Below, piece after piece: positions 1-55,607 of a DNA stretch of 55,607 nucleotides. The position numbers were made by a program, and so were the translations under genes. This stretch comes from Acidimicrobiales bacterium (lineage in GTDB: Bacteria; Actinomycetota; Acidimicrobiia; Acidimicrobiales; SHLQ01), in the NCBI GenBank assembly GCA_051011575.1, contig JBPCTR010000248.1:1-55607 (forward strand), read 5' to 3'. The notes under the pieces were generated by a model that had not been told where the DNA came from, made no database searches, and was given only the letters and a program-made list of their open reading frames with translations. Numbering within the stretch: position 1 is the stretch's first letter; every line of letters starts with the position of its first letter.

Positions 1-177
1 ACAATCGCCCTCGCGCACGGGCTCAACCTGCGTGTGGTCGCGGAAGGTGTCGAGACCGAGGCGCAGCTCGATCAGCTCGTCCAGCTCGACTGTGACCTCG
101 TGCAGGGTTACCTCTTCTCGAAACCGATCGACCCCTCGGAGTTCAGTGGCTTCCTTGGGATGCGCTGGAGTACCTGA
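1..177 (+). CDS. 3' end of an EAL-domain (c-di-GMP phosphodiesterase-type) protein; the 5' part lies outside the window
   Basis: Frame 1 reads TIALAHGLNLRVVAEGVETEAQLDQLVQLDCDLVQGYLFSKPIDPSEF... and ends at TGA 175-177. The AEGVE..Q......D..QGYLFSKP block is the conserved C-terminal signature of EAL domains. Confidence 0.75.
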   Translation, partial: TIALAHGLNLRVVAEGVETEAQLDQLVQLDCDLVQGYLFSKPIDPSEFSGFLGMRWST

Positions 178-182
178 GCGAG

Positions 183-1778
183 TCAGCCCCGAATCTCGTC
201 GTCACGGCCCCACACCTCATCGTCGGCATCGGAGGCGAGCGCCTGCCCAGCTTCCTCGAAGAGATTCCTGGCAACATCGACGCCGGCCTCTCGAAGCTCG
301 TCGATCTGATCGGCATAGGTTGCGACAGCCGCGATTCGGGCATCGGGCAGGAACGCTCGAATCCGTTCGATGCACTGCAGGTTCGCCTGATGGTTGCTCG
401 TCGCTGCGATGACGAGTTCGACCTCGGGATGGAGACTCACGCGCTCCCAGAAGTCACGATCGAGTGAATCGCCCATGATCACCGTGCGCCCGGCGGCGAG
501 CTGGGCGACGACCTTGGCCTCGTCGCGATCGACACCGACGACCGGGCCGCGACCGCGTTCGGTCAACTCGTCGTAGGCGCCGACACCTACTCGGCCCATC
601 CCGAAGATCAGGACGCGGGCGGGACCGGTGTCGATGAGGGCGTCGTCGGCAAGGTGTGGCGTGCGCTCGAGCCGGGTGAGGAGTTCGAACCGGCGGTCGT
701 AGATGACGTAGCGCCGGCTGTTGATCGAAGACGTCACGATGAACGAGCCCGACACGGCGACTGCGAGGACGGAGAGCCATTCGGGGTCGACGAGTCCTTC
801 GGTGACTGCAGCCGCCACGACGATCAGCCCGAATTCGCTGTATGTCGACAAGGTGATCGACGTGTGGAGCGCGGTGCGGGAGCGGAGTCGGAAGCGGGTG
901 AGCAGAAGCAGGATCGTCGCGGACCGCGTAGGCACGAGAGCAACCAGGATCAACCCGATCAACCACGCGCCCCCGGTCGGCGTGCCCTCCAGACCGATCG
1001 AGACAAAGAACCCGACCAGGAACAGGTCCTTGAACGACAACAGACGCTCCGCCAGCTCCCCGGCTCGGGGATGACTGCTCAGCACAAACCCTGCGAGGAG
1101 GGCACCGAGGTCGGGCTTGATGTCGACGGCCTCGAAGAGCTCGCCCCCGACACCCAGTGCCATGACGAAACCGAACATGATGAGAAGCTCGCCGTGCCCG
1201 CTTCGTGCGAGGACCCAACCCAGGACGGGGGCGAGCCCCATGATCCCGACGATCACCCCCAACAACCACGGCGACGGCCAACCCGACGCTGTGAGGACGA
1301 CGAAGACAACAGCGATGACGTCCTGGATCACGAGAACACCGATGGCGATCCTGCCGGCGAGCGAGTCACCCTCGTTCGTTCGCTCGAGCGCCTTTACCGC
1401 AAACACGGTGCTCGAGAACGACAGCGCAAACGCGACGATGATCGAGGATCGGCCGTCGAGGTCCGCGGCCAGCGGCAGGCCGACGACGGTGGCGAGCCGC
1501 AGTATGAGCGCCGGGAACAACGTGGCGATGAGCGCGAAGACCCCAGCCGTTCCGAGAACCTCGCGGCGCAGCAGCGTGCGAGGCTTCAGCTTCAACCCGA
1601 TACCGAAGAGAAGGAGGAGGATGCCGATGTCGGCGACCGTGTCGATCGTCGGTGTCGATTCGTTGCCGAAGGCGTGGAGGGTGAACCCAGCGCCCAGATA
1701 CCCGACGAGCGGAGGCAACCGGAGCTGCGCGGCGATGAACCCGAATACGAATGCCACAACGAGCAACGCCAGATCCAT
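183..1778 (-). CDS. Kef-type cation:proton antiporter (CPA2-like membrane domain) with a C-terminal RCK/TrkA-N domain
   Basis: A multi-TM N-terminal region (MDLALLVVAFVFGFIAAQLRLPPLVGYLGAGF...) is followed by a Rossmann GxGxxG block (VLIFGMGRVGVGAYDEL). I moved the start to ATG 1776-1778 because the 73 upstream codons of the 604-aa ORF are Arg/Ser-rich and not membrane-like. Confidence 0.8.
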   Translation of the reverse strand: MDLALLVVAFVFGFIAAQLRLPPLVGYLGAGFTLHAFGNESTPTIDTVADIGILLLLFGIGLKLKPRTLLRREVLGTAGVFALIATLFPALILRLATVVGLPLAADLDGRSSIIVAFALSFSSTVFAVKALERTNEGDSLAGRIAIGVLVIQDVIAVVFVVLTASGWPSPWLLGVIVGIMGLAPVLGWVLARSGHGELLIMFGFVMALGVGGELFEAVDIKPDLGALLAGFVLSSHPRAGELAERLLSFKDLFLVGFFVSIGLEGTPTGGAWLIGLILVALVPTRSATILLLLTRFRLRSRTALHTSITLSTYSEFGLIVVAAAVTEGLVDPEWLSVLAVAVSGSFIVTSSINSRRYVIYDRRFELLTRLERTPHLADDALIDTGPARVLIFGMGRVGVGAYDELTERGRGPVVGVDRDEAKVVAQLAAGRTVIMGDSLDRDFWERVSLHPEVELVIAATSNHQANLQCIERIRAFLPDARIAAVATYADQIDELREAGVDVARNLFEEAGQALASDADDEVWGRDDEIRG

Positions 1779-1866
1779 GCGCGAGTATGCCCGAAGCACA
1801 GACGGGGAGACAGGGGTCACGGCCGAAAGGCCGTCATGAAGCTCCGGTCGTCGCCACACTGGACAC

Positions 1867-3522
1867 ATGTCGGAGCTCTCTCTCGAGGATGACCAGCCCC
1901 GAGACCTCGCTATCGCCGCGTTCAGCAACGAAGGCCCGTGGCTCGTACAACTCGACGAGGCTCGCTGGCGCGACCGGGTCACGACGATTCGCTCCACCGT
2001 CGCCCGTCAGGTCCCCGCGCTGATCCGACCGACGCGTGTCCCGTCAATCGGACGTCTCGTCGAGGTTGTCGCCAGGGTCGGCCGAGCGGTCGGCGGCTGG
2101 TGGTTGCTCGGTCGCCCGAAGGGAAAACCGGCCTCCACCGCGGATCTTTCCCGTCGCTTGCGAGAAGCTGCTGAACACCTCGGCCCCAGCTACATAAAGC
2201 TCGGTCAGATCATCTCCAGTGGGCGGGGCGTCTTTCCGGCCGAGTTGGTCGACGAGTTCACGAAATGCCGCGACCAGGTTCCGGCAGAACCGTTCGACGT
2301 TGTCCGAGCGGTGATCGAAGCGGATTTCGGTCGGCCACTGCACGAGGTGTTCTCGGAGTTCGACGAGAAACCACTCGCGGCTGCATCCATCGCACAGGTC
2401 CATCGGGCCGTGCTCGCTCCCGACACCCACCACGGTGGTGGCCGCGAGGTCGTGGTGAAGGTTCAGCGGCCAGCGGTCGCCGAGCTCGTACACAAGGATC
2501 TGCGCGTGATGGCGTGGCTGGCGCCTTTCCTCATCGGGCGGATTCCCGTCACGGCGCTCGCCAATCCGCCGGCACTGGTCGAGGTCTTCGCCGAGACGAT
2601 CACCGAAGAACTCGACTTCCGCCTCGAAGCGGAGAACATGCTCGACGTGGCGCGGTCGCTCCGTCAACTCGGGCAGACGGCGTACGTAATTCCGAGGCCG
2701 CACCCCGAACTCGTCACGAGGCGAGTACTCGTCATGGAGCGTCTCAGCGGATTCTCGTTCGATGACGTCGAAGGCATCACCGCGGCCGGTGTGAACACCC
2801 ACGAGATCGTGCGCACGTCGATGATTGGGTTCCTCGAGGGGGCCATGATCCACGGTGTCTTCCACGGTGACCTTCACGGCGGCAACCTGTTCGTGCAACC
2901 CGATGGCCGAACGGCGCTGTTCGACTTCGGTATCACCGGCCGCCTTAGTGAGTCGAAGCGCCAGGCGTTCCTGCGCCTGCTCATGACGGGAATGATGAGC
3001 GACGTTCGCGGCCAGCTGGCAGCGATCCGGGATCTCGGTGCGCTGCCTCCGGACACCGACCTCGATGTCGTGATCGCGGACCTCGGTCTGAATCAGGCGC
3101 CGCTCGATCCGACTTCGCTCAGCCCCGACCAGCTCATCGCGGAACTGCAGGGATTCGTCAAGCAGCTGCTCGGCTACGGGGCGAGGCTTCCCAAAGAGCT
3201 GATGCTGTTCGTCAAGAACATGATGTTCGTCGACGCGGCAATCGGAACCCTCGCCCCCGATCTCGACCTGTTCGGCGAGGTCACGCACATCGCCACCTAC
3301 TTTGCGAGCACACACGGTCAGCGAATCGCATCAGAGATCGGCGTAGCCGGCACCGAGATCGACGTCGACCTCACCTCGTTCAAGGACAGCCTCGGCGTCG
3401 ATCGCGAAATGGAGACGATCACCTACAACGATCTCCGGGCACGACGCGAGCTGATCCAGGAACGCATGCGGAACCGGGAGCGTCCCTCAGCGCTTCGGGC
3501 ACGGCGCCGCAGGCGGCAATGA
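1867..3522 (+). CDS. ABC1/UbiB-family atypical protein kinase
   Basis: [59 protein letters not shown] and [11 protein letters not shown]...[10 protein letters not shown] are the hallmark ABC1/UbiB motifs in the correct order. The exact start is not verified. Confidence 0.85.
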
Positions 3523-3571
3523 ACCGAATGCCGAATTCCGGTTCGCCCCAACACTTCCTACACTCGGGTCA

Positions 3572-4231
3572 GTGCGCCTCGTTGTAGCCAACTGCACCGT
3601 CGACTACGACGGACGCCTAACCGCCCACCTACCCGCTGCCACCCGGCTCATCATGGTGAAGGCCGACGGCTGTGTGGCCATCCACGCCGATGGTGGCGCC
3701 TACAAACCCCTCAACTGGATGAACGCGCCCAACCGGCTCGTCGAAGACGGTTCCGAGTGGCGGGTGACGAGTCCGAAGGGCGAAACGCTGCTCATCACGA
3801 TTCATGAGGTTTTCTCGGACACCGCCTGGGATCTGGGCATCGATCCGGGGCTGCAGAAGGATGGTGTGGAGTCGCATCTTCAGGAGCTTCTCGCCGCGGA
3901 CCCGACATCGATCGAGGACGGTTTCCGCCTCGTGCGTCGTGAATACCCGACCGAGATCGGTCCGGTCGACCTGTTGTGCCGTGACGATGAAGATTCAGTG
4001 ATCGCTATCGAGGTGAAGCGCCGGGGCGAGATCGACGGCGTCGAGCAGCTGAGCCGCTACCTCGAGTTCCTCAATCAGGATCCCGTCCTGTCGCCCGTGC
4101 GCGGAGTCTTCGTGGCGCAGGAGATCAAGCCGCAGGCCCGGGTGCTCGCGACCGAGCGGAAAATCCGATGTGTCGAGGTCGACTACGACGAGCTGCGCGG
4201 GATCGAGTCTCCGCAATTGCGACTTCTCTGA
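3572..4231 (+). CDS. nucS: Endonuclease NucS (EndoMS, non-canonical mismatch repair nuclease)
   Basis: The 219-aa product starts [50 protein letters not shown] and has a C-terminal PD-(D/E)xK-like block ([22 protein letters not shown]). Sequence and length are typical of actinobacterial NucS. GTG start. Confidence 0.9.
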
Positions 4232-5949
4232 TGTTTCGCTCCTTGCGTTCGATCCGTTCGATCGCATCGCTGTTCGTAGTCGCACTCGCACTGTCGGGAT
4301 GTGGCCTGTTCGGCGATGACGACGCCGATGCGACAGCCCCTTCCGAGGAAACGGCGACCGAAGCACCGGTTCGGGTTCGCTTCGGGGACCGGTGGTTCGA
4401 GATCGTCGCCGACGACCTCGAGTTCGGCGCCGATGGGCAGCCCACGTCGACAACCATCGACGTGCTGCTCGGACGCGTCGCCAGCCTCGGCGTGGAAGCC
4501 ATGCCTCCCACCGACCCCGATGTCGAGTTCGACGGAAGCCAATTCGTGGCCGTCGAATCCGTTCCAGGCCAAACCGTCGATGCGGTGGCACTCGCAGTCG
4601 CAATTCGCGACGCTGCAGGCGGCGACGAAGTGCTCGTTCCCTTCCTCGCGGTGCCAAGCGGTGTTGATCCCGGCGAATCGGTCGACTTCGTCGCCGAGGT
4701 CAACCGCCGCATCGATGATGGCCTGGTGTTGGCGGTCGCAGGCGAGACAGCCACCCTTTCCGCATCAGCGATCGGAGATGCGACCACGGCACAGCGCACC
4801 GAGGCTGGCTGGGAACTCGACGTTCGCTGGCGAGACATCGAAGACGCGGTGAGCGAACTCTTTCCGAACCTGGGTGCCGAAGGCGGCGAAGCCACGTTCA
4901 CGGTGCAGGAGTCGGAGGTCGATGGCGAGCCCGACGTTCCCGTGATCGTGCCGGGTGCTCCCGCCACCGTGTGTTGCGACCGCACCTCGGAACGGCGGAT
5001 CGAACAGGCCCTCAACAGCGACATCGCCGTCGCTGCCCTCTTCCTCGGTCAGGCCGAGAGCGAACGCGGCAAAGAGTGGGCCGAGGAGCTCGGAGTCGTC
5101 GAGCTCGTCGGCTCGTTCTCCACCAGTTACACGCCCGGACAGAACCGGGTGACCAACATCCGCCGAATCGCCGAACTCACCCAGGGGGTGATCATCGAGC
5201 CCGGCGACACATTCTCACTCAACGAGTTCGTCGGCCGGCGAACCACCGAAAACGGTTTCGTTCCCGCGGGCACGATCGTGAACGGCCACCTCGTCGACAG
5301 CGTGGGCGGTGGTATCAGCCAGTTCGCCACCACGATCTTCAATGCGTCGTTCTTCGCCGGACTCGAATTCGAGGAGTATCAGAGTCACTCGATCTACTTC
5401 AGCCGGTATCCGTATGGCCGGGAAGCCACGATCTCCTTTCCCCGACCGCACCTCGAGATCCACAACCCCACTCCATACGGAATCCTCGTGTGGCCCACGA
5501 GTACGTCGAGTTCGGTGACCGTCGATCTCTACTCGACCAAATGGGTCGACGTGGAGCAGACAGGCCAATGGCAGACGCCAATCCAGGCGGCGTGCACGCG
5601 AGTGACCACCGAACGAACCCGCACGCTCGTCGAGGACGGAACCGAAATGGTGGACACGGTCTTCGCCACCTACAGACCCGAGGGCATAGCCTGCGACGGC
5701 ACGGAGACCCAGAATCCGAACGAAGAACAGCTCGAAAAGCTGGAGAATGGCGAGGATCCGGATTTCGAGGACGGCACAACCACGACGACAACCACAACGA
5801 TTCCTGACGCCACCACGACCACGACCTCGGTCGCTCCGACGACCACGACGACGTCGACGACCACCACCACCACGACGACGTCGAGCACCACGACGTCCAG
5901 CAGCACCACATCGAGCACCACCACGACCACCGAGGATCCGGGCGCCTGA
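4231..5949 (+). CDS. VanW-domain lipoprotein with a Thr/Ser-rich C-terminal tail
   Basis: The start [24 protein letters not shown] carries a lipobox LSGC, and ATG 4231 shares one nt with the nucS stop (TGATG). The VanW core is present: IIEPGDTFSLNEFVGRRTTENGFVPAG..GGGISQFATTIFNASFFAGLE..SHS.YFSRYP.GREATI. The tail is almost pure Thr/Ser. Confidence 0.8.
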   Translation: MFRSLRSIRSIASLFVVALALSGCGLFGDDDADATAPSEETATEAPVRVRFGDRWFEIVADDLEFGADGQPTSTTIDVLLGRVASLGVEAMPPTDPDVEFDGSQFVAVESVPGQTVDAVALAVAIRDAAGGDEVLVPFLAVPSGVDPGESVDFVAEVNRRIDDGLVLAVAGETATLSASAIGDATTAQRTEAGWELDVRWRDIEDAVSELFPNLGAEGGEATFTVQESEVDGEPDVPVIVPGAPATVCCDRTSERRIEQALNSDIAVAALFLGQAESERGKEWAEELGVVELVGSFSTSYTPGQNRVTNIRRIAELTQGVIIEPGDTFSLNEFVGRRTTENGFVPAGTIVNGHLVDSVGGGISQFATTIFNASFFAGLEFEEYQSHSIYFSRYPYGREATISFPRPHLEIHNPTPYGILVWPTSTSSSVTVDLYSTKWVDVEQTGQWQTPIQAACTRVTTERTRTLVEDGTEMVDTVFATYRPEGIACDGTETQNPNEEQLEKLENGEDPDFEDGTTTTTTTTIPDATTTTTSVAPTTTTTSTTTTTTTTSSTTTSSSTTSSTTTTTEDPGA

Positions 5950-5960
5950 GCCCTCGACCG

Positions 5961-7205
5961 ATGATCTCGATCGAGACGGTGGTCGTCGGAGCAGGGCCGG
6001 CAGGGGCGAGTGCCGCCCATGTGCTCGCGACGGCCGGCCGTGAGGTTGCGCTCGTCGACAAAGCGTCGTTCCCCCGCGACAAGTTCTGCGGCGACGGACT
6101 GACCACGCTGGCGCTACGCGAACTCGACGAGTTGGGCTTCGATCCATCGACCGTGAGCTCCTGGACGCCGATCGACGGCGCAATCATCCGGTCTCCCAAG
6201 GGTCGCGTACACGAGCTTGGGTTGCCGTCGGGCCGCGGGCAGTACGCGGCGATTGCCCGGCGTTCCGACCTCGACGCCGCTCTGGTCGATCACGCTCGCG
6301 CTGCGGGTGCGTTGGTTCGGTTCGGCAACGGCGTTGTGTCGATGGACCCGTCCTCCAGGGATCAGCACGTCGAGCTGACGCTGGCCGACGGCGAGGTGAT
6401 TCGCGCACGCCAGTGCATCGCTGCCGACGGAATGTGGTCACCGATCCGCAAGATGCAGGGACTGGACATGCCCGGCTACCGGGGCGAATGGCACGCGTTC
6501 AGACAATATTTTGAGAACGTGGGACCGAACGCGGCTTCGGAACTGTGGGTCTGGTTCGAACCCGACATCCTGCCCGGCTACTTCTGGTCCTTCCCGATCG
6601 GCGACGGGCGTGCGAACGTCGGCTTCGGAATTCTGCGCGGCGGGCGGCTCAGTACTCAGGACATGAAACGGTTGTGGCCGAATCTCCTCGCCCGCGACCA
6701 CATTCGTGACATTCTCGGCGCCGACGCGAAACCTGAATCTCCACATCGCGCCTGGCCCATCCCCGCTCGTATCGACAAGGCTCCGCTATCGGGCGAGTTC
6801 ACGCTCTTCGCTGGCGACGCCGCGGCGGCGTGCGATCCGCTCACCGGCGAGGGAATCGGGCAGGCACTGCTCACCGGTCGGCTCGCCGCGCAGGCTGTGA
6901 TCGACAGGGCCGGCGTCGACGACGGCTCATTCGAAGCGGTGGAACGGCAATATGTCGCCGAGGTTCAGAGCGAGCTTCTGGCCGACCACCGGATGGCGGT
7001 TGCATTGGGCAAACTTCTCGAGTCTCCTCGGGTCGCCGAGTTCGCGTTGAAAGCGGTGGGGGCCAACCCGTGGACGCGCCGGAACTTCGGCCGCTGGATG
7101 TTCGAGGACTACCCGCGTGCGTTGGTGGCCACACCTCGACGCTGGCATCGGGGAGCGCTGACCAAACCGGGCGCGTTCGCCGCCGATTCGGCCGCAGCCG
7201 ACTGA
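5961..7205 (+). CDS. FAD-dependent oxidoreductase, geranylgeranyl reductase family
   Basis: N-terminal dinucleotide fold VVVGAGPAGASAAHVLATAGREVALVDKASFPRDKFCGDGLT, and the downstream FAGDAAAACDPLTGEGIGQAL motif typical of this family. Confidence 0.8.
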   Translation: MISIETVVVGAGPAGASAAHVLATAGREVALVDKASFPRDKFCGDGLTTLALRELDELGFDPSTVSSWTPIDGAIIRSPKGRVHELGLPSGRGQYAAIARRSDLDAALVDHARAAGALVRFGNGVVSMDPSSRDQHVELTLADGEVIRARQCIAADGMWSPIRKMQGLDMPGYRGEWHAFRQYFENVGPNAASELWVWFEPDILPGYFWSFPIGDGRANVGFGILRGGRLSTQDMKRLWPNLLARDHIRDILGADAKPESPHRAWPIPARIDKAPLSGEFTLFAGDAAAACDPLTGEGIGQALLTGRLAAQAVIDRAGVDDGSFEAVERQYVAEVQSELLADHRMAVALGKLLESPRVAEFALKAVGANPWTRRNFGRWMFEDYPRALVATPRRWHRGALTKPGAFAADSAAAD

Positions 7206-7209
7206 ACCG

Positions 7210-9060
7210 TCAGGCTGTCGCCTCGGCCGCCTCGCGTGACGCCTTCAGACGCTTGAGTTCGCGTGCCCGGATACCGGCATCGAGGTTGACCTTGCGAAGG
7301 CGCACATATCCGGGGGTGACTTCGACACATTCGTCGTCAGCGATGGTTTCGAGCGCACCTTCGAGCGAGAGGATTCGCGGTGGAGTGAGGCGGATGGTGT
7401 CGTCGGAGCTCTGTGTGCGGATGTTGTTGAGCTTCTTCTCGCGGCAGATGTTCACGTCCATGTCCTCGGAGCGTGGGTTCTCGCCCACGATCATGCCCTC
7501 GTACACCTCGACGCCGGGGCCGACGTAGAGCGCGGTGCGCTCCTGGAGCTGCTCGATGGCGTGAGTAGTGGTCGAGCCGGTGCGGTCGGCCACGATCGAG
7601 CCCGTGATGCGGGTGCGGATCTCGCCGACCCAGGGCGTCCAGCCTTCGAAGACGTGGTTGGCGAGCCCGGTTCCACGGGTCTCGGTCAGGAACATCGTGC
7701 GGAATCCGATGAGCGCGCGGGCGGGAACGACGTACTCGAGCCGCACCCATCCGTCGCCGTGGTTGGCCATGTTTTCCATCTTCGCCTTGCGCTCGCCAAG
7801 CATCTGGGTGACGCCGCCCACGTGCCCCTCGGGAACGTCGATGGTGAGCCGTTCGGTTGGCTCGTGGAGCGTGTTGTCGATCTCTTTGGTGAGCACGGCC
7901 GGCTTACCCACGGTGAGTTCGAAGCCTTCGCGGCGCATCGTCTCGACCAGTACCGCCAGCTGCAGTTCGCCACGACCCTGGACCTCCCACGTATCGGGCC
8001 GATCGGTGTCGATCACTCGGATCGACACGTTGCCCACGAGTTCCTTGTCGAGGCGGGCCTTGATGAGGCGGGCAGTGAGTTTCTTGCCATCGACGCCGGC
8101 GAGCGGTGAGCTGTTCGTGCCGATCGTCATCGAGAGCGTGGGCTCGTCGACGGTGATGACCGGCAGTGGCCGCGGGTCGTTCAGGTCGGCAAGGGTTTCA
8201 CCGATCATGACGTCTTCGATGCCCGAGATCTGGACGATCTCACCCGGGCCGGCCTCGTCGACCTCGATGTTGCTGATGCCGTCAGTGACCGTGAGGGTGG
8301 CGACTTTCGCCTGACCGATCGAGCCATCGGTTTTGCACCACGAGACCTGCTGGCCCTTGCGGATCGTGCCCTGCATGACGCGACAGATGGCGAGACGCCC
8401 GAGATACGGCGACGCGTCGAGGTTGGTGACCCAAACCTGAGTGGGGTGATCTTCTTCGTAGCTGACGGGCGGAATGGCCTCGATCAGGGTTTCGAAGAGC
8501 GGCGTCATGTCCGTGCCCTGTTCGTCGAGGTCGAGCTGGGCGTACCCGAGGCGGGCCGCCGTGTAGACGATGGGGAAGTCGATCTGGTCTTCGTTGGCGC
8601 CGATGTCGATGAACAGGTCGTAGACCTCATCGACCACCTCTGAGATTCGGGCATCGGGGCGGTCGATCTTGTTGATCACGAGCACGACCGGTAGACCGAG
8701 ATGCATTGCCTTGCCGAGCACGAACCGGGTTTGCGGCAGCGGACCTTCGCTCGAATCGACGAGAAGCACAACCCCGTCGACCATGGTGAGTGCTCGTTCG
8801 ACCTCGCCGCCAAAGTCGGCGTGACCGGGCGTGTCGACGATGTTGATCTTCGTGTCGCCCCACGTGACGGCCGCATTGTTGGCGAGGATGGTGATGCCTT
8901 TCTCCTTCTCGAGATCGGTGTTGTCCATCACCCGTTCGACGACTTCGCCGTGGTCGCTGAACACCCCTGCATCCTTCAGGAGGGCGTCGACCAGGGTGGT
9001 CTTGCCGTGATCGACGTGGGCGATCATGGCGATGTTGCGAAGGTCTTCTCGGCGTTGCAC
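7210..9060 (-). CDS. typA: Translational GTPase TypA/BipA
   Basis: G-domain [34 protein letters not shown] and NKIDR, followed by EF-G-like domains and the BipA C-terminal domain. I chose the start GTG 9058-9060 ([22 protein letters not shown]) because BipA proteins have very short N-termini; the 30 further codons up to ATG 9150 are Cys/Arg-rich. Confidence 0.9.
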
Positions 9061-9215
9061 CCCAAAACGGTAACGGTGTGCTCTCTCCGCGCCTCGGACC
9101 CCGCCATGTTTCACACGACAACATGTCGGCTTCCGCCGACATCCGGCCAAGCCGACATGGTCGCTCCGCGATGCTTCGCTCTCCGCAGGGACCGAGGAGG
9201 AGCTGCGCGGACCCT

Positions 9216-9279
9216 GGGGTCAGACCCCTTCACCGCGAAGGTGCTCTGACCCCTTTTTGGGAAAAGGGGTCAGACCCCC
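9216..9279. repeat. Palindromic intergenic element, copy 1: GGGGTCAGACCCC core plus a perfect 13-bp-stem hairpin
   Basis: The hairpin is TCTGACCCCTTTT (9245-9257), loop TGGG, then AAAAGGGGTCAGA (9262-9274). An upstream GGGGTCAGACCCCTT (9216-9230) can pair alternatively with 9245-9253. The element recurs at 27023-27058. Confidence 0.6.
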
Positions 9280-9440
9280 TTGTGCGGAGACCCGGTTTTC
9301 GTTGAGGAATCAACGAATGGGCGATTGGTCAAGTGTTGCGGTTGGGTGACGAAAGCGGATGTCGGGAACCTGGCGGCCGATGTGAGCGTCAAGAGCGCAC
9401 ATGCACCGGTCGCGCGGGCCGGGTCGAGAGGGCTGACGAC

Positions 9441-10895
9441 ATGAACGATCGATCGACGAAATCGACCATCTTCAGGGCGTTGGCCCTGGTCGCGACGGCG
9501 ATGCTCCTCGCCGCTGCGTGCGGCGTCGACAATGCCGACTCCGCGACATCCGGGTCCGATTCGGGCGAAGCAGCCGCCACCACAATGGCTCCCGCGGACC
9601 TCAGCACATCGCGCGATGTCGCGACCGACGATGGAGACGCCGACGGAGAGGCGATGGCGGACGCCCCGTCTGACGCCCCGGCCACCTCGTCCGATGACAC
9701 CCTCGGGTCTGGCAGCGCGGTGAACAGCACTCGGACCGCCGCTCAGCTCGGACGCGAGATCATCTTCACCGCGACGGTGTCGGTGGGCGTGGACGATGTG
9801 GAAGCCGCGGGCCGAGAAGCGACCCGCATCATCGAAGAAGTGGGCGGGTTCGTCTTCGGACAGAACACCACGGGCGGCGCCGAAGCGCGTTCCGAGATCA
9901 CGTTCAAGGTGTTCCCCGACGACTTCTCCGAAGCGCTCGAGCGACTCGGCAGCATCGGTGAACTCCGCAACCAGTCGATCACGACCGACGACGTGACCGA
10001 GCGCGTCGTCGACCTCGAAAGCCGGATCACGACCCAGGAACTGGGTGTCGAACGGCTCCGGACCGCGATGGAAGCCGCGACGGATCTCGAAGACTTCGCC
10101 CGACTCGAGCAGCTCCTTCTCTCCCGTGAGAGCGACCTCGAGGTCATGAAGGGGCAACTCCGCACCCTTCGAGACCGCATCGACCTCGCCACCATCACGC
10201 TCGTCCTCAGCCAGGACCGGGTCGACAACAGCATCTCCCTTTTCTTCAGCGTGTACGAGGGTCACGACGGTGGTGTTGGCTGCCCTGGCACATCGACATC
10301 GGACGTCGTCTTCGAAGAGGGCGCTCAGGTCACGATGTGTTTCGATGTTCGGAACCAGGGCGATCAAACCCTGACGAACATCGTGCTTAGCGAAACAGTT
10401 CTCGAGATCGACAACGATGATCTGATCGAGGTCTTCGAAAGCCTTGACGAGCTTCGTCCCGGCGAATCCGCCATCGCCGCCTACGAGTTCACGCCCGAGC
10501 GCGACCAACGCCTGCGCCTCTCGGTCAGCGCCGTCCCCACCGATGGTGTCAGCTCCGACGCGGTCGGGCCGGCCGTGCGAGCGAGTGGCACGCCGGTGAT
10601 CCGGGTGGTCGAGGCATCGACCGATCCCGGCTTCGGCGACGGATTCGACGTAGCGGTCGGAGTCCTCGCCGCCCTCTGGACCGCAGTCACCGTGAGCGCC
10701 GGGTTCATCGTGCCGATGTTGCTCCTCCTCCCCCTCGTCTGGCTCGCGTGGTTCGGTATCCGAGGCTTCCGGGGTCGTCAGGAAGCGAAGCGCATCGCGA
10801 ACCAGCCGCCCCCTCCGCAGCACGAACGCACGTCGGCGTCGTACGAGGACGAGAACTCGGACGACGAAGACGTCGACGCGACGGCTGACGACTGA
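9441..10895 (+). CDS. DUF4349-domain lipoprotein with a C-terminal TM anchor
   Basis: The start MNDRSTKSTIFRALALVATAMLLAAAC is a lipobox-type signal. The central block EIIFTATVSVGVDDVEAAGREATRIIEEVGGFVFGQN...ITFKVFPDDFSEALERLGSIGEL...DLESRI...L matches my recollection of DUF4349. There is a hydrophobic C-terminal segment FIVPMLLLLPLVWLAWFGI. Confidence 0.7.
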   Translation: MNDRSTKSTIFRALALVATAMLLAAACGVDNADSATSGSDSGEAAATTMAPADLSTSRDVATDDGDADGEAMADAPSDAPATSSDDTLGSGSAVNSTRTAAQLGREIIFTATVSVGVDDVEAAGREATRIIEEVGGFVFGQNTTGGAEARSEITFKVFPDDFSEALERLGSIGELRNQSITTDDVTERVVDLESRITTQELGVERLRTAMEAATDLEDFARLEQLLLSRESDLEVMKGQLRTLRDRIDLATITLVLSQDRVDNSISLFFSVYEGHDGGVGCPGTSTSDVVFEEGAQVTMCFDVRNQGDQTLTNIVLSETVLEIDNDDLIEVFESLDELRPGESAIAAYEFTPERDQRLRLSVSAVPTDGVSSDAVGPAVRASGTPVIRVVEASTDPGFGDGFDVAVGVLAALWTAVTVSAGFIVPMLLLLPLVWLAWFGIRGFRGRQEAKRIANQPPPPQHERTSASYEDENSDDEDVDATADD

Positions 10896-10935
10896 CCCCG
10901 ACTGCACCGACGACCGACGGGCCTAGCCTGTCCGG

Positions 10936-11487
10936 ATGGTTTCGCGCATTCGAGTCCCGAACACGTTCGGACCGCTCGACGACGCCGTCGACCATGCCTG
11001 GGACGGGCTCCGCTCCGACCCGGTGGCGAACCGCGTGTTTTATGCAGCGTCGGAGGCGGCCAACTTCTCGATGATCTGGCACGTTCTTGGTATCGCCAAG
11101 GCTGTGGCCACAGGCGACGTCCGATCGGCGATCCGCACGAGCGCGGCGCTGGGAGCCGAATCGGCGATCGTGAACGGCCCGATCAAATCGATCTTTGAAC
11201 GGGAGCGCCCCGATGTCGACGCATCGGAGCGACCGCACCGCCTGCGCCAACCGAGAACGTCAAGCTTTCCGAGCGGACACGCGAGCGCCGCAGTTGTCGC
11301 GGCGTCGTTTCTCGGCGAGGGACTATCGCGGCGATGGCGATTGCCACTCCACGGACTTGCTGCCATCGTGTCGACCAGCCGGATTCACGTTCGCATCCAT
11401 CACGCCACCGACGTGGCTGCGGGTGCGGCGGTGGGCTGGGGCCTGGCGCGGTTGCTGCGCCCGGTGTTGCGCAGCGTGATCGACTGA
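10936..11487 (+). CDS. PAP2-family phosphatase (phosphatidic acid phosphatase type 2 superfamily)
   Basis: The three PAP2 motifs occur in order: KSIFERERP, SFPSGHASAA and SRIHVRIHHATDVAAGA. Confidence 0.75.
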   Translation: MVSRIRVPNTFGPLDDAVDHAWDGLRSDPVANRVFYAASEAANFSMIWHVLGIAKAVATGDVRSAIRTSAALGAESAIVNGPIKSIFERERPDVDASERPHRLRQPRTSSFPSGHASAAVVAASFLGEGLSRRWRLPLHGLAAIVSTSRIHVRIHHATDVAAGAAVGWGLARLLRPVLRSVID

Positions 11488-11494
11488 CCGAGGG

Positions 11495-11704
11495 TCAGGC
11501 GACGGGCGAGGCCGGCTCGGAGAAGGCGTCGAACGGAATCCCACCCTCGGCTCGTTCGGCTGCCGATGCAAGCAGTACTCGGACATCGAGAAGCAGGTCG
11601 GCGACCTCGGACGTACTCATCAGCTCACGTGAGGTGAGATGACCGAGCCCTTCGTCGATCAGCGCCAGCGCTTCGTCGACATTCACGTCCTTCGTGTCGG
11701 TCAC
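11495..11704 (-). CDS. Small acidic hypothetical protein (69 aa)
   Basis: GTG 11702-11704 is preceded by GAAAGGGTGAAGAA (SD-like). GC-rich third positions; no family recognised. Confidence 0.4.
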   Translation of the reverse strand: MTDTKDVNVDEALALIDEGLGHLTSRELMSTSEVADLLLDVRVLLASAAERAEGGIPFDAFSEPASPVA

Positions 11705-11886
11705 TTCTTCACCCTTTCGTGGTGGTCGTCCATGTGGTTGAACCACTGCAACTCGGAATGTGTTCCTGTCCTCACCGTATCCTTATGCTCGGCTGAGCGG
11801 GCACCGCGATCGCGGCTTTTCCGGATCGACTGCCTCGGCCATAGTCTTGTCCGACTCCCGCCCAATCTCCAAAACGAGGTCGAACG

Positions 11887-12666
11887 ATGGATGTGCAGGA
11901 TGCCATATGTGTGGTCACGGGAGGGGCGGCCGGAATCGGCCGGGCGCTTGCAGCTCGGTTCGTGACCGAGGGCGCCAAAGCCGTCGTTATTGCCGACATC
12001 GTGGCTGGTGAGCTCGACCGAACCGCCTCGGCGATCGGTGCGCACGCCATCGTTACCGACGTGTCGAAGGAAGCCGAGATCGAGAAGCTCATCACCGACA
12101 CCGAAGAGCGATTCGGTCCGATCGATCTGTTCGTAGCCAACGCCGGGATCGGTGGACATCCGGGCGGGGTCGAGGTGCCAGACGAAGAGTGGCAGCGCAT
12201 TTGGGAGATCAATGTGATGCAACACATATGGACGGCGCGTCACATGGTGCCCCGTTGGACGGAACGGGGCGGCGGCTATCTACTCACGACGGCGTCGGCT
12301 GCCGGACTCCTGTCGAATCTCGGGACCGCGCCGTACACGGTCACCAAACATGGTGCCGTCGCGATTGCCGAGTGGCTGTCGATCACTCATGCCGACGACA
12401 ACATTCGGGTGTCGGTGCTCTGCCCCCAAGGAGTACGCACGGCGATGACCGAAGGCGATGATCCGGCCGTGACGAACGTGGTAGCACAGGGCCTCATCGA
12501 ACCCGACGACGTTGCCGACGCCGTCATCGTGGGCCTTGCCGACGAGCGGTTCCACATTCTCCCCCATCCCGAGGTGGCCAAGTACGTGGCCCACAAGGGT
12601 GCCGACATCGAGAGTTGGCTTGCTGCCATGCGCAAGCTTCAGCGCCGATTCTTCGGCGGCGCGTGA
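11887..12666 (+). CDS. Short-chain dehydrogenase/reductase (SDR) family oxidoreductase
   Basis: VVTGGAAGIGRALA cofactor motif, NAGI, and a catalytic YxxxK context (APYTVTKHGAVAIAEW). Confidence 0.85.
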   Translation: MDVQDAICVVTGGAAGIGRALAARFVTEGAKAVVIADIVAGELDRTASAIGAHAIVTDVSKEAEIEKLITDTEERFGPIDLFVANAGIGGHPGGVEVPDEEWQRIWEINVMQHIWTARHMVPRWTERGGGYLLTTASAAGLLSNLGTAPYTVTKHGAVAIAEWLSITHADDNIRVSVLCPQGVRTAMTEGDDPAVTNVVAQGLIEPDDVADAVIVGLADERFHILPHPEVAKYVAHKGADIESWLAAMRKLQRRFFGGA

Positions 12667-13319
12667 CAAACTTCGTCCCGCTGCGGCTTCGACGCACACA
12701 CCAGGCGACACCGGTCGGGTCGCGGGCCGAACTAAACCAACCGGCGACGTACTCGAAGCAACGGTGGGCCGATGTGGTCGAGGGCGCTGGCTTCGGGATC
12801 GACGGCACAAGACTCCACTCGCTTGCGGACACGGTGCGACCCGGCATGACGATGCTCGTATGCGGCCTCAATCCATCTCCGGCCTCGAGCGACGCAGGCG
12901 TGGGATTCGCGCGACCCGGCAACCGGTTCTGGCCAGCCGCTATGGCGGCCGGAATGACAGACATCGACCGCGACCCCGACGCGTTGCTCGCTCGTGGTGT
13001 TGGGATGACCGACCTCGTCAAGCGCACGACGCGGCGAGCCGACGCGCTCGCTCACCGCGAGTACGAACACGGCGTCGCCCGAGTCGAGCGCCTCGTGGAA
13101 TGGCTGCAGCCGGGCGTCGTGTGTTTCGTCGGTCTGGCCGGATGGCGGGCTGCCATCGACCGGAAAGCCGTGGCGGGACACCAAGGCACGTCGCTCGGCG
13201 GACGGCCCGCATATGTGATGCCCTCGACGAGCGGCCTGAATGCCAGCGCGCAGCTACCCGACCTGGTCGACCACCTGCGCAGAGCCCATGCGATCGGCAC
13301 GGTTCAAAGCGCCGCCTGA
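12663..13319 (+). CDS. mug: Mismatch-specific uracil/thymine DNA glycosylase (Mug/TDG, UDG family 2-like)
   Basis: LVCGLNPSPASSDAGVGFARPGNRFWPA (the G(I/L)NPS/G motif), GMTDLVKR and VMPSTSGLNA are characteristic. I chose GTG 12663, which forms a GTGA overlap with the SDR stop. Confidence 0.8.
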   Translation: MTNFVPLRLRRTHQATPVGSRAELNQPATYSKQRWADVVEGAGFGIDGTRLHSLADTVRPGMTMLVCGLNPSPASSDAGVGFARPGNRFWPAAMAAGMTDIDRDPDALLARGVGMTDLVKRTTRRADALAHREYEHGVARVERLVEWLQPGVVCFVGLAGWRAAIDRKAVAGHQGTSLGGRPAYVMPSTSGLNASAQLPDLVDHLRRAHAIGTVQSAA

Positions 13320-14200
13320 ACCCGGCCCATCACCTCGATCGTCTCGCGTGCGACGGTCTCATCCGGAGACATGCAGCGCATGACCACCTCGTCGACCCCC
13401 AGATCGGCCAACCCCGAGCACCGTTCAATCGCCTCGTCGACGCCACCGACGATCACCTGATCGAGCCCCAGGCCCCGATAGCCCGCAGCGAAAATTTCAT
13501 CGGCGAGCGAACGCGCGCTGGTCGCATCGTCGAGAACGAGCACATCGCGACGCAGCTTCACCAGCGGATCACGCCCATGGTGAGCGCAGCGCTCCCGGTA
13601 GCGATCGATCCGCTCGGCGATCGCGGCGAAGGGAAGGCCGGGGCTCGCATACCACGCATGTCCTTCCCGAGCGGCCCGATCGAGCGCCACATCGGCGCCG
13701 GCACCGACCCACCACTCGACCGGCTCGGGTGGGAGAAGCCCAACCCGGCCTCCGTCCACTCCGAACATCGGCGAGTCGACCCGTTCCCCTCGGAGTAGCG
13801 CCTTAATCACTCGAATCGACTCGTCCAGCCGAGCTCCACGATCCTGGCGTCGGGCGCCGAATGCCACGAACTGCTCGTCGCCAGATCCGATACCGCTCTG
13901 CACGATGAACGGTCCGTCATGGGTGGCCGCCAAGGTTCCGATGTGCTCGGCAGCGAGCACCGGATTCCACAACGGGAGCAGAAACAACGCGCCGGCCGGA
14001 CGGCCCGGCCACTCTGCGAGAAGGCGGCCGAGCATCGGCGTGTTCTGCACGTAGGGGTACGGCATGTTGTGGTGGTCGCCCACCGTCATCGACGACAAGC
14101 CGGCTTCGTGCGCAGCGCGCACGCGGCCGATCATGGCGTTCGGCCCCGACCGCGGATTGCTCCCTTTGTGCGTCGAAGAAACCGACAGGCCGATGTTCAC
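13304..14200 (-). CDS. LLM-class (luciferase-like) flavin/F420-dependent oxidoreductase
   Basis: TIM-barrel LLM pattern: MNIGLSV...AHEAGLSSMTVGDHH....LLAEWPG...FLLPLWNPVLAAEHIGTLA. The cofactor cannot be decided from sequence. Confidence 0.8.
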   Translation of the reverse strand: MNIGLSVSSTHKGSNPRSGPNAMIGRVRAAHEAGLSSMTVGDHHNMPYPYVQNTPMLGRLLAEWPGRPAGALFLLPLWNPVLAAEHIGTLAATHDGPFIVQSGIGSGDEQFVAFGARRQDRGARLDESIRVIKALLRGERVDSPMFGVDGGRVGLLPPEPVEWWVGAGADVALDRAAREGHAWYASPGLPFAAIAERIDRYRERCAHHGRDPLVKLRRDVLVLDDATSARSLADEIFAAGYRGLGLDQVIVGGVDEAIERCSGLADLGVDEVVMRCMSPDETVARETIEVMGRVQAAL

Positions 14201-14210
14201 GAATTCGGAT

Positions 14211-15566
14211 CTACAGGACTGGTACGGCGGCCATGGCTTCGGCGATGTCCTCCTGGGAAAGGTCGAGATCCTCGATCGACCCCGAGAGGAAGGCCTCGTA
14301 GCTCGCGAGGTCGAGGTGACCGTGGCCGCAGAGCGCGGTGAGGATCACCTTCTCCTCGCCGGCTTCCTTGCATCGCACTGCCTCGCGCACGGCGGCGGCG
14401 ATCGCATGAGTCGGCTCGGGAGCCGGAATGATCCCCTCGGCACGAGCGAACTGAAGGGCCCCGGTGAAGCACTCGACCTGCGGGATCGACTCGGCCTCGA
14501 CGAGACCCAGCTCGTAGATATGACTCACGAGGGGGCTCATGCCGTGGTAGCGAAGGCCGCCGGCGTGGATCGGGTCGGGAATGAACCCGTGGCCGAGCGT
14601 GTGCATCTTCATGAGCGGAGTCATACCCGCGGTGTCACCGAAGTCGTAGCGGTACTCGCCCTGGGTGAGGCTCGGGCACGCAGCCGGTTCTACGCAGCGG
14701 ATCGTGGGATTGATGTTGCCCTTGAGCTTCTCGCGCAGGAACGGGAACGAGAGGCCACCAAAATTCGAGCCACCGCCCGTACATCCGACGAGGATGTCGG
14801 GCGTCTCGCCCGCCATCTGCATCTGCAGCAAGGCCTCCTCGCCAATGATCGTCTGATGCATGAGTACGTGGTTGAGCACGCTGCCGAGGGAGTAGCGAAC
14901 GTCGTCGTGGGGAGCTGCTTCCGACACGGCTTCGGAGATGGCGATACCGAGGCTGCCGGGATGGTCGGGGTTCTCGGCGAGCAGCGACCGCCCGAACTCG
15001 GTCGCGTCGCTGGGGCTTGGATGTACCTCGGCGCCCCACACCTCCATCATCGTCTTGCGGTGGGGCTTCTGGCGGTAGCTCGCGGCCACCTGCCACACCT
15101 CACACTCGAGTCCGAACTGAGCACACGCAAACGCAAGAGATGAACCCCATTGGCCCGCGCCGGTCTCGGTGGTGAGCTTCCGGACGCCGGCTTTGGCGTT
15201 GTAGTAGGCCTGCGGAACCGACGTATTCGGCTTGTGCGAACCGGCGGGACTCACGCCCTCATACTTGTAGAAGATCTTGGCGGGCGTATCGAGCATCTTC
15301 TCGAGCCGGTGGGCCCGGAAGAGCGGAGTGGGCCTCCACAGCCGATACACGTCGAGAACCTCGCCGGGAATGTCGACATAGGAGTCCTGTGTGACCTCCT
15401 GCATGATGAGGTCCATCGGAAACAGCGGGGCGAAGTCGTCGGGCCCGGCAGGCTCGAGTGTGCCCGGATGAAGCGCGGGCGGCGGCGGCTCGGGCAGGTC
15501 GGGAATGACGTTGTACCACTGCGTGGGCATGTCAGATTCGGGCAGTAGGTACTTGTGTTGCGCCAT
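14211..15566 (-). CDS. TrpB-like PLP-dependent enzyme (tryptophan synthase beta, TrpB2 type), not within a trp operon
   Basis: MAQHKYLLPESDMPTQWYNVIPDLP...LFRAHRLEK....KIFYKYEGVSPAGSHKPNT..., GGGSNFGG and about 450 aa are typical of long-form TrpB2. Start ATG 15564-15566. Confidence 0.85.
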   Translation of the reverse strand: MAQHKYLLPESDMPTQWYNVIPDLPEPPPPALHPGTLEPAGPDDFAPLFPMDLIMQEVTQDSYVDIPGEVLDVYRLWRPTPLFRAHRLEKMLDTPAKIFYKYEGVSPAGSHKPNTSVPQAYYNAKAGVRKLTTETGAGQWGSSLAFACAQFGLECEVWQVAASYRQKPHRKTMMEVWGAEVHPSPSDATEFGRSLLAENPDHPGSLGIAISEAVSEAAPHDDVRYSLGSVLNHVLMHQTIIGEEALLQMQMAGETPDILVGCTGGGSNFGGLSFPFLREKLKGNINPTIRCVEPAACPSLTQGEYRYDFGDTAGMTPLMKMHTLGHGFIPDPIHAGGLRYHGMSPLVSHIYELGLVEAESIPQVECFTGALQFARAEGIIPAPEPTHAIAAAVREAVRCKEAGEEKVILTALCGHGHLDLASYEAFLSGSIEDLDLSQEDIAEAMAAVPVL

Positions 15567-15680
15567 CGGCGGATCCCCCTGGAACGTTGTGTTGCGAAGC
15601 GCCAAGTGTCGCTCAAGAAACCTCACACTGTCGAGCGGTCGCCAGACGACGTCGATACCGTCGCCCGCCCGACGGAGGGC

Positions 15681-16340
15681 TCAGTTCAGGACTCGAACGT
15701 CGTTCACAAGGTCCACGATCCCGAGGATCGTGAGCGCGACCATGCCTGCCCACACGACCAGGTGCCCGGCGAGACCGGCGGGCCGAGAATCGATGGCGGG
15801 ACCGAGATTGGGCGCAAGTCGATCGTGGTGAACGATGCGGTCGGCGACGAGTACCACCGTGGCTGCCCATGCTGCGGGGAGGAAGACGAAGAGTCCGACC
15901 GTGAGCCACAGCGGTTCCAGTAGGCGGAAATCGACACCGTCGGTGTGCACGAGCGTGGCACCGGCCGACGCGCCGACTGCCACCGCCGCCCCAGCGGCGA
16001 GCGTGCGTGGCGACGACCGCGGCAACATGCGAAAGAACCCTCCGAACGCGCCGACGAATCCGCCGACCACCGTCATTGCGGCGATGAGGAAGATTGTGTT
16101 GCCCGAGATGATGCCGATCTCGAACCCGTCATCCGACGTGAGACCGCGAACCCGGTCGCCGCTCGTGAGGAACACAATGCGCATCGCGATTCGTCCGCCG
16201 ATGCCACCCCACACGAAACCGGCCAGCGCGCCGGCTACCGCACACGCCGAGAAGTGGGCAGTTGCAGCGAGCGCGATGTCGACACTGGGGCGAGGCGCGG
16301 CCGCTCGGGGAGGAGGTGGAACATGGATCGGCGTCCCCAT
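15681..16340 (-). CDS. Hypothetical integral membrane protein
   Basis: Several hydrophobic spans (ALAGFVWGGIGGRIAMRIVFL, IFLIAAMTVVGGFVGAFGGFF, LWLTVGLFVFLPAAWAATVVLV). ATG 16338-16340 avoids overlap with the upstream RND gene. No family recognised. Confidence 0.55.
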   Translation of the reverse strand: MGTPIHVPPPPRAAAPRPSVDIALAATAHFSACAVAGALAGFVWGGIGGRIAMRIVFLTSGDRVRGLTSDDGFEIGIISGNTIFLIAAMTVVGGFVGAFGGFFRMLPRSSPRTLAAGAAVAVGASAGATLVHTDGVDFRLLEPLWLTVGLFVFLPAAWAATVVLVADRIVHHDRLAPNLGPAIDSRPAGLAGHLVVWAGMVALTILGIVDLVNDVRVLN

Positions 16341-16378
16341 CCCTCGATCATGCGCCTGCGGCCAAAGAAACTCCAGCG

Positions 16379-19081
16379 TCAGACGGTGGCCGGCTCCGGG
16401 ATCGCGCGTGCGGCATCGTCGGGATCTTCGTCCGGTCGCGGCGCGGCGTCGCGGCCACGACGCCAAGGCGTGTGGATCCTGTCACGAAGCGCTTCGACCG
16501 CGAGGTAGTAATACGGGAACGACACGATCACGAGGAACGTGCTCGACAACAGGCCAAAGATGATCGTGAACGCGAGGCCCTCCCAGAACGGGTCGGACAG
16601 TGCAAGGGGAAGCAGGCCGGCCACCGTCGTGAGCGAGGTGGCGACGAGCGGACGGAACCGCTGCTGCACTGCGTTGCGGATCGCCGTCTTGCGATCGTGT
16701 CCGGCATCTCGCTCCTGATTGGCGAAGTCGACGAGCAGGATCGTGTTGTTCACAGCGATACCGATCAAACCGATGAGGCCGAGCATCACGAAGAAGCTGA
16801 GCACGTTGTCGGTGATCAACAGCCCCGCAAACACCCCGAAGAAGCTGAATGGGATCGCGAGGAACACGAGCAACCATTGCACCGTGCTGCGGAACTGAAT
16901 CACCAGCAACACGAGCATCGCGAGCAGGGCCACACCGAACCCGATCGGCAGCGTGGCGAACGACTCCTGGTTGTCGGATTCGAGTCCGAAGTCGAAGCCG
17001 AGCGCATCGTCGGCCAGGCCCAGATCGGCCAGATCGGCCGCGGTGTAGTTGTCCTCGAAGTAGGTCTGGCCGGCGGAGGTCACGCTCGTGACCGAATCGT
17101 CATCAAATCGTGCGCGGACCTCGACGAACAGGCGTCCGTCTTCGCGTGCCACCACGTCGTCGAGCGCAACGTCGGTCTCGAGGACCGTGGCGATGTCGCC
17201 GTTGCCGAGCTCGAGTTCACGGCCGTCGAGGTCCTGCCGCAGTGTTTCGGCGGCGTCGACAAGCGTGGCTGGGTCCTCGCCGAACACCTGCATGGTGAAC
17301 GGGAAGAGAAGCTCGGGCGGGCCGTTCGAAATGACCGAGAACACCACCCGCGCGTCGTCGCGGGCGTCGGCGATGGGCTCGAGTTCCTCGACCAGCTCGT
17401 GGACGGTGGGGCGATCGCCGATGGGCGTGAGATTGTACTGGGCGAGCGCCGAGCGGTTGTCGCCAATGTAGAGGTAGCCGAGTTCAAGCTCGGCTCCGAG
17501 CGAATCGGCCGCGGCCTGGTTCACGTCGAGCGCGATCTCCTTGGCCTCTTCGATGTCGGTTCCCGGCTCATAGGTGATCTCGAGCGCAATATTTATTGAG
17601 TCCTTCGACTGCGGGAATATGTTGAAGCCGACCTGCGGCGCCAGTACGGCGACACCAACGAAGAACAGCAGGATGCTGAGCAGGAAGCCGGCGACGCCGA
17701 TCGCCAGGCCCTTGCCGCCGCGTACGCCGGGAAGCGAGGAGATTCGGTCGGCGACCCACGCTTCGGCTCTGTTGAGGGGTCCGTTGGGCCGCGGGGCCCG
17801 GAGCACCAGGAACCGCGAAGCCACGGGAATGAAGATCAGGGACAGGAGCAGCGAGATCGTGAGCGAGATGATCACGGTGATCGGCAGGATTCGTATGAAC
17901 CCGCCGAGGATTCCGCCGATGAGCAGCATGGGAGCGAAGACCAGGACGGTCGTGAGCGTGCCAGACACGCTGGCGCTACCGACTCGGGTGATCGCGCGAC
18001 GGATCACGCCGAGGTCGTTCGCCGAGTCGGTGTCGTCGTCGCGGAACGCATCGATCGCCTCTGTGATCACGATGGCGTCGTCGACGAACAGGCCCAGAGC
18101 CAGGATGAGTGCGAACAGCGAGATCGTGTTCAACGAGATCCCGACGAGATAGAGCGCACCCACCGACGCGGCGAGCACCGTGAGGATGAAGAGCGCGGTG
18201 ATGACCGACGCTCGCCACGAGATCCAGAGCAGGGCGATGATCGCCACCGCCACGATGCCGGTGAGCACGTTGCCCTGTAGTGAGCTGATCTGCTGGCGCA
18301 CGAGGGTGGCGAAGTCGATCGCCACGACCGCCTCGAAGCCATCTGGCAGGTTGGCGCGGGCGCGGTCGAGGGCGTCGTCGGTTGCATCTCGGATGCCGAG
18401 GGCATCGACGTCGGGACTGGCCTTCACGCCGATCGCGATGCTCGGGCGGAAGACACCATCGGTGCCGGTGAGCTGGTTGAAGCTGTCCTCGAGCACGACG
18501 GTCTCACCCGTTTCCGGGTTGATACCGCTGTCGAAGAGATCCTCGACCTCTGCCGATGCGATATCGGGGTGAGTGATGTCCGCCACGATCGCGTTCGCGG
18601 CCCCCTCGAGCTCTTCGCCACTGGTCTCGGTCGTGCCGTATACACCGATGAGCAGGTCGTAGCCCTCTTCGAGGAACTTCGAGGCATCGATCGACTGGGT
18701 GAAGAGCTGGGCCTCGGCCGGGAGATCGACGCTCGCGGCGGCCTCGTCGATCACCGCGGCGCCTTCCACGCTCGTGACTCCGTCTTCGAGGTTGGCGATC
18801 ACCGAGAAGGACGATGCTCGGCTGAAGCTCAGCACGCTCTCGACCTCCGGGCGGGCGAGCACGGCGGCGGCGAGGGGGTCGGCGACCTCCGCGTCGACGC
18901 GATCGGCATCGTCGACGAAATAGCCGCCGGCACCTATCGAGACCGGCACATCGACGGGCGGAAAGCCCTCACGAGGGAGAAGAAACAGGTACGACGTGAC
19001 GCCGAAGACAAGCACGACAAACCACGCGATGATCGACCCTCGCGGTCGGGACGCGAACACATTGACGAACCTGGCGAGCAC
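16379..19081 (-). CDS. RND-superfamily efflux transporter permease (AcrB-like)
   Basis: The 900-aa product shows the duplicated pattern of TM1, large loop and a TM cluster. The N-terminus MLARFVNVFASRPRGSIIAWFVVLVFGVTSYLFLLPREGFPPVDVP resembles AcrB N-termini. There is no adjacent membrane-fusion or outer-membrane gene. Confidence 0.85.
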   Translation of the reverse strand: MLARFVNVFASRPRGSIIAWFVVLVFGVTSYLFLLPREGFPPVDVPVSIGAGGYFVDDADRVDAEVADPLAAAVLARPEVESVLSFSRASSFSVIANLEDGVTSVEGAAVIDEAAASVDLPAEAQLFTQSIDASKFLEEGYDLLIGVYGTTETSGEELEGAANAIVADITHPDIASAEVEDLFDSGINPETGETVVLEDSFNQLTGTDGVFRPSIAIGVKASPDVDALGIRDATDDALDRARANLPDGFEAVVAIDFATLVRQQISSLQGNVLTGIVAVAIIALLWISWRASVITALFILTVLAASVGALYLVGISLNTISLFALILALGLFVDDAIVITEAIDAFRDDDTDSANDLGVIRRAITRVGSASVSGTLTTVLVFAPMLLIGGILGGFIRILPITVIISLTISLLLSLIFIPVASRFLVLRAPRPNGPLNRAEAWVADRISSLPGVRGGKGLAIGVAGFLLSILLFFVGVAVLAPQVGFNIFPQSKDSINIALEITYEPGTDIEEAKEIALDVNQAAADSLGAELELGYLYIGDNRSALAQYNLTPIGDRPTVHELVEELEPIADARDDARVVFSVISNGPPELLFPFTMQVFGEDPATLVDAAETLRQDLDGRELELGNGDIATVLETDVALDDVVAREDGRLFVEVRARFDDDSVTSVTSAGQTYFEDNYTAADLADLGLADDALGFDFGLESDNQESFATLPIGFGVALLAMLVLLVIQFRSTVQWLLVFLAIPFSFFGVFAGLLITDNVLSFFVMLGLIGLIGIAVNNTILLVDFANQERDAGHDRKTAIRNAVQQRFRPLVATSLTTVAGLLPLALSDPFWEGLAFTIIFGLLSSTFLVIVSFPYYYLAVEALRDRIHTPWRRGRDAAPRPDEDPDDAARAIPEPATV

Positions 19082-19184
19082 CGCGGACCTCCTCGATGGG
19101 GCGCCTTACAGCGTATGCATTTGCCGCCGAGCGAGGCTGCTCAAACGGTCCGACAGGTGTCACACCGCGAGGGTCACCCTGGCG

Positions 19185-19643
19185 TCAGCCGAGCGCGGAC
19201 CCCACGGCGGCTGAAACCGTACGTCCATCGGCGCGTCCGGCGGCCCGGGCCATCACGTCCTTGATCGCGGCGCCCATGTCCTTCTTCGTTTCGTATCCGC
19301 CTTCGGCGATCACGGCCTGCACGATCGCGTCGAGCTCTTCGGCGCTGAGGGGTTCGGGCAGGTACTCCTGCAGCACCTCGCGTTCTGCGACCTCGTTCGC
19401 CGCCCGCTCTGCTTCGCCGGCATCTGTGAAGATCTCTGCCGCCTCCGTACGCTGTTTCACCTCGGTGGCGATGAGTTTCTGCACGGCCTCATCGGTGAGG
19501 TCACCGCCGCCGCCCTCCGAGGTCTGCGCGGTCTTCACCGCGGTGATCACAGCACGGAGAGTGGTCTTTCGAACGTCGTCACCAGCCTTCATCGCGGCGA
19601 CAAGATCATTCTGGAGGGTGTCGGTGAGGGCCATGGGAATCAT
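19185..19643 (-). CDS. GatB/YqeY domain-containing protein
   Basis: LTDTLQNDLVAAMKAGDDVRKTTLRAVITAVK......LTDEAVQKLIATEVKQRTEAAEIF and the C-terminal KDMGAAIKDVM are the YqeY signature. ATG 19641-19643 is preceded by AAGGGG. Confidence 0.85.
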   Translation of the reverse strand: MIPMALTDTLQNDLVAAMKAGDDVRKTTLRAVITAVKTAQTSEGGGGDLTDEAVQKLIATEVKQRTEAAEIFTDAGEAERAANEVAEREVLQEYLPEPLSAEELDAIVQAVIAEGGYETKKDMGAAIKDVMARAAGRADGRTVSAAVGSALG

Positions 19644-19673
19644 GGTGTCACACCCCTTGTTCATACTGATGAC

Positions 19674-19862
19674 ATGGCAATGAAAAGCACACCGAAACCA
19701 GAGCGATCCCCCGCTCAGACCCAATTCGTGCTGGTCGTCGATGGCTCGGAGCCCTCGTGGCACCTCGACGATGAAACTCGCGAAATCGGGCGGAAGGGCC
19801 TCGAGCAGGCCCGGGCGGTTCTTCGGTCACGTCAGCCCCGCAGCCTCGACCACGCTGCTTGA
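19674..19862 (+). CDS. Possible small conserved hypothetical protein (62 aa)
   Basis: An intergenic ORF not shadowing another gene. The motif W(H)LDDETREIGRKGLEQARAVL resembles short actinobacterial ORFs I recall (W.LD..TR..GR.G...AR..L). Coding potential is only moderately convincing. Confidence 0.35.
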   Translation: MAMKSTPKPERSPAQTQFVLVVDGSEPSWHLDDETREIGRKGLEQARAVLRSRQPRSLDHAA

Positions 19863-19936
19863 GGTAGCGTCGTCGTCGCGACGTTTCCGCCGCGCGTCTC
19901 GGCATTGGGCCCTCCGGATTTCACCGAGGTCAGGCC

Positions 19937-20473
19937 GTGCCATCCCGCCACCCGCTCCACTCTGCTCATGCCGTTGCCCTTGCGATCGGAATCGTCGTCG
20001 CTGGGTGCTCCTCGGCCTCAGACACCGCACCGGTAGCACACCCGCCGATCGTCGAGTCGGTGGTCGACGGCGACACGATCCGAGTTCGATTCGGCGATCG
20101 CGTCGAAATCGTCCGCCTTCTCGGAATCGACACCCCGGAGTCCGTCGACCCCAACCGACCCGAGCAGTGTTTCGGCGCCGAGGCGACAGGTCGACTGTCC
20201 GACTTGTTGCCGACCGGCAGTGTCGTGCGGATCGAGCGCGATGTCGAGGGTCGCGACCAGTACGGACGACTGCTCGGCTACGTCTTCGCCGCGGAAGCAG
20301 GATTCGTGAACGAGAGGCTTCTCGCTGAAGGGTTCGCCGACCTCTCGATCATCGGTGCCAATCGCAGTTACAGCGGCCCCCTCACCAATGCATACACCGC
20401 CGCCAGAACCTCGGAAAGGGGTCTGTGGCGCACATGTGGTGGTCCTGATGTTCCTCTCGACCCCGCTCGCTGA
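19937..20473 (+). CDS. Thermonuclease (staphylococcal nuclease-like) family lipoprotein
   Basis: Signal plus lipobox (AIGIVVAGC), then VVDGDTIRV......VRLLGIDTPE....P...FG.EA.......L..G..V....D...RDQYGRLLGYVF....NERLLAEGFA, the SNase fold signature. Confidence 0.8.
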   Translation: MPSRHPLHSAHAVALAIGIVVAGCSSASDTAPVAHPPIVESVVDGDTIRVRFGDRVEIVRLLGIDTPESVDPNRPEQCFGAEATGRLSDLLPTGSVVRIERDVEGRDQYGRLLGYVFAAEAGFVNERLLAEGFADLSIIGANRSYSGPLTNAYTAARTSERGLWRTCGGPDVPLDPAR

Positions 20474-20485
20474 CCGGTGGGCGGA

Positions 20486-20872
20486 TCAGTCGGCGACTGC
20501 CGCCACCCAGGCTGCGGCCCACGGATCGGAACGGAAGGCTGGAACCAGCTCGTCGAGCCACCGCTCGTACGACCCCTCGATCTTCAGGTCGCCCGCCATG
20601 AACGCGGTGTCCAGGTCGCGCTCCCCCCGCCACAGCGGGAGTAGCGCCGATTCCTTGGCGGTCACTGTCACGGCGGCAGATTCGCCTCGAGGAAGCCGTC
20701 CGGCCGTCCCGCTTACGGGGCGGGACCCATCGAGATCGATGTGAAACGCGTGCTTGCCATCGTCGGTTTCGGTAACGATCCAGAGCACACGCATGGGGGC
20801 ATGAACGGTGGCAGCGGCCACGGAAGCTCCGTCCACCAGCGCGTCGACCCAGTCCTGGTCGTATCGGGTCAC
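20486..20872 (-). CDS. SCP2 sterol-binding-domain protein
   Basis: The 128-aa product has the C-terminal block AVTVTAKESALLPLWRGERDLDTAFMAGDLKIEG, typical of SCP2 domains. Its GTG start forms GTGA with the mca stop. Confidence 0.7.
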   Translation of the reverse strand: MTRYDQDWVDALVDGASVAAATVHAPMRVLWIVTETDDGKHAFHIDLDGSRPVSGTAGRLPRGESAAVTVTAKESALLPLWRGERDLDTAFMAGDLKIEGSYERWLDELVPAFRSDPWAAAWVAAVAD

Positions 20873-21744
20873 AACGCGACCTCGACCGGCTCGCGGAGAC
20901 CCGCGAACAGATCGTCCTCGAGATCGTCGACAGGCAGGGTCGAGATCGCGAGCTCATAGTCGTCCCACGGATAGACCGACTTCGCGACATCACGAGGGAG
21001 CGGGAACCAGAACTTCTCGTTCGGATCGACTTGGGTCGCGTGCGCAAGAAGCGCGTCGCAGCGGTTGTCCCAGTAGTCCTCCACGTTCACCTTCGCGGTG
21101 ATCAGGTGATCTTCGGACTCGCGTTCGAACCAGCGGTCATCGAAGGGACTTTCGCCGTTGACCTCGAGGCACTTCTCATGAGTCCTCACGATGCGCTCCA
21201 TTGCCCACGCGGTGTAGTACAGCTTCGACGGAGCCCACGGTTCGCCGGCTTCGGGGAACGCTGCGGGGTCACCAGCGGCGTGAAACGCGGGGACCGTGAT
21301 GTCGTTCACCTTCAGGTGGTCGGGATGGAGGTACCCCTGTTGGTGGTCGCTGTAGGTGACGATCACGTGCGGCTTCTGGGTGCGGATGATCCGGACGAGC
21401 TTCTCTACCGCCTCGTCCAGCGGGGCGTTGGCAAAATTGTCCGGGTGTGCGTTTTCGGGCATGTCGGGCATACCGGAGTCGAGGTATCCGAGCATGATGA
21501 CGTCGTCGTAGCCGATGATCTCGGCAGAGCGGTCCAGCTCGGACCTGCGCACGGCCGCAAGATTCTCGCGGACCTCGGGCAGATCCATCGCCGGGTTCAG
21601 GATGTCACCCGCTTCGCCGCCCGTGCAGCACACAAGAACCGATCTGATGCCTTCGTCGTGGTAGCGGGCCACGGTGCCGGCCCCCTTCGACGCTTCGTCG
21701 TCGGGGTGAGCATGCACCGCGAGAAGTCGCAGCGTGGAATTCAT
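20869..21744 (-). CDS. mca: Mycothiol S-conjugate amidase (LmbE/PIG-L deacetylase fold)
   Basis: LRLLAVHAHPDDEASKGAGTVARY....VLVCCTGGEAGDILNPAMDLPEV and HPDH......AGEPW...KLYYT closely follow the Mca sequence as I remember it from mycobacteria. The paralogue MshB is shorter and lacks the C-terminal part. Confidence 0.8.
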   Translation of the reverse strand: MNSTLRLLAVHAHPDDEASKGAGTVARYHDEGIRSVLVCCTGGEAGDILNPAMDLPEVRENLAAVRRSELDRSAEIIGYDDVIMLGYLDSGMPDMPENAHPDNFANAPLDEAVEKLVRIIRTQKPHVIVTYSDHQQGYLHPDHLKVNDITVPAFHAAGDPAAFPEAGEPWAPSKLYYTAWAMERIVRTHEKCLEVNGESPFDDRWFERESEDHLITAKVNVEDYWDNRCDALLAHATQVDPNEKFWFPLPRDVAKSVYPWDDYELAISTLPVDDLEDDLFAGLREPVEVAL

Positions 21745-21807
21745 CTGCCGAACGATATCGGGGTACCTTTGGTACGAGTTGTCGGACCGATCGAAGTAAG
21801 AGTCACT

Positions 21808-22368
21808 GTGTCGAATCCAACCATCAACGATCTCTTCGCGAGCTTCGGTCTCGAGCCGAATGCGTCAAGCCACAAGATCAATGCAGCGTTCCGCGCGCTT
21901 TCGAAACGGGCTCACCCTGATGCCGGCGGATCGCGGGATCATTTCGAGAAGCTGCAGTCGACCCGCGAAATCCTGCTCGGTGCCTCCCGCGGCGACGCCG
22001 GCACGTCCACGACCAACGCCTCGGAGGCGACCGACTACAAAGTCGATCGTCGCACCGAGCCCCGACCACCGATCACGATGCCGACCGAACGCCCCATCTG
22101 GCTTCCCGGCGCCGTGCTCGCCATTCCGGTTGCGGTCGTCGTGGGAGCATTCGCCCTCATCCGCCTCGACCGCACGCTCATCGCGGCGGCGCTCGGAGCA
22201 GCACTCGCCGTCTGGTTTGTCACCACCGTGATCCTTGCTCTGCGATCACAGCACGCGAACAACACGAAGCCCGAGGTTATCTACCGGCCTGCGGAAGAGA
22301 TCATCCAAATGCGTGCCGCTCGCATCCGAGCGGAACAGCAACGGGCACGCCAGAAGACCGAAGTCTGA
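21808..22368 (+). CDS. J-domain (DnaJ-like) membrane protein
   Basis: INDLFASFGLEPNASSHKINAAFRALSKRAHPDAGG contains the HPD motif. Two hydrophobic spans follow (WLPGAVLAIPVAVVVGAFALI, AALGAALAVWFVTTVILAL). GTG 21808 is chosen because the upstream part of the 445-aa ORF is antisense to mca. Confidence 0.6.
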   Translation: MSNPTINDLFASFGLEPNASSHKINAAFRALSKRAHPDAGGSRDHFEKLQSTREILLGASRGDAGTSTTNASEATDYKVDRRTEPRPPITMPTERPIWLPGAVLAIPVAVVVGAFALIRLDRTLIAAALGAALAVWFVTTVILALRSQHANNTKPEVIYRPAEEIIQMRAARIRAEQQRARQKTEV

Positions 22369-22476
22369 GTCTTCCGCCGCGCTTGATCGCGAGCATGTTG
22401 TGCACACGGTTCAGGGGACGGGCCGGTGCTCCTGGGGTCGAAATTTCCATCGAATCCTGACGCGTGTGGGAATTAA

Positions 22477-22520
22477 GTCAACCTTGACGTAGTTTGAGAG
22501 ACCAATAAGTCAACTTTGAC
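22477..22520. promoter_or_regulatory. Two copies of the palindrome GTCAAC(C/T)TTGAC, candidate MarR operator sites upstream of the yceI-like/marR pair
   Basis: TAAGTCAACCTTGAC (core 22477-22488) and TAAGTCAACTTTGAC (core 22509-22520) are 32 bp apart. The second ends 14 nt before ATG 22535 and abuts the AAAGGAG RBS. Confidence 0.4.
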
Positions 22521-22534
22521 TCAAAGGAGTCCCA

Positions 22535-23098
22535 ATGACAACCATCGAATCCACGCACCTCCCCCTCCGTTCCGGAACATGGGCGATCGACACGATCCAC
22601 AGCACGGTCGAGTTCACCGTTCGCCACCTCGGCATCAGCAAGGTGCGCGGTCGGTTCAATTCGTTCGAGGGCGCCGCGTCAATCGGGGCGGCGCTCGACG
22701 ATGTGGCGATCACCGCGTCGATCGACTTGGCGAGCGTCGACACGAACAACCCAGACCGCGACGGACACCTTCGGAGCGCCGACTTCTTTGATGCCGACAA
22801 GAACCCCCGAATGGACTTTCTGAGCAACTCGGTGTCGCAGAACGCGGATGGCGAATTCGTCCTCACCGGCGACCTCACTCTCAACGGCGTGACCAACCCG
22901 ATCAGCCTCGATGTCGAGTTCCACGGCGCCCAGCTCTACCCGATGGACGAGCACATCCACGCGGGCTTCACCGCGACTGGCGCGATCTCACGCAAGGCGT
23001 ACGGCGTGGACTTCGACATCCCCCTCGGAGCTGACAAGATGGCGATCGGCGACAAGGTTGCGATCGAACTCGAGATCCAGCTCGTCGAACCCTCCTGA
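22535..23098 (+). CDS. YceI-family polyisoprenoid-binding protein
   Basis: WAIDTIHSTVEFTVRHLGISKVRGRFNSFEG......DVAITASIDLASVDTNNPDRDGHLRSADFFD....P...F.S is the YceI signature. Confidence 0.85.
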   Translation: MTTIESTHLPLRSGTWAIDTIHSTVEFTVRHLGISKVRGRFNSFEGAASIGAALDDVAITASIDLASVDTNNPDRDGHLRSADFFDADKNPRMDFLSNSVSQNADGEFVLTGDLTLNGVTNPISLDVEFHGAQLYPMDEHIHAGFTATGAISRKAYGVDFDIPLGADKMAIGDKVAIELEIQLVEPS

Positions 23099-23102
23099 GA
23101 CC

Positions 23103-23585
23103 ATGCCTCGCTCCAACGCCCACCCGCCCCGCTGGCTGACCCAAGCCGAGCAACGGGCGTGGTGGGCGTTGCTCGAGGTGGGAGCCGGCTTGTTCGACGT
23201 GGTCACCGCCGACCTGAAGGAATCGTGTGGCCTGACGCTCGAGGACTACGAAGTTCTCCATCTCCTCTCGATCGCCGATGAGCGATCGCTCCGCGTGGGG
23301 GCCCTGGCCGACCAGATGCTCACCAGCCGCACCCGCCTCACACAACGGCTGGATCGACTCGCCGAACGCGGCCTGCTCTCGAAGCAGAGGTGCCCCGAGG
23401 ATGGAAGAGCGGTGAATGTGGTGCTCTCGGATATCGGTTGGAAACTATTGGTCGAGATCGCCCCCGGGCACGTGGAGTCAGTGCGAACCAACGTATTCGA
23501 ACACCTGACCGACGACGACGTGGAAGCGATCGGCACGAGCCTCGACAAGCTGGCTCAACATCTCCATCGGACCCGGAATCCCTAA
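23103..23585 (+). CDS. MarR-family transcriptional regulator
   Basis: Winged-helix block LTLEDYEVLHLLSIADERSLRVGALADQMLTSRTRLTQRLDRLAERGLLSKQRCPEDGRAVNVVLSDIG. ATG 23103 lies 5 nt after the yceI-like stop. Confidence 0.85.
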   Translation: MPRSNAHPPRWLTQAEQRAWWALLEVGAGLFDVVTADLKESCGLTLEDYEVLHLLSIADERSLRVGALADQMLTSRTRLTQRLDRLAERGLLSKQRCPEDGRAVNVVLSDIGWKLLVEIAPGHVESVRTNVFEHLTDDDVEAIGTSLDKLAQHLHRTRNP

Positions 23586-26500
23586 CGGAAATCTCTGGAG
23601 GCGATGGGGGCGGCCATCGAGAACTCGACGAGTTTGTCGGCTATCACGTTGATCACTCCCTCGGCGATCTCAACCCGACCGCGGATGATCAGCGCGATTG
23701 CGCGGAGCGCCACCTGCTGGTGCCTCATCCAGCATCCCTTCGACACGATCACGTTGATGAGGCCGTATTCGTCCTCGAGGTTGAGGAAGGTGGTGCCCGA
23801 GGCCGTGGCGGGACGCTGCCGATGCGTGACCACCCCGGCAATGAGCACCCGACCACCCGACTCCTGATCGCGCAGGCCAGCCGACGGAATCACGCCCAGC
23901 TGATCGAGCTCGTTGCGATGAAAGCGGGTGGGGTGGCCATCGGGCGCCACGCCGGTGGCCCAAAGGTTGGCGAGAGCGATCTCACGATCGCTCATACCCG
24001 GGAGCTTCGGTGACCGGATACCGGTGATGATTCCCTCGAGCCGCGACTCCGACGCCTGCGCCGCAGCCCCGGCAGCCCACAGCGCCGTGCGGCGTTTCGA
24101 CCGCGAACCCCCGGGCCCACCGACCTCGGTCTCGTCGATCAGCGAGTCGAAGGCGCCGGAGGTGGCCAGCGCCTCGAGCACCTCGATGGAACAGCCGGTC
24201 CGACGCTTCACGTCTTCGATCGACGACCACGGCCGCCCGGCGTCGATCGCCTCGGCCAGATCGTCGCCAACGTGGCGGACCGAGCCGATGCCCAACCGCA
24301 CCGCGGGACCACCATCGCCCCACCGATCGGGGGCAACCCCAGCACCCTGGCGGGCCGCCGGATCGACCGCCGGGCCACCGGCCCACTCGAGGGTGGCGCC
24401 GGCCGCCGACAGGTTGATGTGGGGCGTGAGCACCTCCACGCCGTGGCGTTTGGCATCACCGACCAACGTGTGAGGCGAATAGAAGCCCATCGGTTGGGCG
24501 TTGAGCAGCGCAGCACAAAAAGCCGCCGGGTAGTACCGCTTGAGCCACGACGACGCGTACACGAGGTAGGCGAACGACACCGAGTGACTCTCGGGAAAGC
24601 CGTAGTTGGCGAACGCGGCCAGCTTCTCCCAGATCTGATCGGCGATCTCGACCCCGATCCCCCGTTCGGCCATCCCGTCGTAGAGACGAGCCCGCATGCG
24701 CTCCATTCGCTCGCGGCTCCGTTTGGAGCCCATCGCCTGGCGGAGCTGATCAGCCTCGGCGGGCGTGAACCCGGCTACGTCGATCGCCATCTGCATGAGC
24801 TGTTCCTGGAACAGTGGGATGCCGAGCGTTTTTGACAACGACTTCTCGAGCAGAGGATGCAGGTAAGTAACCGGTTCCTTTCCGTTGCGCCGGCGAATGT
24901 AGGGGTGCACCGACCCGCCCTGGATCGGGCCCGGCCGGATAAGCGCCACCTCGACCACCAGGTCGTAGAACGTGCGGGGTTTGAGCCGGGGAAGGGTGGC
25001 CATTTGAGCCCGTGACTCGATCTGGAACACACCGATGGTGTCGGCCCGGCACAACATGTCGTAGACCTCGGGGTCCTGGGGCATGGTGGCCATGTCGATG
25101 TCGATCTCGTGATGCTCAGCGATGAAGTCGATGGCGTAGTGGATGGCCGAGAGCATGCCGAGGCCAAGCAGGTCGAACTTCACGAGACCGGTGGCGGCAC
25201 AGTCGTCCTTGTCCCACTGGAGCACGCTGCGGTTCTCCATGCGGGCCCACTCGACCGGGCACACCTCGACCACGGGTCGGTCACAGATCACCATGCCGCC
25301 CGAGTGGATGCCGAGGTGCCGGGGAGCGTGTTCGAGCTGGGTGGCAAGATCGGCCACATCGGCGGGAAGGTTGTCAGTCTGGGAATGCAAGGTGGTCCAG
25401 CCGTCGAGTTTCTTCGAGAAGGCGTCCTGTTGGCCGGTGGCGTAGCCGAGCGCTTTGGCCATGTCGCGCACCGCCGACTTAGACCGGTAGGTGATCACGT
25501 TCGCCACCTGAGCTGCATGCTCGCGGCCGTACCGCTCATACACGTACTGGATGACCTCTTCCCGACGGTCGGACTCGATGTCGATGTCGATGTCGGGCGG
25601 GCCGTCGCGTTCTGGCGAGAGGAACCGTTCGAACAACAGGCCGAGCGCCACCGCGTCGGCGTTGGTGATGCCCAGGGCGTAACACACCGCCGAGTTCGCA
25701 GCCGAGCCTCTCCCCTGGCAGTAGATGTCGGCCTGTCGACAGAACTCGACGATGTCGGCCACGATCAGGAAATAGCCGGGGAATCCGAGCTCGGCGATCA
25801 AGTCGAGTTCGTGGTCGATCTGGGCATACGCGCCGATCACCATCTCACTGGTTCGAGCGCCGTAGCGGCGACTCGCGCCTCGGGCGGTGAGCTCGCGCAG
25901 CCACGACATCTCGTCGTGATCATCGGGGCAGGGGTACGGCGGCAAATTGGGCGCCACCAACTTGAGGTCGAAAGCGCACTCGGCGGCGATGCGAGTGGCA
26001 GCATCGACCACACCCGGGTAGCGGTCGAACCGACGTTGCTGTTCGTCGCCGGTTCGCAGGTGGGAAGCCGCCGCGGCCGGGAGCCACCCATCGTGTTCTT
26101 CGAGTGAGCGCCGGTGCCCAACGGCAGCGAGGGCGGTGGCGAGCTTGCGATGATGCTGGCCGCCGTATCGGACATCGTTGGTGGCCACCACAGCCAGATC
26201 GCGTTCGATGCCGAGTCGAGCGAGCGCATCGTTGCGGGTGGTGCACAACGGAGTGGCGTGATCCCAGATCTCGACCACCACATTCATGCGCCCGAAGCGG
26301 TCGATCAGGTCGGCGAGCAAGCGCTGAGCGGCGATCGGGCCATCGGCCTCGAGGGCTCGGTTGAGGGGGCCCAGTTGAGTGCCGGTGAGCACCACCCACT
26401 GATCGGCGGCCAGCTCGGCGAGGCGATCGAGGGTGTAGAGAGGTGCCCCCTTCTCCCCCGCCATCTGCCCTTCGCTGATCGCCCGGGCCAGGTTGGCGTA

Positions 26501-26971
26501 GCCGTCGGGACCGCGGGCGAGCACCACGAGGTCGCCGACGTCGGCCACGGTGAGCTCGGCGCCAAAGACAGTGGGCATGCCGTGGGCCCGGGCCGCCTCG
26601 GCGAACCGAACCACCCCGTAGAACCCGTTGCGGTCAGTGAGTGCCAGCGCTTCGAGACCGAGCCGCACGGCCTCTTCGACCAGATCCTCGGGCGATGATG
26701 CCCCGTCGAGGAAGCTGAAATTCGAGTGGCAGTGGAGTTCGGCGTAAGGCGTGGTCGATACGATTCGTTCGACCTCGACGGGAGCCTCGTAGCCCTCCCG
26801 CTTGCGACTCCAGGCCGGACTGTCGCCCCCGGTGAGCACGACACCGCTGACCGGATCGACCCCGGGATCGGGTGCCGCCGCATCCACTTTCCCCCGCGAT
26901 CGCGGCGGGTTTCGATCCGACAGTCGGCGTTCGAACTCCGACCAGGGAACCGGGGGGTTTTTCCCTCCCAT
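23582..26971 (-). CDS. dnaE2: Error-prone DNA polymerase III alpha-subunit paralogue DnaE2 (ImuC)
   Basis: The 1,129-aa product has the PHP domain YAELHCHSNFSFLDGASSPEDLVEEAVRLGLEALALTDRNGFYG and a polIII alpha core. A LexA box lies 18 nt upstream and imuA'-imuB are nearby. Confidence 0.92.
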   Translation of the reverse strand: MGGKNPPVPWSEFERRLSDRNPPRSRGKVDAAAPDPGVDPVSGVVLTGGDSPAWSRKREGYEAPVEVERIVSTTPYAELHCHSNFSFLDGASSPEDLVEEAVRLGLEALALTDRNGFYGVVRFAEAARAHGMPTVFGAELTVADVGDLVVLARGPDGYANLARAISEGQMAGEKGAPLYTLDRLAELAADQWVVLTGTQLGPLNRALEADGPIAAQRLLADLIDRFGRMNVVVEIWDHATPLCTTRNDALARLGIERDLAVVATNDVRYGGQHHRKLATALAAVGHRRSLEEHDGWLPAAAASHLRTGDEQQRRFDRYPGVVDAATRIAAECAFDLKLVAPNLPPYPCPDDHDEMSWLRELTARGASRRYGARTSEMVIGAYAQIDHELDLIAELGFPGYFLIVADIVEFCRQADIYCQGRGSAANSAVCYALGITNADAVALGLLFERFLSPERDGPPDIDIDIESDRREEVIQYVYERYGREHAAQVANVITYRSKSAVRDMAKALGYATGQQDAFSKKLDGWTTLHSQTDNLPADVADLATQLEHAPRHLGIHSGGMVICDRPVVEVCPVEWARMENRSVLQWDKDDCAATGLVKFDLLGLGMLSAIHYAIDFIAEHHEIDIDMATMPQDPEVYDMLCRADTIGVFQIESRAQMATLPRLKPRTFYDLVVEVALIRPGPIQGGSVHPYIRRRNGKEPVTYLHPLLEKSLSKTLGIPLFQEQLMQMAIDVAGFTPAEADQLRQAMGSKRSRERMERMRARLYDGMAERGIGVEIADQIWEKLAAFANYGFPESHSVSFAYLVYASSWLKRYYPAAFCAALLNAQPMGFYSPHTLVGDAKRHGVEVLTPHINLSAAGATLEWAGGPAVDPAARQGAGVAPDRWGDGGPAVRLGIGSVRHVGDDLAEAIDAGRPWSSIEDVKRRTGCSIEVLEALATSGAFDSLIDETEVGGPGGSRSKRRTALWAAGAAAQASESRLEGIITGIRSPKLPGMSDREIALANLWATGVAPDGHPTRFHRNELDQLGVIPSAGLRDQESGGRVLIAGVVTHRQRPATASGTTFLNLEDEYGLINVIVSKGCWMRHQQVALRAIALIIRGRVEIAEGVINVIADKLVEFSMAAPIASRDFR

Positions 26972-26988
26972 GCGACCCGCGAGCGTAA

Positions 26989-27004
26989 TCGAACACCTGT
27001 TCGC
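26989..27004. promoter_or_regulatory. LexA (SOS) box upstream of dnaE2
   Basis: TCGAACACCTGTTCGC matches the actinobacterial/Gram-positive consensus TCGAAC-N4-GTTCGA at 15 of 16 positions. It lies 18 nt upstream of ATG 26971. Confidence 0.7.
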
Positions 27005-27022
27005 TCAGCAACCCCGCCCCCT

Positions 27023-27058
27023 GGGTCTGACCCCTTTTTGTCGAAAGGGGTCAGACCC
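27023..27058. repeat. Palindromic intergenic element, copy 2 (15-bp perfect stem)
   Basis: GGGTCTGACCCCTTT (27023-27037), loop TTGTCG, AAAGGGGTCAGACCC (27044-27058). Same core as at 9216-9279. It sits 23 nt downstream of the stop of the 27082-27807 gene and upstream of the dnaE2 LexA box. Confidence 0.6.
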
Positions 27059-27081
27059 GAGGATTCGACCGACGCTTCGCC

Positions 27082-27807
27082 TTACCCGGCCTTGGGGGTG
27101 AGTGTCACCGTGAGCTCATCGAAGTCGGGGGTTACCTCGGGGTTCGGGTCACGAACGACGTAGTCGGCCACAGCCTCGAGGTCATAGAGCGCACCATTTG
27201 CATCCGCGACCTCACCGATCACCGAATTCAGGTACTTTCCGCGCGGCAGAGGCGTCGAGCCATCGAGGTAAACGATCGGATCGACAAGGCGGGTTGCCTT
27301 GTCGCGCAATGTCGTCATCCCCGTCGCATATGGCGCGGGTAGCGGCCTGCCCTCACCGAAGAACGCGCCGCAGCTGGCATCAAAAAAGTCGAACACTGCC
27401 ATGTCGGTTGAATACACCGAGGTGTATCCAACGTGCCCTCCGGGTGGCGTCTTCACGGTCCACCGGGCGTTTGGACGCTCTTTGGCCAGCATCTTCTTCG
27501 CCGGCGGAGGGGGTCCGGATGGGTCGCGGACTCCACACACGTCGTAGAGGTCACCACTCCAGATCACGACGTACTCCAGAGACTCGCCGGTGGTGTTGTC
27601 GAACACCTTCGCGAGTGGAGCGCGATAGACGTCGGTACCGTCGCCTCTGGTCCGCACGTGTTCCACGAACATGGGCAGCTCGCCGTCGCCATGGGATGCA
27701 CCGGCCGGCGCCACGAACACGAGGGTTGCAATCGCCGCCAGGACGACAGCAACGCCGATCAGTCGAGTGCGAAGCCGCCGCTCCGTCGATTCCTTCATCG
27801 CTTCCAT
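27082..27807 (-). CDS. Hypothetical secreted protein
   Basis: ATG 27805-27807 is preceded by GGAAGGGAATTCA. The signal-like N-terminus RLRTRLIGVAVVLAAIATLVFVAPAGA is followed by a soluble region. No family recognised. Confidence 0.55.
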   Translation of the reverse strand: MEAMKESTERRLRTRLIGVAVVLAAIATLVFVAPAGASHGDGELPMFVEHVRTRGDGTDVYRAPLAKVFDNTTGESLEYVVIWSGDLYDVCGVRDPSGPPPPAKKMLAKERPNARWTVKTPPGGHVGYTSVYSTDMAVFDFFDASCGAFFGEGRPLPAPYATGMTTLRDKATRLVDPIVYLDGSTPLPRGKYLNSVIGEVADANGALYDLEAVADYVVRDPNPEVTPDFDELTVTLTPKAG

Positions 27808-27909
27808 TGAATTCCCTTCCACTCACGCACCCGTTTGGGTACTGGTGGAAGGTTCATCGCTCGAGGTGCGTCAAATCTGTCGACGATCCCCCGATTTCGC
27901 CGATGCAGT

Positions 27910-28581
27910 TCAGGCGAAGTGCGCCACCAGCCAATGGTGGATGTCGGCGGTCTTCTCGAGACGCATCGCACACCAGTCGGCGAACGACGACGTCGACACA
28001 CTCTTCGGAACCTTCTCCTGCCAGCGCACCTGGAAGCCCTTGTGTCGCAACAGGTCGCCTCGAGGGTGATCTTCCGCGTATGGCTTGGGCACCCTCTTGA
28101 GTCCCTCCCCCACGACCTCCGCCTTGGTGGCCTGGACCAGGTCGGCGAGGTCGGCGGCAAACGGTTCACCATCCTCATCGATCGCGGTGCGCCACCGGTC
28201 GAGGTCGCCGATCATCATCCCGCTGGCGAAGCCCACGCCGTCTTCGGGATGAAGACGCACCATCAGCATCGGTGCGGTCTTCTTGTTCGCTCCCTCCCAG
28301 AACCGGAACATCAGATGGTCTTTGTAGGGCGAGGCGTCGGGGTTGAAGCGCACGTCATTGTTGATCGGGGCGATCGACCCGTTGGTTTTGGGTTGGGCCT
28401 CGATACCCGTCGAGATCCGGTCGCCCAGGGCGTCGCCCATTGCCGACACAAACGCCTTTGCCGGAGCGACCACGTCGGCGTCGTAGACCGTCCGGTTGTC
28501 GTCGAACCACATCTTGTTCTTCGTGCCGAGTGTCGTCAGGAAGTCCAGCCCTGTCTTCGGGAATCCGGTGAACTCGGTCAT
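27910..28581 (-). CDS. DUF2461 (TIGR02453) family protein
   Basis: MTEFTGFPKTGLDFLTTLGTKNKMWFDDNRTVYD....INNDVRFNPDASPYKDHL and LKRVPKPYAEDHPRGDLLRHKGF follow the family pattern. ATGA overlap with the upstream gene. Confidence 0.8.
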   Translation of the reverse strand: MTEFTGFPKTGLDFLTTLGTKNKMWFDDNRTVYDADVVAPAKAFVSAMGDALGDRISTGIEAQPKTNGSIAPINNDVRFNPDASPYKDHLMFRFWEGANKKTAPMLMVRLHPEDGVGFASGMMIGDLDRWRTAIDEDGEPFAADLADLVQATKAEVVGEGLKRVPKPYAEDHPRGDLLRHKGFQVRWQEKVPKSVSTSSFADWCAMRLEKTADIHHWLVAHFA

Positions 28582-28907
28582 GATGCGAACTCCAGGCCTT
28601 CGTCGAGCAGGGTTTTCCAGAGCGCCTCGTCGCGCCCGGGCACCTGGACCCACTCCTTGAAGACCTTTTTGGCCGGAGCGAATGCGAGCCCAGTGCCGTC
28701 GGCAATCAACGCGGAAACACGCTCGGCGGGCAGTTTCACGACGAGATCGCCCGTGCGGTACTCGGGCATGGCCAGGAAGTCGCCGTTCACCCGTAGGCAA
28801 CGGCTTCGCATCAGCTCGCCTTCCTCGGCGGTCCCGGAGGCCATCAGAGGCTCGGCCAGGTCCCAGAAGAGCGCATCGTCGACATCGGGTGAAGCAGTCA
28901 TGGTCAT
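28578..28907 (-). CDS. Small TfoX/Sxy N-terminal-domain-like protein (109 aa)
   Basis: MRSRCLRVNGDFLAMPEYRTGDLVVKLPAERVSALIADGTGLAFAPAKKVFKEWVQVP resembles the pattern of small actinobacterial TfoX_N proteins (assigned from memory). ATGA overlaps at both ends. Confidence 0.5.
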   Translation of the reverse strand: MTMTASPDVDDALFWDLAEPLMASGTAEEGELMRSRCLRVNGDFLAMPEYRTGDLVVKLPAERVSALIADGTGLAFAPAKKVFKEWVQVPGRDEALWKTLLDEGLEFAS

Positions 28908-29551
28908 ACCTCCGCAAAGGCTCGCACGGTGAACGTGCCAGCTCCCCGAATCTTTGGCGGGACAGCGGTGAATCGCAACCCGGTCATGGGTAGTGCTGCG
29001 AGGTTGGTGAGGTGCTCGATGATCGGAATCTCCCGAGCGAGCAGGATCGAGTGCACGGGGCGATCGCCACCGGCGGTCGAGTCGATGTTCAGCGAGTCGA
29101 TGCCGACGCAGGCGACATTGGCGTCGACGAGCGCACGCGCCGACGCTTCGGTGAGGTAGGGGTGATCGACGGCGTACGCATCGGTTCCGAAGTGCTGCGA
29201 ATGATCCGTGCGCACCAAAACGGCGTGCCCCTCGAGCCCGACGAGTTCGGCAGGGTCCAGCTCGATCGACTGCCGCTCCCGACGGTCGAGACACACGGCG
29301 GGCACGCCGGCCACCTTCTCGAGCGCGAGCTCGGTGAGGTCGTGGCCATCGGCATAACGATGCAGCGGCACGTCGATATAGGTGCCGGTGTTCGTGCAGA
29401 TCTCGACAACGTCGATCTGGAAGGTGATGCCCGGCCCGTAGAGCTCCTCGGCGGCCTCGCGGGTGAGGTGCGGTCGAATAGCCGGGACGGGTAATCCCGG
29501 ATACGTGTTCATGCCCTCGGTGATCACGTGGCTGAGGTCGATGAGTGTCAT
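28904..29551 (-). CDS. Putative cyclase family protein (kynurenine formamidase-like fold)
   Basis: MTLIDLSHVITEGMNTYPG....TNTGTYIDVPLH........L......G.AVLVRTD and GIDSLNID....RPVHSILL...IPIIEHLTNL are the PF04199-type signature. Confidence 0.8.
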   Translation of the reverse strand: MTLIDLSHVITEGMNTYPGLPVPAIRPHLTREAAEELYGPGITFQIDVVEICTNTGTYIDVPLHRYADGHDLTELALEKVAGVPAVCLDRRERQSIELDPAELVGLEGHAVLVRTDHSQHFGTDAYAVDHPYLTEASARALVDANVACVGIDSLNIDSTAGGDRPVHSILLAREIPIIEHLTNLAALPMTGLRFTAVPPKIRGAGTFTVRAFAEV

Positions 29552-30735
29552 GCGGTGAGTCCTGCCCGCAGGCGGAGGTAGACCGCCCGCACTGCGAGTG
29601 CCTCGCGCACCTCGGCGTTGCTCTCGGCCATGAACTCCTCGCGGTACGTGCTGTCGGTGACCAGCGAGACGGCGAATTGAAGGCCCGAGAAGGTGGCCAC
29701 GACACTCGCCACCACAACGTGCAGGCGGGTCAGGACCAGTCGATCAGAGCCGAGTGTCGTCGCTGCGATCTCGACATCGGCGAGTGATGTGAGCGTGGTC
29801 CACTGAAGCATGGTCTGTTCCCGGACGGTCAGGATGCCAAAGCCGAGATAGAAGCCGAAGATGAGCAGCGTCACCAGCGCGACCTGAGCCACAAGCCCCA
29901 CGCCGAGACGGATCGTGAGGTTCCGCTTGGCGGCGGCGTGCAAGGGAACCCGCTTGGGAGCATCCGGGAAGTCGGCCACGGCCAACCCTTCGAGAGGTGT
30001 CTCGTCGAGTTCCGCTTCGACCTCGGCCCAATCGTCGAACCAGCGCAGGATGTTGATCGCCTCCGGCATCGCCCCGAACACGAAAACGATTCCGATCAGC
30101 GCCAGAGCCGACAGCACGATCGTGAACAGCGGCCACGTCAACTCGTTGGCGACCTGCCAGATCTCAGCGTTGAGGAAGAGGAAGGCCGAAAAAAGCAACA
30201 TCAGTGGGAGCGTCCGACCGAGCAGTTGAAGAACCTGACCGAGGTGCTGCCACATGACATCGATCCCCCATCGGACCATCGCGAACAGGCCGAGAGACAC
30301 GATGAGGTACACAACGATCAGCACGATGATGTTGAGAGCTACTACGCCGAGGAAGCCTCCCGAGTCGTCGTGGCCGCCGAGCAGAGCGAGAACTGGCGGC
30401 ACCAACACAAAAAGCGCGAGCTCGCCGATGCCGATGTCTTCGGGCCGAGCGAACGGGCGCCTGCCGCGAAGTCGATTCACGAACATGATGGCTGCCACGA
30501 TCACCCCGAGCCCGGCGACGAAGACGCCGACCTGAGCCCATCCGCTCACGTTGTCGCCGAAGGTGAGAAACATCTCTGCGAAGAACACAAACGACAGAAA
30601 GCCGACGGCGCGTGTCCACACGTCCTCGCTGGCTGAAAAGTCGTCGATGAAGTGCGGGATGCCATTGCGTACGAACCAGTCTTCGGTCTTGTCGACGAGC
30701 CGGCTGGTGTCGCGAGGGCTGGTCACTCCTCGCAA
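29548..30735 (-). CDS. Hypothetical polytopic membrane protein
   Basis: At least 8 hydrophobic spans. The start is uncertain: TTG 30735, or GTG 30724-30726, which forms GTGA with the thrB stop. No family recognised. Confidence 0.6.
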   Translation of the reverse strand: MRGVTSPRDTSRLVDKTEDWFVRNGIPHFIDDFSASEDVWTRAVGFLSFVFFAEMFLTFGDNVSGWAQVGVFVAGLGVIVAAIMFVNRLRGRRPFARPEDIGIGELALFVLVPPVLALLGGHDDSGGFLGVVALNIIVLIVVYLIVSLGLFAMVRWGIDVMWQHLGQVLQLLGRTLPLMLLFSAFLFLNAEIWQVANELTWPLFTIVLSALALIGIVFVFGAMPEAINILRWFDDWAEVEAELDETPLEGLAVADFPDAPKRVPLHAAAKRNLTIRLGVGLVAQVALVTLLIFGFYLGFGILTVREQTMLQWTTLTSLADVEIAATTLGSDRLVLTRLHVVVASVVATFSGLQFAVSLVTDSTYREEFMAESNAEVREALAVRAVYLRLRAGLTA

Positions 30736-31529
30736 ACCGCCCCTCGCATGTCGATGTGCGACACGCTCACCTCGGCACCCGCTGGCAGCGCCGCCGCCAC
30801 CTTCTCGGCCATCGAGGGCTCACAGAGCGCGGCGGCGGTGGGTCCGCTGCCCGACAGCCACGAACACCAGGCACCTGCATCGCGTGCCGCTTCCATGGCG
30901 GCTGCCGTGTTCGGCAGGTTCTCGAGCCGAATCTTCTGGTGAAGGCGATCCTCGGTGGCGAACGCCAGCAGCTCAGCATCACCATTCGTGAGCGCGGCGA
31001 CCAGCAGCGCCGCCCGTCCCATGTTGAACACGGCGTCCTGCATCGACACGTGGCTGGGCAGCTTGCGTCGCGATTCCTTCGTTCCCGAGAGGGTGTCGGG
31101 GATCCACAACACGACGGTGGCCTGCACGCCGAGCGGAATCTTCTCCACCCGGTCTCCCACCGCCACCGTGACGCCTCCGAAGACAGACGGAGCCACATTG
31201 TCGGGATGACCTTCGAGTTCGGTCGCTTCGAGAAACAACCAGCGTCGACACTCGTCGATGGACGTGCCCTTCTGTACGGCAGCGGCCAACAGTCCGGCAA
31301 CCCGCGCCGCGCCCGAGAATCCCATCCCACGAGCAGGCGGGATCGTCGAGCGGATGTCGAGCCCACCGGTTCCACCGAACCGGCGGAAGACCCGCATGGT
31401 CAGATGGTCTTCGCTACCCACGCCCTCAGCGGCGAAGTCCACCTCGAGGTACCGGTCGATCGCCATCCCGAGCACGTCGAACCCCGAGCCGAGGTTCGCC
31501 GAGGAGGCGGGGACACGGATCGTGGTCAT
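30723..31529 (-). CDS. thrB: Homoserine kinase
   Basis: IRVPASSANLGSGFDVLG, GHMP-kinase motif PPARGMGFSGAARVAG, EGHPDNVAPSVFGG and DRLHQ. ATG 31527-31529 shares one nt with the upstream stop (TGATG). No thrA or thrC adjacent. Confidence 0.85.
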   Translation of the reverse strand: MTTIRVPASSANLGSGFDVLGMAIDRYLEVDFAAEGVGSEDHLTMRVFRRFGGTGGLDIRSTIPPARGMGFSGAARVAGLLAAAVQKGTSIDECRRWLFLEATELEGHPDNVAPSVFGGVTVAVGDRVEKIPLGVQATVVLWIPDTLSGTKESRRKLPSHVSMQDAVFNMGRAALLVAALTNGDAELLAFATEDRLHQKIRLENLPNTAAAMEAARDAGAWCSWLSGSGPTAAALCEPSMAEKVAAALPAGAEVSVSHIDMRGAVCEE

Positions 31530-32020
31530 CAGGCGTCCAGAACTCCACCACTCACGATTGGAGGCTCGATCGACCACGGAAACTCGATCCACTTGTCGGT
31601 GCGCTTCCACACGTAGTCGCACTTGATCAGCGATTGCGGCTTCTCGTAGAGGCATGCCGATCGGACGTCGCCGACCTCGCCTTCACAGAAATCGTGAACG
31701 TGGCGCAGCGTGTGGCCAGTGTCGGCCACGTCGTCGGCGATGAGCACGTTCGAGTCGCGCAGGTCGACGGTGTCGAGATAGGGAGGGAGGGTGGTGGGCA
31801 CATCGAGACGCTCGTCGACACCGGTGTAGTACTCGACGTTCATGACGTAGAGGTTCTTCACGGCTAACGCGTAACCGAGCGAGCCGGCCACGAAGAGCCC
31901 GCCGCGAGCGATGGCCAGGATGATGTCTGGCCTGTATCCGTCGTCGGCGACGAGTTGCGCGAGCTCTCGCGCTGCTGTGCCGTAGGTGGTCCAGTCGAGG
32001 ACCTCGCGCTCTGCAGTCAT
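31529..32020 (-). CDS. Phosphoribosyltransferase (Gpt-like purine PRT)
   Basis: ILAIARGGLFVAGSLGYAL, PRPP motif NVLIADDVADTGHTL, and a C-terminal KWIEFPW that resembles E. coli Gpt TWIEQPW. Confidence 0.8.
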   Translation of the reverse strand: MTAEREVLDWTTYGTAARELAQLVADDGYRPDIILAIARGGLFVAGSLGYALAVKNLYVMNVEYYTGVDERLDVPTTLPPYLDTVDLRDSNVLIADDVADTGHTLRHVHDFCEGEVGDVRSACLYEKPQSLIKCDYVWKRTDKWIEFPWSIEPPIVSGGVLDA

Positions 32021-32046
32021 GGAGCTTGACCCTAGCCAAGCGATCC

Positions 32047-33699
32047 TCAATAGGTCCCAGCCAGCCACCAACCCCCGCGCTCGACATGGGCGAGCATCGC
32101 CTCGCCGTCTTCATCGACAAGTTGGAACCGGGCTCGGCGACGAGTTCGGTCGGGATCCCACCAGCGTTCGTCGAGCAACCATGGGCCGGCCCAGGCCACG
32201 ATCTGTTTCCACCGGCGACCGTCGCGGCTGATCGTTGCCGGTTCCCCTGACACCTCTCCCCTACCACTCACCACGACGGACTGCCCGGAGCTGTCGAGCA
32301 CCTCGACAGGTTGTTCAGAGAAGAGTTCGACCGGCGACGGTGCCGGCATCTGCCCCGGCCACGGGCGTTCATCGATCGGCTGCACCTTTCGTTCGGCCAG
32401 GTCCACACTGCCCGCTGGCAGGAGGCCGATCGCATCGTCGGGTTCGCGGCCACCGCGCCACTCGGCAACCTGGACGTTCTCGCTACCCACCAACGCTTCG
32501 AGGCGTGCCACCGCCCGCCCGGCCCGCAGATCGGCTTCGGTCTCACCGCCCCAGAACCCAAGCTGCCTGCCCTTTGCCGGTAGCAGGTCGTCGGGGCGCA
32601 GCACCAGCAGGTTGAGACCACCCGACGGCCGCACGGCCGGCGAGGCGTTGAGCCAACCATCGAGCTGCCACCGGACTCGGTCGGTGAGTGCCCCTACCGA
32701 CAAGGCGCCCTCATGGCGCCAGCCCCGGGCGAGCCGTTCGCCGTGTTCGGTTTCGGCTTCGATCGTGACCCGGCTACAGGCCGCCCCCCTGGCCTCGAGT
32801 CGCCCATGGAGTGTGAGCGCGAGCTGGCGGGCAGCGAACGCGGCCTGATCGATTCGTTCGACCGGTGGGTCGAGCGAGAGGGTGGCGGTCATGTCCTCGG
32901 GCGGGTCGGTGGCATCGGGCAGGGATTCATCGAATCCCGATGCTCGAGCGTGTGCCACCAAACCCGGACGCGAGAAGCGGCCGATCACGTCGGTTCGTTC
33001 GAACGCGGCGAACTCACCGAGGGTGCGCACCCCCAGCCGCCACAGGACGTCGGTGAGATCGGGCATGTCGAGCAGGGTGATCGGCAGCGGCGCCAGGAAG
33101 CCGGGGCTCTCACCCACGGGCACGATGTGGGGAACGGGACTCGAGGTACGGGCGGCGATCCGACCGGCGAACACACCATCGGCGATTCCGATCGAACAGG
33201 TCGTGCGACCCGCGAGGGTGTCGGTGACCGCCTGTTGGATCTTCTCGGCAAGTGGGAGATCGCCACCGAAGTAACGCGACGGCCCGATTGTGGGGAACAG
33301 ACACGTCCCGGGTTGGGTGATCTCGATCCGAGGCGTGAAAGCCTCGACCGCCGCCACCACCTCCTCGAACAGACGGGCCTCGGTGGCGAGATCGCGCTCG
33401 GAGATCGTGAGTTCCGGGCAACGGCCCTGAGCCTCGCGGCGACGCAACCCGCGCACCACCCCCACCGACCGGGCGGCCTCCGACGATGCCACCACCCGAT
33501 TCGCATGCATCACGGCCCCGGGTTCCTCTGGCCGGATCCCCGCCGCCACCACCGGCCAATCAGAACACCAGAGGAGGAGGACGCGCGGTGGATCTGTGAA
33601 TGAGGCCTTGGGCGGAATCAGGCTGCGTTCGTGTTCGCCTGCTTCTGTGTCGAGGCGGGTGAAGGCAGGTTCAGGAAGATAACTCTTGCGGTGTTTCAC
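32047..33699 (-). CDS. imuB: ImuB, Y-family-polymerase-like mutasome subunit
   Basis: The 550-aa product begins with the typical LLLWCSDWPVVAA....A.RS.GV..GLRRREAQGRCPEL block. It lies directly downstream of the imuA'-like gene (GTGA overlap), with the SOS box upstream of the pair. Confidence 0.8.
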   Translation of the reverse strand: MKHRKSYLPEPAFTRLDTEAGEHERSLIPPKASFTDPPRVLLLWCSDWPVVAAGIRPEEPGAVMHANRVVASSEAARSVGVVRGLRRREAQGRCPELTISERDLATEARLFEEVVAAVEAFTPRIEITQPGTCLFPTIGPSRYFGGDLPLAEKIQQAVTDTLAGRTTCSIGIADGVFAGRIAARTSSPVPHIVPVGESPGFLAPLPITLLDMPDLTDVLWRLGVRTLGEFAAFERTDVIGRFSRPGLVAHARASGFDESLPDATDPPEDMTATLSLDPPVERIDQAAFAARQLALTLHGRLEARGAACSRVTIEAETEHGERLARGWRHEGALSVGALTDRVRWQLDGWLNASPAVRPSGGLNLLVLRPDDLLPAKGRQLGFWGGETEADLRAGRAVARLEALVGSENVQVAEWRGGREPDDAIGLLPAGSVDLAERKVQPIDERPWPGQMPAPSPVELFSEQPVEVLDSSGQSVVVSGRGEVSGEPATISRDGRRWKQIVAWAGPWLLDERWWDPDRTRRRARFQLVDEDGEAMLAHVERGGWWLAGTY

Positions 33700-34388
33700 T
33701 TCGCGAGGGGGATGACCTCAGCAACACGTTCGAGACGTTCGATCGTGCCGCTGGGGGCAGGGAGGGCGAAGCGGTCGGTGCGGGAGCGGCCACGGATGCG
33801 ACGGCCCGACGCCTCGACCTCGACGGCACGGCCCTGGAGGCAGCCGTATCCCTGACCGAGGCCTTCCCACTCGATGGGGTCGACATCGATCGACAGGTCG
33901 TACTGCAGCTGCCCTTCATTCCCGCCGGCCGATGCCAGCTCGAACAACACCGACCCGCGCTCGCGGGCCCGCGACGACATACGCCGGTATTCGCTCGGCA
34001 CCACTCGATGGCGGGGGGCGCCGAACATGACCACGTCGACCGCACCGATCAGTGCGCCTATCACTGCAGACCATGTGGCGGCATCGGGGCTGTTGACCAC
34101 CAGGACCCGTTCGATGGCCACACCGACTTCGCGAGCGGCGGCCAGGCCGATGCCGGGAACGTCGACCGCAGCCACCCAGCCTCCGCTGGTGGTGACCCCA
34201 CCGAGCAGCGCCCACGCCATGGCCCGAGCCGAGGCACCACCTTCGACCCGAACCGTCCACCCCCGCTGCAACCCTCCCCCGGGGAGGAGGTCGTGGAACA
34301 CCTCGGGAACGGGCAACACCTGCTCGGCCGCGAGGACGACCGGAGCGATACGACCGATCTGCTCTCGAAGCTCCGCGCTCACTGCCAT
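33696..34388 (-). CDS. imuA': ImuA'-like RecA-fold/SulA-like SOS protein
   Basis: The 230-aa product MAVSAELREQIGRIAP..VLPVPEVFHDLLPGGGLQRGWTVRVEGG.....AWALLGG.....GWVAAVD.PGIGLAAA.E.G matches the imuA' pattern. ATG 34386-34388 lies 10 nt from a perfect LexA box. The upstream 104 codons of the ORF are rejected. Confidence 0.7.
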   Translation of the reverse strand: MAVSAELREQIGRIAPVVLAAEQVLPVPEVFHDLLPGGGLQRGWTVRVEGGASARAMAWALLGGVTTSGGWVAAVDVPGIGLAAAREVGVAIERVLVVNSPDAATWSAVIGALIGAVDVVMFGAPRHRVVPSEYRRMSSRARERGSVLFELASAGGNEGQLQYDLSIDVDPIEWEGLGQGYGCLQGRAVEVEASGRRIRGRSRTDRFALPAPSGTIERLERVAEVIPLAK

Positions 34389-34398
34389 TGACCCAGTA

Positions 34399-34414
34399 TC
34401 GAACAACTGTTCGA
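34399..34414. promoter_or_regulatory. LexA (SOS) box, perfect palindrome, in the imuA'/cyclase divergent intergenic region
   Basis: TCGAACAACTGTTCGA equals the consensus TCGAAC-N4-GTTCGA at 16 of 16 positions. It is 10 nt upstream of the imuA' start and 83 nt upstream of ATG 34498. Confidence 0.75.
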
Positions 34415-34497
34415 CCAAAAGCAACCGGGGCGACGGTGGTCGAGATTGCCCGTCTCGCCACCGCCGCCCCGACCACTCTGCGCGAGACTGACCACTC

Positions 34498-37400
34498 ATG
34501 ACCGACCTCAGTGCCTTCGTTCCCCGCCTCGCGGCGGAGCTGGGTGCAACGCCGGATTCGCACTGGACCAGCGTTCCGGGATCGATGCTCAGCGCCGACA
34601 TCTCGGGGTTCACCGCTCTGTCGGAGAAGCTTGCCGGCAAGGGGAAGGCGGGCGCAGAGGAGATCACCGAGTTGATCAACACCTGCTTCACGGCGCTCAT
34701 CGACAGCGCGTACGACTACGGCGGCGAGGTACTCAAGTTCGGCGGCGACGCCCTCCTCGTGCTGTTCCGCGGCGACGACCACGAGCGCCGCGTTGTGAGT
34801 GCCGGCCAGGCCATGCAGCACGCCCTGCATTCGTCCCCCGCCGCCAAACGCGCCAACCTCACCATGACCGTCGGTGCGGCCGAGGGACCCTTCGACGTCT
34901 TCCTCGCTGGTTCCGACTACCGGGAACTGCTCATCACCGGCACCCGTGCCACCGAAGTGATCCACCTCGAGGGTGAGGCTGCGAAGGGGGAAACGCTCGT
35001 GAGTCCGACCCTCGCCGCCGTGCTCCCTCCCGACATGGTCGGGCGCACTCACGCTGGTGGCCATGAGGTGATCGGCCGGACCGACAATCAAATCACCGGG
35101 CCGCCCGATCGGGTGTCCGACGACCTCGACCTGAGTTCCTTCGTTCCTCCGGCTGTTTTAGAGCAATTCGTTGCCTTCGAGGAGATGGGCGGCGAGCATC
35201 GCCTGGTCACAGTCGGGTTCGCGATGGTTGCGGGGATCGCCGCCGAGATCGATCGGGTCGGTGCGGACGGCACGGCCGCGACCCTGGGCCGACTGGTCGA
35301 CGACATCATGGCCGCCACCGCACCGTTCGGGGTCACGGTTCTCCATACCGATATCGCTCCCGACGGTGTGAAGTTTGTCCTGTGCGCCGGCGCCCCCGTC
35401 AACCCTGGTGATACCGGCGACGCCCTGCTGGAGGCCGCGCTGCGGATCGCCGAGATCGACTCGCCTCTTGTGATTCGCCAGGGGGTGCAGACGGGTCGCG
35501 TGTTCGCGGGTTTCCTCGGTAGCCCCTACCGCCGCACGTACACACTCATGGGCGACCCGGTGAACACCGCGGCCCGCATGCTCGGCAAGGCCGACGACCG
35601 AGACATCGTGGCCGTCGACACCGTCGTGGACGACACTCGCACCATCTTCGCCACCGAGGAGCTCGAGCCGTTCCATGTGAAAGGCAAGACCGAGCCGATC
35701 GTGGCCCACAAGGTCTTCGCCAGCTCCGACGAGGTTCGCCGGCACGGCTCGGCCACCCGGTTGGTCGGCCGCAAGACCGAACTCGACTCGCTCACGCGGG
35801 CCATCGGCGAACTCGGCGAGGTGATTGTCCTCTCCGGCCCCGCCGGGGTCGGCAAGTCGCGCCTTCTCGACGCCGCATGGGACATGGCCGAGGGGCTCAC
35901 GATCTTCCAGGCCGCCTGCACGCCCTATGGGGCAAGCTCGCCATACAGCGTGTTCCGACCACTCCTCCGGAGCGGCAGTGGCATCGACGTACACGCCGAT
36001 CCCGACCACGCCGGCGATCTCCTCACCAAGATCGTCCGCTCCTTCGCTCCAGCTCTCCGCCCGGTGCTTCCCCTACTCGCAATTCCTTTTGGGGCAAAGG
36101 TGTCGAGCACACCCGAGTTCGAGGCGATCGAGCCGAAGTTCCTCCGCGAACGGGTGCACGCTGCGGTGGTCGACTTCCTCGACGCGGTTCTCGACGGACC
36201 GGTGATGCTGGTGGTCGAGGATCTCCACTGGGTCGACGACGCGTCGGGCGACCTGGTATCGCACCTCGTGCGCGCGGCCGAGTCACGGCCGTGGGCCGCC
36301 ATCGTTACACGCCGTCCGGAGGGCGAATGGGTGCCGCCGGAATCGGCGCACCTCTCCGAGCTCGCCCTCGACCCGCTCGACGACGACGACATCCGCTCGC
36401 TTGCGATTCAGGTGTGCGCCCGGGCACTCACCGACCACGAGCTGGACGAGATCGCGGCTCGTGCAGCCGGCAACCCACTGTTCGCGATCGAGCTCACGGC
36501 CGCACTCGACGGGGGATCGGTCGACGCACTGCCGGACTCGATCGAGGGCATGATCGCCACTCGCATCGACAGTCTCGACCCCGCCGAGCGCCGACTCGTG
36601 CGACTCGCATCGGTGTTCGGGCAGACGTTCGCCGTCGCCGACTTCACCGCCGTGTTGACCGATGTGGCACCGGAGCTGACGTTCCGACCCAAGCCCATCG
36701 CCGACCTGCTCGAACCCGGACGCAACAAGACGATGCGGTTCACACACGCCCTCTACCGCGACGTTGCGTACGAGGGCCTTCCGTTCCGACGACGAACTCG
36801 ACTCCACGCCACCGTCGGCCGGAGCCTCGAGGACCGAGCCAAGGACCCAGACGCGATCGCGGGGCTGTTGTCTCTCCACTTCGCCGAAGCCCGGGTCCGC
36901 GAGAAGGCGTGGCACTACTCACTGATTGCCGGAGAACGTGCAGCCAGTACCGGCGCGAACATTGAGGCGGCGGCCACGTACCGACGCGCCCTCGACTCTG
37001 CGCCGCGATCCGTTGACCCGGGTGAGCGGGCGGAGGTCAGTGAGCGTCTCGGCGACGCCGCATGGAGTTCCGGCAAGTTCGAAGATGCGGTTCACGCCCT
37101 GCAGCGTGTTCGACGACTCTCCACCGACGAAGCAGTCGATCTGCGTGCGCGGCGGAAGATCGGAATGATCCGTGAGAACGAAGGCCGCCAGACCCAGGCG
37201 CTGTCCTGGTACACCCGCGCTCTACGCACGCTCGATGATCGACAGGTATCCCCAGAGGTCGAGGCCGAGCGCGGTCATCTCTTGATCGCAACGGCCGGTA
37301 TTCGACACCGCCAAGCGGACGATAAGACAGGCCTTGCATTGGCGGAGGAGGCCGAGCGAATCGCTCTGAGAATCGACGACGCCTCGGTTCTCGCATCTGC

Positions 37401-38220
37401 CCTCGATCGGCAGGTGCTGGCGAGGACGTTCCTCAAGCAGGACCTCGGCGGCCGGGGGGAAGCTGCGCTTGCCGCCTATCGCGCCCTCGGCAACTCGGCA
37501 GGCGAGGCACGGACTCTGAACAACATGGGGATCGCGAGCTACTTCGCAGGCGACTGGACCTCCACTGTCGACCTGTACGCGAGCGCTATCGAACGGAGCA
37601 CCGCAGCCGGTGATGTGCTCCTCGCCGGAATCGGCGCCGTCAACATGGCCGAGATCCTCGCGGATCAGGGTTACTGGGATCGTGCAATCGAAGCACTGGA
37701 TGATGTCGTTCGGAACTGGATGTCGACCGGCTATGGACCAGGCGTGGCAGTCGCTCTGTCGTTTCGAGGCACGGCGAGGTCTCGGCGTGGAGACGACGAC
37801 GCCGCGAGCGACCTCGAAGAATCACTCGATCGGGCAACGCAGATCGGCGCGAGCAGCCTCGTCGCCGGCGCCGTAGCTCGCCTTGCCGAGCATTCGCTGA
37901 TCGTCGACAACCTGGGCGACGCACAACGCTGGCTCGACCAGCTCGCCTCGATGCCCGAGGCGGCCGAAAGCGACCTGACTCGACGCCGACGGTTGTTCCA
38001 GGCGATCCTCGACAACCGGCGCTCGAACGAAGTGTCCGACGACCTGATCGAACTCGCCTACGACGGTGGAGACTTCGTGCAGGCGCTCGCCGAACACCTT
38101 CTCCACGGTGTGGCGCCCGAACTAGTCGCGCGCGACGAGCGCCTCGCCTCGCAGCTGGGCATCATCGCGTTCCCACCCTTCCCGGTCCACGCGGTCACGC
38201 CGACTGGGAGTGGCGGTTAG
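34498..38220 (+). CDS. Tandem class III nucleotidyl-cyclase-homology domains + AAA/P-loop NTPase + TPR-like helical repeats (STAND-like signalling protein, no DNA-binding domain seen)
   Basis: CHD1: MLSADISGFTALSEKL...GGEVLKFGGDALLVLF. CHD2: RQGVQTGRVFAGFLGSPYRRTYTLMGDPVNTAARM. Walker A GPAGVGKS lies at 35836-35859. The long C-terminal part is helical repeat sequence (YRRALD, ALSWYTRAL, YRALGN...). Confidence 0.85.
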   Translation: MTDLSAFVPRLAAELGATPDSHWTSVPGSMLSADISGFTALSEKLAGKGKAGAEEITELINTCFTALIDSAYDYGGEVLKFGGDALLVLFRGDDHERRVVSAGQAMQHALHSSPAAKRANLTMTVGAAEGPFDVFLAGSDYRELLITGTRATEVIHLEGEAAKGETLVSPTLAAVLPPDMVGRTHAGGHEVIGRTDNQITGPPDRVSDDLDLSSFVPPAVLEQFVAFEEMGGEHRLVTVGFAMVAGIAAEIDRVGADGTAATLGRLVDDIMAATAPFGVTVLHTDIAPDGVKFVLCAGAPVNPGDTGDALLEAALRIAEIDSPLVIRQGVQTGRVFAGFLGSPYRRTYTLMGDPVNTAARMLGKADDRDIVAVDTVVDDTRTIFATEELEPFHVKGKTEPIVAHKVFASSDEVRRHGSATRLVGRKTELDSLTRAIGELGEVIVLSGPAGVGKSRLLDAAWDMAEGLTIFQAACTPYGASSPYSVFRPLLRSGSGIDVHADPDHAGDLLTKIVRSFAPALRPVLPLLAIPFGAKVSSTPEFEAIEPKFLRERVHAAVVDFLDAVLDGPVMLVVEDLHWVDDASGDLVSHLVRAAESRPWAAIVTRRPEGEWVPPESAHLSELALDPLDDDDIRSLAIQVCARALTDHELDEIAARAAGNPLFAIELTAALDGGSVDALPDSIEGMIATRIDSLDPAERRLVRLASVFGQTFAVADFTAVLTDVAPELTFRPKPIADLLEPGRNKTMRFTHALYRDVAYEGLPFRRRTRLHATVGRSLEDRAKDPDAIAGLLSLHFAEARVREKAWHYSLIAGERAASTGANIEAAATYRRALDSAPRSVDPGERAEVSERLGDAAWSSGKFEDAVHALQRVRRLSTDEAVDLRARRKIGMIRENEGRQTQALSWYTRALRTLDDRQVSPEVEAERGHLLIATAGIRHRQADDKTGLALAEEAERIALRIDDASVLASALDRQVLARTFLKQDLGGRGEAALAAYRALGNSAGEARTLNNMGIASYFAGDWTSTVDLYASAIERSTAAGDVLLAGIGAVNMAEILADQGYWDRAIEALDDVVRNWMSTGYGPGVAVALSFRGTARSRRGDDDAASDLEESLDRATQIGASSLVAGAVARLAEHSLIVDNLGDAQRWLDQLASMPEAAESDLTRRRRLFQAILDNRRSNEVSDDLIELAYDGGDFVQALAEHLLHGVAPELVARDERLASQLGIIAFPPFPVHAVTPTGSGG

Positions 38221-41200
38221 GCCTTCTCCGCATCCTTGGCGGCATCCTCGAACTCGTCGAGAGCGTCTTCGACATCGGTCGCCAGCAGGATCACGCCTTC
38301 CTGGAAGTGCTCGATCGCCTCGTCGATGTCATCGGGATCACCACCACGGGTCATCGCTGTATTGATCGCCTCGAATGCGAGGTTGCGCCCGAGGTTGCCA
38401 AGCGTGTTCAGGAGGTCGTCGCCGACCGCTTGCGGCAGGCCTTTGTCGAGTGCGTCGTCGACCTCCTTGGCCGCCTTCTTCAGGTCCTTGATCGCCTGGG
38501 AGATCTCGATCGGCGTCTTCTCGAGATGCACGACCGCCTTGTTGACGTTCTCGAGCGTCTTCTCGAGTTCTTTCCGAATCTTGTTGTCTGGCTCGTTCGC
38601 GATGAGGTCGTTGATCTGGTCGACGAGGAATCCGAGACCGCCGACCACCTCGTAGCTACCGACCGCACTCGCAACATTGCCCAGTGCGTCGGTGCCCGTC
38701 ACCGTGATGGTGAAGGCGCCGACCGAAGTTGTCGGGAGCAGGTCCCCACTCTCGAGAGTGAGGCCCCCGACGACGGCCGAGCATGATGCACCCGCGGGAT
38801 CCTGACAGCTGAAGATCGCAGCGACTTCCTGCCCTTGCGCGTACACCGAGCCGACCTGCGGTTGGATCAACGTCACTGCGGGAGCGAGGGTGTCAATCGT
38901 GACGATCTCGATCGCCGTCTGACCATCGGCCACCACGAACTCGACAGTGTGGATGCCGTCACCGGCAACGGCGACTCCCGCAGGCGTCAGCTCCTCGAGC
39001 GGCGCTCCGTCGAGACTGAACTGGATCGGCAGACCATCTGCGTCGGCGGTCACGGTGACCGGGCCCGTGTAGAAGCCGTTTATCGGATCGCCCCCTACCG
39101 ACGCGGTCACCGCCGTCGTGAGGGAGACGGGCGGCGGCGGTGCGACCTCGTCGCTGAAGTTCTCGGCCTTGTTCGTCGACACGCCCACGTTCCCGGCGTT
39201 GTCCTTGGCCTGAACCAGGAACTCCATGTTCGTGGGCACGGTCGGGAACGTCACCGCGCCAACCCAGCGTCCGCTGGCCGGCGGTGACTCGATGAGATCG
39301 ATTCCGAACCACTCGGCCGTCACATCTCCGGCGCTCGGTGTGGCGAGCACGTACACGCGGTCGACCCCGGATCCGCCGTGGTCATCGACCTCGGCGGTGA
39401 TGGTGAGCTGCGCTCCGTCGAGGACCGAATCGACCCTGAGAATCGCGGGCGCCGACCGGTCGGCATCATTCGAGTAGTAGACGATCACGTCGATGTCGTC
39501 GTCGAGCCGCTGAACGCCGGCGTCTTCGGTGCCCCGGTACTGGCCGGTTGCAAGCACGAGGTTCTGACGCTGACCCTCCGGTTTCTCGAATGTGGAGATC
39601 CGCTGGGGAACGGTGGGGTAGTTGATGTTGTCGAGGTCGGGCTCGGGCGCCTGGCTCGACTCGTCGAAGACCGGAACGGCCACCACCGGATCGATCCCCA
39701 CGTAGCTCGAGGTCATGTCGAGGATGATCGCCCCTCGGGCCTCGGTTTCGATCTGCGTCGTGTCCAGCGCAAGCACGTCGGTCACGTCGAGCGTGAGCGA
39801 CGGCTGGATAGGCCGACCCGGCTGCGTGATCGTGCTCGGGTCGCCCGCGTCGTTCAGGTTCGAGTAATAGAGCTCGGTCCCGACCGGATTCGGAATGTTG
39901 TCGGCGTCGGCCATGAAGACCACCGCACCCTCCCCGGTCAGTGGATCGATGAAGGGCTCGTTGTCGGGAGCCTCCGGGGCGGGCTGGGCGGGCACGCCCA
40001 CACGGAAGAAGGGCAGGCCGTAGAGCGTGCTCTCCTGGATCGCCTTCTCGTGGTACACACTCACGTCGACGAGCTCGGAATAGGCCTCCTGCTTCGCGAA
40101 CTGCATCGCCTGTCCGATCGTGGTGATGTCGTTCGGATCGAGGGCATCGACGTTGATCGGATTGACCAGGTTCCGGGCGAACAGCTGGAGCAGCCGCTCG
40201 GTGTAGCCGACGGTCTCGGTATCGCCGTAGCCGAAGCCGGTGTTTCCGACGTATACCGCTTGCTGATCGATGAACGCCTCAGCCCAATCGTCGAGGACGC
40301 CGGTGAGACCGGTCGACGTGTTGGGCACGTTCAGACCAGAGTGACAACCCATCGAGAAGATGATCGACCCGTCGAGGAGACCGTCGGCCGCTGGCAGCGC
40401 ATCGATCTCACTCACTTCGAAGTTGTCGTTGAAGCCCGGCACCTGATCGCCCGCGGCCGGGAGCGCCCGGTAGTGGTCGAAGTGGGCATTGAAGGAGACG
40501 ATGTCGGGGCCGTTCGCGTCGCCGGCACCATCGGGGGTCAGGAGACGATCTCCGATGTCGGTGGCGGTCCATGCTCCGTCGCCATTGAGGTCGTCGATGC
40601 CGTCTTCGAGATCACGGTCGAGGTCGGCCGGAGCGATCGGACCAGTGAGCTCGTCGGCGATTGCCTCGGAGCCGTCGATCAGGAAGTCGTAGCCGGCTAC
40701 CAGACCGGTCTCGGCGGCGAGAATGCCGTCGAAGAGAATGAACTGGTCGATGTAGTCCTTGATCTGCTGCGGCTCCTCGAGCACGCGCCCGAGGGCGGCA
40801 TCCGGAAGGTAGATGAAGCGATCACCAAATGGCAGCGCCGCGGTCTCGCCGTAGGGATCGTCGGACAGGAACGTCGACGCCCAGAACGAGCTCGTGAAGG
40901 CGTTGCGACCCGTGAGATCGAAGCGGTAATCGAACTCGTTGGCGACCTCGGTGGCATCGGCGAGCCGAGCCATCGGTAGCAGATCATCGGAGCCGATCAG
41001 CACGATGTTCTCGATATCGCGGAGCGCCCGAATCGGATCGAGAACGTCGCTGATGATCTCGGAGACGATCGCGTTCGTCGTATTCGGATCGCAGGCGTCC
41101 TCAGCGTTGGCCGGGTTGTCGAGTGCCGCGTATGCAGCCCGCACGTCGGCGAAGCCATCGACCGGCACCACCACACCGGAGAGCCCCATCTGGCTGATTT

Positions 41201-44200
41201 CGGGGTCGGAATCCATCGCCGTCACGAGGTCGTTCAGAGAGTTGGTGACGAGCGAGCGCCCACCCGCGCCGTAGATCTGCTCGAAGCGTTGTTCGTTGAC
41301 CAGAATGACCGTGTTCAGATCGGCTGGAAGGGTGGCGAAGTTCGGAGCCACGCCGGCCGCCGCAGCGGGAAGCGCACCACGAGCCACACAGGCAGGTACC
41401 GCCTCCGCACCTTCGACCTGGATCTGGAGAACGGCCGGGTCCGGGCTCGTCACTCCGTCGTGGCCGTGCACCTGAATGATGTATCGGCCTGCCGGCAGGC
41501 GTTCGGCGATGATGGTCTCCTCGTCGAGGCTGCGGCTGTTCGACACCTCGACGAGAGCGAGGTCGTCGAACTCCTGATCGAGTCGACGGAACCCCTGATC
41601 GGGCACCGCTTCGGACTGATCGGCGTCGGGATCGAGCACCGGCACGATCGGATCGGCGTCGGATGTCTGGCTGAGAGCAGTCGACGACACCGGGGCTCCG
41701 AGATCGCTGTACAGAACGATGTCGAAGTCGGCCGGGAGACCGCTCAGGTTCACAGCGATCGAGTCGCCGTCGCCGATGTCGACGTGGAACAGATCGATGT
41801 CGGTGTCGGTCGAGATGTTCACGAGGTACACCGTGTCCTCGGCGGCGGGGATCCCAGGCGGAGTGTCGTTCGGCTCGAAGGCCTCGACGACCTCGAGAAT
41901 CGCCGAGGACTCCACGACGGCGGTCGTTCCGACGATGCGCGCGTCGCTGTTCACGAGGCTCGCGCCCACCGAGACCGAGGGCTGGATGTCGAAGTCGAGG
42001 TTGTAGGTCTGGCCCGGCGTCTGATCATCAACACCTGGCTCGACCCCGGTGAACGTCCAAACGAGTCGTCCGTCGACGAGCTCGGGCTCGAGGTCACCGC
42101 CGAGCGGCGCGGTCACGACGGCAGATCCCGGGACGTATCCAGCCCCTGCCGGAAGCTCGACGGCGACCGTGATCGTGCGGGTGCGCGTTCCGGTGAGCGC
42201 GAACTGGGCTTGCATCCCGATCGGCGGCATGACTCCGGGAATGTCCGCGGCATCGATGTTCTCGAATGCCACACCCCATGGCAGTGCGCCAGGCGGCAGC
42301 AGTCCGAGAAGCAGATCGCCGAGCGTGAAGCCGGCGAGTTCGTCAGCGGGCAGTGCATTGACCAGGTCGGCAACCGTGGCCGCCCCCCAGTCCGGGGACC
42401 CGAGCAGATCGGCGAGGAGCATGTTGCCCAGGCCGAGGTCCGGATCGTTGACCGCATCGCTGACCAGCCACGGTCCGTTCCCGTTGACATTCGAGAGCGC
42501 CGCAGTGACATCCCCCTGCGTGAGGTTCCCGATCTCGTTCAGCCGAATGAAGGCGAGGAAGACACCCAGGTCGCCGAGCTGCCCGCCGCTCAGCGTGAGC
42601 GCCGGGAGCAGTTCGGAGAACGTGACATCCCCGAACGACTCGAAGTCGGCCAGCGTCAATCCATTCGTCACGGCGTGCGCGTCGAGTATCACTTCGAGGT
42701 CGACCACGGGGTCGCCGGCCACATCGACCGCCAGTGCCAGGTCGAGCCATGTCACCGTGTCGAGACCGTCGCCGAGGTCTCCGAGGAGCGTCTGCGCGAA
42801 CAGTGGATGATCGACGGGAAGATCGCCGAGTGTGAGGTTGGCGAAGTTGGTGAGGTCGGCGATGGTGATCGAGTTCGCGATCGCCCATGCGGCGACCGCG
42901 CCATACAGGTCTTGCGCCGTATTCGTCGTGAGGTGTTCAGCAAGGTCGGGCAGACGGAAGTCGTCGGAGGCCGCGCCGAGGTCGGCGAGCACGGCGCCGG
43001 GCAGAATCGCTCCGGCGAGGAAGGCGTCGCGCAGCGTTGCGGTCTCACAATCGACGAGCGAGCAGTCGACGATGTTTCCGATCGCACCGAACGGAAGGTC
43101 GATCAGCTCGATCGCCCCGAAGGGACTTTCGGCCAGATCGATGGCGCCGAAGGGAATCTGATCAACCGTGATGGCACCGAACGGAATCGCACCAAACGGG
43201 AGTCCGTTGACGTCGATGGCGCCAAAGGGGATCGCACCGAACGGCAACTCCTCGAGCCCGATCGCTCCGAATGGAATCGCACCGAACGGGTTGGGGCCGA
43301 CCGCAACGTGGTCGACCTCGATCGCTCCGAAGGGGGATCCCTGGACGTCGATCGCACCGAAGGGGATTCCTCCGACCGTGCCATCGGTAGAAATCGCACC
43401 GAATGGCGTACCGGTCAGGTCGATGGCGCCGAACGGAATCGCCCCGAACGGGATCGCACCGAACGGCAGCTCCTCGACGCCGATGGCGCCGAACGGAATC
43501 GCACCGAACGGAATCGAGGTGTAGTCGATGGCGCCGAACGGAATCGCCCCGAACGGCACGCCCCGTACTCCGAGGTCGACGACCGTCGTCGAACCGACCG
43601 GTGTGGCCCCGGTGCAGTCGAGGCCGTACTCGGCCATCAGCGAACACCAGTCGGCCTCGATCTCGGCCGGACCCGTCCGATCGGCGTCGAGCGGAATCTG
43701 ATCGAGCGAGGTCTCGCCGAGCACGATCGCGCCGAACGGAATCGCCCCGAACGGAGCTCCGTTCACGTCGATCGCGCCGAACGGGATCGCACCAAACGGG
43801 ACCTGCTCGAACGCGATGCCATCGATGTCGATGGCCCCGAACGGAATCGCACCGAACGGAATCGACTCGAAGTCGATCGCCCCGAAGGGAATCGCACCGA
43901 ACGGCGTGCCGGCGAGCTCGATCGCACCAAACGGAATCGCACCAAACGGAGTGGAGGCGATCCCGAGCTCGCTCAGGTTGATGGCGCCGAACGGCGCCTC
44001 ATCGACGTCGATCGCACCGAACGGAATCGCACCGAACGGAATCGCACCAAAAGGCACGTCGGACAGTCCGACCGACATGACGGTCGCGGTCGGGTCGAGG
44101 GTGTTTCCGGCACCGCACGGCCGATCCGAGTCGGCGAGAATGGCACACCAGTCCTCGGCGATCTCGGCCGGCGCGAGCCGGTCGGCGTCGAGCGGAATGT

Positions 44201-47200
44201 CCGAGATCGGGATTCCGCCGAGCGCAATCGCCCCGAAGGGAATCGCGCCGAACGGCGTTCCGTTCACGTCGATCGCACCGAACGGAATTGCTCCTACGGC
44301 ACCCGCGAGGTCGGGGTCGCTGAATACGTCGCCCAGCGTGATGTTGACCAGCGGCAGATCGTCGTACTCGCCCGCCGGATCACTGTCGAGAATCGCCGCC
44401 CATCCACCGGGTTGATCGAGTCCGACGCTCAGAAGCGGCAGGGCCGAGAGAACGGGATCATTGGCAGCAATCGCTCCGAACGGCGTGGCGTCGAGCCTGA
44501 TCGCACCGAATGGCGACTCGGCCACCCCGGCCTCCTGCAGTCCGGTCGAGCCAACGCTGGTCGTGTTGCCGGCGTTGTCCTCGATCACCGTCGCGGCATC
44601 GGTCAGCTCGGAGACGGCGATGCCCGTACCGCCGCCGATCACGGAAGGCTGCGCGCCCGGCTGCAGGCCGAGCGTGAACGTGAGGCTCGGATCGTCGGGG
44701 ATCAGAACATCGGGGGTATCGAAAAAGTACACGCTGCCAGCGTTATTGCCGTTCGTGTTGTCTTCGAACGGCGCTCCGCCCAGGATCGAGTCAGGCGCGA
44801 GCGCGATCGACTCCCCGAGGAAGTCGCTGCCGACGCCATCGGACGCGGCCAACGTCGACACCAACGTCCACGCGTCGGGCGCGGTGCGGTCGTAGATCCG
44901 CAAATCACCAGCTCCGACGATTCCGCCTGGGTCGCCTCCGCTGACACCGACGCCGATGCGTTCGCCGACGATGTCGACCGACTGGCCGAACGAGTCGCCG
45001 TTGACGCCTGCGGGGTCGAGAATCTGTGCGACCTGGGTCCAGTCGGTTCCGGTCGCCGGTGCCTCGAACACATGCACCACACCGGTGGCCGTCAGATCTC
45101 CGTCTCGGCCTGCACCGACGACGGCGAGGTCGCCATCGAGGGCGACGGCAGCACCCACCGAACGCGTTGCCGGCGGTGTGACGACGAGGCGATCGATCTC
45201 ATCCCAGATCGACGCCAACTCGAAAATGTACGCCTCGCCCGGATCACCCACGCCCTCCCGGCCGGGAGACCCGATGAGAACGCGCCCACCGTCGACGTCA
45301 ATCGAGCCGCCGAACCAGCCTTCGGTACGCGGAACGCTCGGCTCGAGGGTCTGGTCGAGACTCCAGGTGGCACCCGAGCCGGTCCACACCTCGACGATGC
45401 CGGCATCGGCAAACCCACCTGATGGCTGGCCCAATCGCCCAGCGAAGAGGGTGTTGCCCTCGAGATCGAGAGCCCCGCCCTCACTCGGCGTGTTGATCGT
45501 CCCGACCTCGGTCCACACGTCGACCGTGACCTCCTCGAAGATCACGATCTTGGTGATGGTGCGAACGGCGATTCTCGAGCCGCTGATCGCGACCGAGGCG
45601 CCAAAGCGATCGTCGAGCACCGGTGTCGACGGAACGAGCTCCTGGAGCACGGTCCAGCCGTTGGTGAGGCCATCTCGGGTGAGCACCCATGCAGCACCGA
45701 AGTCGCCCGGGACCGAGGGGTCCCCGAGGGCACCCACGATGGCGCGGTCGCCATCGATGTCGATGTCGTGGCCGAAGCGAATGTCGGCATCATCGGGCGA
45801 GATGATCTTGCCCGCCACCAGCGGCGCGACGAGTTCGAATGTGTACACACCGCCGGCAAAGATGCCTTCGTTGTTGTGGTCGAACGGCGCACCGACGGCC
45901 AGATCGGTGCCCGAGAGACCCACGGCGGCCGCGAACGAATCGCCCATCTCGCGGTCGGATGCCGTGATCGACTGCTGCACGGTCCACGTCGAGCCGGTGC
46001 GCTCGAACACGTGGGCCTCGCCGGCAAACATGCCATCGACCGAGGCCCGAGGTGAGGCGATGACCGCCAGGTCACCGTCGAGGTCGACCGTCGTACCTAG
46101 CTGGTCGGCGAAGGGCTCGCCCAGCACGGTCAGCTCCTGCTCCGGGCCCCACTCCAGGCCATCGAAGGTGTAGACCCACGCCGCGTTTCCGCCGGGCTCG
46201 CCGATGAGCGCGGTCGATCCGGAGAGCTCGACGCCTCCGCCGCCGAACAGCTGACCGCCGACGCCGCTCTCGAGGGTCTGCGTCTGGTTCCAGGTCGTGC
46301 CGCTTCGTTCGAACACGCGCACGGTGCCCGTGTTGACGACACCGGGCGTTCCCTGGTCGCGGCTCGCAGTAGCCATGGCCACGTCGCCGTCGATCGCCAC
46401 GAATTGGCCGAACCAGGCGTCGGCGATGTCGCCCGGGAGATTCACGGTGTGCTCGACGTGTGAGCCGGAGACGATCAGGTCGTAAATGTGCACGTTGCCC
46501 ACGCCGACGCCGAGGATCGGGTCGCTGGCGATCAGCCGGTCGTTCACACCGTCGATGTCGACATCGAGTGCACGGTTCGCGCCCGTGAAGGAGATGTCGT
46601 TGACCAGGGTCCACGAGATGCCGTCGAAGTTGAAGATCCAGGTCGAGTTGTCCTGTTCGGTGACTGCAGCCCAGTCGCCGCCCACCGCGACCTCGATGCC
46701 GAAGTCGAAGTTGGGGCCACTGGGAATGTCGTCGCCGAACTCGTCGAACAGCACCCACTCGCCCGCAATCCTGCGGAACATGTACGCGTTGCCCGGCTCG
46801 CTCGCTGCGAAGTCCTCGGTGGCTCCGACGATCATCCACTCGCCGTCGATGTCGACCGACCCGCCGAACAGGCTGCCGTCGCCGGCGCGGCCGATGCCTG
46901 CGTCGTTGGCGACGAGCTTGCCGGGGGCCGAGTCGACCACAGTCGAGTACTCGTGCACCCCGCCGGCATCCACCCCTGCGGAGGTGTCGTCCTCGGCGGT
47001 GCCGACCATCACGGTGCCGTCCTCGCCGAGTGCAATTCCCGATCCCATGCCGTCGCCGGGCACTCCGGCTTCCCATTCGAACACGTCGCCGCCGACCCAG
47101 CCGTCGCTCACATCGAAGCTGAAGCCCTGTACCAGGCCGGCGCCGTTGCTTCCACCAGCAAACGAGCTCACGATCACCTGGCCGTCTTCGACGCGCGCCT

Positions 47201-50200
47201 TCGTACCGAAGTTGTCGCCGGGGCCGGTGATGGACGACAAGGCCTCGCCGTCGCTCCACGTGGTGCCGGTTCGGGTGTACACATAGGCCGCACCCGACGC
47301 CGCACCTGCGCTTCCGTCGAAGAATGCGGTGACGACTGCGAGGTCGCCGTCGACGGCAACCGAGTGGCCGTGAAGGTCGCTGGCGTCCTGGTCCGATCCG
47401 GGTTGCACGAGGGTCGCTTCGAATTCGACGGCGCTCGACTCGACCCGATACACGTGGGCCTGACCGACGTCGGCGGTCGGCCCGAAGTCGGCGCCCCGCT
47501 CCGACACGACCACGGTGTCGCCGTCGATGGCCACCGACCAGCCGTGCTGATTGCCAGAGTTGTCGGCCGGAGCGAGGGCTTCGCCGATGGTCACGAGGCT
47601 GTCGCCGAAGCTCGGGTTCTCGGTCACGGTGTAGCGATAGACCGCTGCGTCACCCGTACCGCCAGTGATCGACGGTGCGCCCACGGCCACGAGGTATGTC
47701 CCGTTACGGAACGCGGACGTGGTCTGCTCGACATCGACCGAGAAGCCGAACGATTCGTAGCCAACCGGTGCCGGAATCGACTCGGAGAGTACCCAGTCAT
47801 CGAGAATGAAGTCGTAGCGGAACAGGTGAACCGTGCCCATGGTTGCGCCGAACGGGTCCGGTGCGCCCACGGCGACCACCATGTTGCCGGCGTCGCCGTC
47901 GGCCTCTTGACGCGTACCGGAGATTGCCACGGAGACGCCGAACCATTCCCCCATCACCGGGCTCGGCGACGAGATCTCGGTCACGAACGTCCACTCCTCG
48001 GTGAACAGGTCGCGCTCGAACACGTATGCGCTTCCCTCGCCTCCGTTGCCGTTGCGCGCACCCACGACCATCCAGTTGTCGTGGATGTCGATGTCCTGAC
48101 CGAAGAAGTCACCGGCCGCGGCATCGGGCGCCTCGATGCGTCCGGGAACCGGCGCCACCGGGTCCGGGAGCTCGATGGCGTAGACCGCTCCAGAGTTCTC
48201 GCCCTGCTGGTCTTCAAAGTTGTGACCGACCGCAAGGGTCCCTGCCGATACCGCGAGATATCCGTCGTTGTCGTTGACGAAGGGCTCCTCCTGATCCGAC
48301 ACGGTGTCGACCTGGAGCGGCGTGGGCGGATTCGTCAGCAGGCTGAAGGAATGGTTGTCGCCACGGAAGGTCGAGGCGACGAGCACTCCCGCGTCGGCAT
48401 CGAGCTGCACGCCGAATCGCTGGTTGAGCGGCGTCGCACCGGTCTCGAGGGTTGCGGTCGGCACGGCTCCTGACGCCTCGTCGTACACGTACACCGCGCC
48501 CACGTTCGAGCTGGCGCCGTCGGCGCCGACGATGATCCAACCATCGGAGATCGCGACTTCGGTGCCGAAGTCGTCGTTGACCTCGGCCTCGTCGAGCGTC
48601 CGGTCGAACACGAACGGCGACAGGGCGTCGGGGCGTGTGAGCACGTCGACGTAGCCGGACTGACCGGAAGCGCCGAGCGTGCCCGGAGCGCCGACGGCGA
48701 GGACGTTGCCCTCGAGGTGAACGCTTCCGCCGAAAAGGTCATCGCTGGCTGTCTTCGGCGCATTGGCCGAGATCGTTTGTGGCGTGTCGGTCGCCCACGA
48801 TGCGGCCCCTCCGTCGTAGACATCCACCTGACCGGCGCCGCCGTTGAAGGCGCCGACAACGAGAGAGTCGGCTTCGATGTCGAGATCCATCACGTCGGAC
48901 GGAACACCCGTGACGGTGGTCAGCTCGGCGAAAGGCGAGCCGAACCCTGGCCGTTCGAATACGCGCACGCTTCCGACGCGTCCGGCAGCGATCACATCGC
49001 CCTCGATCGACACCGAGCGGAGGCTGAAGGTGCCGTCGTCGATGCGCTGACTGAGCGTCCACTCGCCGAGCACTCGCTCGAACACATAGAGCGACCCGAT
49101 CTCGTTTGCCACTACTTCGCGAGCTCGTGCAACGACAACCATCGTGTCGCCGTCAACGTCGACGTTCTGGCCGAATCGGTTGTAGCTACCGCCGAACTCT
49201 GGCAGCACCTTTCCGGAAGGCGGACTTTGATCGGGGATGACGAACGTGGCCAGGTCTGTTCCTGCGGTGACAGGTCCGGTGGCCTCCAGAACCCACAGGA
49301 CGGTCCCGCCATCGCTCGCAACGTCGACATACTGGCCACTCGACACATCGACGCTGGCGAACACGCCGTCATTGCCGTTGTCGGAGAAGCTTTCGCCCTG
49401 TCCGATGCCCTGATCGTTCAACGACAGGAGGTCGCCAGCGAGTACGAGTTCCTGCCCGAAGCCGGTGGATATCCCCGCAAGGGTCGTCTGGCCGGTGGTC
49501 TGGTCCCAGATCGTGATGCCGACACTGCCGCCGAGTTTGATCGCCGCGCGTAGGTCATCGCCGTCGACCGCCCAACCGAACAAGCCGTTGTTCTGGGGGG
49601 CAGACGCCTCGATGGTGTTGCTCGGAACACCGGTGATGGTGCGGTAGCGGTAGACGTTGCCATTGTCGGTGAAGCCGCTCGAGTCTGCATACGGGGCACC
49701 GATCCACCAGTCGCTGACCGAGCGCGACACGCTGAAACCGAACTGGTCGCCGGCCGCAAACCCGTCGACACGCTCCTCCTGAGGGAAGCTGAAACGGTAG
49801 GTGTGTATCGAGCCCGAGTCGACGCCGTTGGCATCGGCGAGCGGCGCGCCCACGATCGCGAACGGATAGCTGATACCGACCGAGGAGCCATAGCGGCTGT
49901 TTGGATCGCCATTCCTCGTAGCTCGCAGCACGAACTGACCGGTCGCGTCCCGGCGGAAATGCTGTACCTCGTCGGCGCCCGGGGCACCGATGGTCAGGCC
50001 TGGCATGTCCATGGCAACCGCGGCGCCGAACTGAGTGCTGGCCGTGCCTGCGATGGTCTGCACATCGGTCCACGTCCCGGCGATGTTCCGCATGATGTAC
50101 ACGACGTCGTCATCGGGCACGCCTATTGCTGCCCAATCGCCGCTGATGGCTCCCGATGGGAACACGGGAGTCGAGACCGGCGCGCTCGCCGAATACCAAT

Positions 50201-53200
50201 AAACCGATCCGGCGTCGACGTTGTTGATGTTGTCGTCGCGTCGGGAACCGACAAGCACGTTCTCATCCGAGAGGCCGACGGCGTGGCCGAACTGGTCGCC
50301 ACCGGCGCCATCGGCCGCACGGAAGGTCTCGTCCTGAGTCCAGGTTCCGGCCACGTTGTCGAATGCGTACGCGGCGCCATTGCGCGTGGACACGCCGGTC
50401 TCTTGGGCGCCGGCGGCACCGATCAGCGCGATGCCGCCGCTGAGCTCGACATCGATTCCGAGACCGTTCGAGGTGTTGGCGTCGCTTGCGACGAGCTTCT
50501 CCGGGGTGCCCCAGCTCGAAGCGGACGATCCCTCGTACACCCACGCGGCGCCCGAATCAGGCGAGAGCGCGTTGTCATTGTCCTCGAACGCGTGGCCGAC
50601 GAGCAGGGTGAGTCCCTCGAGGTCCACCGCCGAACCGAACCAGCCGTCTCCGGTCGTGGCTGCGTCGGGGTTGGTGAGCGTGGTCGCCGTCGACCATGTG
50701 CCTTCGATTCGCTCGAACACGTGGACGGCGCCGGGTGTGATCGTGACATCGTCATTGGCGGTGACGACGGCGATGTCGCCATCGATTGCCACGGCGAACC
50801 CGAAGTCGGGGTCGGGCACCGATGGACCGACCGTTTGGTCGACCACCCAGTTGGAGCCATTCGAAAAGAGCGTGTCCGCCGTGCCGGCCCGGCCGGCGAT
50901 GATCTCCGACCCCAGCATCGCGACCGACCGGTACGGTCCCGCGATCGTCGAGTTCAGAACGAATGGAGAACCCTCACTCGGGCGCTCGTACACGACCAGG
51001 TCACCGCCGTTGGCGATTGCGGCGAAGACGTTCCCCTCGATCGCCACCCCGTGGGTCGGGTGCGAGGCGAGCACGAGATTCTGAATTTCGATCGTCTGCG
51101 CGATCGTCCAGTCGCCTGTTCCGGGGCTTCGCTCGAGCACCCGGAATCGAGTCCACACGGGTCCGGGGAATCCAGGCTGGCTCACAATCGCCCAGTCGCC
51201 GTCGACATCGACAGCGGTGCCGAAGCGCTGGTGCCCATCGGTCGCGATCAGCTTGTTCGGGACCACCTCGGGAAGGGCTGCTCTGATCGAAAATTCGTCG
51301 ACCGTCACCTCGAGCGGGGCCGACGCAACGAGTCCGATGAGGTCACATCGGCCAGGCGGAGCGCACTGGACGAGCAGGTAGTCGTCGGCCGCGGTCGGCG
51401 TGTACGTATCGAGGGTGACATCGACCCGACCGAAGTTGAGGAACGACGATCCGGCGATGTCGACCCGTCCGTGGTTCGCGGTCGTCGTGGAGTCGCCGTC
51501 GATGACGAGCTCGAGGACACCCCCCGGATACGAGACGTTGCCCGAGTAGGTGAGAATCGCTCCCGGCGACACGACCACGCGTCCGGCCTCGCTCACGTCG
51601 GGTCCGATCGTGAAGTCGCCCGTCACCCCCAGAATCGATGTCGACGCGGTGTTGTAGCTGAGCGAAGCACCGATGCTGCTACCGGCCGTATCGGCAACGA
51701 GTATTCCGTTGTTCTGGATCGTTCCCGTTCCGTCGAAGGTCACCGGAGCGTCGAGGAAGACCGACGCAGGCGCTGCGCTGTCGATGATGATCGTGCCATT
51801 CAGAGTGACGTCGTCATTGAATGACACACCATCTTCCGGCGGGCCGACGGCGGTCGAGAACACGTTGAGGACGCCCTCGATCGCAGCGGGACCGTTGATG
51901 ACGATCCGTCCACCCAGATTGACATCGACGGTCGCCCCGGCACCGATGATCAACCTGTCGACCTCTTCCTGCGTGTCGACGTCGGCGCCGACGGGAACGA
52001 TGGCGGTGTCCGTCGGTCCGGGCACGAGCCCGGTGTCCCAGTTCGCAGGATCGGACCAGGCGGAATCGACAGCGCCGGTGAACACATGCGTGAGCGGCAC
52101 TGCGTTGAACGACACGGCCTTGCCGGTGTCGGCACCTGCCGCCGCACCTGGCGCACCGACGACAGCCGAGTTGCCATCGAACTCGATCGAGAAGCCGACG
52201 CCGTCGCCGACGACCGTTCCTGTGGGAATCAACTGGTCGACGGGCACGCCCGGCGAGGGTCCCACACCATCGGAGTCGTTGAAGCCGGTTCCGTCGACGT
52301 CGCGGAACAGCGCGGCTTGTCCCCCCGCTCCGGGTCGTCCGACGATCACGTTCCGGCCGACCATCGAGAGATAGCTGTTCGTGTCGAAGGCCCCGACGGC
52401 GGCGCCGAGTGTGCTGGTGGCCGTGTCCTCGATGAGATACGTCGTGGCGCCAAGTCTGACGATCAGATGAATCTGCAGGGGTGCGCCAACTCCCTGGTCG
52501 CCGATGCCGGCGACTGAGAGATGGCCGCGATCTGATGCGACTGCCGTTCCCACGCGATCGCCGGTGGCCCATGGCGCATTGAACTCCTGAACATGCGTGA
52601 AGCCGCTACCGGTGTCCTGGTAGACGTGCAGCCCGCCCGCGTCTGCACCGGCGAGATCGTCCCCGGGCACGCCCGCCCCGAGCACGAAGAGCCCGCTCGA
52701 GTCCTGGCTCACGGCGACCGAAAAACCGAGCTGGTCGCCTGCGGCAACCAATGGGGTTGAGATCGACGAGGTCGTCCAGCTGACGCCAAAAGTCGCCTCC
52801 CACAGCTCTCCCGCGTCGGCGGCGATGTTGTCGCTGAGCGGCGAGGAGACCACGAAGTTGTTGAGATCCTTCCACGCGACGCCGGCGCCGTACCGATCAC
52901 CAGCGCTGGACCCGCTCAGCGTGTTGCCGAGTTGCGTCCACGTCGCTGCGCCCGTTCGCTCGAATACATATGCCTCACCGGGGGAACCGCCAGTTCCAGT
53001 GATGTCGGGGTTGCCGATCACGACCCGATCGCCGAGCAGGTCGAGGCCGAAGCCGAATTCACCGTTGGCGAACGCTGATCCGACCGGTGCGACGATCACA
53101 CCGTCGGCGGTCCAGGGCGCGCCGGGACCCGTCCGTTCGTACATGTGGACACGACCGGCATCGGCGGCGGCATCGTCGTCTTGCAGAGCTGCGACTGCCA

Positions 53201-55331
53201 TGCGGTCGCCGTCGATCGAGACCGAGTGGCCGAAACGATCACCATCGGAGTCGCCAGTCGATGTGAAGGCAACATCGAATATTGAATTCGAGAAGGACCG
53301 GATGCGAATCTCGCCGGAATTCTGTCCGAGCACGTCGGATCCGGGCCCAGCCAGCGCCCAAGAGTCACCGAAGGCGACAACCTGGAATCCCCAAAGGTCG
53401 CCGGGCTGTGCCGACGCCGGTGTATGCGTGACGATCGAGTTGTAGTTGTCGGTGGCGCTGTCGACAACGCTCCACAACGTTCCACCTGTGCCGTTCGCGG
53501 CGGTGTCTCCCTGAACCACGTGGGTTCCCGAGAAGTCGACCGAATGCGGACCTGGAACGGAGCCTCCTGGACTACCCCGGAACGAGAGAGGGTCAGTCGG
53601 GGGCGGAGCGTTACCTGCCGCGATCACGTATTGCCACACACGGTCGGTTCCCGGTTCGCCGATGAATAGCGAAGCGTCCCCATCGATGTCGGACTCCACC
53701 GCGACGGCGCTTCCGAGCTCCGCATTGTCGATCGTGCCCGACCGAACCTCGTACGGCGTGCTCAGCGACCCCGGCGAACCTGACGTGTACTGCGTATAAA
53801 CCGCTGAACCCGCGTTCACCAGGGCGGGCACTACGCGATCTGCCACCGGGGCGCCGACCAGAATGTGGGTTCCGCTGTCGGACACCGAGACGATCGACCC
53901 GAAGCTGACAAGCGTGCGAGGCGGCACGATCTCGAGTCCGGTGGAGGTGAGGTAGTCGGAGCCCGACGTCTCGTACACGTAGGCGCGATCGGAGCCGCGC
54001 GCCCCGACCACGAGAACCCCGTCGGCAAGGTCGACGCCCGAACCGAAGTTCGCGAACGATTGACCACCACTCGCCGTTGCACCGCAAGCGCCGCCTGTGG
54101 GATCGCAGTCGAACACGGTGGTCTGCAGGGACCAGCCGAAGGGTGTGGTGGGCGCCTGCTCGTACACGTACACGGCGCCCGCGTTGGTGCCGTTGCCGTT
54201 GTTGTCGAACTCGGCGCCGATCGCGATGCGGTTCTCATGCACGTCGACCGAACTACCGAAACCGGAGTTCGCCACCGGCGCCGCGATCACCGTCTGCTGC
54301 ACCCAGCCCGCTCCTCGGTCCTCGAACACGTACACGACCTCGGCGTCGCGGGCCGACACCGCCAACGTCGTGATGCCGCCGATCCCGTGCATCGCCATGG
54401 CGTCTCCCAGGCCGTCGAAGCTCGCATCCGCGATGGGGTCGAGAGTCTGGTCTTCGGTGATCACTGGGTCGACCGTGATCGGGTAGACGGCGCCCGCTGC
54501 ATCGATGGAGAGAACGATCGAGCCGTCGACCACGTCCATGCTCGATGGGAGCGCGCGCAGGTCGGCGTCGAACGCCACGAGGTCGCGGTAGTAGAGCGAC
54601 GCCTCGTCGGCGCGCTCCAGGAGCACCGTGTTCGGGTCGAGGAGCGATGGCGTTGCGTCGAGCACCTCGACGGTGATCTCGAAGGTGGGGGTGACCGCCA
54701 CCGGGGCGAGGATTGTGAAGCCGTGCTCGATACCTCGGTCGACCTCGAAGAACCATTCGGTAAGCGAAGGGTGATGCGCGTACTCGACCACGGTGCCGTC
54801 GGAGATGGCTCCAGGGCTCGTGGTCTCGAAGACGCCGATGGAGTTGGTCGAGAGGATGACCGGAGCGGCCGACGACGCGGCGATGACCGCTGCGCCCGGC
54901 GTGAACAGTGCGTCGAAACGATCGGTGGCGAGCGACGGAATCCCACGGTCGATCGGCGCGGTCAGCGGTGCAGTGGCGGCAGCAGCAGGAGGAACGGCGG
55001 CGACCGCGCTCCCGGCTTCGTGCGCCGCGATCTGGCTCTGAATCGTGGCCCACTCGAGCGGCGTCAGTCCCTCGGGCACCCCGTCGAACGTGACGATGTC
55101 GGCGGGAACGTCGGTGACCACCTCGGCGGCAGCGGCGAGCGCGTCGTTGACGGCCGTGGCCGAACTGTGGTCGACGTCGCCGGCCAGCGATGCGGGCGCC
55201 ACGCTCATGACGGAGGCAGTCATGACCAACACCAAAACGACGGCCAAGAGCCGCCCCAAATCTGGGGCCTGACCAAGCCCGCTCGCGATCCTGACTCGGC
55301 TGCGGGACGCAGCTCTCGTCGAAACCGTCAC
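38217..55331 (-). CDS. Giant secreted multidomain protein (5,704 aa): FG-GAP-like propellers, beta-helix-like insert, PFGAI pentapeptide array, PPC-like domain, clan-CD-like peptidase module, Ig-like domains, helical tail
   Basis: One uninterrupted reading frame of 17,115 nt. GTG 55329-55331 is preceded by GAAGGGACGGGCAA. The translated sequence is consistently protein-like with recognisable repeat families throughout. All other long ORFs across this span are shadow frames. Confidence 0.85.
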   Translation of the reverse strand: MTVSTRAASRSRVRIASGLGQAPDLGRLLAVVLVLVMTASVMSVAPASLAGDVDHSSATAVNDALAAAAEVVTDVPADIVTFDGVPEGLTPLEWATIQSQIAAHEAGSAVAAVPPAAAATAPLTAPIDRGIPSLATDRFDALFTPGAAVIAASSAAPVILSTNSIGVFETTSPGAISDGTVVEYAHHPSLTEWFFEVDRGIEHGFTILAPVAVTPTFEITVEVLDATPSLLDPNTVLLERADEASLYYRDLVAFDADLRALPSSMDVVDGSIVLSIDAAGAVYPITVDPVITEDQTLDPIADASFDGLGDAMAMHGIGGITTLAVSARDAEVVYVFEDRGAGWVQQTVIAAPVANSGFGSSVDVHENRIAIGAEFDNNGNGTNAGAVYVYEQAPTTPFGWSLQTTVFDCDPTGGACGATASGGQSFANFGSGVDLADGVLVVGARGSDRAYVYETSGSDYLTSTGLEIVPPRTLVSFGSIVSVSDSGTHILVGAPVADRVVPALVNAGSAVYTQYTSGSPGSLSTPYEVRSGTIDNAELGSAVAVESDIDGDASLFIGEPGTDRVWQYVIAAGNAPPPTDPLSFRGSPGGSVPGPHSVDFSGTHVVQGDTAANGTGGTLWSVVDSATDNYNSIVTHTPASAQPGDLWGFQVVAFGDSWALAGPGSDVLGQNSGEIRIRSFSNSIFDVAFTSTGDSDGDRFGHSVSIDGDRMAVAALQDDDAAADAGRVHMYERTGPGAPWTADGVIVAPVGSAFANGEFGFGLDLLGDRVVIGNPDITGTGGSPGEAYVFERTGAATWTQLGNTLSGSSAGDRYGAGVAWKDLNNFVVSSPLSDNIAADAGELWEATFGVSWTTSSISTPLVAAGDQLGFSVAVSQDSSGLFVLGAGVPGDDLAGADAGGLHVYQDTGSGFTHVQEFNAPWATGDRVGTAVASDRGHLSVAGIGDQGVGAPLQIHLIVRLGATTYLIEDTATSTLGAAVGAFDTNSYLSMVGRNVIVGRPGAGGQAALFRDVDGTGFNDSDGVGPSPGVPVDQLIPTGTVVGDGVGFSIEFDGNSAVVGAPGAAAGADTGKAVSFNAVPLTHVFTGAVDSAWSDPANWDTGLVPGPTDTAIVPVGADVDTQEEVDRLIIGAGATVDVNLGGRIVINGPAAIEGVLNVFSTAVGPPEDGVSFNDDVTLNGTIIIDSAAPASVFLDAPVTFDGTGTIQNNGILVADTAGSSIGASLSYNTASTSILGVTGDFTIGPDVSEAGRVVVSPGAILTYSGNVSYPGGVLELVIDGDSTTTANHGRVDIAGSSFLNFGRVDVTLDTYTPTAADDYLLVQCAPPGRCDLIGLVASAPLEVTVDEFSIRAALPEVVPNKLIATDGHQRFGTAVDVDGDWAIVSQPGFPGPVWTRFRVLERSPGTGDWTIAQTIEIQNLVLASHPTHGVAIEGNVFAAIANGGDLVVYERPSEGSPFVLNSTIAGPYRSVAMLGSEIIAGRAGTADTLFSNGSNWVVDQTVGPSVPDPDFGFAVAIDGDIAVVTANDDVTITPGAVHVFERIEGTWSTATTLTNPDAATTGDGWFGSAVDLEGLTLLVGHAFEDNDNALSPDSGAAWVYEGSSASSWGTPEKLVASDANTSNGLGIDVELSGGIALIGAAGAQETGVSTRNGAAYAFDNVAGTWTQDETFRAADGAGGDQFGHAVGLSDENVLVGSRRDDNINNVDAGSVYWYSASAPVSTPVFPSGAISGDWAAIGVPDDDVVYIMRNIAGTWTDVQTIAGTASTQFGAAVAMDMPGLTIGAPGADEVQHFRRDATGQFVLRATRNGDPNSRYGSSVGISYPFAIVGAPLADANGVDSGSIHTYRFSFPQEERVDGFAAGDQFGFSVSRSVSDWWIGAPYADSSGFTDNGNVYRYRTITGVPSNTIEASAPQNNGLFGWAVDGDDLRAAIKLGGSVGITIWDQTTGQTTLAGISTGFGQELVLAGDLLSLNDQGIGQGESFSDNGNDGVFASVDVSSGQYVDVASDGGTVLWVLEATGPVTAGTDLATFVIPDQSPPSGKVLPEFGGSYNRFGQNVDVDGDTMVVVARAREVVANEIGSLYVFERVLGEWTLSQRIDDGTFSLRSVSIEGDVIAAGRVGSVRVFERPGFGSPFAELTTVTGVPSDVMDLDIEADSLVVGAFNGGAGQVDVYDGGAASWATDTPQTISANAPKTASDDLFGGSVHLEGNVLAVGAPGTLGASGQSGYVDVLTRPDALSPFVFDRTLDEAEVNDDFGTEVAISDGWIIVGADGASSNVGAVYVYDEASGAVPTATLETGATPLNQRFGVQLDADAGVLVASTFRGDNHSFSLLTNPPTPLQVDTVSDQEEPFVNDNDGYLAVSAGTLAVGHNFEDQQGENSGAVYAIELPDPVAPVPGRIEAPDAAAGDFFGQDIDIHDNWMVVGARNGNGGEGSAYVFERDLFTEEWTFVTEISSPSPVMGEWFGVSVAISGTRQEADGDAGNMVVAVGAPDPFGATMGTVHLFRYDFILDDWVLSESIPAPVGYESFGFSVDVEQTTSAFRNGTYLVAVGAPSITGGTGDAAVYRYTVTENPSFGDSLVTIGEALAPADNSGNQHGWSVAIDGDTVVVSERGADFGPTADVGQAHVYRVESSAVEFEATLVQPGSDQDASDLHGHSVAVDGDLAVVTAFFDGSAGAASGAAYVYTRTGTTWSDGEALSSITGPGDNFGTKARVEDGQVIVSSFAGGSNGAGLVQGFSFDVSDGWVGGDVFEWEAGVPGDGMGSGIALGEDGTVMVGTAEDDTSAGVDAGGVHEYSTVVDSAPGKLVANDAGIGRAGDGSLFGGSVDIDGEWMIVGATEDFAASEPGNAYMFRRIAGEWVLFDEFGDDIPSGPNFDFGIEVAVGGDWAAVTEQDNSTWIFNFDGISWTLVNDISFTGANRALDVDIDGVNDRLIASDPILGVGVGNVHIYDLIVSGSHVEHTVNLPGDIADAWFGQFVAIDGDVAMATASRDQGTPGVVNTGTVRVFERSGTTWNQTQTLESGVGGQLFGGGGVELSGSTALIGEPGGNAAWVYTFDGLEWGPEQELTVLGEPFADQLGTTVDLDGDLAVIASPRASVDGMFAGEAHVFERTGSTWTVQQSITASDREMGDSFAAAVGLSGTDLAVGAPFDHNNEGIFAGGVYTFELVAPLVAGKIISPDDADIRFGHDIDIDGDRAIVGALGDPSVPGDFGAAWVLTRDGLTNGWTVLQELVPSTPVLDDRFGASVAISGSRIAVRTITKIVIFEEVTVDVWTEVGTINTPSEGGALDLEGNTLFAGRLGQPSGGFADAGIVEVWTGSGATWSLDQTLEPSVPRTEGWFGGSIDVDGGRVLIGSPGREGVGDPGEAYIFELASIWDEIDRLVVTPPATRSVGAAVALDGDLAVVGAGRDGDLTATGVVHVFEAPATGTDWTQVAQILDPAGVNGDSFGQSVDIVGERIGVGVSGGDPGGIVGAGDLRIYDRTAPDAWTLVSTLAASDGVGSDFLGESIALAPDSILGGAPFEDNTNGNNAGSVYFFDTPDVLIPDDPSLTFTLGLQPGAQPSVIGGGTGIAVSELTDAATVIEDNAGNTTSVGSTGLQEAGVAESPFGAIRLDATPFGAIAANDPVLSALPLLSVGLDQPGGWAAILDSDPAGEYDDLPLVNITLGDVFSDPDLAGAVGAIPFGAIDVNGTPFGAIPFGAIALGGIPISDIPLDADRLAPAEIAEDWCAILADSDRPCGAGNTLDPTATVMSVGLSDVPFGAIPFGAIPFGAIDVDEAPFGAINLSELGIASTPFGAIPFGAIELAGTPFGAIPFGAIDFESIPFGAIPFGAIDIDGIAFEQVPFGAIPFGAIDVNGAPFGAIPFGAIVLGETSLDQIPLDADRTGPAEIEADWCSLMAEYGLDCTGATPVGSTTVVDLGVRGVPFGAIPFGAIDYTSIPFGAIPFGAIGVEELPFGAIPFGAIPFGAIDLTGTPFGAISTDGTVGGIPFGAIDVQGSPFGAIEVDHVAVGPNPFGAIPFGAIGLEELPFGAIPFGAIDVNGLPFGAIPFGAITVDQIPFGAIDLAESPFGAIELIDLPFGAIGNIVDCSLVDCETATLRDAFLAGAILPGAVLADLGAASDDFRLPDLAEHLTTNTAQDLYGAVAAWAIANSITIADLTNFANLTLGDLPVDHPLFAQTLLGDLGDGLDTVTWLDLALAVDVAGDPVVDLEVILDAHAVTNGLTLADFESFGDVTFSELLPALTLSGGQLGDLGVFLAFIRLNEIGNLTQGDVTAALSNVNGNGPWLVSDAVNDPDLGLGNMLLADLLGSPDWGAATVADLVNALPADELAGFTLGDLLLGLLPPGALPWGVAFENIDAADIPGVMPPIGMQAQFALTGTRTRTITVAVELPAGAGYVPGSAVVTAPLGGDLEPELVDGRLVWTFTGVEPGVDDQTPGQTYNLDFDIQPSVSVGASLVNSDARIVGTTAVVESSAILEVVEAFEPNDTPPGIPAAEDTVYLVNISTDTDIDLFHVDIGDGDSIAVNLSGLPADFDIVLYSDLGAPVSSTALSQTSDADPIVPVLDPDADQSEAVPDQGFRRLDQEFDDLALVEVSNSRSLDEETIIAERLPAGRYIIQVHGHDGVTSPDPAVLQIQVEGAEAVPACVARGALPAAAAGVAPNFATLPADLNTVILVNEQRFEQIYGAGGRSLVTNSLNDLVTAMDSDPEISQMGLSGVVVPVDGFADVRAAYAALDNPANAEDACDPNTTNAIVSEIISDVLDPIRALRDIENIVLIGSDDLLPMARLADATEVANEFDYRFDLTGRNAFTSSFWASTFLSDDPYGETAALPFGDRFIYLPDAALGRVLEEPQQIKDYIDQFILFDGILAAETGLVAGYDFLIDGSEAIADELTGPIAPADLDRDLEDGIDDLNGDGAWTATDIGDRLLTPDGAGDANGPDIVSFNAHFDHYRALPAAGDQVPGFNDNFEVSEIDALPAADGLLDGSIIFSMGCHSGLNVPNTSTGLTGVLDDWAEAFIDQQAVYVGNTGFGYGDTETVGYTERLLQLFARNLVNPINVDALDPNDITTIGQAMQFAKQEAYSELVDVSVYHEKAIQESTLYGLPFFRVGVPAQPAPEAPDNEPFIDPLTGEGAVVFMADADNIPNPVGTELYYSNLNDAGDPSTITQPGRPIQPSLTLDVTDVLALDTTQIETEARGAIILDMTSSYVGIDPVVAVPVFDESSQAPEPDLDNINYPTVPQRISTFEKPEGQRQNLVLATGQYRGTEDAGVQRLDDDIDVIVYYSNDADRSAPAILRVDSVLDGAQLTITAEVDDHGGSGVDRVYVLATPSAGDVTAEWFGIDLIESPPASGRWVGAVTFPTVPTNMEFLVQAKDNAGNVGVSTNKAENFSDEVAPPPPVSLTTAVTASVGGDPINGFYTGPVTVTADADGLPIQFSLDGAPLEELTPAGVAVAGDGIHTVEFVVADGQTAIEIVTIDTLAPAVTLIQPQVGSVYAQGQEVAAIFSCQDPAGASCSAVVGGLTLESGDLLPTTSVGAFTITVTGTDALGNVASAVGSYEVVGGLGFLVDQINDLIANEPDNKIRKELEKTLENVNKAVVHLEKTPIEISQAIKDLKKAAKEVDDALDKGLPQAVGDDLLNTLGNLGRNLAFEAINTAMTRGGDPDDIDEAIEHFQEGVILLATDVEDALDEFEDAAKDAEKA
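38220..38645 (-). other. C-terminal charged helical tail of the giant protein (about 140 aa)
   Basis: LVDQINDLIANEPDNKIRKELEKTLENVNKAVVHLEKTPIEISQAIKDLKKAAKEVDDALDKG...DALDEFEDAAKDAEKA is K/E/D/A/L-rich with a heptad-like appearance. No LPXTG motif, TM segment or lipobox. Confidence 0.5.
39990..41330 (-). other. Gingipain (C25)/clan-CD-like putative cysteine peptidase module; candidate dyad His4950 (40482-40484) and Cys4996 (40344-40346)
   Basis: The order of blocks resembles C25 as I remember RgpB: NIVLIGSDDLLPM (cf. VLLIGDHKDIP), IVSFNAHFDHY (cf. YTGHGS), SIIFSMGCHSGLN (cf. FIFDVACVNG) and STLYGLPFF (cf. FGDPSL). The His is not followed by Gly, so the assignment is tentative. Confidence 0.45.
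41455..41885 (-). other. PPC-like (bacterial pre-peptidase C-terminal type) beta-sandwich domain
   Basis: EPNDTPPGIPAAEDTVYLVNISTDTDIDLFHVDIGDGDSIAVNLSGLPADFDIVLYS...LPAGRYIIQVHGHDG follows the EPND...D.D.f.f.v..g..l.v.l....D.dl.ly.....G.Y.i.V pattern. Confidence 0.55.
43080..44513 (-). repeat. PFGAI pentapeptide-repeat array (aa 3607-4084 of the giant protein)
   Basis: I count about 38 exact PFGAI units, mostly as PFGAIPFGAI doublets separated by D/E-h-x-x-x pentapeptides (DVNGA, DIDGI, ELAGT, DFESI...). On the plus strand this appears as GATCGCACCGAACGG-type 15-mers with synonymous variants. Confidence 0.9.
44715..51255 (-). repeat. FG-GAP-like beta-propeller blades, block B (about 41 blades)
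   Basis: Same unit as block A. Examples: GAVHVFERIEGTW, GSAYVFERDLFTEEW, GAAYVYTRTGTTW, GEAHVFERTGSTW, GEAYIFELASIW, GSVYFFDTPD. Boundaries are approximate. Confidence 0.75.
51270..52080 (-). other. Beta-helix-like insert between the two propeller blocks (about 270 aa)
   Basis: WSDPANWDTGLVPGPTDTAIVPVGADV, then Gly/Thr/Val/Asn-rich short strands (ATVDVNLGGRIVINGPAAIEGVLNVF..., VTFDGTGTIQNNGILVA..., ILTYSGNVSYPGGVLELVIDG). These resemble autotransporter-associated / parallel beta-helix repeats. Confidence 0.4.
52110..54430 (-). repeat. FG-GAP-like beta-propeller blades, block A (about 14 blades)
   Basis: A recurrent unit of about 55-60 aa: (D/N)xFG.SV...G..h.VGAP..D......G.vYVFe(R)....W. Examples are FGSIVSVSDSGTHILVGAP and DRFGHSVSIDGDRMAVAAL...AGRVHMYERTGPGAPW. 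Boundaries are approximate. Confidence 0.75.
55182..55331 (-). other. Predicted Sec-type signal peptide of the giant protein (aa 1-50)
   Basis: Positively charged n-region (RAASRSRVR), hydrophobic core LLAVVLVLVMTASVMSV, then APASLA|GD, an AxA-like cleavage context. Confidence 0.65.
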
Positions 55332-55552
55332 TTGCCCGTCCCTTCACTCGCAGCGAAGGATTGGGGCATTCGCCGCACCCCGGGAACCCCGACCCATTGG
55401 CCGAGATCCACCCTCGCCGCCGTCCACAGCGCCACGCAGTACATCCACGAAGCAGACTGCTAAATGGCTATCAGCGCCCCGTCACTTGGACAAGCTGGAA
55501 TTCTCCAAATGACCACACAATGTCACCAATATCCGCAACTCGACGTCCGAGT

Positions 55553-55582
55553 TTGACAGCTTTGATGTCGTTTCAATATGTT
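55553..55582 (+). promoter_or_regulatory. Candidate sigma-70-type promoter pointing rightwards out of the window
   Basis: TTGACA (55553-55558), an 18-nt spacer, then TATGTT (55577-55582), within the AT-richer final 170 nt. No downstream gene is visible to support it. Confidence 0.25.
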
Positions 55583-55607
55583 CTGATCTATCGCACATCC
55601 GCTACTC

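Follow-up and report, generated by a model that had tools for sequence, protein, structure and literature searches.

A giant exported FG-GAP protein of an Acidimicrobiales bacterium carries a uniform pentapeptide array and a predicted gingipain-fold peptidase, and is encoded beside a cyclase-AAA_16-TPR gene

The window, the whole 55,607-nucleotide stretch of Acidimicrobiales DNA analysed here, contains on its minus strand a single intact open reading frame of 5,704 codons and a stop codon, which is convergent with a gene encoding a cyclase-AAA_16-TPR protein (Table 1). The giant frame has no internal stop codon; at 65% GC a stop-free run of this length has a chance probability of about 1e-63. 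GC3 is uniform along the frame and stands at 0.81 versus 0.49 for GC2, which identifies this frame as the coding frame. Translation would begin at a GTG, the most upstream start possible, which is preceded by a Shine-Dalgarno-like AAGGGA motif 7 nt upstream and an in-frame TGA 12 nt upstream. GenBank holds the product as a "hypothetical protein" of 5,668 aa from an Acidimicrobiales MAG, called from Met37, a start that cuts off the basic n-region and half of the sole hydrophobic segment (aa 26-47).

We conclude that the frame represents a genuine gene whose product is a very large exported protein, as the preliminary description had proposed in claiming one uninterrupted ORF of about 17.1 kb for a single giant exported polypeptide. 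Repeat collapse is unlikely, because the longest exact direct DNA repeat within the ORF is 33 nt, the 38 PFGAI units of its pentapeptide array are encoded by 21 different 15-mers, and every domain junction is found again in independent assemblies. That the ORF might instead be an assembly artefact, a chimera or a pseudogene is suggested by its origin in a single metagenomic contig and by the closest relative (L001), in which the region is spread across three frames (3, 1 and 2), one of the breaks falling within the array. In L001, however, the neighbouring gene is split as well, which points to an error-prone assembly of that locus, and the same end-to-end module order is present in one ORF in six other, independent Acidimicrobiia assemblies (L004, L007, L010, L018, L019 and L021). 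Together with the uninterrupted frame, its uniform GC3 and the shortness of its repeats, these observations reduce an artefact to a negligible prospect.

Table 1. Features of the giant gene and its convergent neighbour (window coordinates)
Feature	Residues	Position	Strand	Basis
Whole ORF	5,704 aa plus stop	38217..55331	-	GenBank MGI9607629.1
Predicted Sec signal peptide or signal anchor	1-50	55182..55331	-	Arg-rich n-region, h-region aa 27-44, ASLA|G
Conserved N-terminal domain, including TEWFFEVDRGIEHGFTIL	about 110-300	54432..55004	-	Conservation in relatives
FG-GAP_2 blade block 1, about 13 blades	292-1075	52107..54458	-	PF14312, E 8.6e-30; self-built HMM
G8-like / beta-solenoid insert	1076-1355	51267..52106	-	G8 in relatives; RemA 8gl6
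FG-GAP_2 blade block 2, about 39 blades	1356-3537	44721..51266	-	Pfam, E 9e-88 and 7e-68; self-built HMM
Pentapeptide array (478 aa)	3607-4084	43080..44513	-	38 exact PFGAI units, five-residue register
C-x4-C loop, then Leu/Asp-rich region (TLxDL motifs)	4085-4380	42192..43079	-	Conserved in relatives
Conserved module between Leu/Asp region and PPC	4381-4490	41862..42191	-	Conservation in relatives
PPC domain with inserted loop of about 40 aa	4491-4640	41412..41861	-	PF04151
Gingipain-fold (C25-like, clan CD) cysteine peptidase module	4641-5115	39987..41411	-	AF2, Foldseek, PF01364 in relatives
Predicted catalytic His codon, after beta-strand IVSFN (IVSFN-A-H4950)	4950	40482..40484	-	Kept in 156/157 relatives
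Predicted nucleophile Cys codon, after beta-strand IIFS (IIFS-MG-C4996)	4996	40344..40346	-	Kept in 157/157 relatives
Linker and beta-sandwich domain(s) packed on peptidase	5116-5400	39132..39986	-	AF2 model, Foldseek
Ig/OmpL47-like region	5401-5565	38637..39131	-	Weak NCBIfam NF047446, E 6e-3; conserved in many relatives
Acidic tail, probably helical	5566-5704	38220..38636	-	In none of 81 related loci
Tandem class-III cyclase homology domains, AAA_16, TPR	1,240 aa	34498..38220	+	Pfam

The N-terminus, with its basic n-region followed by the only hydrophobic segment of the protein, probably acts as a Sec signal peptide or signal anchor, and orthologues likewise begin with a basic and a hydrophobic segment. 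The protein carries a net charge of -602 and 15 cysteines, of which 14 fall into seven close pairs that suggest disulfide loops; the odd one is Cys4996 of the peptidase module. Neither a wall-anchor motif, including LPXTG, nor a C-terminal transmembrane segment was found, so any retention of the protein at the cell surface is putative.

The conserved N-terminal domain, which has no match in Pfam, is 35-45% identical in L004, L007, L010, L016, L018-L021 and L030. It is followed by FG-GAP_2 repeats that score 103 to 289 bits per tile against PF14312 (cutoff 23), about 52 blades in total. The stacks of FG-GAP-like blades described previously are thus real, with slightly lower counts in the two blocks than the 14 and 41 first estimated. 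Block 2 contains a super-repeat that starts near aa 1356, 2038, 2395, 2801 and 3172, and we infer about two seven-bladed propellers in block 1 and about six in block 2, or about eight in all. Between the blocks lies a mobile module that is present in one to three copies in relatives. The window copy itself has no match to the Pfam G8 profile (PF10162), which five of 12 homologous copies match (best E 1.7e-5); a profile of the insert matches RemA chain 8gl6 (E 4e-7) and, weakly, the beta-helix of T4 gp5. These matches favour the earlier suggestion of a beta-helix-like insert.

In the array itself, which had been correctly delimited as a 478-residue PFGAI repeat, no one-off unit variants occur. 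The exact units are interspersed with D-h-x-G-S/T spacers and with three inserts of about 60 aa, two of which contain W-C...C loops. The Pfam Pentapeptide profile (PF00805 and relatives) yielded nothing at E<=10 against aa 3600-4400, in keeping with the view that the array is non-canonical, and the array had no match among PDB sequences. Spacings between units in the 157 relatives are multiples of five (5 in 2,144 cases, 10 in 757, 15 in 187 and 20 in 37), with about 60 off register. The arrays also share a lineage-independent spacer, D-[LVI]-x-[GAS]-[ST], and with a register of [I/S/T]-[D/P]-[L/F]-x-x this spacer fits the A(D/N)LXX scheme on which pentapeptide-repeat helices are built. The layout of the window array is collinear with that of L023. 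From these regularities, the array is predicted to fold as a pentapeptide-repeat-like solenoid.

The unit differs from lineage to lineage, with about 70 units represented among the 157 proteins, and within a protein it is perfectly identical; the unit of Ilumatobacter nonamiensis, for example, is PIASL. The 53 PISSL units of L021 are encoded by 43 different 15-mers, and single arrays other than that of the window mix TCN with AGY codons for serine. The identity of the unit is therefore held by selection at the protein level despite free codon drift. In 50 of the 157 relatives, representing 28 different units, the protein's own unit is repeated in the PPC loop that immediately precedes the peptidase; the PPC loop of the window protein contains no PFGAI copy. 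Units that are uniform within a protein, differ among lineages and are echoed beside a protease form a pattern that calls for an explanation, for which a regular binding surface, a motif recognized in cis and a released peptide are candidates.

The region between the array and the peptidase is conserved in relatives. The Leu/Asp-rich region, recognized from the start and marked by TLxDL motifs, has no Pfam or PDB match. The following module had been labelled a DUF11/CARDB-like sandwich, a label that we reject since no such profile matched at E<=1 in the window protein or in 11 relatives. Its neighbour, taken earlier for a PPC-like domain, probably is one: PF04151 scores 23.4 bits in the window, just below the cutoff of 25.9, in a match split by the inserted loop, and 8 of 12 relatives match (best E 6e-7).

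Direct comparison of the C-terminal 1,400 aa with Pfam, NCBIfam and PDB sequences yielded no usable match; the putative peptidase module reached no threshold in any of them, and PF01364 (Peptidase_C25) gave nothing at E<=10. Its AF2 model (pLDDT 83, pTM 0.88), in contrast, has the two-subdomain alpha/beta fold of gingipains: the top five Foldseek matches are RgpB (4ief_D, 1cvr) and Kgp, with E values from 1.3e-11 to 1.1e-8 at a probability of 1.00 and TM scores of 0.45-0.53 over 475-500 columns in which both subdomains are aligned, and CHAT, separase and caspases rank after them. PF01364 is matched by 6 of 15 relatives (best E 1.1e-14), including P0009 (46.2 bits, cutoff 23, profile positions 67-373); membership of the window module in C25 is transitive, resting on the fold and on these relatives. 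As in other clan-CD enzymes, a conserved histidine and then a conserved cysteine each follow a hydrophobic strand, an arrangement that would correspond to the RgpB dyad His211/Cys244. The clan-CD, gingipain-like peptidase postulated earlier is thus supported, and the enzyme is predicted to be catalytically competent, with His4950 and Cys4996 as its dyad. A PPC domain, rather than a prodomain, lies directly upstream of the module, and Pfam matched neither an N-terminal prodomain nor a T9SS C-terminal sorting domain on the C-terminal 505 aa.

The same fold would suit a transpeptidase comparable to PorU, GPI8 or legumain-type ligases. Such an enzyme would polymerize the protein or attach it covalently to a structure such as the cell envelope, and the pentapeptide would serve as its sorting or ligation motif. 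The sortase-like PorU is itself a C25 member, unit copies lie beside the enzyme, and the lack of both an LPXTG motif and a C-terminal anchor would be in line with such a role. Nothing separates ligase from hydrolase here, however; PorU is not among the top Foldseek matches, and, judging from their taxonomy, the host organisms have no T9SS context. We regard ligation as quite unlikely.

A second AF2 model, covering aa 4636-5400 (765 aa, pTM 0.87), is all-beta from about aa 5175. Foldseek matches of this two-domain model are dominated by Ig-type structures, with a weak match to the RgpB prodomain (E 2e-3) that falls on the beta-sandwich C-terminal of the enzyme. The OmpL47/Ig-like assignment of the next region is weak (17 bits against an NCBIfam cutoff of 40); the region is conserved in many relatives. 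None of the 81 related loci has the acidic tail of the window protein, and tails vary even among close relatives: L010 and L023 have another domain in this place, RTX repeats occupy it in L007, L019 and L021, and PxKF does so in others. Such variation, together with a weak CdiA_C match (E 0.026) and the occurrence of releasing peptidases in polymorphic toxins, could be read to mean that the upstream peptidase frees an effector located at the variable tip, in the window protein the probably helical tail. We think this highly improbable, as the CdiA_C match is far below threshold, RTX and PxKF tails are not toxins, and the loci contain no conserved immunity-like gene, the cyclase gene being the sole conserved neighbour.

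The array and peptidase belong to a C-terminal cassette with a constant core order: a strict-register pentapeptide array, the Leu/Asp region, the conserved module, PPC, the C25-like peptidase and beta-sandwich domains. Cassette proteins form about 3,739 clusters at 50% identity and occur in at least 582 species-level genomes of Actinomycetota, Chloroflexota and other groups. The N- and C-terminal modules attached to the cassette are interchangeable, the propeller stack being one of several N-terminal options, and the window protein is the FG-GAP-propeller version of this large uncharacterized family. The preliminary description had presented the architecture as novel: the combination is indeed uncharacterized, and we found no literature on the family, on the PxKF domain or on C25 combined with FG-GAP, but it is no one-off, given the six assemblies that share its order. 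The cassette matches no defence protein model in PADLOC. To our knowledge, C25 or gingipain-type peptidases have been studied almost only in pathogens of the Bacteroidota. The family represents a very large unannotated C25-type branch in free-living Actinomycetota and Chloroflexota. Its peptidase forms part of giant, modular and presumably surface-located proteins and has a genetic link to a cyclase-ATPase-TPR protein. As cultured strains carry it (Ilumatobacter nonamiensis YM16-303 and Nocardioides marmorisolisilvae KIS18-7), the question of its function is directly testable.

Of the 81 related loci, 60 have a homologue of the partner gene next to the cassette gene, and the pair occurs in four different orientations. 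Conservation does not extend to any further neighbour, the next most frequent family being present in only 12 of the 81. Both this conserved adjacency and the lineage-specific identity of the unit are additions to the preliminary description. The partner protein has no transmembrane segment and is cytoplasmic. Its sole similarity in PADLOC, to PycC (E 6e-10 over 44 residues), is of a generic cyclase kind. TPR identity tracks both C25 identity and the distance between units (for the latter, partial Mantel r -0.21, p 0.007), which the cyclase/AAA half does not; this signal is weak and we do not trust it, since it is confounded by phylogeny and, in convergent loci, by the physical proximity of the sequences that encode TPR and C25.

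These associations raise the question of whether the array is itself a substrate. The protein would then be a multi-copy precursor from which the in-cis C25-like peptidase releases lineage-specific pentapeptides (PFGAI here); the re-imported pentapeptide would be sensed by the TPR of the neighbouring cyclase-STAND protein and converted into a cyclic-nucleotide signal, in the manner of RRNPP or Rap-Phr systems. The perfect identity of units despite codon drift, the adjacency of a cytoplasmic TPR protein and the Mantel correlation, for what it is worth, are in line with a precursor, and the unit copy in the PPC loop of relatives looks like a recognition or cleavage site in cis. Much of the array nevertheless looks structural, namely its strict five-residue register, conserved spacers, Cys-loop inserts and collinear layout. 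Adjoining units have no processing spacers between them, proteases cut X-Pro bonds poorly, and the window's own PPC loop lacks the unit. In a search for an S1-pocket residue, none of 463 C25 columns covaried significantly with the charge of unit position 3 (best Fisher p 0.01), and the unit class switches inside clusters at 55% or more C25 identity. Peptide release is therefore, in our estimation, unlikely. If it did occur, peptide quorum sensing would gain a new class that has a cyclic nucleotide as its output and is widespread among Actinomycetota and Chloroflexota; its "pherotypes" would be set by about 70 or more different units.

The best overall explanation, to which we assign a probability of roughly 0.55, is that the gene encodes an adhesin-protease surface polyprotein with a solenoid spacer, coupled to its partner. 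The very acidic polyprotein would be exported by Sec and be extracellular or held at the surface. Its propellers, together with the G8/beta-solenoid module, may bind a ligand or surface, and the PFGAI solenoid would space this binding part from the enzyme. The peptidase, if active, may cut its own polyprotein, external proteins or both, like gingipain polyproteins and MARTX toxins, and the adjacent cytoplasmic protein may be functionally coupled to it via cyclic-nucleotide signalling. A mere spacer role leaves unexplained why all five positions of every unit are kept identical and why units recur in the PPC loop of relatives.

Several known systems resemble parts of this protein. Giant adhesin-like proteins of the FG-GAP/VCBS type share with it the blades in an acidic exported protein, and we know of none that carries a C25-like peptidase or a pentapeptide cassette. 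Pentapeptide-repeat proteins (PF00805; MfpA, Qnr and Rfr32) have the same five-residue period with hydrophobic residues at i and i-2, and the spacer units of the window array carry the canonical Asp at i-1. Unlike these proteins, the array has Pro at i-1 in most units, units that are all identical and no Pfam match; it is also extracellular and contains Cys-loop inserts, and its solenoid fold is putative. In RRNPP and Rap-Phr systems a short lineage-specific peptide is likewise encoded beside a cytoplasmic TPR protein, whereas here the precursor would be 5,704 aa long with 38 copies, peptide release and binding are putative, and the output of the receptor would be a cyclase rather than a phosphatase or HTH domain. 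MARTX and large clostridial toxins are also giant secreted repeat proteins (3,500-5,300 aa) with an in-cis clan-CD protease for autoprocessing; that protease, however, is of family C80 and activated by InsP6, and the T1SS export, glycine-rich repeats and eukaryotic targets of these toxins have no counterpart seen here.

The gingipains RgpA, RgpB and Kgp of Porphyromonas gingivalis (MEROPS C25) provide the best structural match to the peptidase module (E 1e-11). They share with it the His-then-Cys dyad behind hydrophobic strands and a beta-sandwich after the catalytic domain, and they too combine protease and adhesin domains in one exported polyprotein. Sequence identity to gingipains is only 10-15%, however, with the window copy not reaching PF01364, and the adhesin portion lies at the N-terminus and consists of FG-GAP propellers, where gingipains have C-terminal HA domains. 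In contrast to gingipains, the protein lacks an N-terminal prodomain and a T9SS C-terminal domain, its host is a monoderm actinobacterium, and its gene also encodes a pentapeptide array and is linked to a cyclase-TPR gene.

We consider that the giant protein of the window is an exported adhesin-protease polyprotein that combines propellers, a pentapeptide solenoid and an active peptidase and is coupled to a cyclase-STAND-TPR partner, a reading to which we give a probability of about 55%. The propellers would bind, the solenoid would act as a spacer, and the gingipain-fold peptidase, if active as proposed, would process the protein itself and/or substrates, with the whole polyprotein functionally coupled to the cytoplasmic partner. 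Features of the window are collected below.

Features of the window (residues of the giant protein are numbered from its GTG start)
Feature	Location	Strand	Description
Ordinary actinobacterial chromosome genes	1-21744		
Error-prone polymerase cassette	23582-34700	-	imuA'-like gene, imuB (IMS family), dnaE2; just past cyclase gene
Partner gene	34498-38220	+	tandem class-III cyclase homology domains, AAA_16, TPR repeats; 1,240 aa
Giant ORF	38217..55331	-	GTG start; 5,704 aa
FG-GAP_2 blade block 1	aa 292-1075	-	~13 blades (self-trained HMM)
FG-GAP_2 blade block 2	aa 1356-3537	-	~39 blades (self-trained HMM)
PFGAI array	aa 3607-4084	-	exactly 38 units; spacings 5, 10 or 15 residues
C-x4-C loop and Leu/Asp-rich region	directly after PFGAI array	-	
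Conserved module	between Leu/Asp-rich region and PPC domain	-	
Modules after PPC			in order: peptidase, beta-sandwich domains, OmpL47-like region, acidic tail

The single uninterrupted reading frame reported in the preliminary description is borne out, as it runs through 5,704 codons without an internal stop, and the probability of so long a stop-free run at 65% GC is about 1e-63. GC3 is 0.81 versus 0.49 for GC2, which identifies it as the coding frame, and its base composition is no different from that of the remaining contig, which the window covers in full (55,607 bp, from an Acidimicrobiales MAG). Repeat collapse, a concern raised at the outset, is unlikely because exact direct DNA repeats within the ORF reach 33 nt at most and 21 different 15-mers spell the PFGAI units. 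Furthermore, six related loci have the full order of the window, N-terminal domain through Ig region, in one ORF (L004, L007, L010, L018, L019 and L021; 3,842 to >4,514 aa). The architecture is thus conserved among the compared sequences and no chimera of the assembly, and an artefactual origin of the giant ORF deserves almost no credence. In the nearest relative (L001, 1-19400) frames 3, 1 and 2 each hold a piece of the giant gene, with one break inside the PFGAI array; its cyclase-TPR neighbour is likewise split, which suggests that L001 is error-prone in assembly, probably with indel errors that include one within the array.

The GenBank entry for the giant protein (MGI9607629.1, "hypothetical protein", 5,668 aa) begins at Met37. 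We prefer the GTG because an in-frame stop lies 12 nt and an SD-like AAGGGA motif 7 nt 5' of it, and because from no other start does a basic n-region precede the complete hydrophobic segment (aa 27-44) and ASLA|G. The Met37 start is therefore probably mis-called (55221-55331, minus strand), and the GTG would restore a predicted complete signal peptide. The same basic-plus-hydrophobic N-terminus is present in orthologues, and aa 27-44 are the sole hydrophobic stretch of a protein with a net charge of -602 and a Lys content of 0.5%. Fourteen of its 15 Cys residues form seven close pairs (409/416, 1323/1329, 3729/3739, 3896/3906, 4090/4095, 4648/4747 and 5509/5517), the odd one being Cys4996.

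FG-GAP_2 is the sole Pfam match in the first 3,540 aa (E down to 9e-88). The 14 plus 41 blades first counted are near our own ~13 plus ~39, which may make up about two and six propellers of seven blades, respectively. Relatives have one to three copies of the 280-aa insert, which is a mobile module. Its earlier "beta-helix-like" label is reasonable, since 5 of 12 homologous copies match the Pfam G8 domain and its profile matches RemA (8gl6, E 4e-7), with a weak match to the T4 gp5 beta-helix as well.

The proposed PFGAI array is likewise confirmed; three inserts of ~60 aa, two with W-C...C loops, break it. Arrays occur in 126 of 163 related proteins and 61 of 81 related loci, with ~70 different units (consensus P-[LIVFM]-x-x-[IVLST]) that depend on lineage, among them PLRSV, PLGSI, PVASL, PISSL, PLKNI and PLDTI. 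Copies within one protein are perfect while their codons drift: the window's 38 copies carry 59 synonymous differences and zero one-off variants, the 53 PISSL units of L021 are spelled by 43 different 15-mers, and Ser inside single arrays is coded by both TCN and AGY codons. This pattern argues that unit identity reflects protein-level selection, not recent DNA homogenisation. Some arrays (L005, L022, L053 and L059) combine two kinds of unit, both of them in many copies (e.g. PLSAI x25 and PLRAI x15), and may be intermediates of unit replacement.

Units are spaced in multiples of five residues (5 in 2,144 cases, 10 in 757, 15 in 187 and 20 in 37, with ~60 off register). Whatever the lineage, 5-aa spacers share the consensus D-[LVI]-x-[GAS]-[ST], which in the register [I/S/T]-[D/P]-[L/F]-x-x matches the logic of pentapeptide-repeat helices, and the window and L023 have collinear arrays. 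From these regularities a solenoid is favoured. Two findings, however, do not fit a mere spacer role. The exposed unit positions are held identical, and 50 of 157 proteins, with 28 units, repeat their own unit in the PPC loop, 1-10 times per protein at two fixed sites about 50-100 residues before the peptidase (among them loci L028, L031, L037, L041, L044, L052, L058, L068, L069, L072 and L081; proteins P0009-P0013 and P0016). The window's PPC loop holds no PFGAI copy. An alternative, which we regard as unlikely, is that the array is the multi-copy precursor of a peptide signal for which the TPR-cyclase partner would be the receptor.

Sequence searches returned no match for the window's peptidase module, which lies outside strict Pfam membership of Peptidase_C25; 6 of 15 aligned relatives do match that family (P0009 at 46 bits, cutoff 23). 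AlphaFold models of the region, built from an alignment with 14 homologues, reached pLDDT 82-83 and pTM 0.87-0.88. The best structural matches of the catalytic part alone were to RgpB (4ief_D, 1cvr; E 1e-11, TM 0.45-0.53, ~475 columns), followed by Kgp (6i9a, 4rbm) and then further clan-CD enzymes (Craspase CHAT protease, separase, caspases). Of 157 family members, 156 keep His4950 and all keep Cys4996, each of which comes directly after a hydrophobic strand. Fold, transitive homology and this dyad together support the initial guess of a gingipain-like clan CD peptidase; that the module is instead a PorU-like transpeptidase seems improbable. In P0004, Asp replaces the catalytic His (SLNADFDHY) and the near-twin P0003 keeps it, suggesting either a sequencing error or a pseudo-protease.

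The DUF11/CARDB label given to the conserved module before PPC is unsupported. PPC itself scores 23.4 bits in the window (cutoff 25.9) and is matched by 8 of 12 relatives. Beta-sandwich domains do follow the peptidase as described, but their OmpL47 likeness is weak; no counterpart of the acidic C-terminal tail was found in the 81 related loci. A 765-aa model (aa 4636-5400) weakly matched the RgpB prodomain (4ief_A, E 2e-3, TM 0.42), probably through the beta-sandwich region at aa 5116-5400 (39132-39986, minus strand), C-terminal of the catalytic domain; this region may act as an inhibitory or chaperone domain in a C-terminal position.

Searching a word index with the C-terminal 1,355 aa retrieved 16 proteins, an exhaustive profile search 3,739 clusters at E<=1e-3 (2,158 of them at E<=1e-30), and a genome scan relatives in at least 582 species-level genomes. 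These belong to Acidimicrobiia, where Ilumatobacteraceae are closest (L023, 63% identity), Actinomycetes, Thermoleophilia, Chloroflexota and one Pirellulales genome. Array through post-peptidase sandwiches is the constant part, flanked by exchangeable N-terminal (FG-GAP, CSLREA-motif regions, PD40, PKD, DUF642) and C-terminal (RTX, PxKF, Ig) modules; that the giant protein is a polymorphic-toxin-like carrier is, in our view, very improbable. Cultured carriers include Ilumatobacter nonamiensis YM16-303 (L015, PIASL x13) and Nocardioides marmorisolisilvae KIS18-7 (L042, array region N-masked).

The proposed coupling of the polyprotein to the partner draws on gene neighbourhood. The partner gene is convergent with the giant gene, overlaps its stop by 4 nt, and encodes a protein with no TM segment. 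Of the 81 loci, 60 have a partner homologue next to the cassette gene (33-60% identity, for the most part close to full length; median gap 465 bp), lying downstream in convergent (29 loci) or tandem (12) orientation or upstream in divergent (14) or tandem (5) orientation; 19 of the 21 other loci have one flank missing. The cassette gene has no other conserved neighbour in the 81 loci. Elsewhere in the window, the imuA'-like product (334 aa) lacks a Pfam match and that of dnaE2 has 1,129 aa, and positions 1-21744 encode Na+/H+ exchanger-TrkA, ABC1 kinase, NucS, VanW-like, FAD monooxygenase, BipA/TypA and DUF4349 proteins, a luciferase-like monooxygenase, a PLP enzyme, an RND/MMPL transporter and a PIG-L deacetylase.

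In coevolution tests, which are confounded by phylogeny and, where the loci are convergent, by the physical adjacency of both 3' ends, divergence of the partner's TPR half follows that of the C25 module, not that of its own cyclase/AAA half (regression coefficients 0.48 vs 0.10). Partial Mantel tests link unit distance to TPR identity (r -0.21, p 0.007) and to C25 identity (r -0.21, p 0.002) and show no such link for cyclase/AAA identity (r +0.13). L030 and L018, for example, share 76% identity in cyclase/AAA, 34% in TPR and 49% in C25. None of the C25 columns covaries with charge at position 3 of the unit.

The partner bears no more than a partial resemblance to the cyclase-AAA portion of the NCBIfam "TOMM system kinase/cyclase fusion protein", and PADLOC returned generic cyclase similarity and nothing more. 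Our literature search found no paper on the cassette family, in keeping with the earlier impression of an undescribed architecture, but with six further loci sharing its order it is not a one-off. Known systems separately include gingipain-type polyproteins, clan-CD autoprocessing giants (MARTX), FG-GAP adhesins and pentapeptide repeats; new relative to them are the cassette, the partner gene that accompanies it and the perfect arrays with their lineage-specific units.

Follow-up and report, generated by a model that had tools for sequence, protein, structure and literature searches.

A PFGAI pentapeptide array in a giant Acidimicrobiales protein is a lineage-specific form of a large uncurated repeat family

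The window analyzed in this work is a stretch of 55,607 nucleotides from an Acidimicrobiales bacterium (assembly GCA_051011575.1, contig JBPCTR010000248.1, positions 1 to 55,607). A giant ORF of 5704 amino acids on the minus strand (38217–55331) hosts an array of PFGAI pentads, and unless stated otherwise all features below lie on this strand. The ORF matches NCBI entry MGI9607629.1, "hypothetical protein [Acidimicrobiales bacterium]", the annotation of which starts at M37. Its N-terminus (aa 1–51; 55179–55331) is probably a Sec signal peptide, with an Arg-rich n-region, the h-region LLAVVLVLVMTASVMSV and then ASLA|G, and is the sole long hydrophobic stretch of the protein. The FG-GAP repeat region (about aa 300–3540; 44712–54434) was matched by Pfam PF14312 in three segments with E-values of 4e-26 to 4e-83 and probably forms multiple beta-propellers. 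A conserved leader containing NAGNTTSVGSTGLQEAGVAES (aa 3546–3606; 44514–44696), also kept in the orthologues L006 and L011, precedes the array. Beyond the array and its cap, the protein continues with a region (aa 4120–4380; 42192–42974) of roughly 13 copies of the motif h-T-L-x-D-L, the first of which AlphaFold2 predicts as helix with high confidence.

The C-terminal cassette was assigned by alignment to the relative P0012. It comprises a DUF11-like domain (about aa 4389–4467; 41931–42167) that aligns with a DUF11/TIGR01451 match, a PPC-like domain (about aa 4484–4640, EPND...YIIQVHGHDG; 41412–41882) and a Peptidase C25-like (clan CD) domain (about aa 4749–5090; 40062–41087) that aligns with the PF01364 region, which scores 29.5 bits in P0012 at a cut-off of 23. 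In the giant ORF itself, the DUF11-like stretch had no Pfam match at E<=0.01 and the C25-like domain falls below Pfam detection; the latter carries the motifs NAHFDHY and SMGC(4996)HSG. The PPC match in another relative, P0014, is weak. Cassettes of this type are found in gingipain-type (C25, clan CD) surface proteins with PPC, DUF11 and Ig-like domains, and to our knowledge no C25-family protein with a pentad array has been described. Convergent with the giant ORF on the plus strand lies a 1240-aa adenylate/guanylate cyclase gene with AAA_16 and TPR regions (34498–38220), a neighbor that recurs at two other loci. A long antisense ORF overlaps the array region.

Translation of positions 43080–44513 gave 478 codons and no stop. 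An automated count found exactly 38 PFGAI units where the initial annotation had estimated about that number, all confined to aa 3607–4084 and absent from the rest of the protein. The array had further been called strictly in-phase, which holds for the 33 of 37 unit spacings divisible by five (5 and 10 residues 15 times each, 15 residues three times) but not for three long linkers (spacings of 61, 62 and 66, once each) and one spacing of 14. The latter corresponds to the break already noted at STDGTVGGI, the sole internal one-residue slip. The units fall into four blocks of 2, 3, 14 and 19 exact copies, kept apart by non-repeat modules of 56–61 aa that disrupt the five-residue phase. Block 1 (aa 3607–3621; 44469–44513) reads PFGAI RLDAT PFGAI and is followed by a GGW-type module (aa 3622–3682, ...GGWAAILDSD...PLVNITLGDVF...; 44286–44468), which recurs in relatives as GGWxxLL...PLQxhTLxxV. 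Block 2 (aa 3683–3702; 44226–44285) is separated by a first W-C...C module (aa 3703–3759, Cys3729/Cys3739; 44055–44225), conserved across the family alignment, from block 3 (aa 3760–3869; 43725–44054) with its 22 in-phase pentads. A second W-C...C module (aa 3870–3925, Cys3896/Cys3906; 43557–43724) leads to block 4 (aa 3926–4084; 43080–43556), which contains the slip. A conserved VDCxxVDC cap closes the array (aa 4085–4119, GNIVDC-SLVD-C ETATLRDAFLAGAILPGAVLADLG, Cys4090/Cys4095; 42975–43079); its motif was found in 46 of 132 relatives with a strict regular expression and also stands in the consensus built from 82 aligned sequences. Within the blocks the commonest super-unit is the 15-residue PFGAI-PFGAI-xxxxx, and the array as a whole is markedly acidic (59 D/E versus 5 K/R).

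The 38 identical peptides are encoded by 21 distinct DNA versions. Comparing these paralogous units with each other, we found dS of about 1.0, that is, saturation, with dN = 0. Canonical codons showed dN/dS of about 0.05, versus 0.43 at non-canonical array positions and 0.29–0.50 in the flanks, including about 0.5 in the leader. This agrees with the earlier suggestion that selection acts on the peptide, and that the array is not a product of recent slippage.

The repeat had been proposed as an undescribed family, and we indeed found no description of a PFGAI-type repeat in Pfam, NCBIfam or the literature. Looking for PFGAI-like arrays elsewhere, as had been suggested, was productive: an exhaustive search returned 638 cluster representatives with the array domain at E<=1e-3, 56 of them at E<=1e-30, nearly always in proteins of 1000–5600 aa. 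Orthologous arrays are present in three other Acidimicrobiia MAGs; one orthologue has a frameshift within its array. Each family protein uses its own uniform pentad, such as PLGSI, PLSSI, PISSL or PLRSI, and across 131 proteins 63 different pentads dominate, each of which obeys P-h-x-s-h, with the consensus P-[LIVF]-x-[AS]-[IVLF] (position frequencies were drawn from in-phase pentads, 3559 of them canonical and 1022 variable). The usual super-unit across the family likewise spans 15 residues, D-h-x-G-(T/S) followed by two P-h-x-s-h pentads. From one non-canonical unit to another the lag is three pentads in 250 cases but four in only 67, and unbroken canonical runs reach 22 pentads. At positions 2 and 5, the F-F combination was never seen and a small residue at 5 occurs only with F at 2, an exclusion that points to a shared core. 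Block lengths range from 55 to 272 aa and are in phase modulo 5 in 29 of 41 proteins; a length constraint modulo 15, 20 or 30 was not detected. Whereas N-terminal modules vary among relatives, e.g. L-type lectin, the array domain is almost always followed downstream by a cassette of DUF11, PPC and C25-like peptidase domains. Judged by sequence, the PFGAI array is a local, lineage-specific form of a large uncurated repeat family in giant secreted bacterial proteins.

Structure prediction, suggested earlier as a check, gave a divided picture. For the array body AlphaFold2 produced no confident model, with pLDDT of 29 from two sequences and 33–57 from 36. Among the array parts, confidence was limited to the last six or so pentads with the cap (pLDDT 86–97), where each pentad is predicted as a bridge/turn/bridge element. 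In the second W-C...C module a helix was predicted at AEIEADWCSLMAEY (pLDDT 61–83). Foldseek returned no similar solved fold for the array.

Pentapeptide-repeat proteins (PRPs; PF00805 clan) such as MfpA, Qnr, Np275/276, Rfr23 and the designed "beta1" PRPs are the closest known likeness. Like the array, they consist of five-residue units in long in-phase runs, with a central L/F, a second inward-type position two residues earlier, and small or polar residues after the central one; in the variable units of the array, D often stands just before it. When the family profile was run against PDB sequences with HMMER, PRPs were almost exclusively matched (4yfo 2e-11, 2j8k 1.8e-5, 3du1 7e-5, 2o6w 3e-4, also MfpA and Qnr) and were the only solved proteins found at good E-values. 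Under identical scoring a PRP reached 30 bits, DotG-like repeats 11, idealized leucine-rich repeats (LRRs) 1–2 and elastin less than 0. The alignment placed P opposite D/N, L/F opposite L/F and I opposite A. HMMER thus chose the register of the initial annotation (I at i-2, P at i-1, F at i), but in a permutation control one alternative residue order equaled the true one and scrambled orders reached up to 24 bits, so that the HMMER E-values are inflated and the register is ambiguous. In contrast to PRPs, the majority unit has Pro at the D/N site, a bulky I/V/L/F at the usual Ala site and A/S instead of G/D/N at i+2, and the array is an internal domain of a giant secreted multidomain protein rather than a small DNA-mimic protein.

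The array might genuinely belong to the pentapeptide-repeat (Rfr) superfamily with four pentads per coil, as in the Rfr-type beta-helix stalk first envisaged. The HMMER matches, far above other repeat types and in that register, would agree with this, as would variable units such as I-D-V-N-G, which follow A(D/N)LXX, and the single-pentad freedom in array length expected with equivalent faces. The 2019 PRP consensus lists Ile and Leu among possible i-2 residues, and insertions and a disulfide bracket are documented for Rfr23; of the five positions in the broadest consensus published for PRPs (PMC8145042), however, the majority unit fits only two. The comparison with the Pfam pentapeptide models stayed below threshold: PF00805 and PF13599 missed the window array with the limit relaxed to E<=10 and, of 36 relatives, touched only two, at E>=0.11. 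Against a PRP, hhalign yielded a probability of about 0.5%. An Rfr core normally holds four large and four Ala side chains per coil, and AlphaFold2 usually models PRPs well. As a rough estimate from volumes, placing eight large side chains in each coil would overfill this core by about 40%. Together with the failed prediction of the array body, the blank Foldseek search, the ambiguous register and a super-period of three instead of four pentads, this speaks against the proposed stalk. We therefore regard superfamily membership as a possible but doubtful explanation; by the permutation and hhalign controls, the PRP likeness is a resemblance of pattern rather than demonstrated homology.

The central repeats of IcmE/DotG (Legionella Dot/Icm) are also pentad-based (aGFsA, xELKx) and part of a large envelope-spanning protein. 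When the window array was compared with PDB as a single sequence, DotG matched best (E 0.024; profile match E 1e-3), but it repeats a 10-mer that contains charged residues and lacks Pro, in an unrelated domain context.

A flexible or elastomeric linker, i.e., a beta-spiral or disordered spring, is rather improbable in our view. Elastin VPGVG, flagelliform-silk GPGGX and lamprin share with the array one Pro per pentad, long and very variable arrays and low prediction confidence, here in both AlphaFold2 runs; many pentads also contain Gly, and there were marginal Pfam Lamprin matches. The array differs by its two conserved bulky hydrophobic positions and by purifying selection on all unit residues, bulky hydrophobics included, at a dN/dS of about 0.05, a strictness unusual in disordered linkers. 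Also the kept five-residue phase, the disulfide caps and modules, the last pentads packing confidently on the cap and the negative score of the elastin-like control argue against an elastomer. Gly is absent from most variants (PLSSI, PLRSI, others), and elastomers are said, after work by Rauscher et al. from 2006, typically to need more Pro and Gly than most family variants contain.

Less probable still is an ultra-short LRR-like coil made from the 15-residue super-unit, with T/S forming a ladder. The family-wide consensus h-x-x-h-D-h-x-x-(T/S)-P-h reproduces the LRR core LxxLxLxx(N/T/C)xL, and the lag-3 periodicity would suit a 15- or 30-residue coil. LRR domains bear Cys-containing flanking caps (LRRNT/LRRCT), as does the array; weak PDB matches (8z5u 0.068, VLR 0.33, 4eco 0.009) point in the same direction, as does Pfam LRR_1, which matched four of 36 members. 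Known LRRs, however, span 20–30 residues, and we estimate that a 15-residue coil would be too small for five Leu/Ile and a Thr. In addition, unbroken runs of up to 22 canonical pentads lack the T/S position and runs of identical pentads the Asn/Thr position, and idealized LRRs scored poorly against the family profile, with 0.5% in hhalign.

We consider it very unlikely that the pentads, rather than being mainly structural, are repeated docking or cleavage motifs for the PPC/C25-like module of the same protein, which might release many identical hydrophobic pentapeptides. The nearly constant fusion upstream of the C25-like cassette and the uniform, protein-specific pentads would fit, and in 10 of 39 relatives, versus 0.9% by chance, an isolated pentad in the PPC-like domain exactly copies the array variant. 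Yet this site is ALVEV rather than PFGAI in the giant ORF itself, and gene conversion out of the array could explain the co-variation. R/K occurs at position 3 in some variants only, leaving an inconsistent cleavage logic, and the array looks like a folded domain in its caps, its disulfide modules and its variable units, which keep the phase. Finally, a low-complexity, slippage or assembly artefact or a spurious ORF, to which Tandem Repeats Finder periods of 15, 30, 45, 60 and 90, the antisense ORF and the frameshifted orthologue might point, is effectively refuted by the synonymous versions and saturated dS, the arrays in three further MAGs and hundreds of relatives, and a reading frame that runs on into the FG-GAP and C25-like domains.

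The explanation we favor, although we give it no better than an even chance, is that the array, as one form of a widespread uncurated repeat domain, constitutes a solenoid-like spacer that is folded, capped by a disulfide and variable in length. It would fold as a regular solenoid-type rod on pentapeptide-repeat logic, with hydrophobic positions 2 and 5 pointing into a common core; Pro, the unconstrained third residue and the small fourth one would be placed at the surface and in tight turns. Small disulfide-containing insert modules would interrupt the rod, and the Cys-x4-Cys cap would close its end. A folded state is suggested because the cap and linker modules with paired cysteines are conserved and the last pentads are confidently predicted. 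Secretion is likely given the N-terminal hydrophobic segment, the close Cys pairs and the acidic composition.

It is from position and length variability that we infer the spacer role, since block lengths vary, mostly in phase modulo 5. The array may thus act as an acidic rigid spacer, adjustable in single-pentad steps, in a Sec-secreted giant protein. It would keep the N-terminal binding modules, which vary and in this protein amount to about 3500 aa of FG-GAP propellers, at a distance from the conserved C-terminal cassette of DUF11, PPC, C25-like cysteine peptidase and Ig-like domains.

The minus-strand translation of 43080–44513 is a frame of 478 residues with zero stops, and a count bears out the 38 exact PFGAI units attributed to it in the initial annotation, every one of them within aa 3607–4084 of a 5704-aa ORF (38217–55331, minus strand). 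Unit-to-unit spacings are 5 (15 times), 10 (15 times), 15 (three times), 14 (once), and 61, 62 and 66 residues (once each). The strict five-residue phase that had been claimed thus holds in part: 33 of the 37 spacings are multiples of five, but long non-repeat linkers break the array. It is split into four blocks, which hold 2, 3, 14 and 19 exact units and are kept apart by one GGW-type module (aa 3622–3682) and two homologous W-C...C modules (aa 3703–3759 and 3870–3925) that are ~56 aa long and bear one cysteine pair apiece. Inside the blocks, a 15-residue super-unit, PFGAI-PFGAI-xxxxx, is the commonest arrangement; 22 in-phase pentads follow one another uninterrupted at aa 3760–3869, and the last block adds runs of 11 and 19. 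The array is strongly acidic (59 D/E versus 5 K/R). An antisense ORF of 1377 aa (41289–45422, plus strand) covers it entirely and is very probably no gene, rather a by-product of the repeat and of high G+C, which is 65% in the window.

The synonymous differences noted earlier among the units are real: 21 DNA versions encode the 38 identical peptides, and Tandem Repeats Finder reports periods of 15 to 90 in the array DNA with merely 63–81% matching. Between these paralogues dN is 0 and synonymous divergence has reached saturation (dS ~1.0); therefore peptide uniformity was kept up by selection rather than by slippage or conversion of recent date. Canonical-unit codons, i.e., those of P-h-x-s-h type pentads such as PFGAI, gave dS 0.85, dN 0.041 and dN/dS ~0.05 between the window and the orthologue at L006, a locus in another Acidimicrobiia metagenome-assembled genome (MAG). 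The corresponding dN/dS was 0.43 at non-canonical array positions, 0.50 in the pre-array leader and 0.29 in the post-array region. Both comparisons agree with the initial annotation, which had favored selection on the peptide over recent slippage.

The PFGAI array is part of a repeat family that counts hundreds of members and has not been curated. In word-indexed protein searches, the array found one homologue, a fragment of an orthologue frameshift-split inside its array, and the family alignment found three matches, because repeat-rich queries swamp the index or saturate the candidate list. Exhaustive HMMER searching returned 638 cluster representatives at E ≤ 1e-3 (including a few low-complexity false positives, e.g., P0019 and P0036); 187 of them reached E ≤ 1e-10 and 56 reached E ≤ 1e-30, and most are 1000–5600 aa long. 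Neither in the window nor in 36 relatives was the array covered by a Pfam or NCBIfam model, and matches of HSV_VP16_C (21–25 bits) and Lamprin to the array were discarded as chance or low-complexity. Source annotations call members 'hypothetical' or name them by flanking domains, and our literature search for the PFGAI repeat or doubled variants found nothing relevant. PFGAI is thus, as had been supposed, not a described repeat family in Pfam, NCBIfam or the literature searched.

A nucleotide-level pattern scan of 185,579 species genomes for (PFGAI)2 found true arrays outside the window in just three other Acidimicrobiia MAGs, with 40 units at L006, 29+4 at L011 and 17 at L009. Its other matches are simple DNA repeats. 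These eight loci (L002 in a Bifidobacterium MAG, L008 in an Abditibacterium MAG, L003, L004, L005, L007, L010 and L012) hold 2–5 tandem units in short or unrelated frames of unrelated organisms; one of them adjoins a run of N. On the contig of L011, from MAG MFD09964.bin.2.209, the orthologous giant gene shifts frame inside its PFGAI array (L001, ~12112–12123). It is called there as three genes (2314 + 749 + 1822 aa) with an out-of-frame tail 'RCDSVRCD...'; either the repeats were misassembled or the frameshift is genuine.

Across the family, the dominant pentad varies by protein, with 63 variants in 131 proteins (PLGSI, PLSSI, PLGAI, PVGSI, PLRSI, PISSL, PLHSI, PLKSI, PLDAI, PLGSF and others). 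Such lineage-specific variants were probably fixed by older array turnover. In 3559 canonical in-phase pentads family-wide, position 1 is P by definition, position 2 is L (68%), I (16%), V (8%) or F (7%), position 3 is free (G, S, R, T, A, H, D), position 4 is S (56%) or A (35%), and position 5 is I (76%), then V, L and F. Interspersed non-canonical pentads (n = 1022) have the consensus D-[LIV]-x-[GAS]-[TS]. Family architecture is conserved and runs from array blocks split by GGW and W-C...C modules through a cap, i.e., a conserved Cys-pair segment (Cys-x(2-7)-Cys, mostly x4, then TLGDA..AGAI...TLGDL), to DUF11, PPC and C25-like domains, followed in relatives by Ig-like, PKD, RTX or dockerin domains. 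The N-terminal modules are variable and comprise FG-GAP, L-type lectin or CSLREA.

The window protein matches NCBI MGI9607629.1, 'hypothetical protein [Acidimicrobiales bacterium]'. Its sole long hydrophobic stretch is N-terminal, between an Arg-rich segment and ASLA-G, and to judge from the sequence would be a Sec signal peptide. Unlike the NCBI start at M37 (5668 aa; region 55221–55331, minus strand), which leaves out half of the hydrophobic core together with the Arg-rich n-region, a GTG start at 55331 would yield a classical signal peptide. An LPxTG motif is absent from the giant protein. FG-GAP repeats span residues ~300–3540 (PF14312 in three segments at 91, 204 and 274 bits; cut-off 23). 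Directly after the array stands the conserved cap (GNIVDC-SLVD-C...TLRDAFLAGAIL...VLADL), and the post-cap region is a looser repeat with about 13 h-T-L-x-D-L copies spaced 10–40 aa (aa 4098–4340; 42312–43040, minus strand). These include ATLRDA, AVLADL, LTLGDL, TLLGDL and FTLGDL, are kept in relatives and match no Pfam family; AlphaFold2 models the initial copies as short helices with pLDDT above 90.

The following ~1000 aa align at E = 2e-137 to the DUF11, PPC-like and Peptidase_C25 domains of the relative P0012. The aligned part of P0012 matches PF01364 with 29.5 bits (cut-off 23), and the window's own C25-like segment gave no Pfam match at E ≤ 0.01. By inspection, NAH(F/Y)DH and MGCHSG motifs appear common to both proteins (NAHFDHY and SMGC(4996)HSG in the window). 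The 5704 aa hold 15 cysteines, of which nearly all form close pairs (C-x5-9-C), outside the array too (aa 409/416, window about 54084–54105; 1323/1329; 5509/5517), which suggests local disulfide staples along the whole extracellular protein.

In our best-supported reading, the array would be a folded, regular solenoid-type rod on pentapeptide-repeat logic, interrupted by the small disulfide modules and closed by the disulfide cap. The rod would serve the secreted giant protein as an acidic, variable-length spacer that sets a conserved peptidase-like cassette apart from variable binding modules. The nearest known kind to the PFGAI-type repeat is the pentapeptide repeat. Thirty-six family segments, each covering the last linker, the last block and the cap, were built into a profile, which among all sequences of the PDB matched almost exclusively pentapeptide-repeat proteins (PRPs; E 2e-11 to 5e-2). 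Designed beta1 PRPs came out best (4yfo, 2e-11), followed by Np275/276 (1.8e-5), All3740 (7e-5), Rfr23 (3e-4), DotG (1e-3), MfpA (4.5e-3), Alr5209 (0.017) and Qnr (0.05). In these alignments P is paired with D/N, I with Ala, and the family's L/F with the central L/F of the PRP unit. HMMER alignments to PRPs thus chose the register of the initial annotation, with I at i-2, P at i-1 and F at i, but a control in which every PRP pentad was reordered in one fixed way gave 30.7 bits for the permuted order A-x-N-L-x versus 30.9 bits for the true order (others up to 24). This shows that HMMER scores are inflated and the register is ambiguous. Under identical scoring, a PRP fragment reached 30 bits, a DotG-like repeat 11, idealised leucine-rich repeats (LRRs) 1–2 and elastin below 0; hhalign was uninformative, with a probability of 0.5% against both the PRP fragment and an idealised LRR.

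The Pfam models PF00805, PF13599 and PF13576 did not match the window array even at E ≤ 10. Among 36 relatives, PF00805 touched two at E of at least 0.11 and PF13599 one at E 0.13, and NCBIfam penta_Alr5209 scored 21 bits in P0012 against a cut-off of 125. The broadest published PRP consensus is (A/C/S/V/T/L/I)(D/N/S/K/E/I/R)(L/F)(S/T/R/E/Q/K/V/D)(G/D/E/N/R/Q/K) (PMC8145042). The majority unit I-P-F-G-A agrees with it at two of five positions, i-2 (I) and i (F), with P, G and A outside the sets, whereas variable units such as I-D-V-N-G do fit. PRP membership is not established, because the majority unit departs from the consensus and the Pfam models miss the window array.

Structure prediction, as proposed in the initial annotation, was informative in part. 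AlphaFold2 with two sequences gave an uninformative pLDDT of 29; with 36 sequences confidence was high (86–97) over the final ~6 pentads, the cap and the helices behind it and moderate (61–83) over the linker module, but the array body stayed at 33–57. In the confident part each pentad has a 3-residue turn between two bridges. A Foldseek search of the 36-sequence model against the PDB found nothing similar and no PRP match. Reading cap and post-cap as canonical AxLxx pentads (VDCSL VDCET ATLRD AFLAG AILPG AVLAD) was rejected, as AlphaFold2 places helices there with pLDDT above 90.

Family-wide, successive non-canonical pentads lie three pentads apart in 250 cases versus four in 67, and canonical units most commonly run in twos. 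The last linker-to-cap block measures 55 to 272 aa, and 29 of 41 proteins keep it in phase modulo 5; probed for coil length, it showed no preference modulo 15, 20 or 30 in these 41. Positions 2 and 5 are weakly size-compensating (r = −0.25, no F-F pair), and small residues at position 5 are limited to pentads with F at position 2. Such compensation is expected if both side chains point into one core.

A canonical Rfr helix, the PRP beta-helix with its 20-residue coil, would be one form of the solenoid-type rod and no alternative to it, and we consider it rather unlikely. Side-chain volumes, roughly estimated, suggest that its core has too little room for eight large residues per 20-residue coil and that a wider coil of ~30 residues would fit; a triangular 15-residue coil is impossible on packing grounds by our own estimate. 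The initially proposed Rfr-type stalk has a plausible logic; it is unproven, and several defining features speak against it. A new solenoid geometry altogether is doubtful to a similar degree. In this speculation, the P-h-x-s-h domain would be a non-Rfr solenoid fold class new to the PDB, a length-adjustable rod in hundreds of giant secreted proteins. The uniform variant of each protein would co-evolve with a matching strand of its own PPC/C25 cassette through docking or mutual recognition. One possibility for its coil would be 15-residue half-coils forming a rectangular coil of ~30 residues.

Alternatively, the array could present recognition or cleavage motifs. In favor of this, the lone pentad of the PPC-like domain (PLxSI-SANRG) duplicates the protein's own array variant exactly in 10 of 39 relatives (P0012, P0026, P0059, P0099, P0105, P0108, P0118, P0125, P0127 and P0148; chance expectation 0.9%). 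The copy could stem from gene conversion out of the array, or from functional coupling of the array with the PPC/C25 cassette. In the window protein, however, the PPC site reads ALVEV-SNSRS (aa 4592–4601; window 41529–41558), and the recognition or cleavage idea is hence not applicable to it. As a further rival, an ultra-short LRR-like coil finds the family 15-mer h-x-s-h-D-h-x-G-(T/S)-P-h fitting the LRR segment LxxLxLxx(N/C/T)xL, though solely at junctions from a canonical to a variable unit, and LRR repeats measure 20–30 residues versus the array period of 15. LRR Pfam models did not match the window, and LRR_1 matched 4 of 36 relatives at E of at least 0.007. An elastomeric or disordered linker, with which the low pLDDT of the array body might be read, has the elastin score against it.

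Directly downstream of the giant gene and convergent with it lies an adenylate/guanylate cyclase + AAA_16 + TPR gene of ~1240 aa (34498–38220, plus strand), which recurs at two related loci (L001, 18536–21650, and L013, 18673–22398, both minus strand). The arrays at the three loci differ (PFGAI, PFGAI and PISSL). Giant gene and cyclase gene may be a functional pair, or this may be mere synteny within Acidimicrobiia. Elsewhere in the window, a gene for a DnaE2-like second Pol III alpha subunit (23582–26971, minus strand) and an IMS-family (ImuB/DinB-like) gene (32047–33699, minus strand) lie ~5 kb apart and may be part of an SOS mutagenesis cassette.

Hundreds of very large secreted proteins of environmental bacteria thus carry a repeat domain that has no Pfam or NCBIfam entry, no name in the annotations examined and no solved or confidently predicted structure, and that word-indexed searching almost wholly missed (1 match versus 638 by exhaustive search). 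If the domain is a true PRP beta-helix, the sequence rules of this fold would widen to Pro at i-1 and a bulky i-2, and the fold would serve as an extracellular spacer instead of a DNA mimic. Otherwise, the domain would be a candidate for a new solenoid geometry and a hard case useful for structure predictors. Its evolution is unusual as well, with dozens of identical peptides per protein, saturated unit DNA and 60 or more variants fixed across lineages. The family hence offers a clean system for repeat homogeneity driven by selection rather than conversion, and a profile of it would bring annotation to a blind spot among giant 'hypothetical' proteins.
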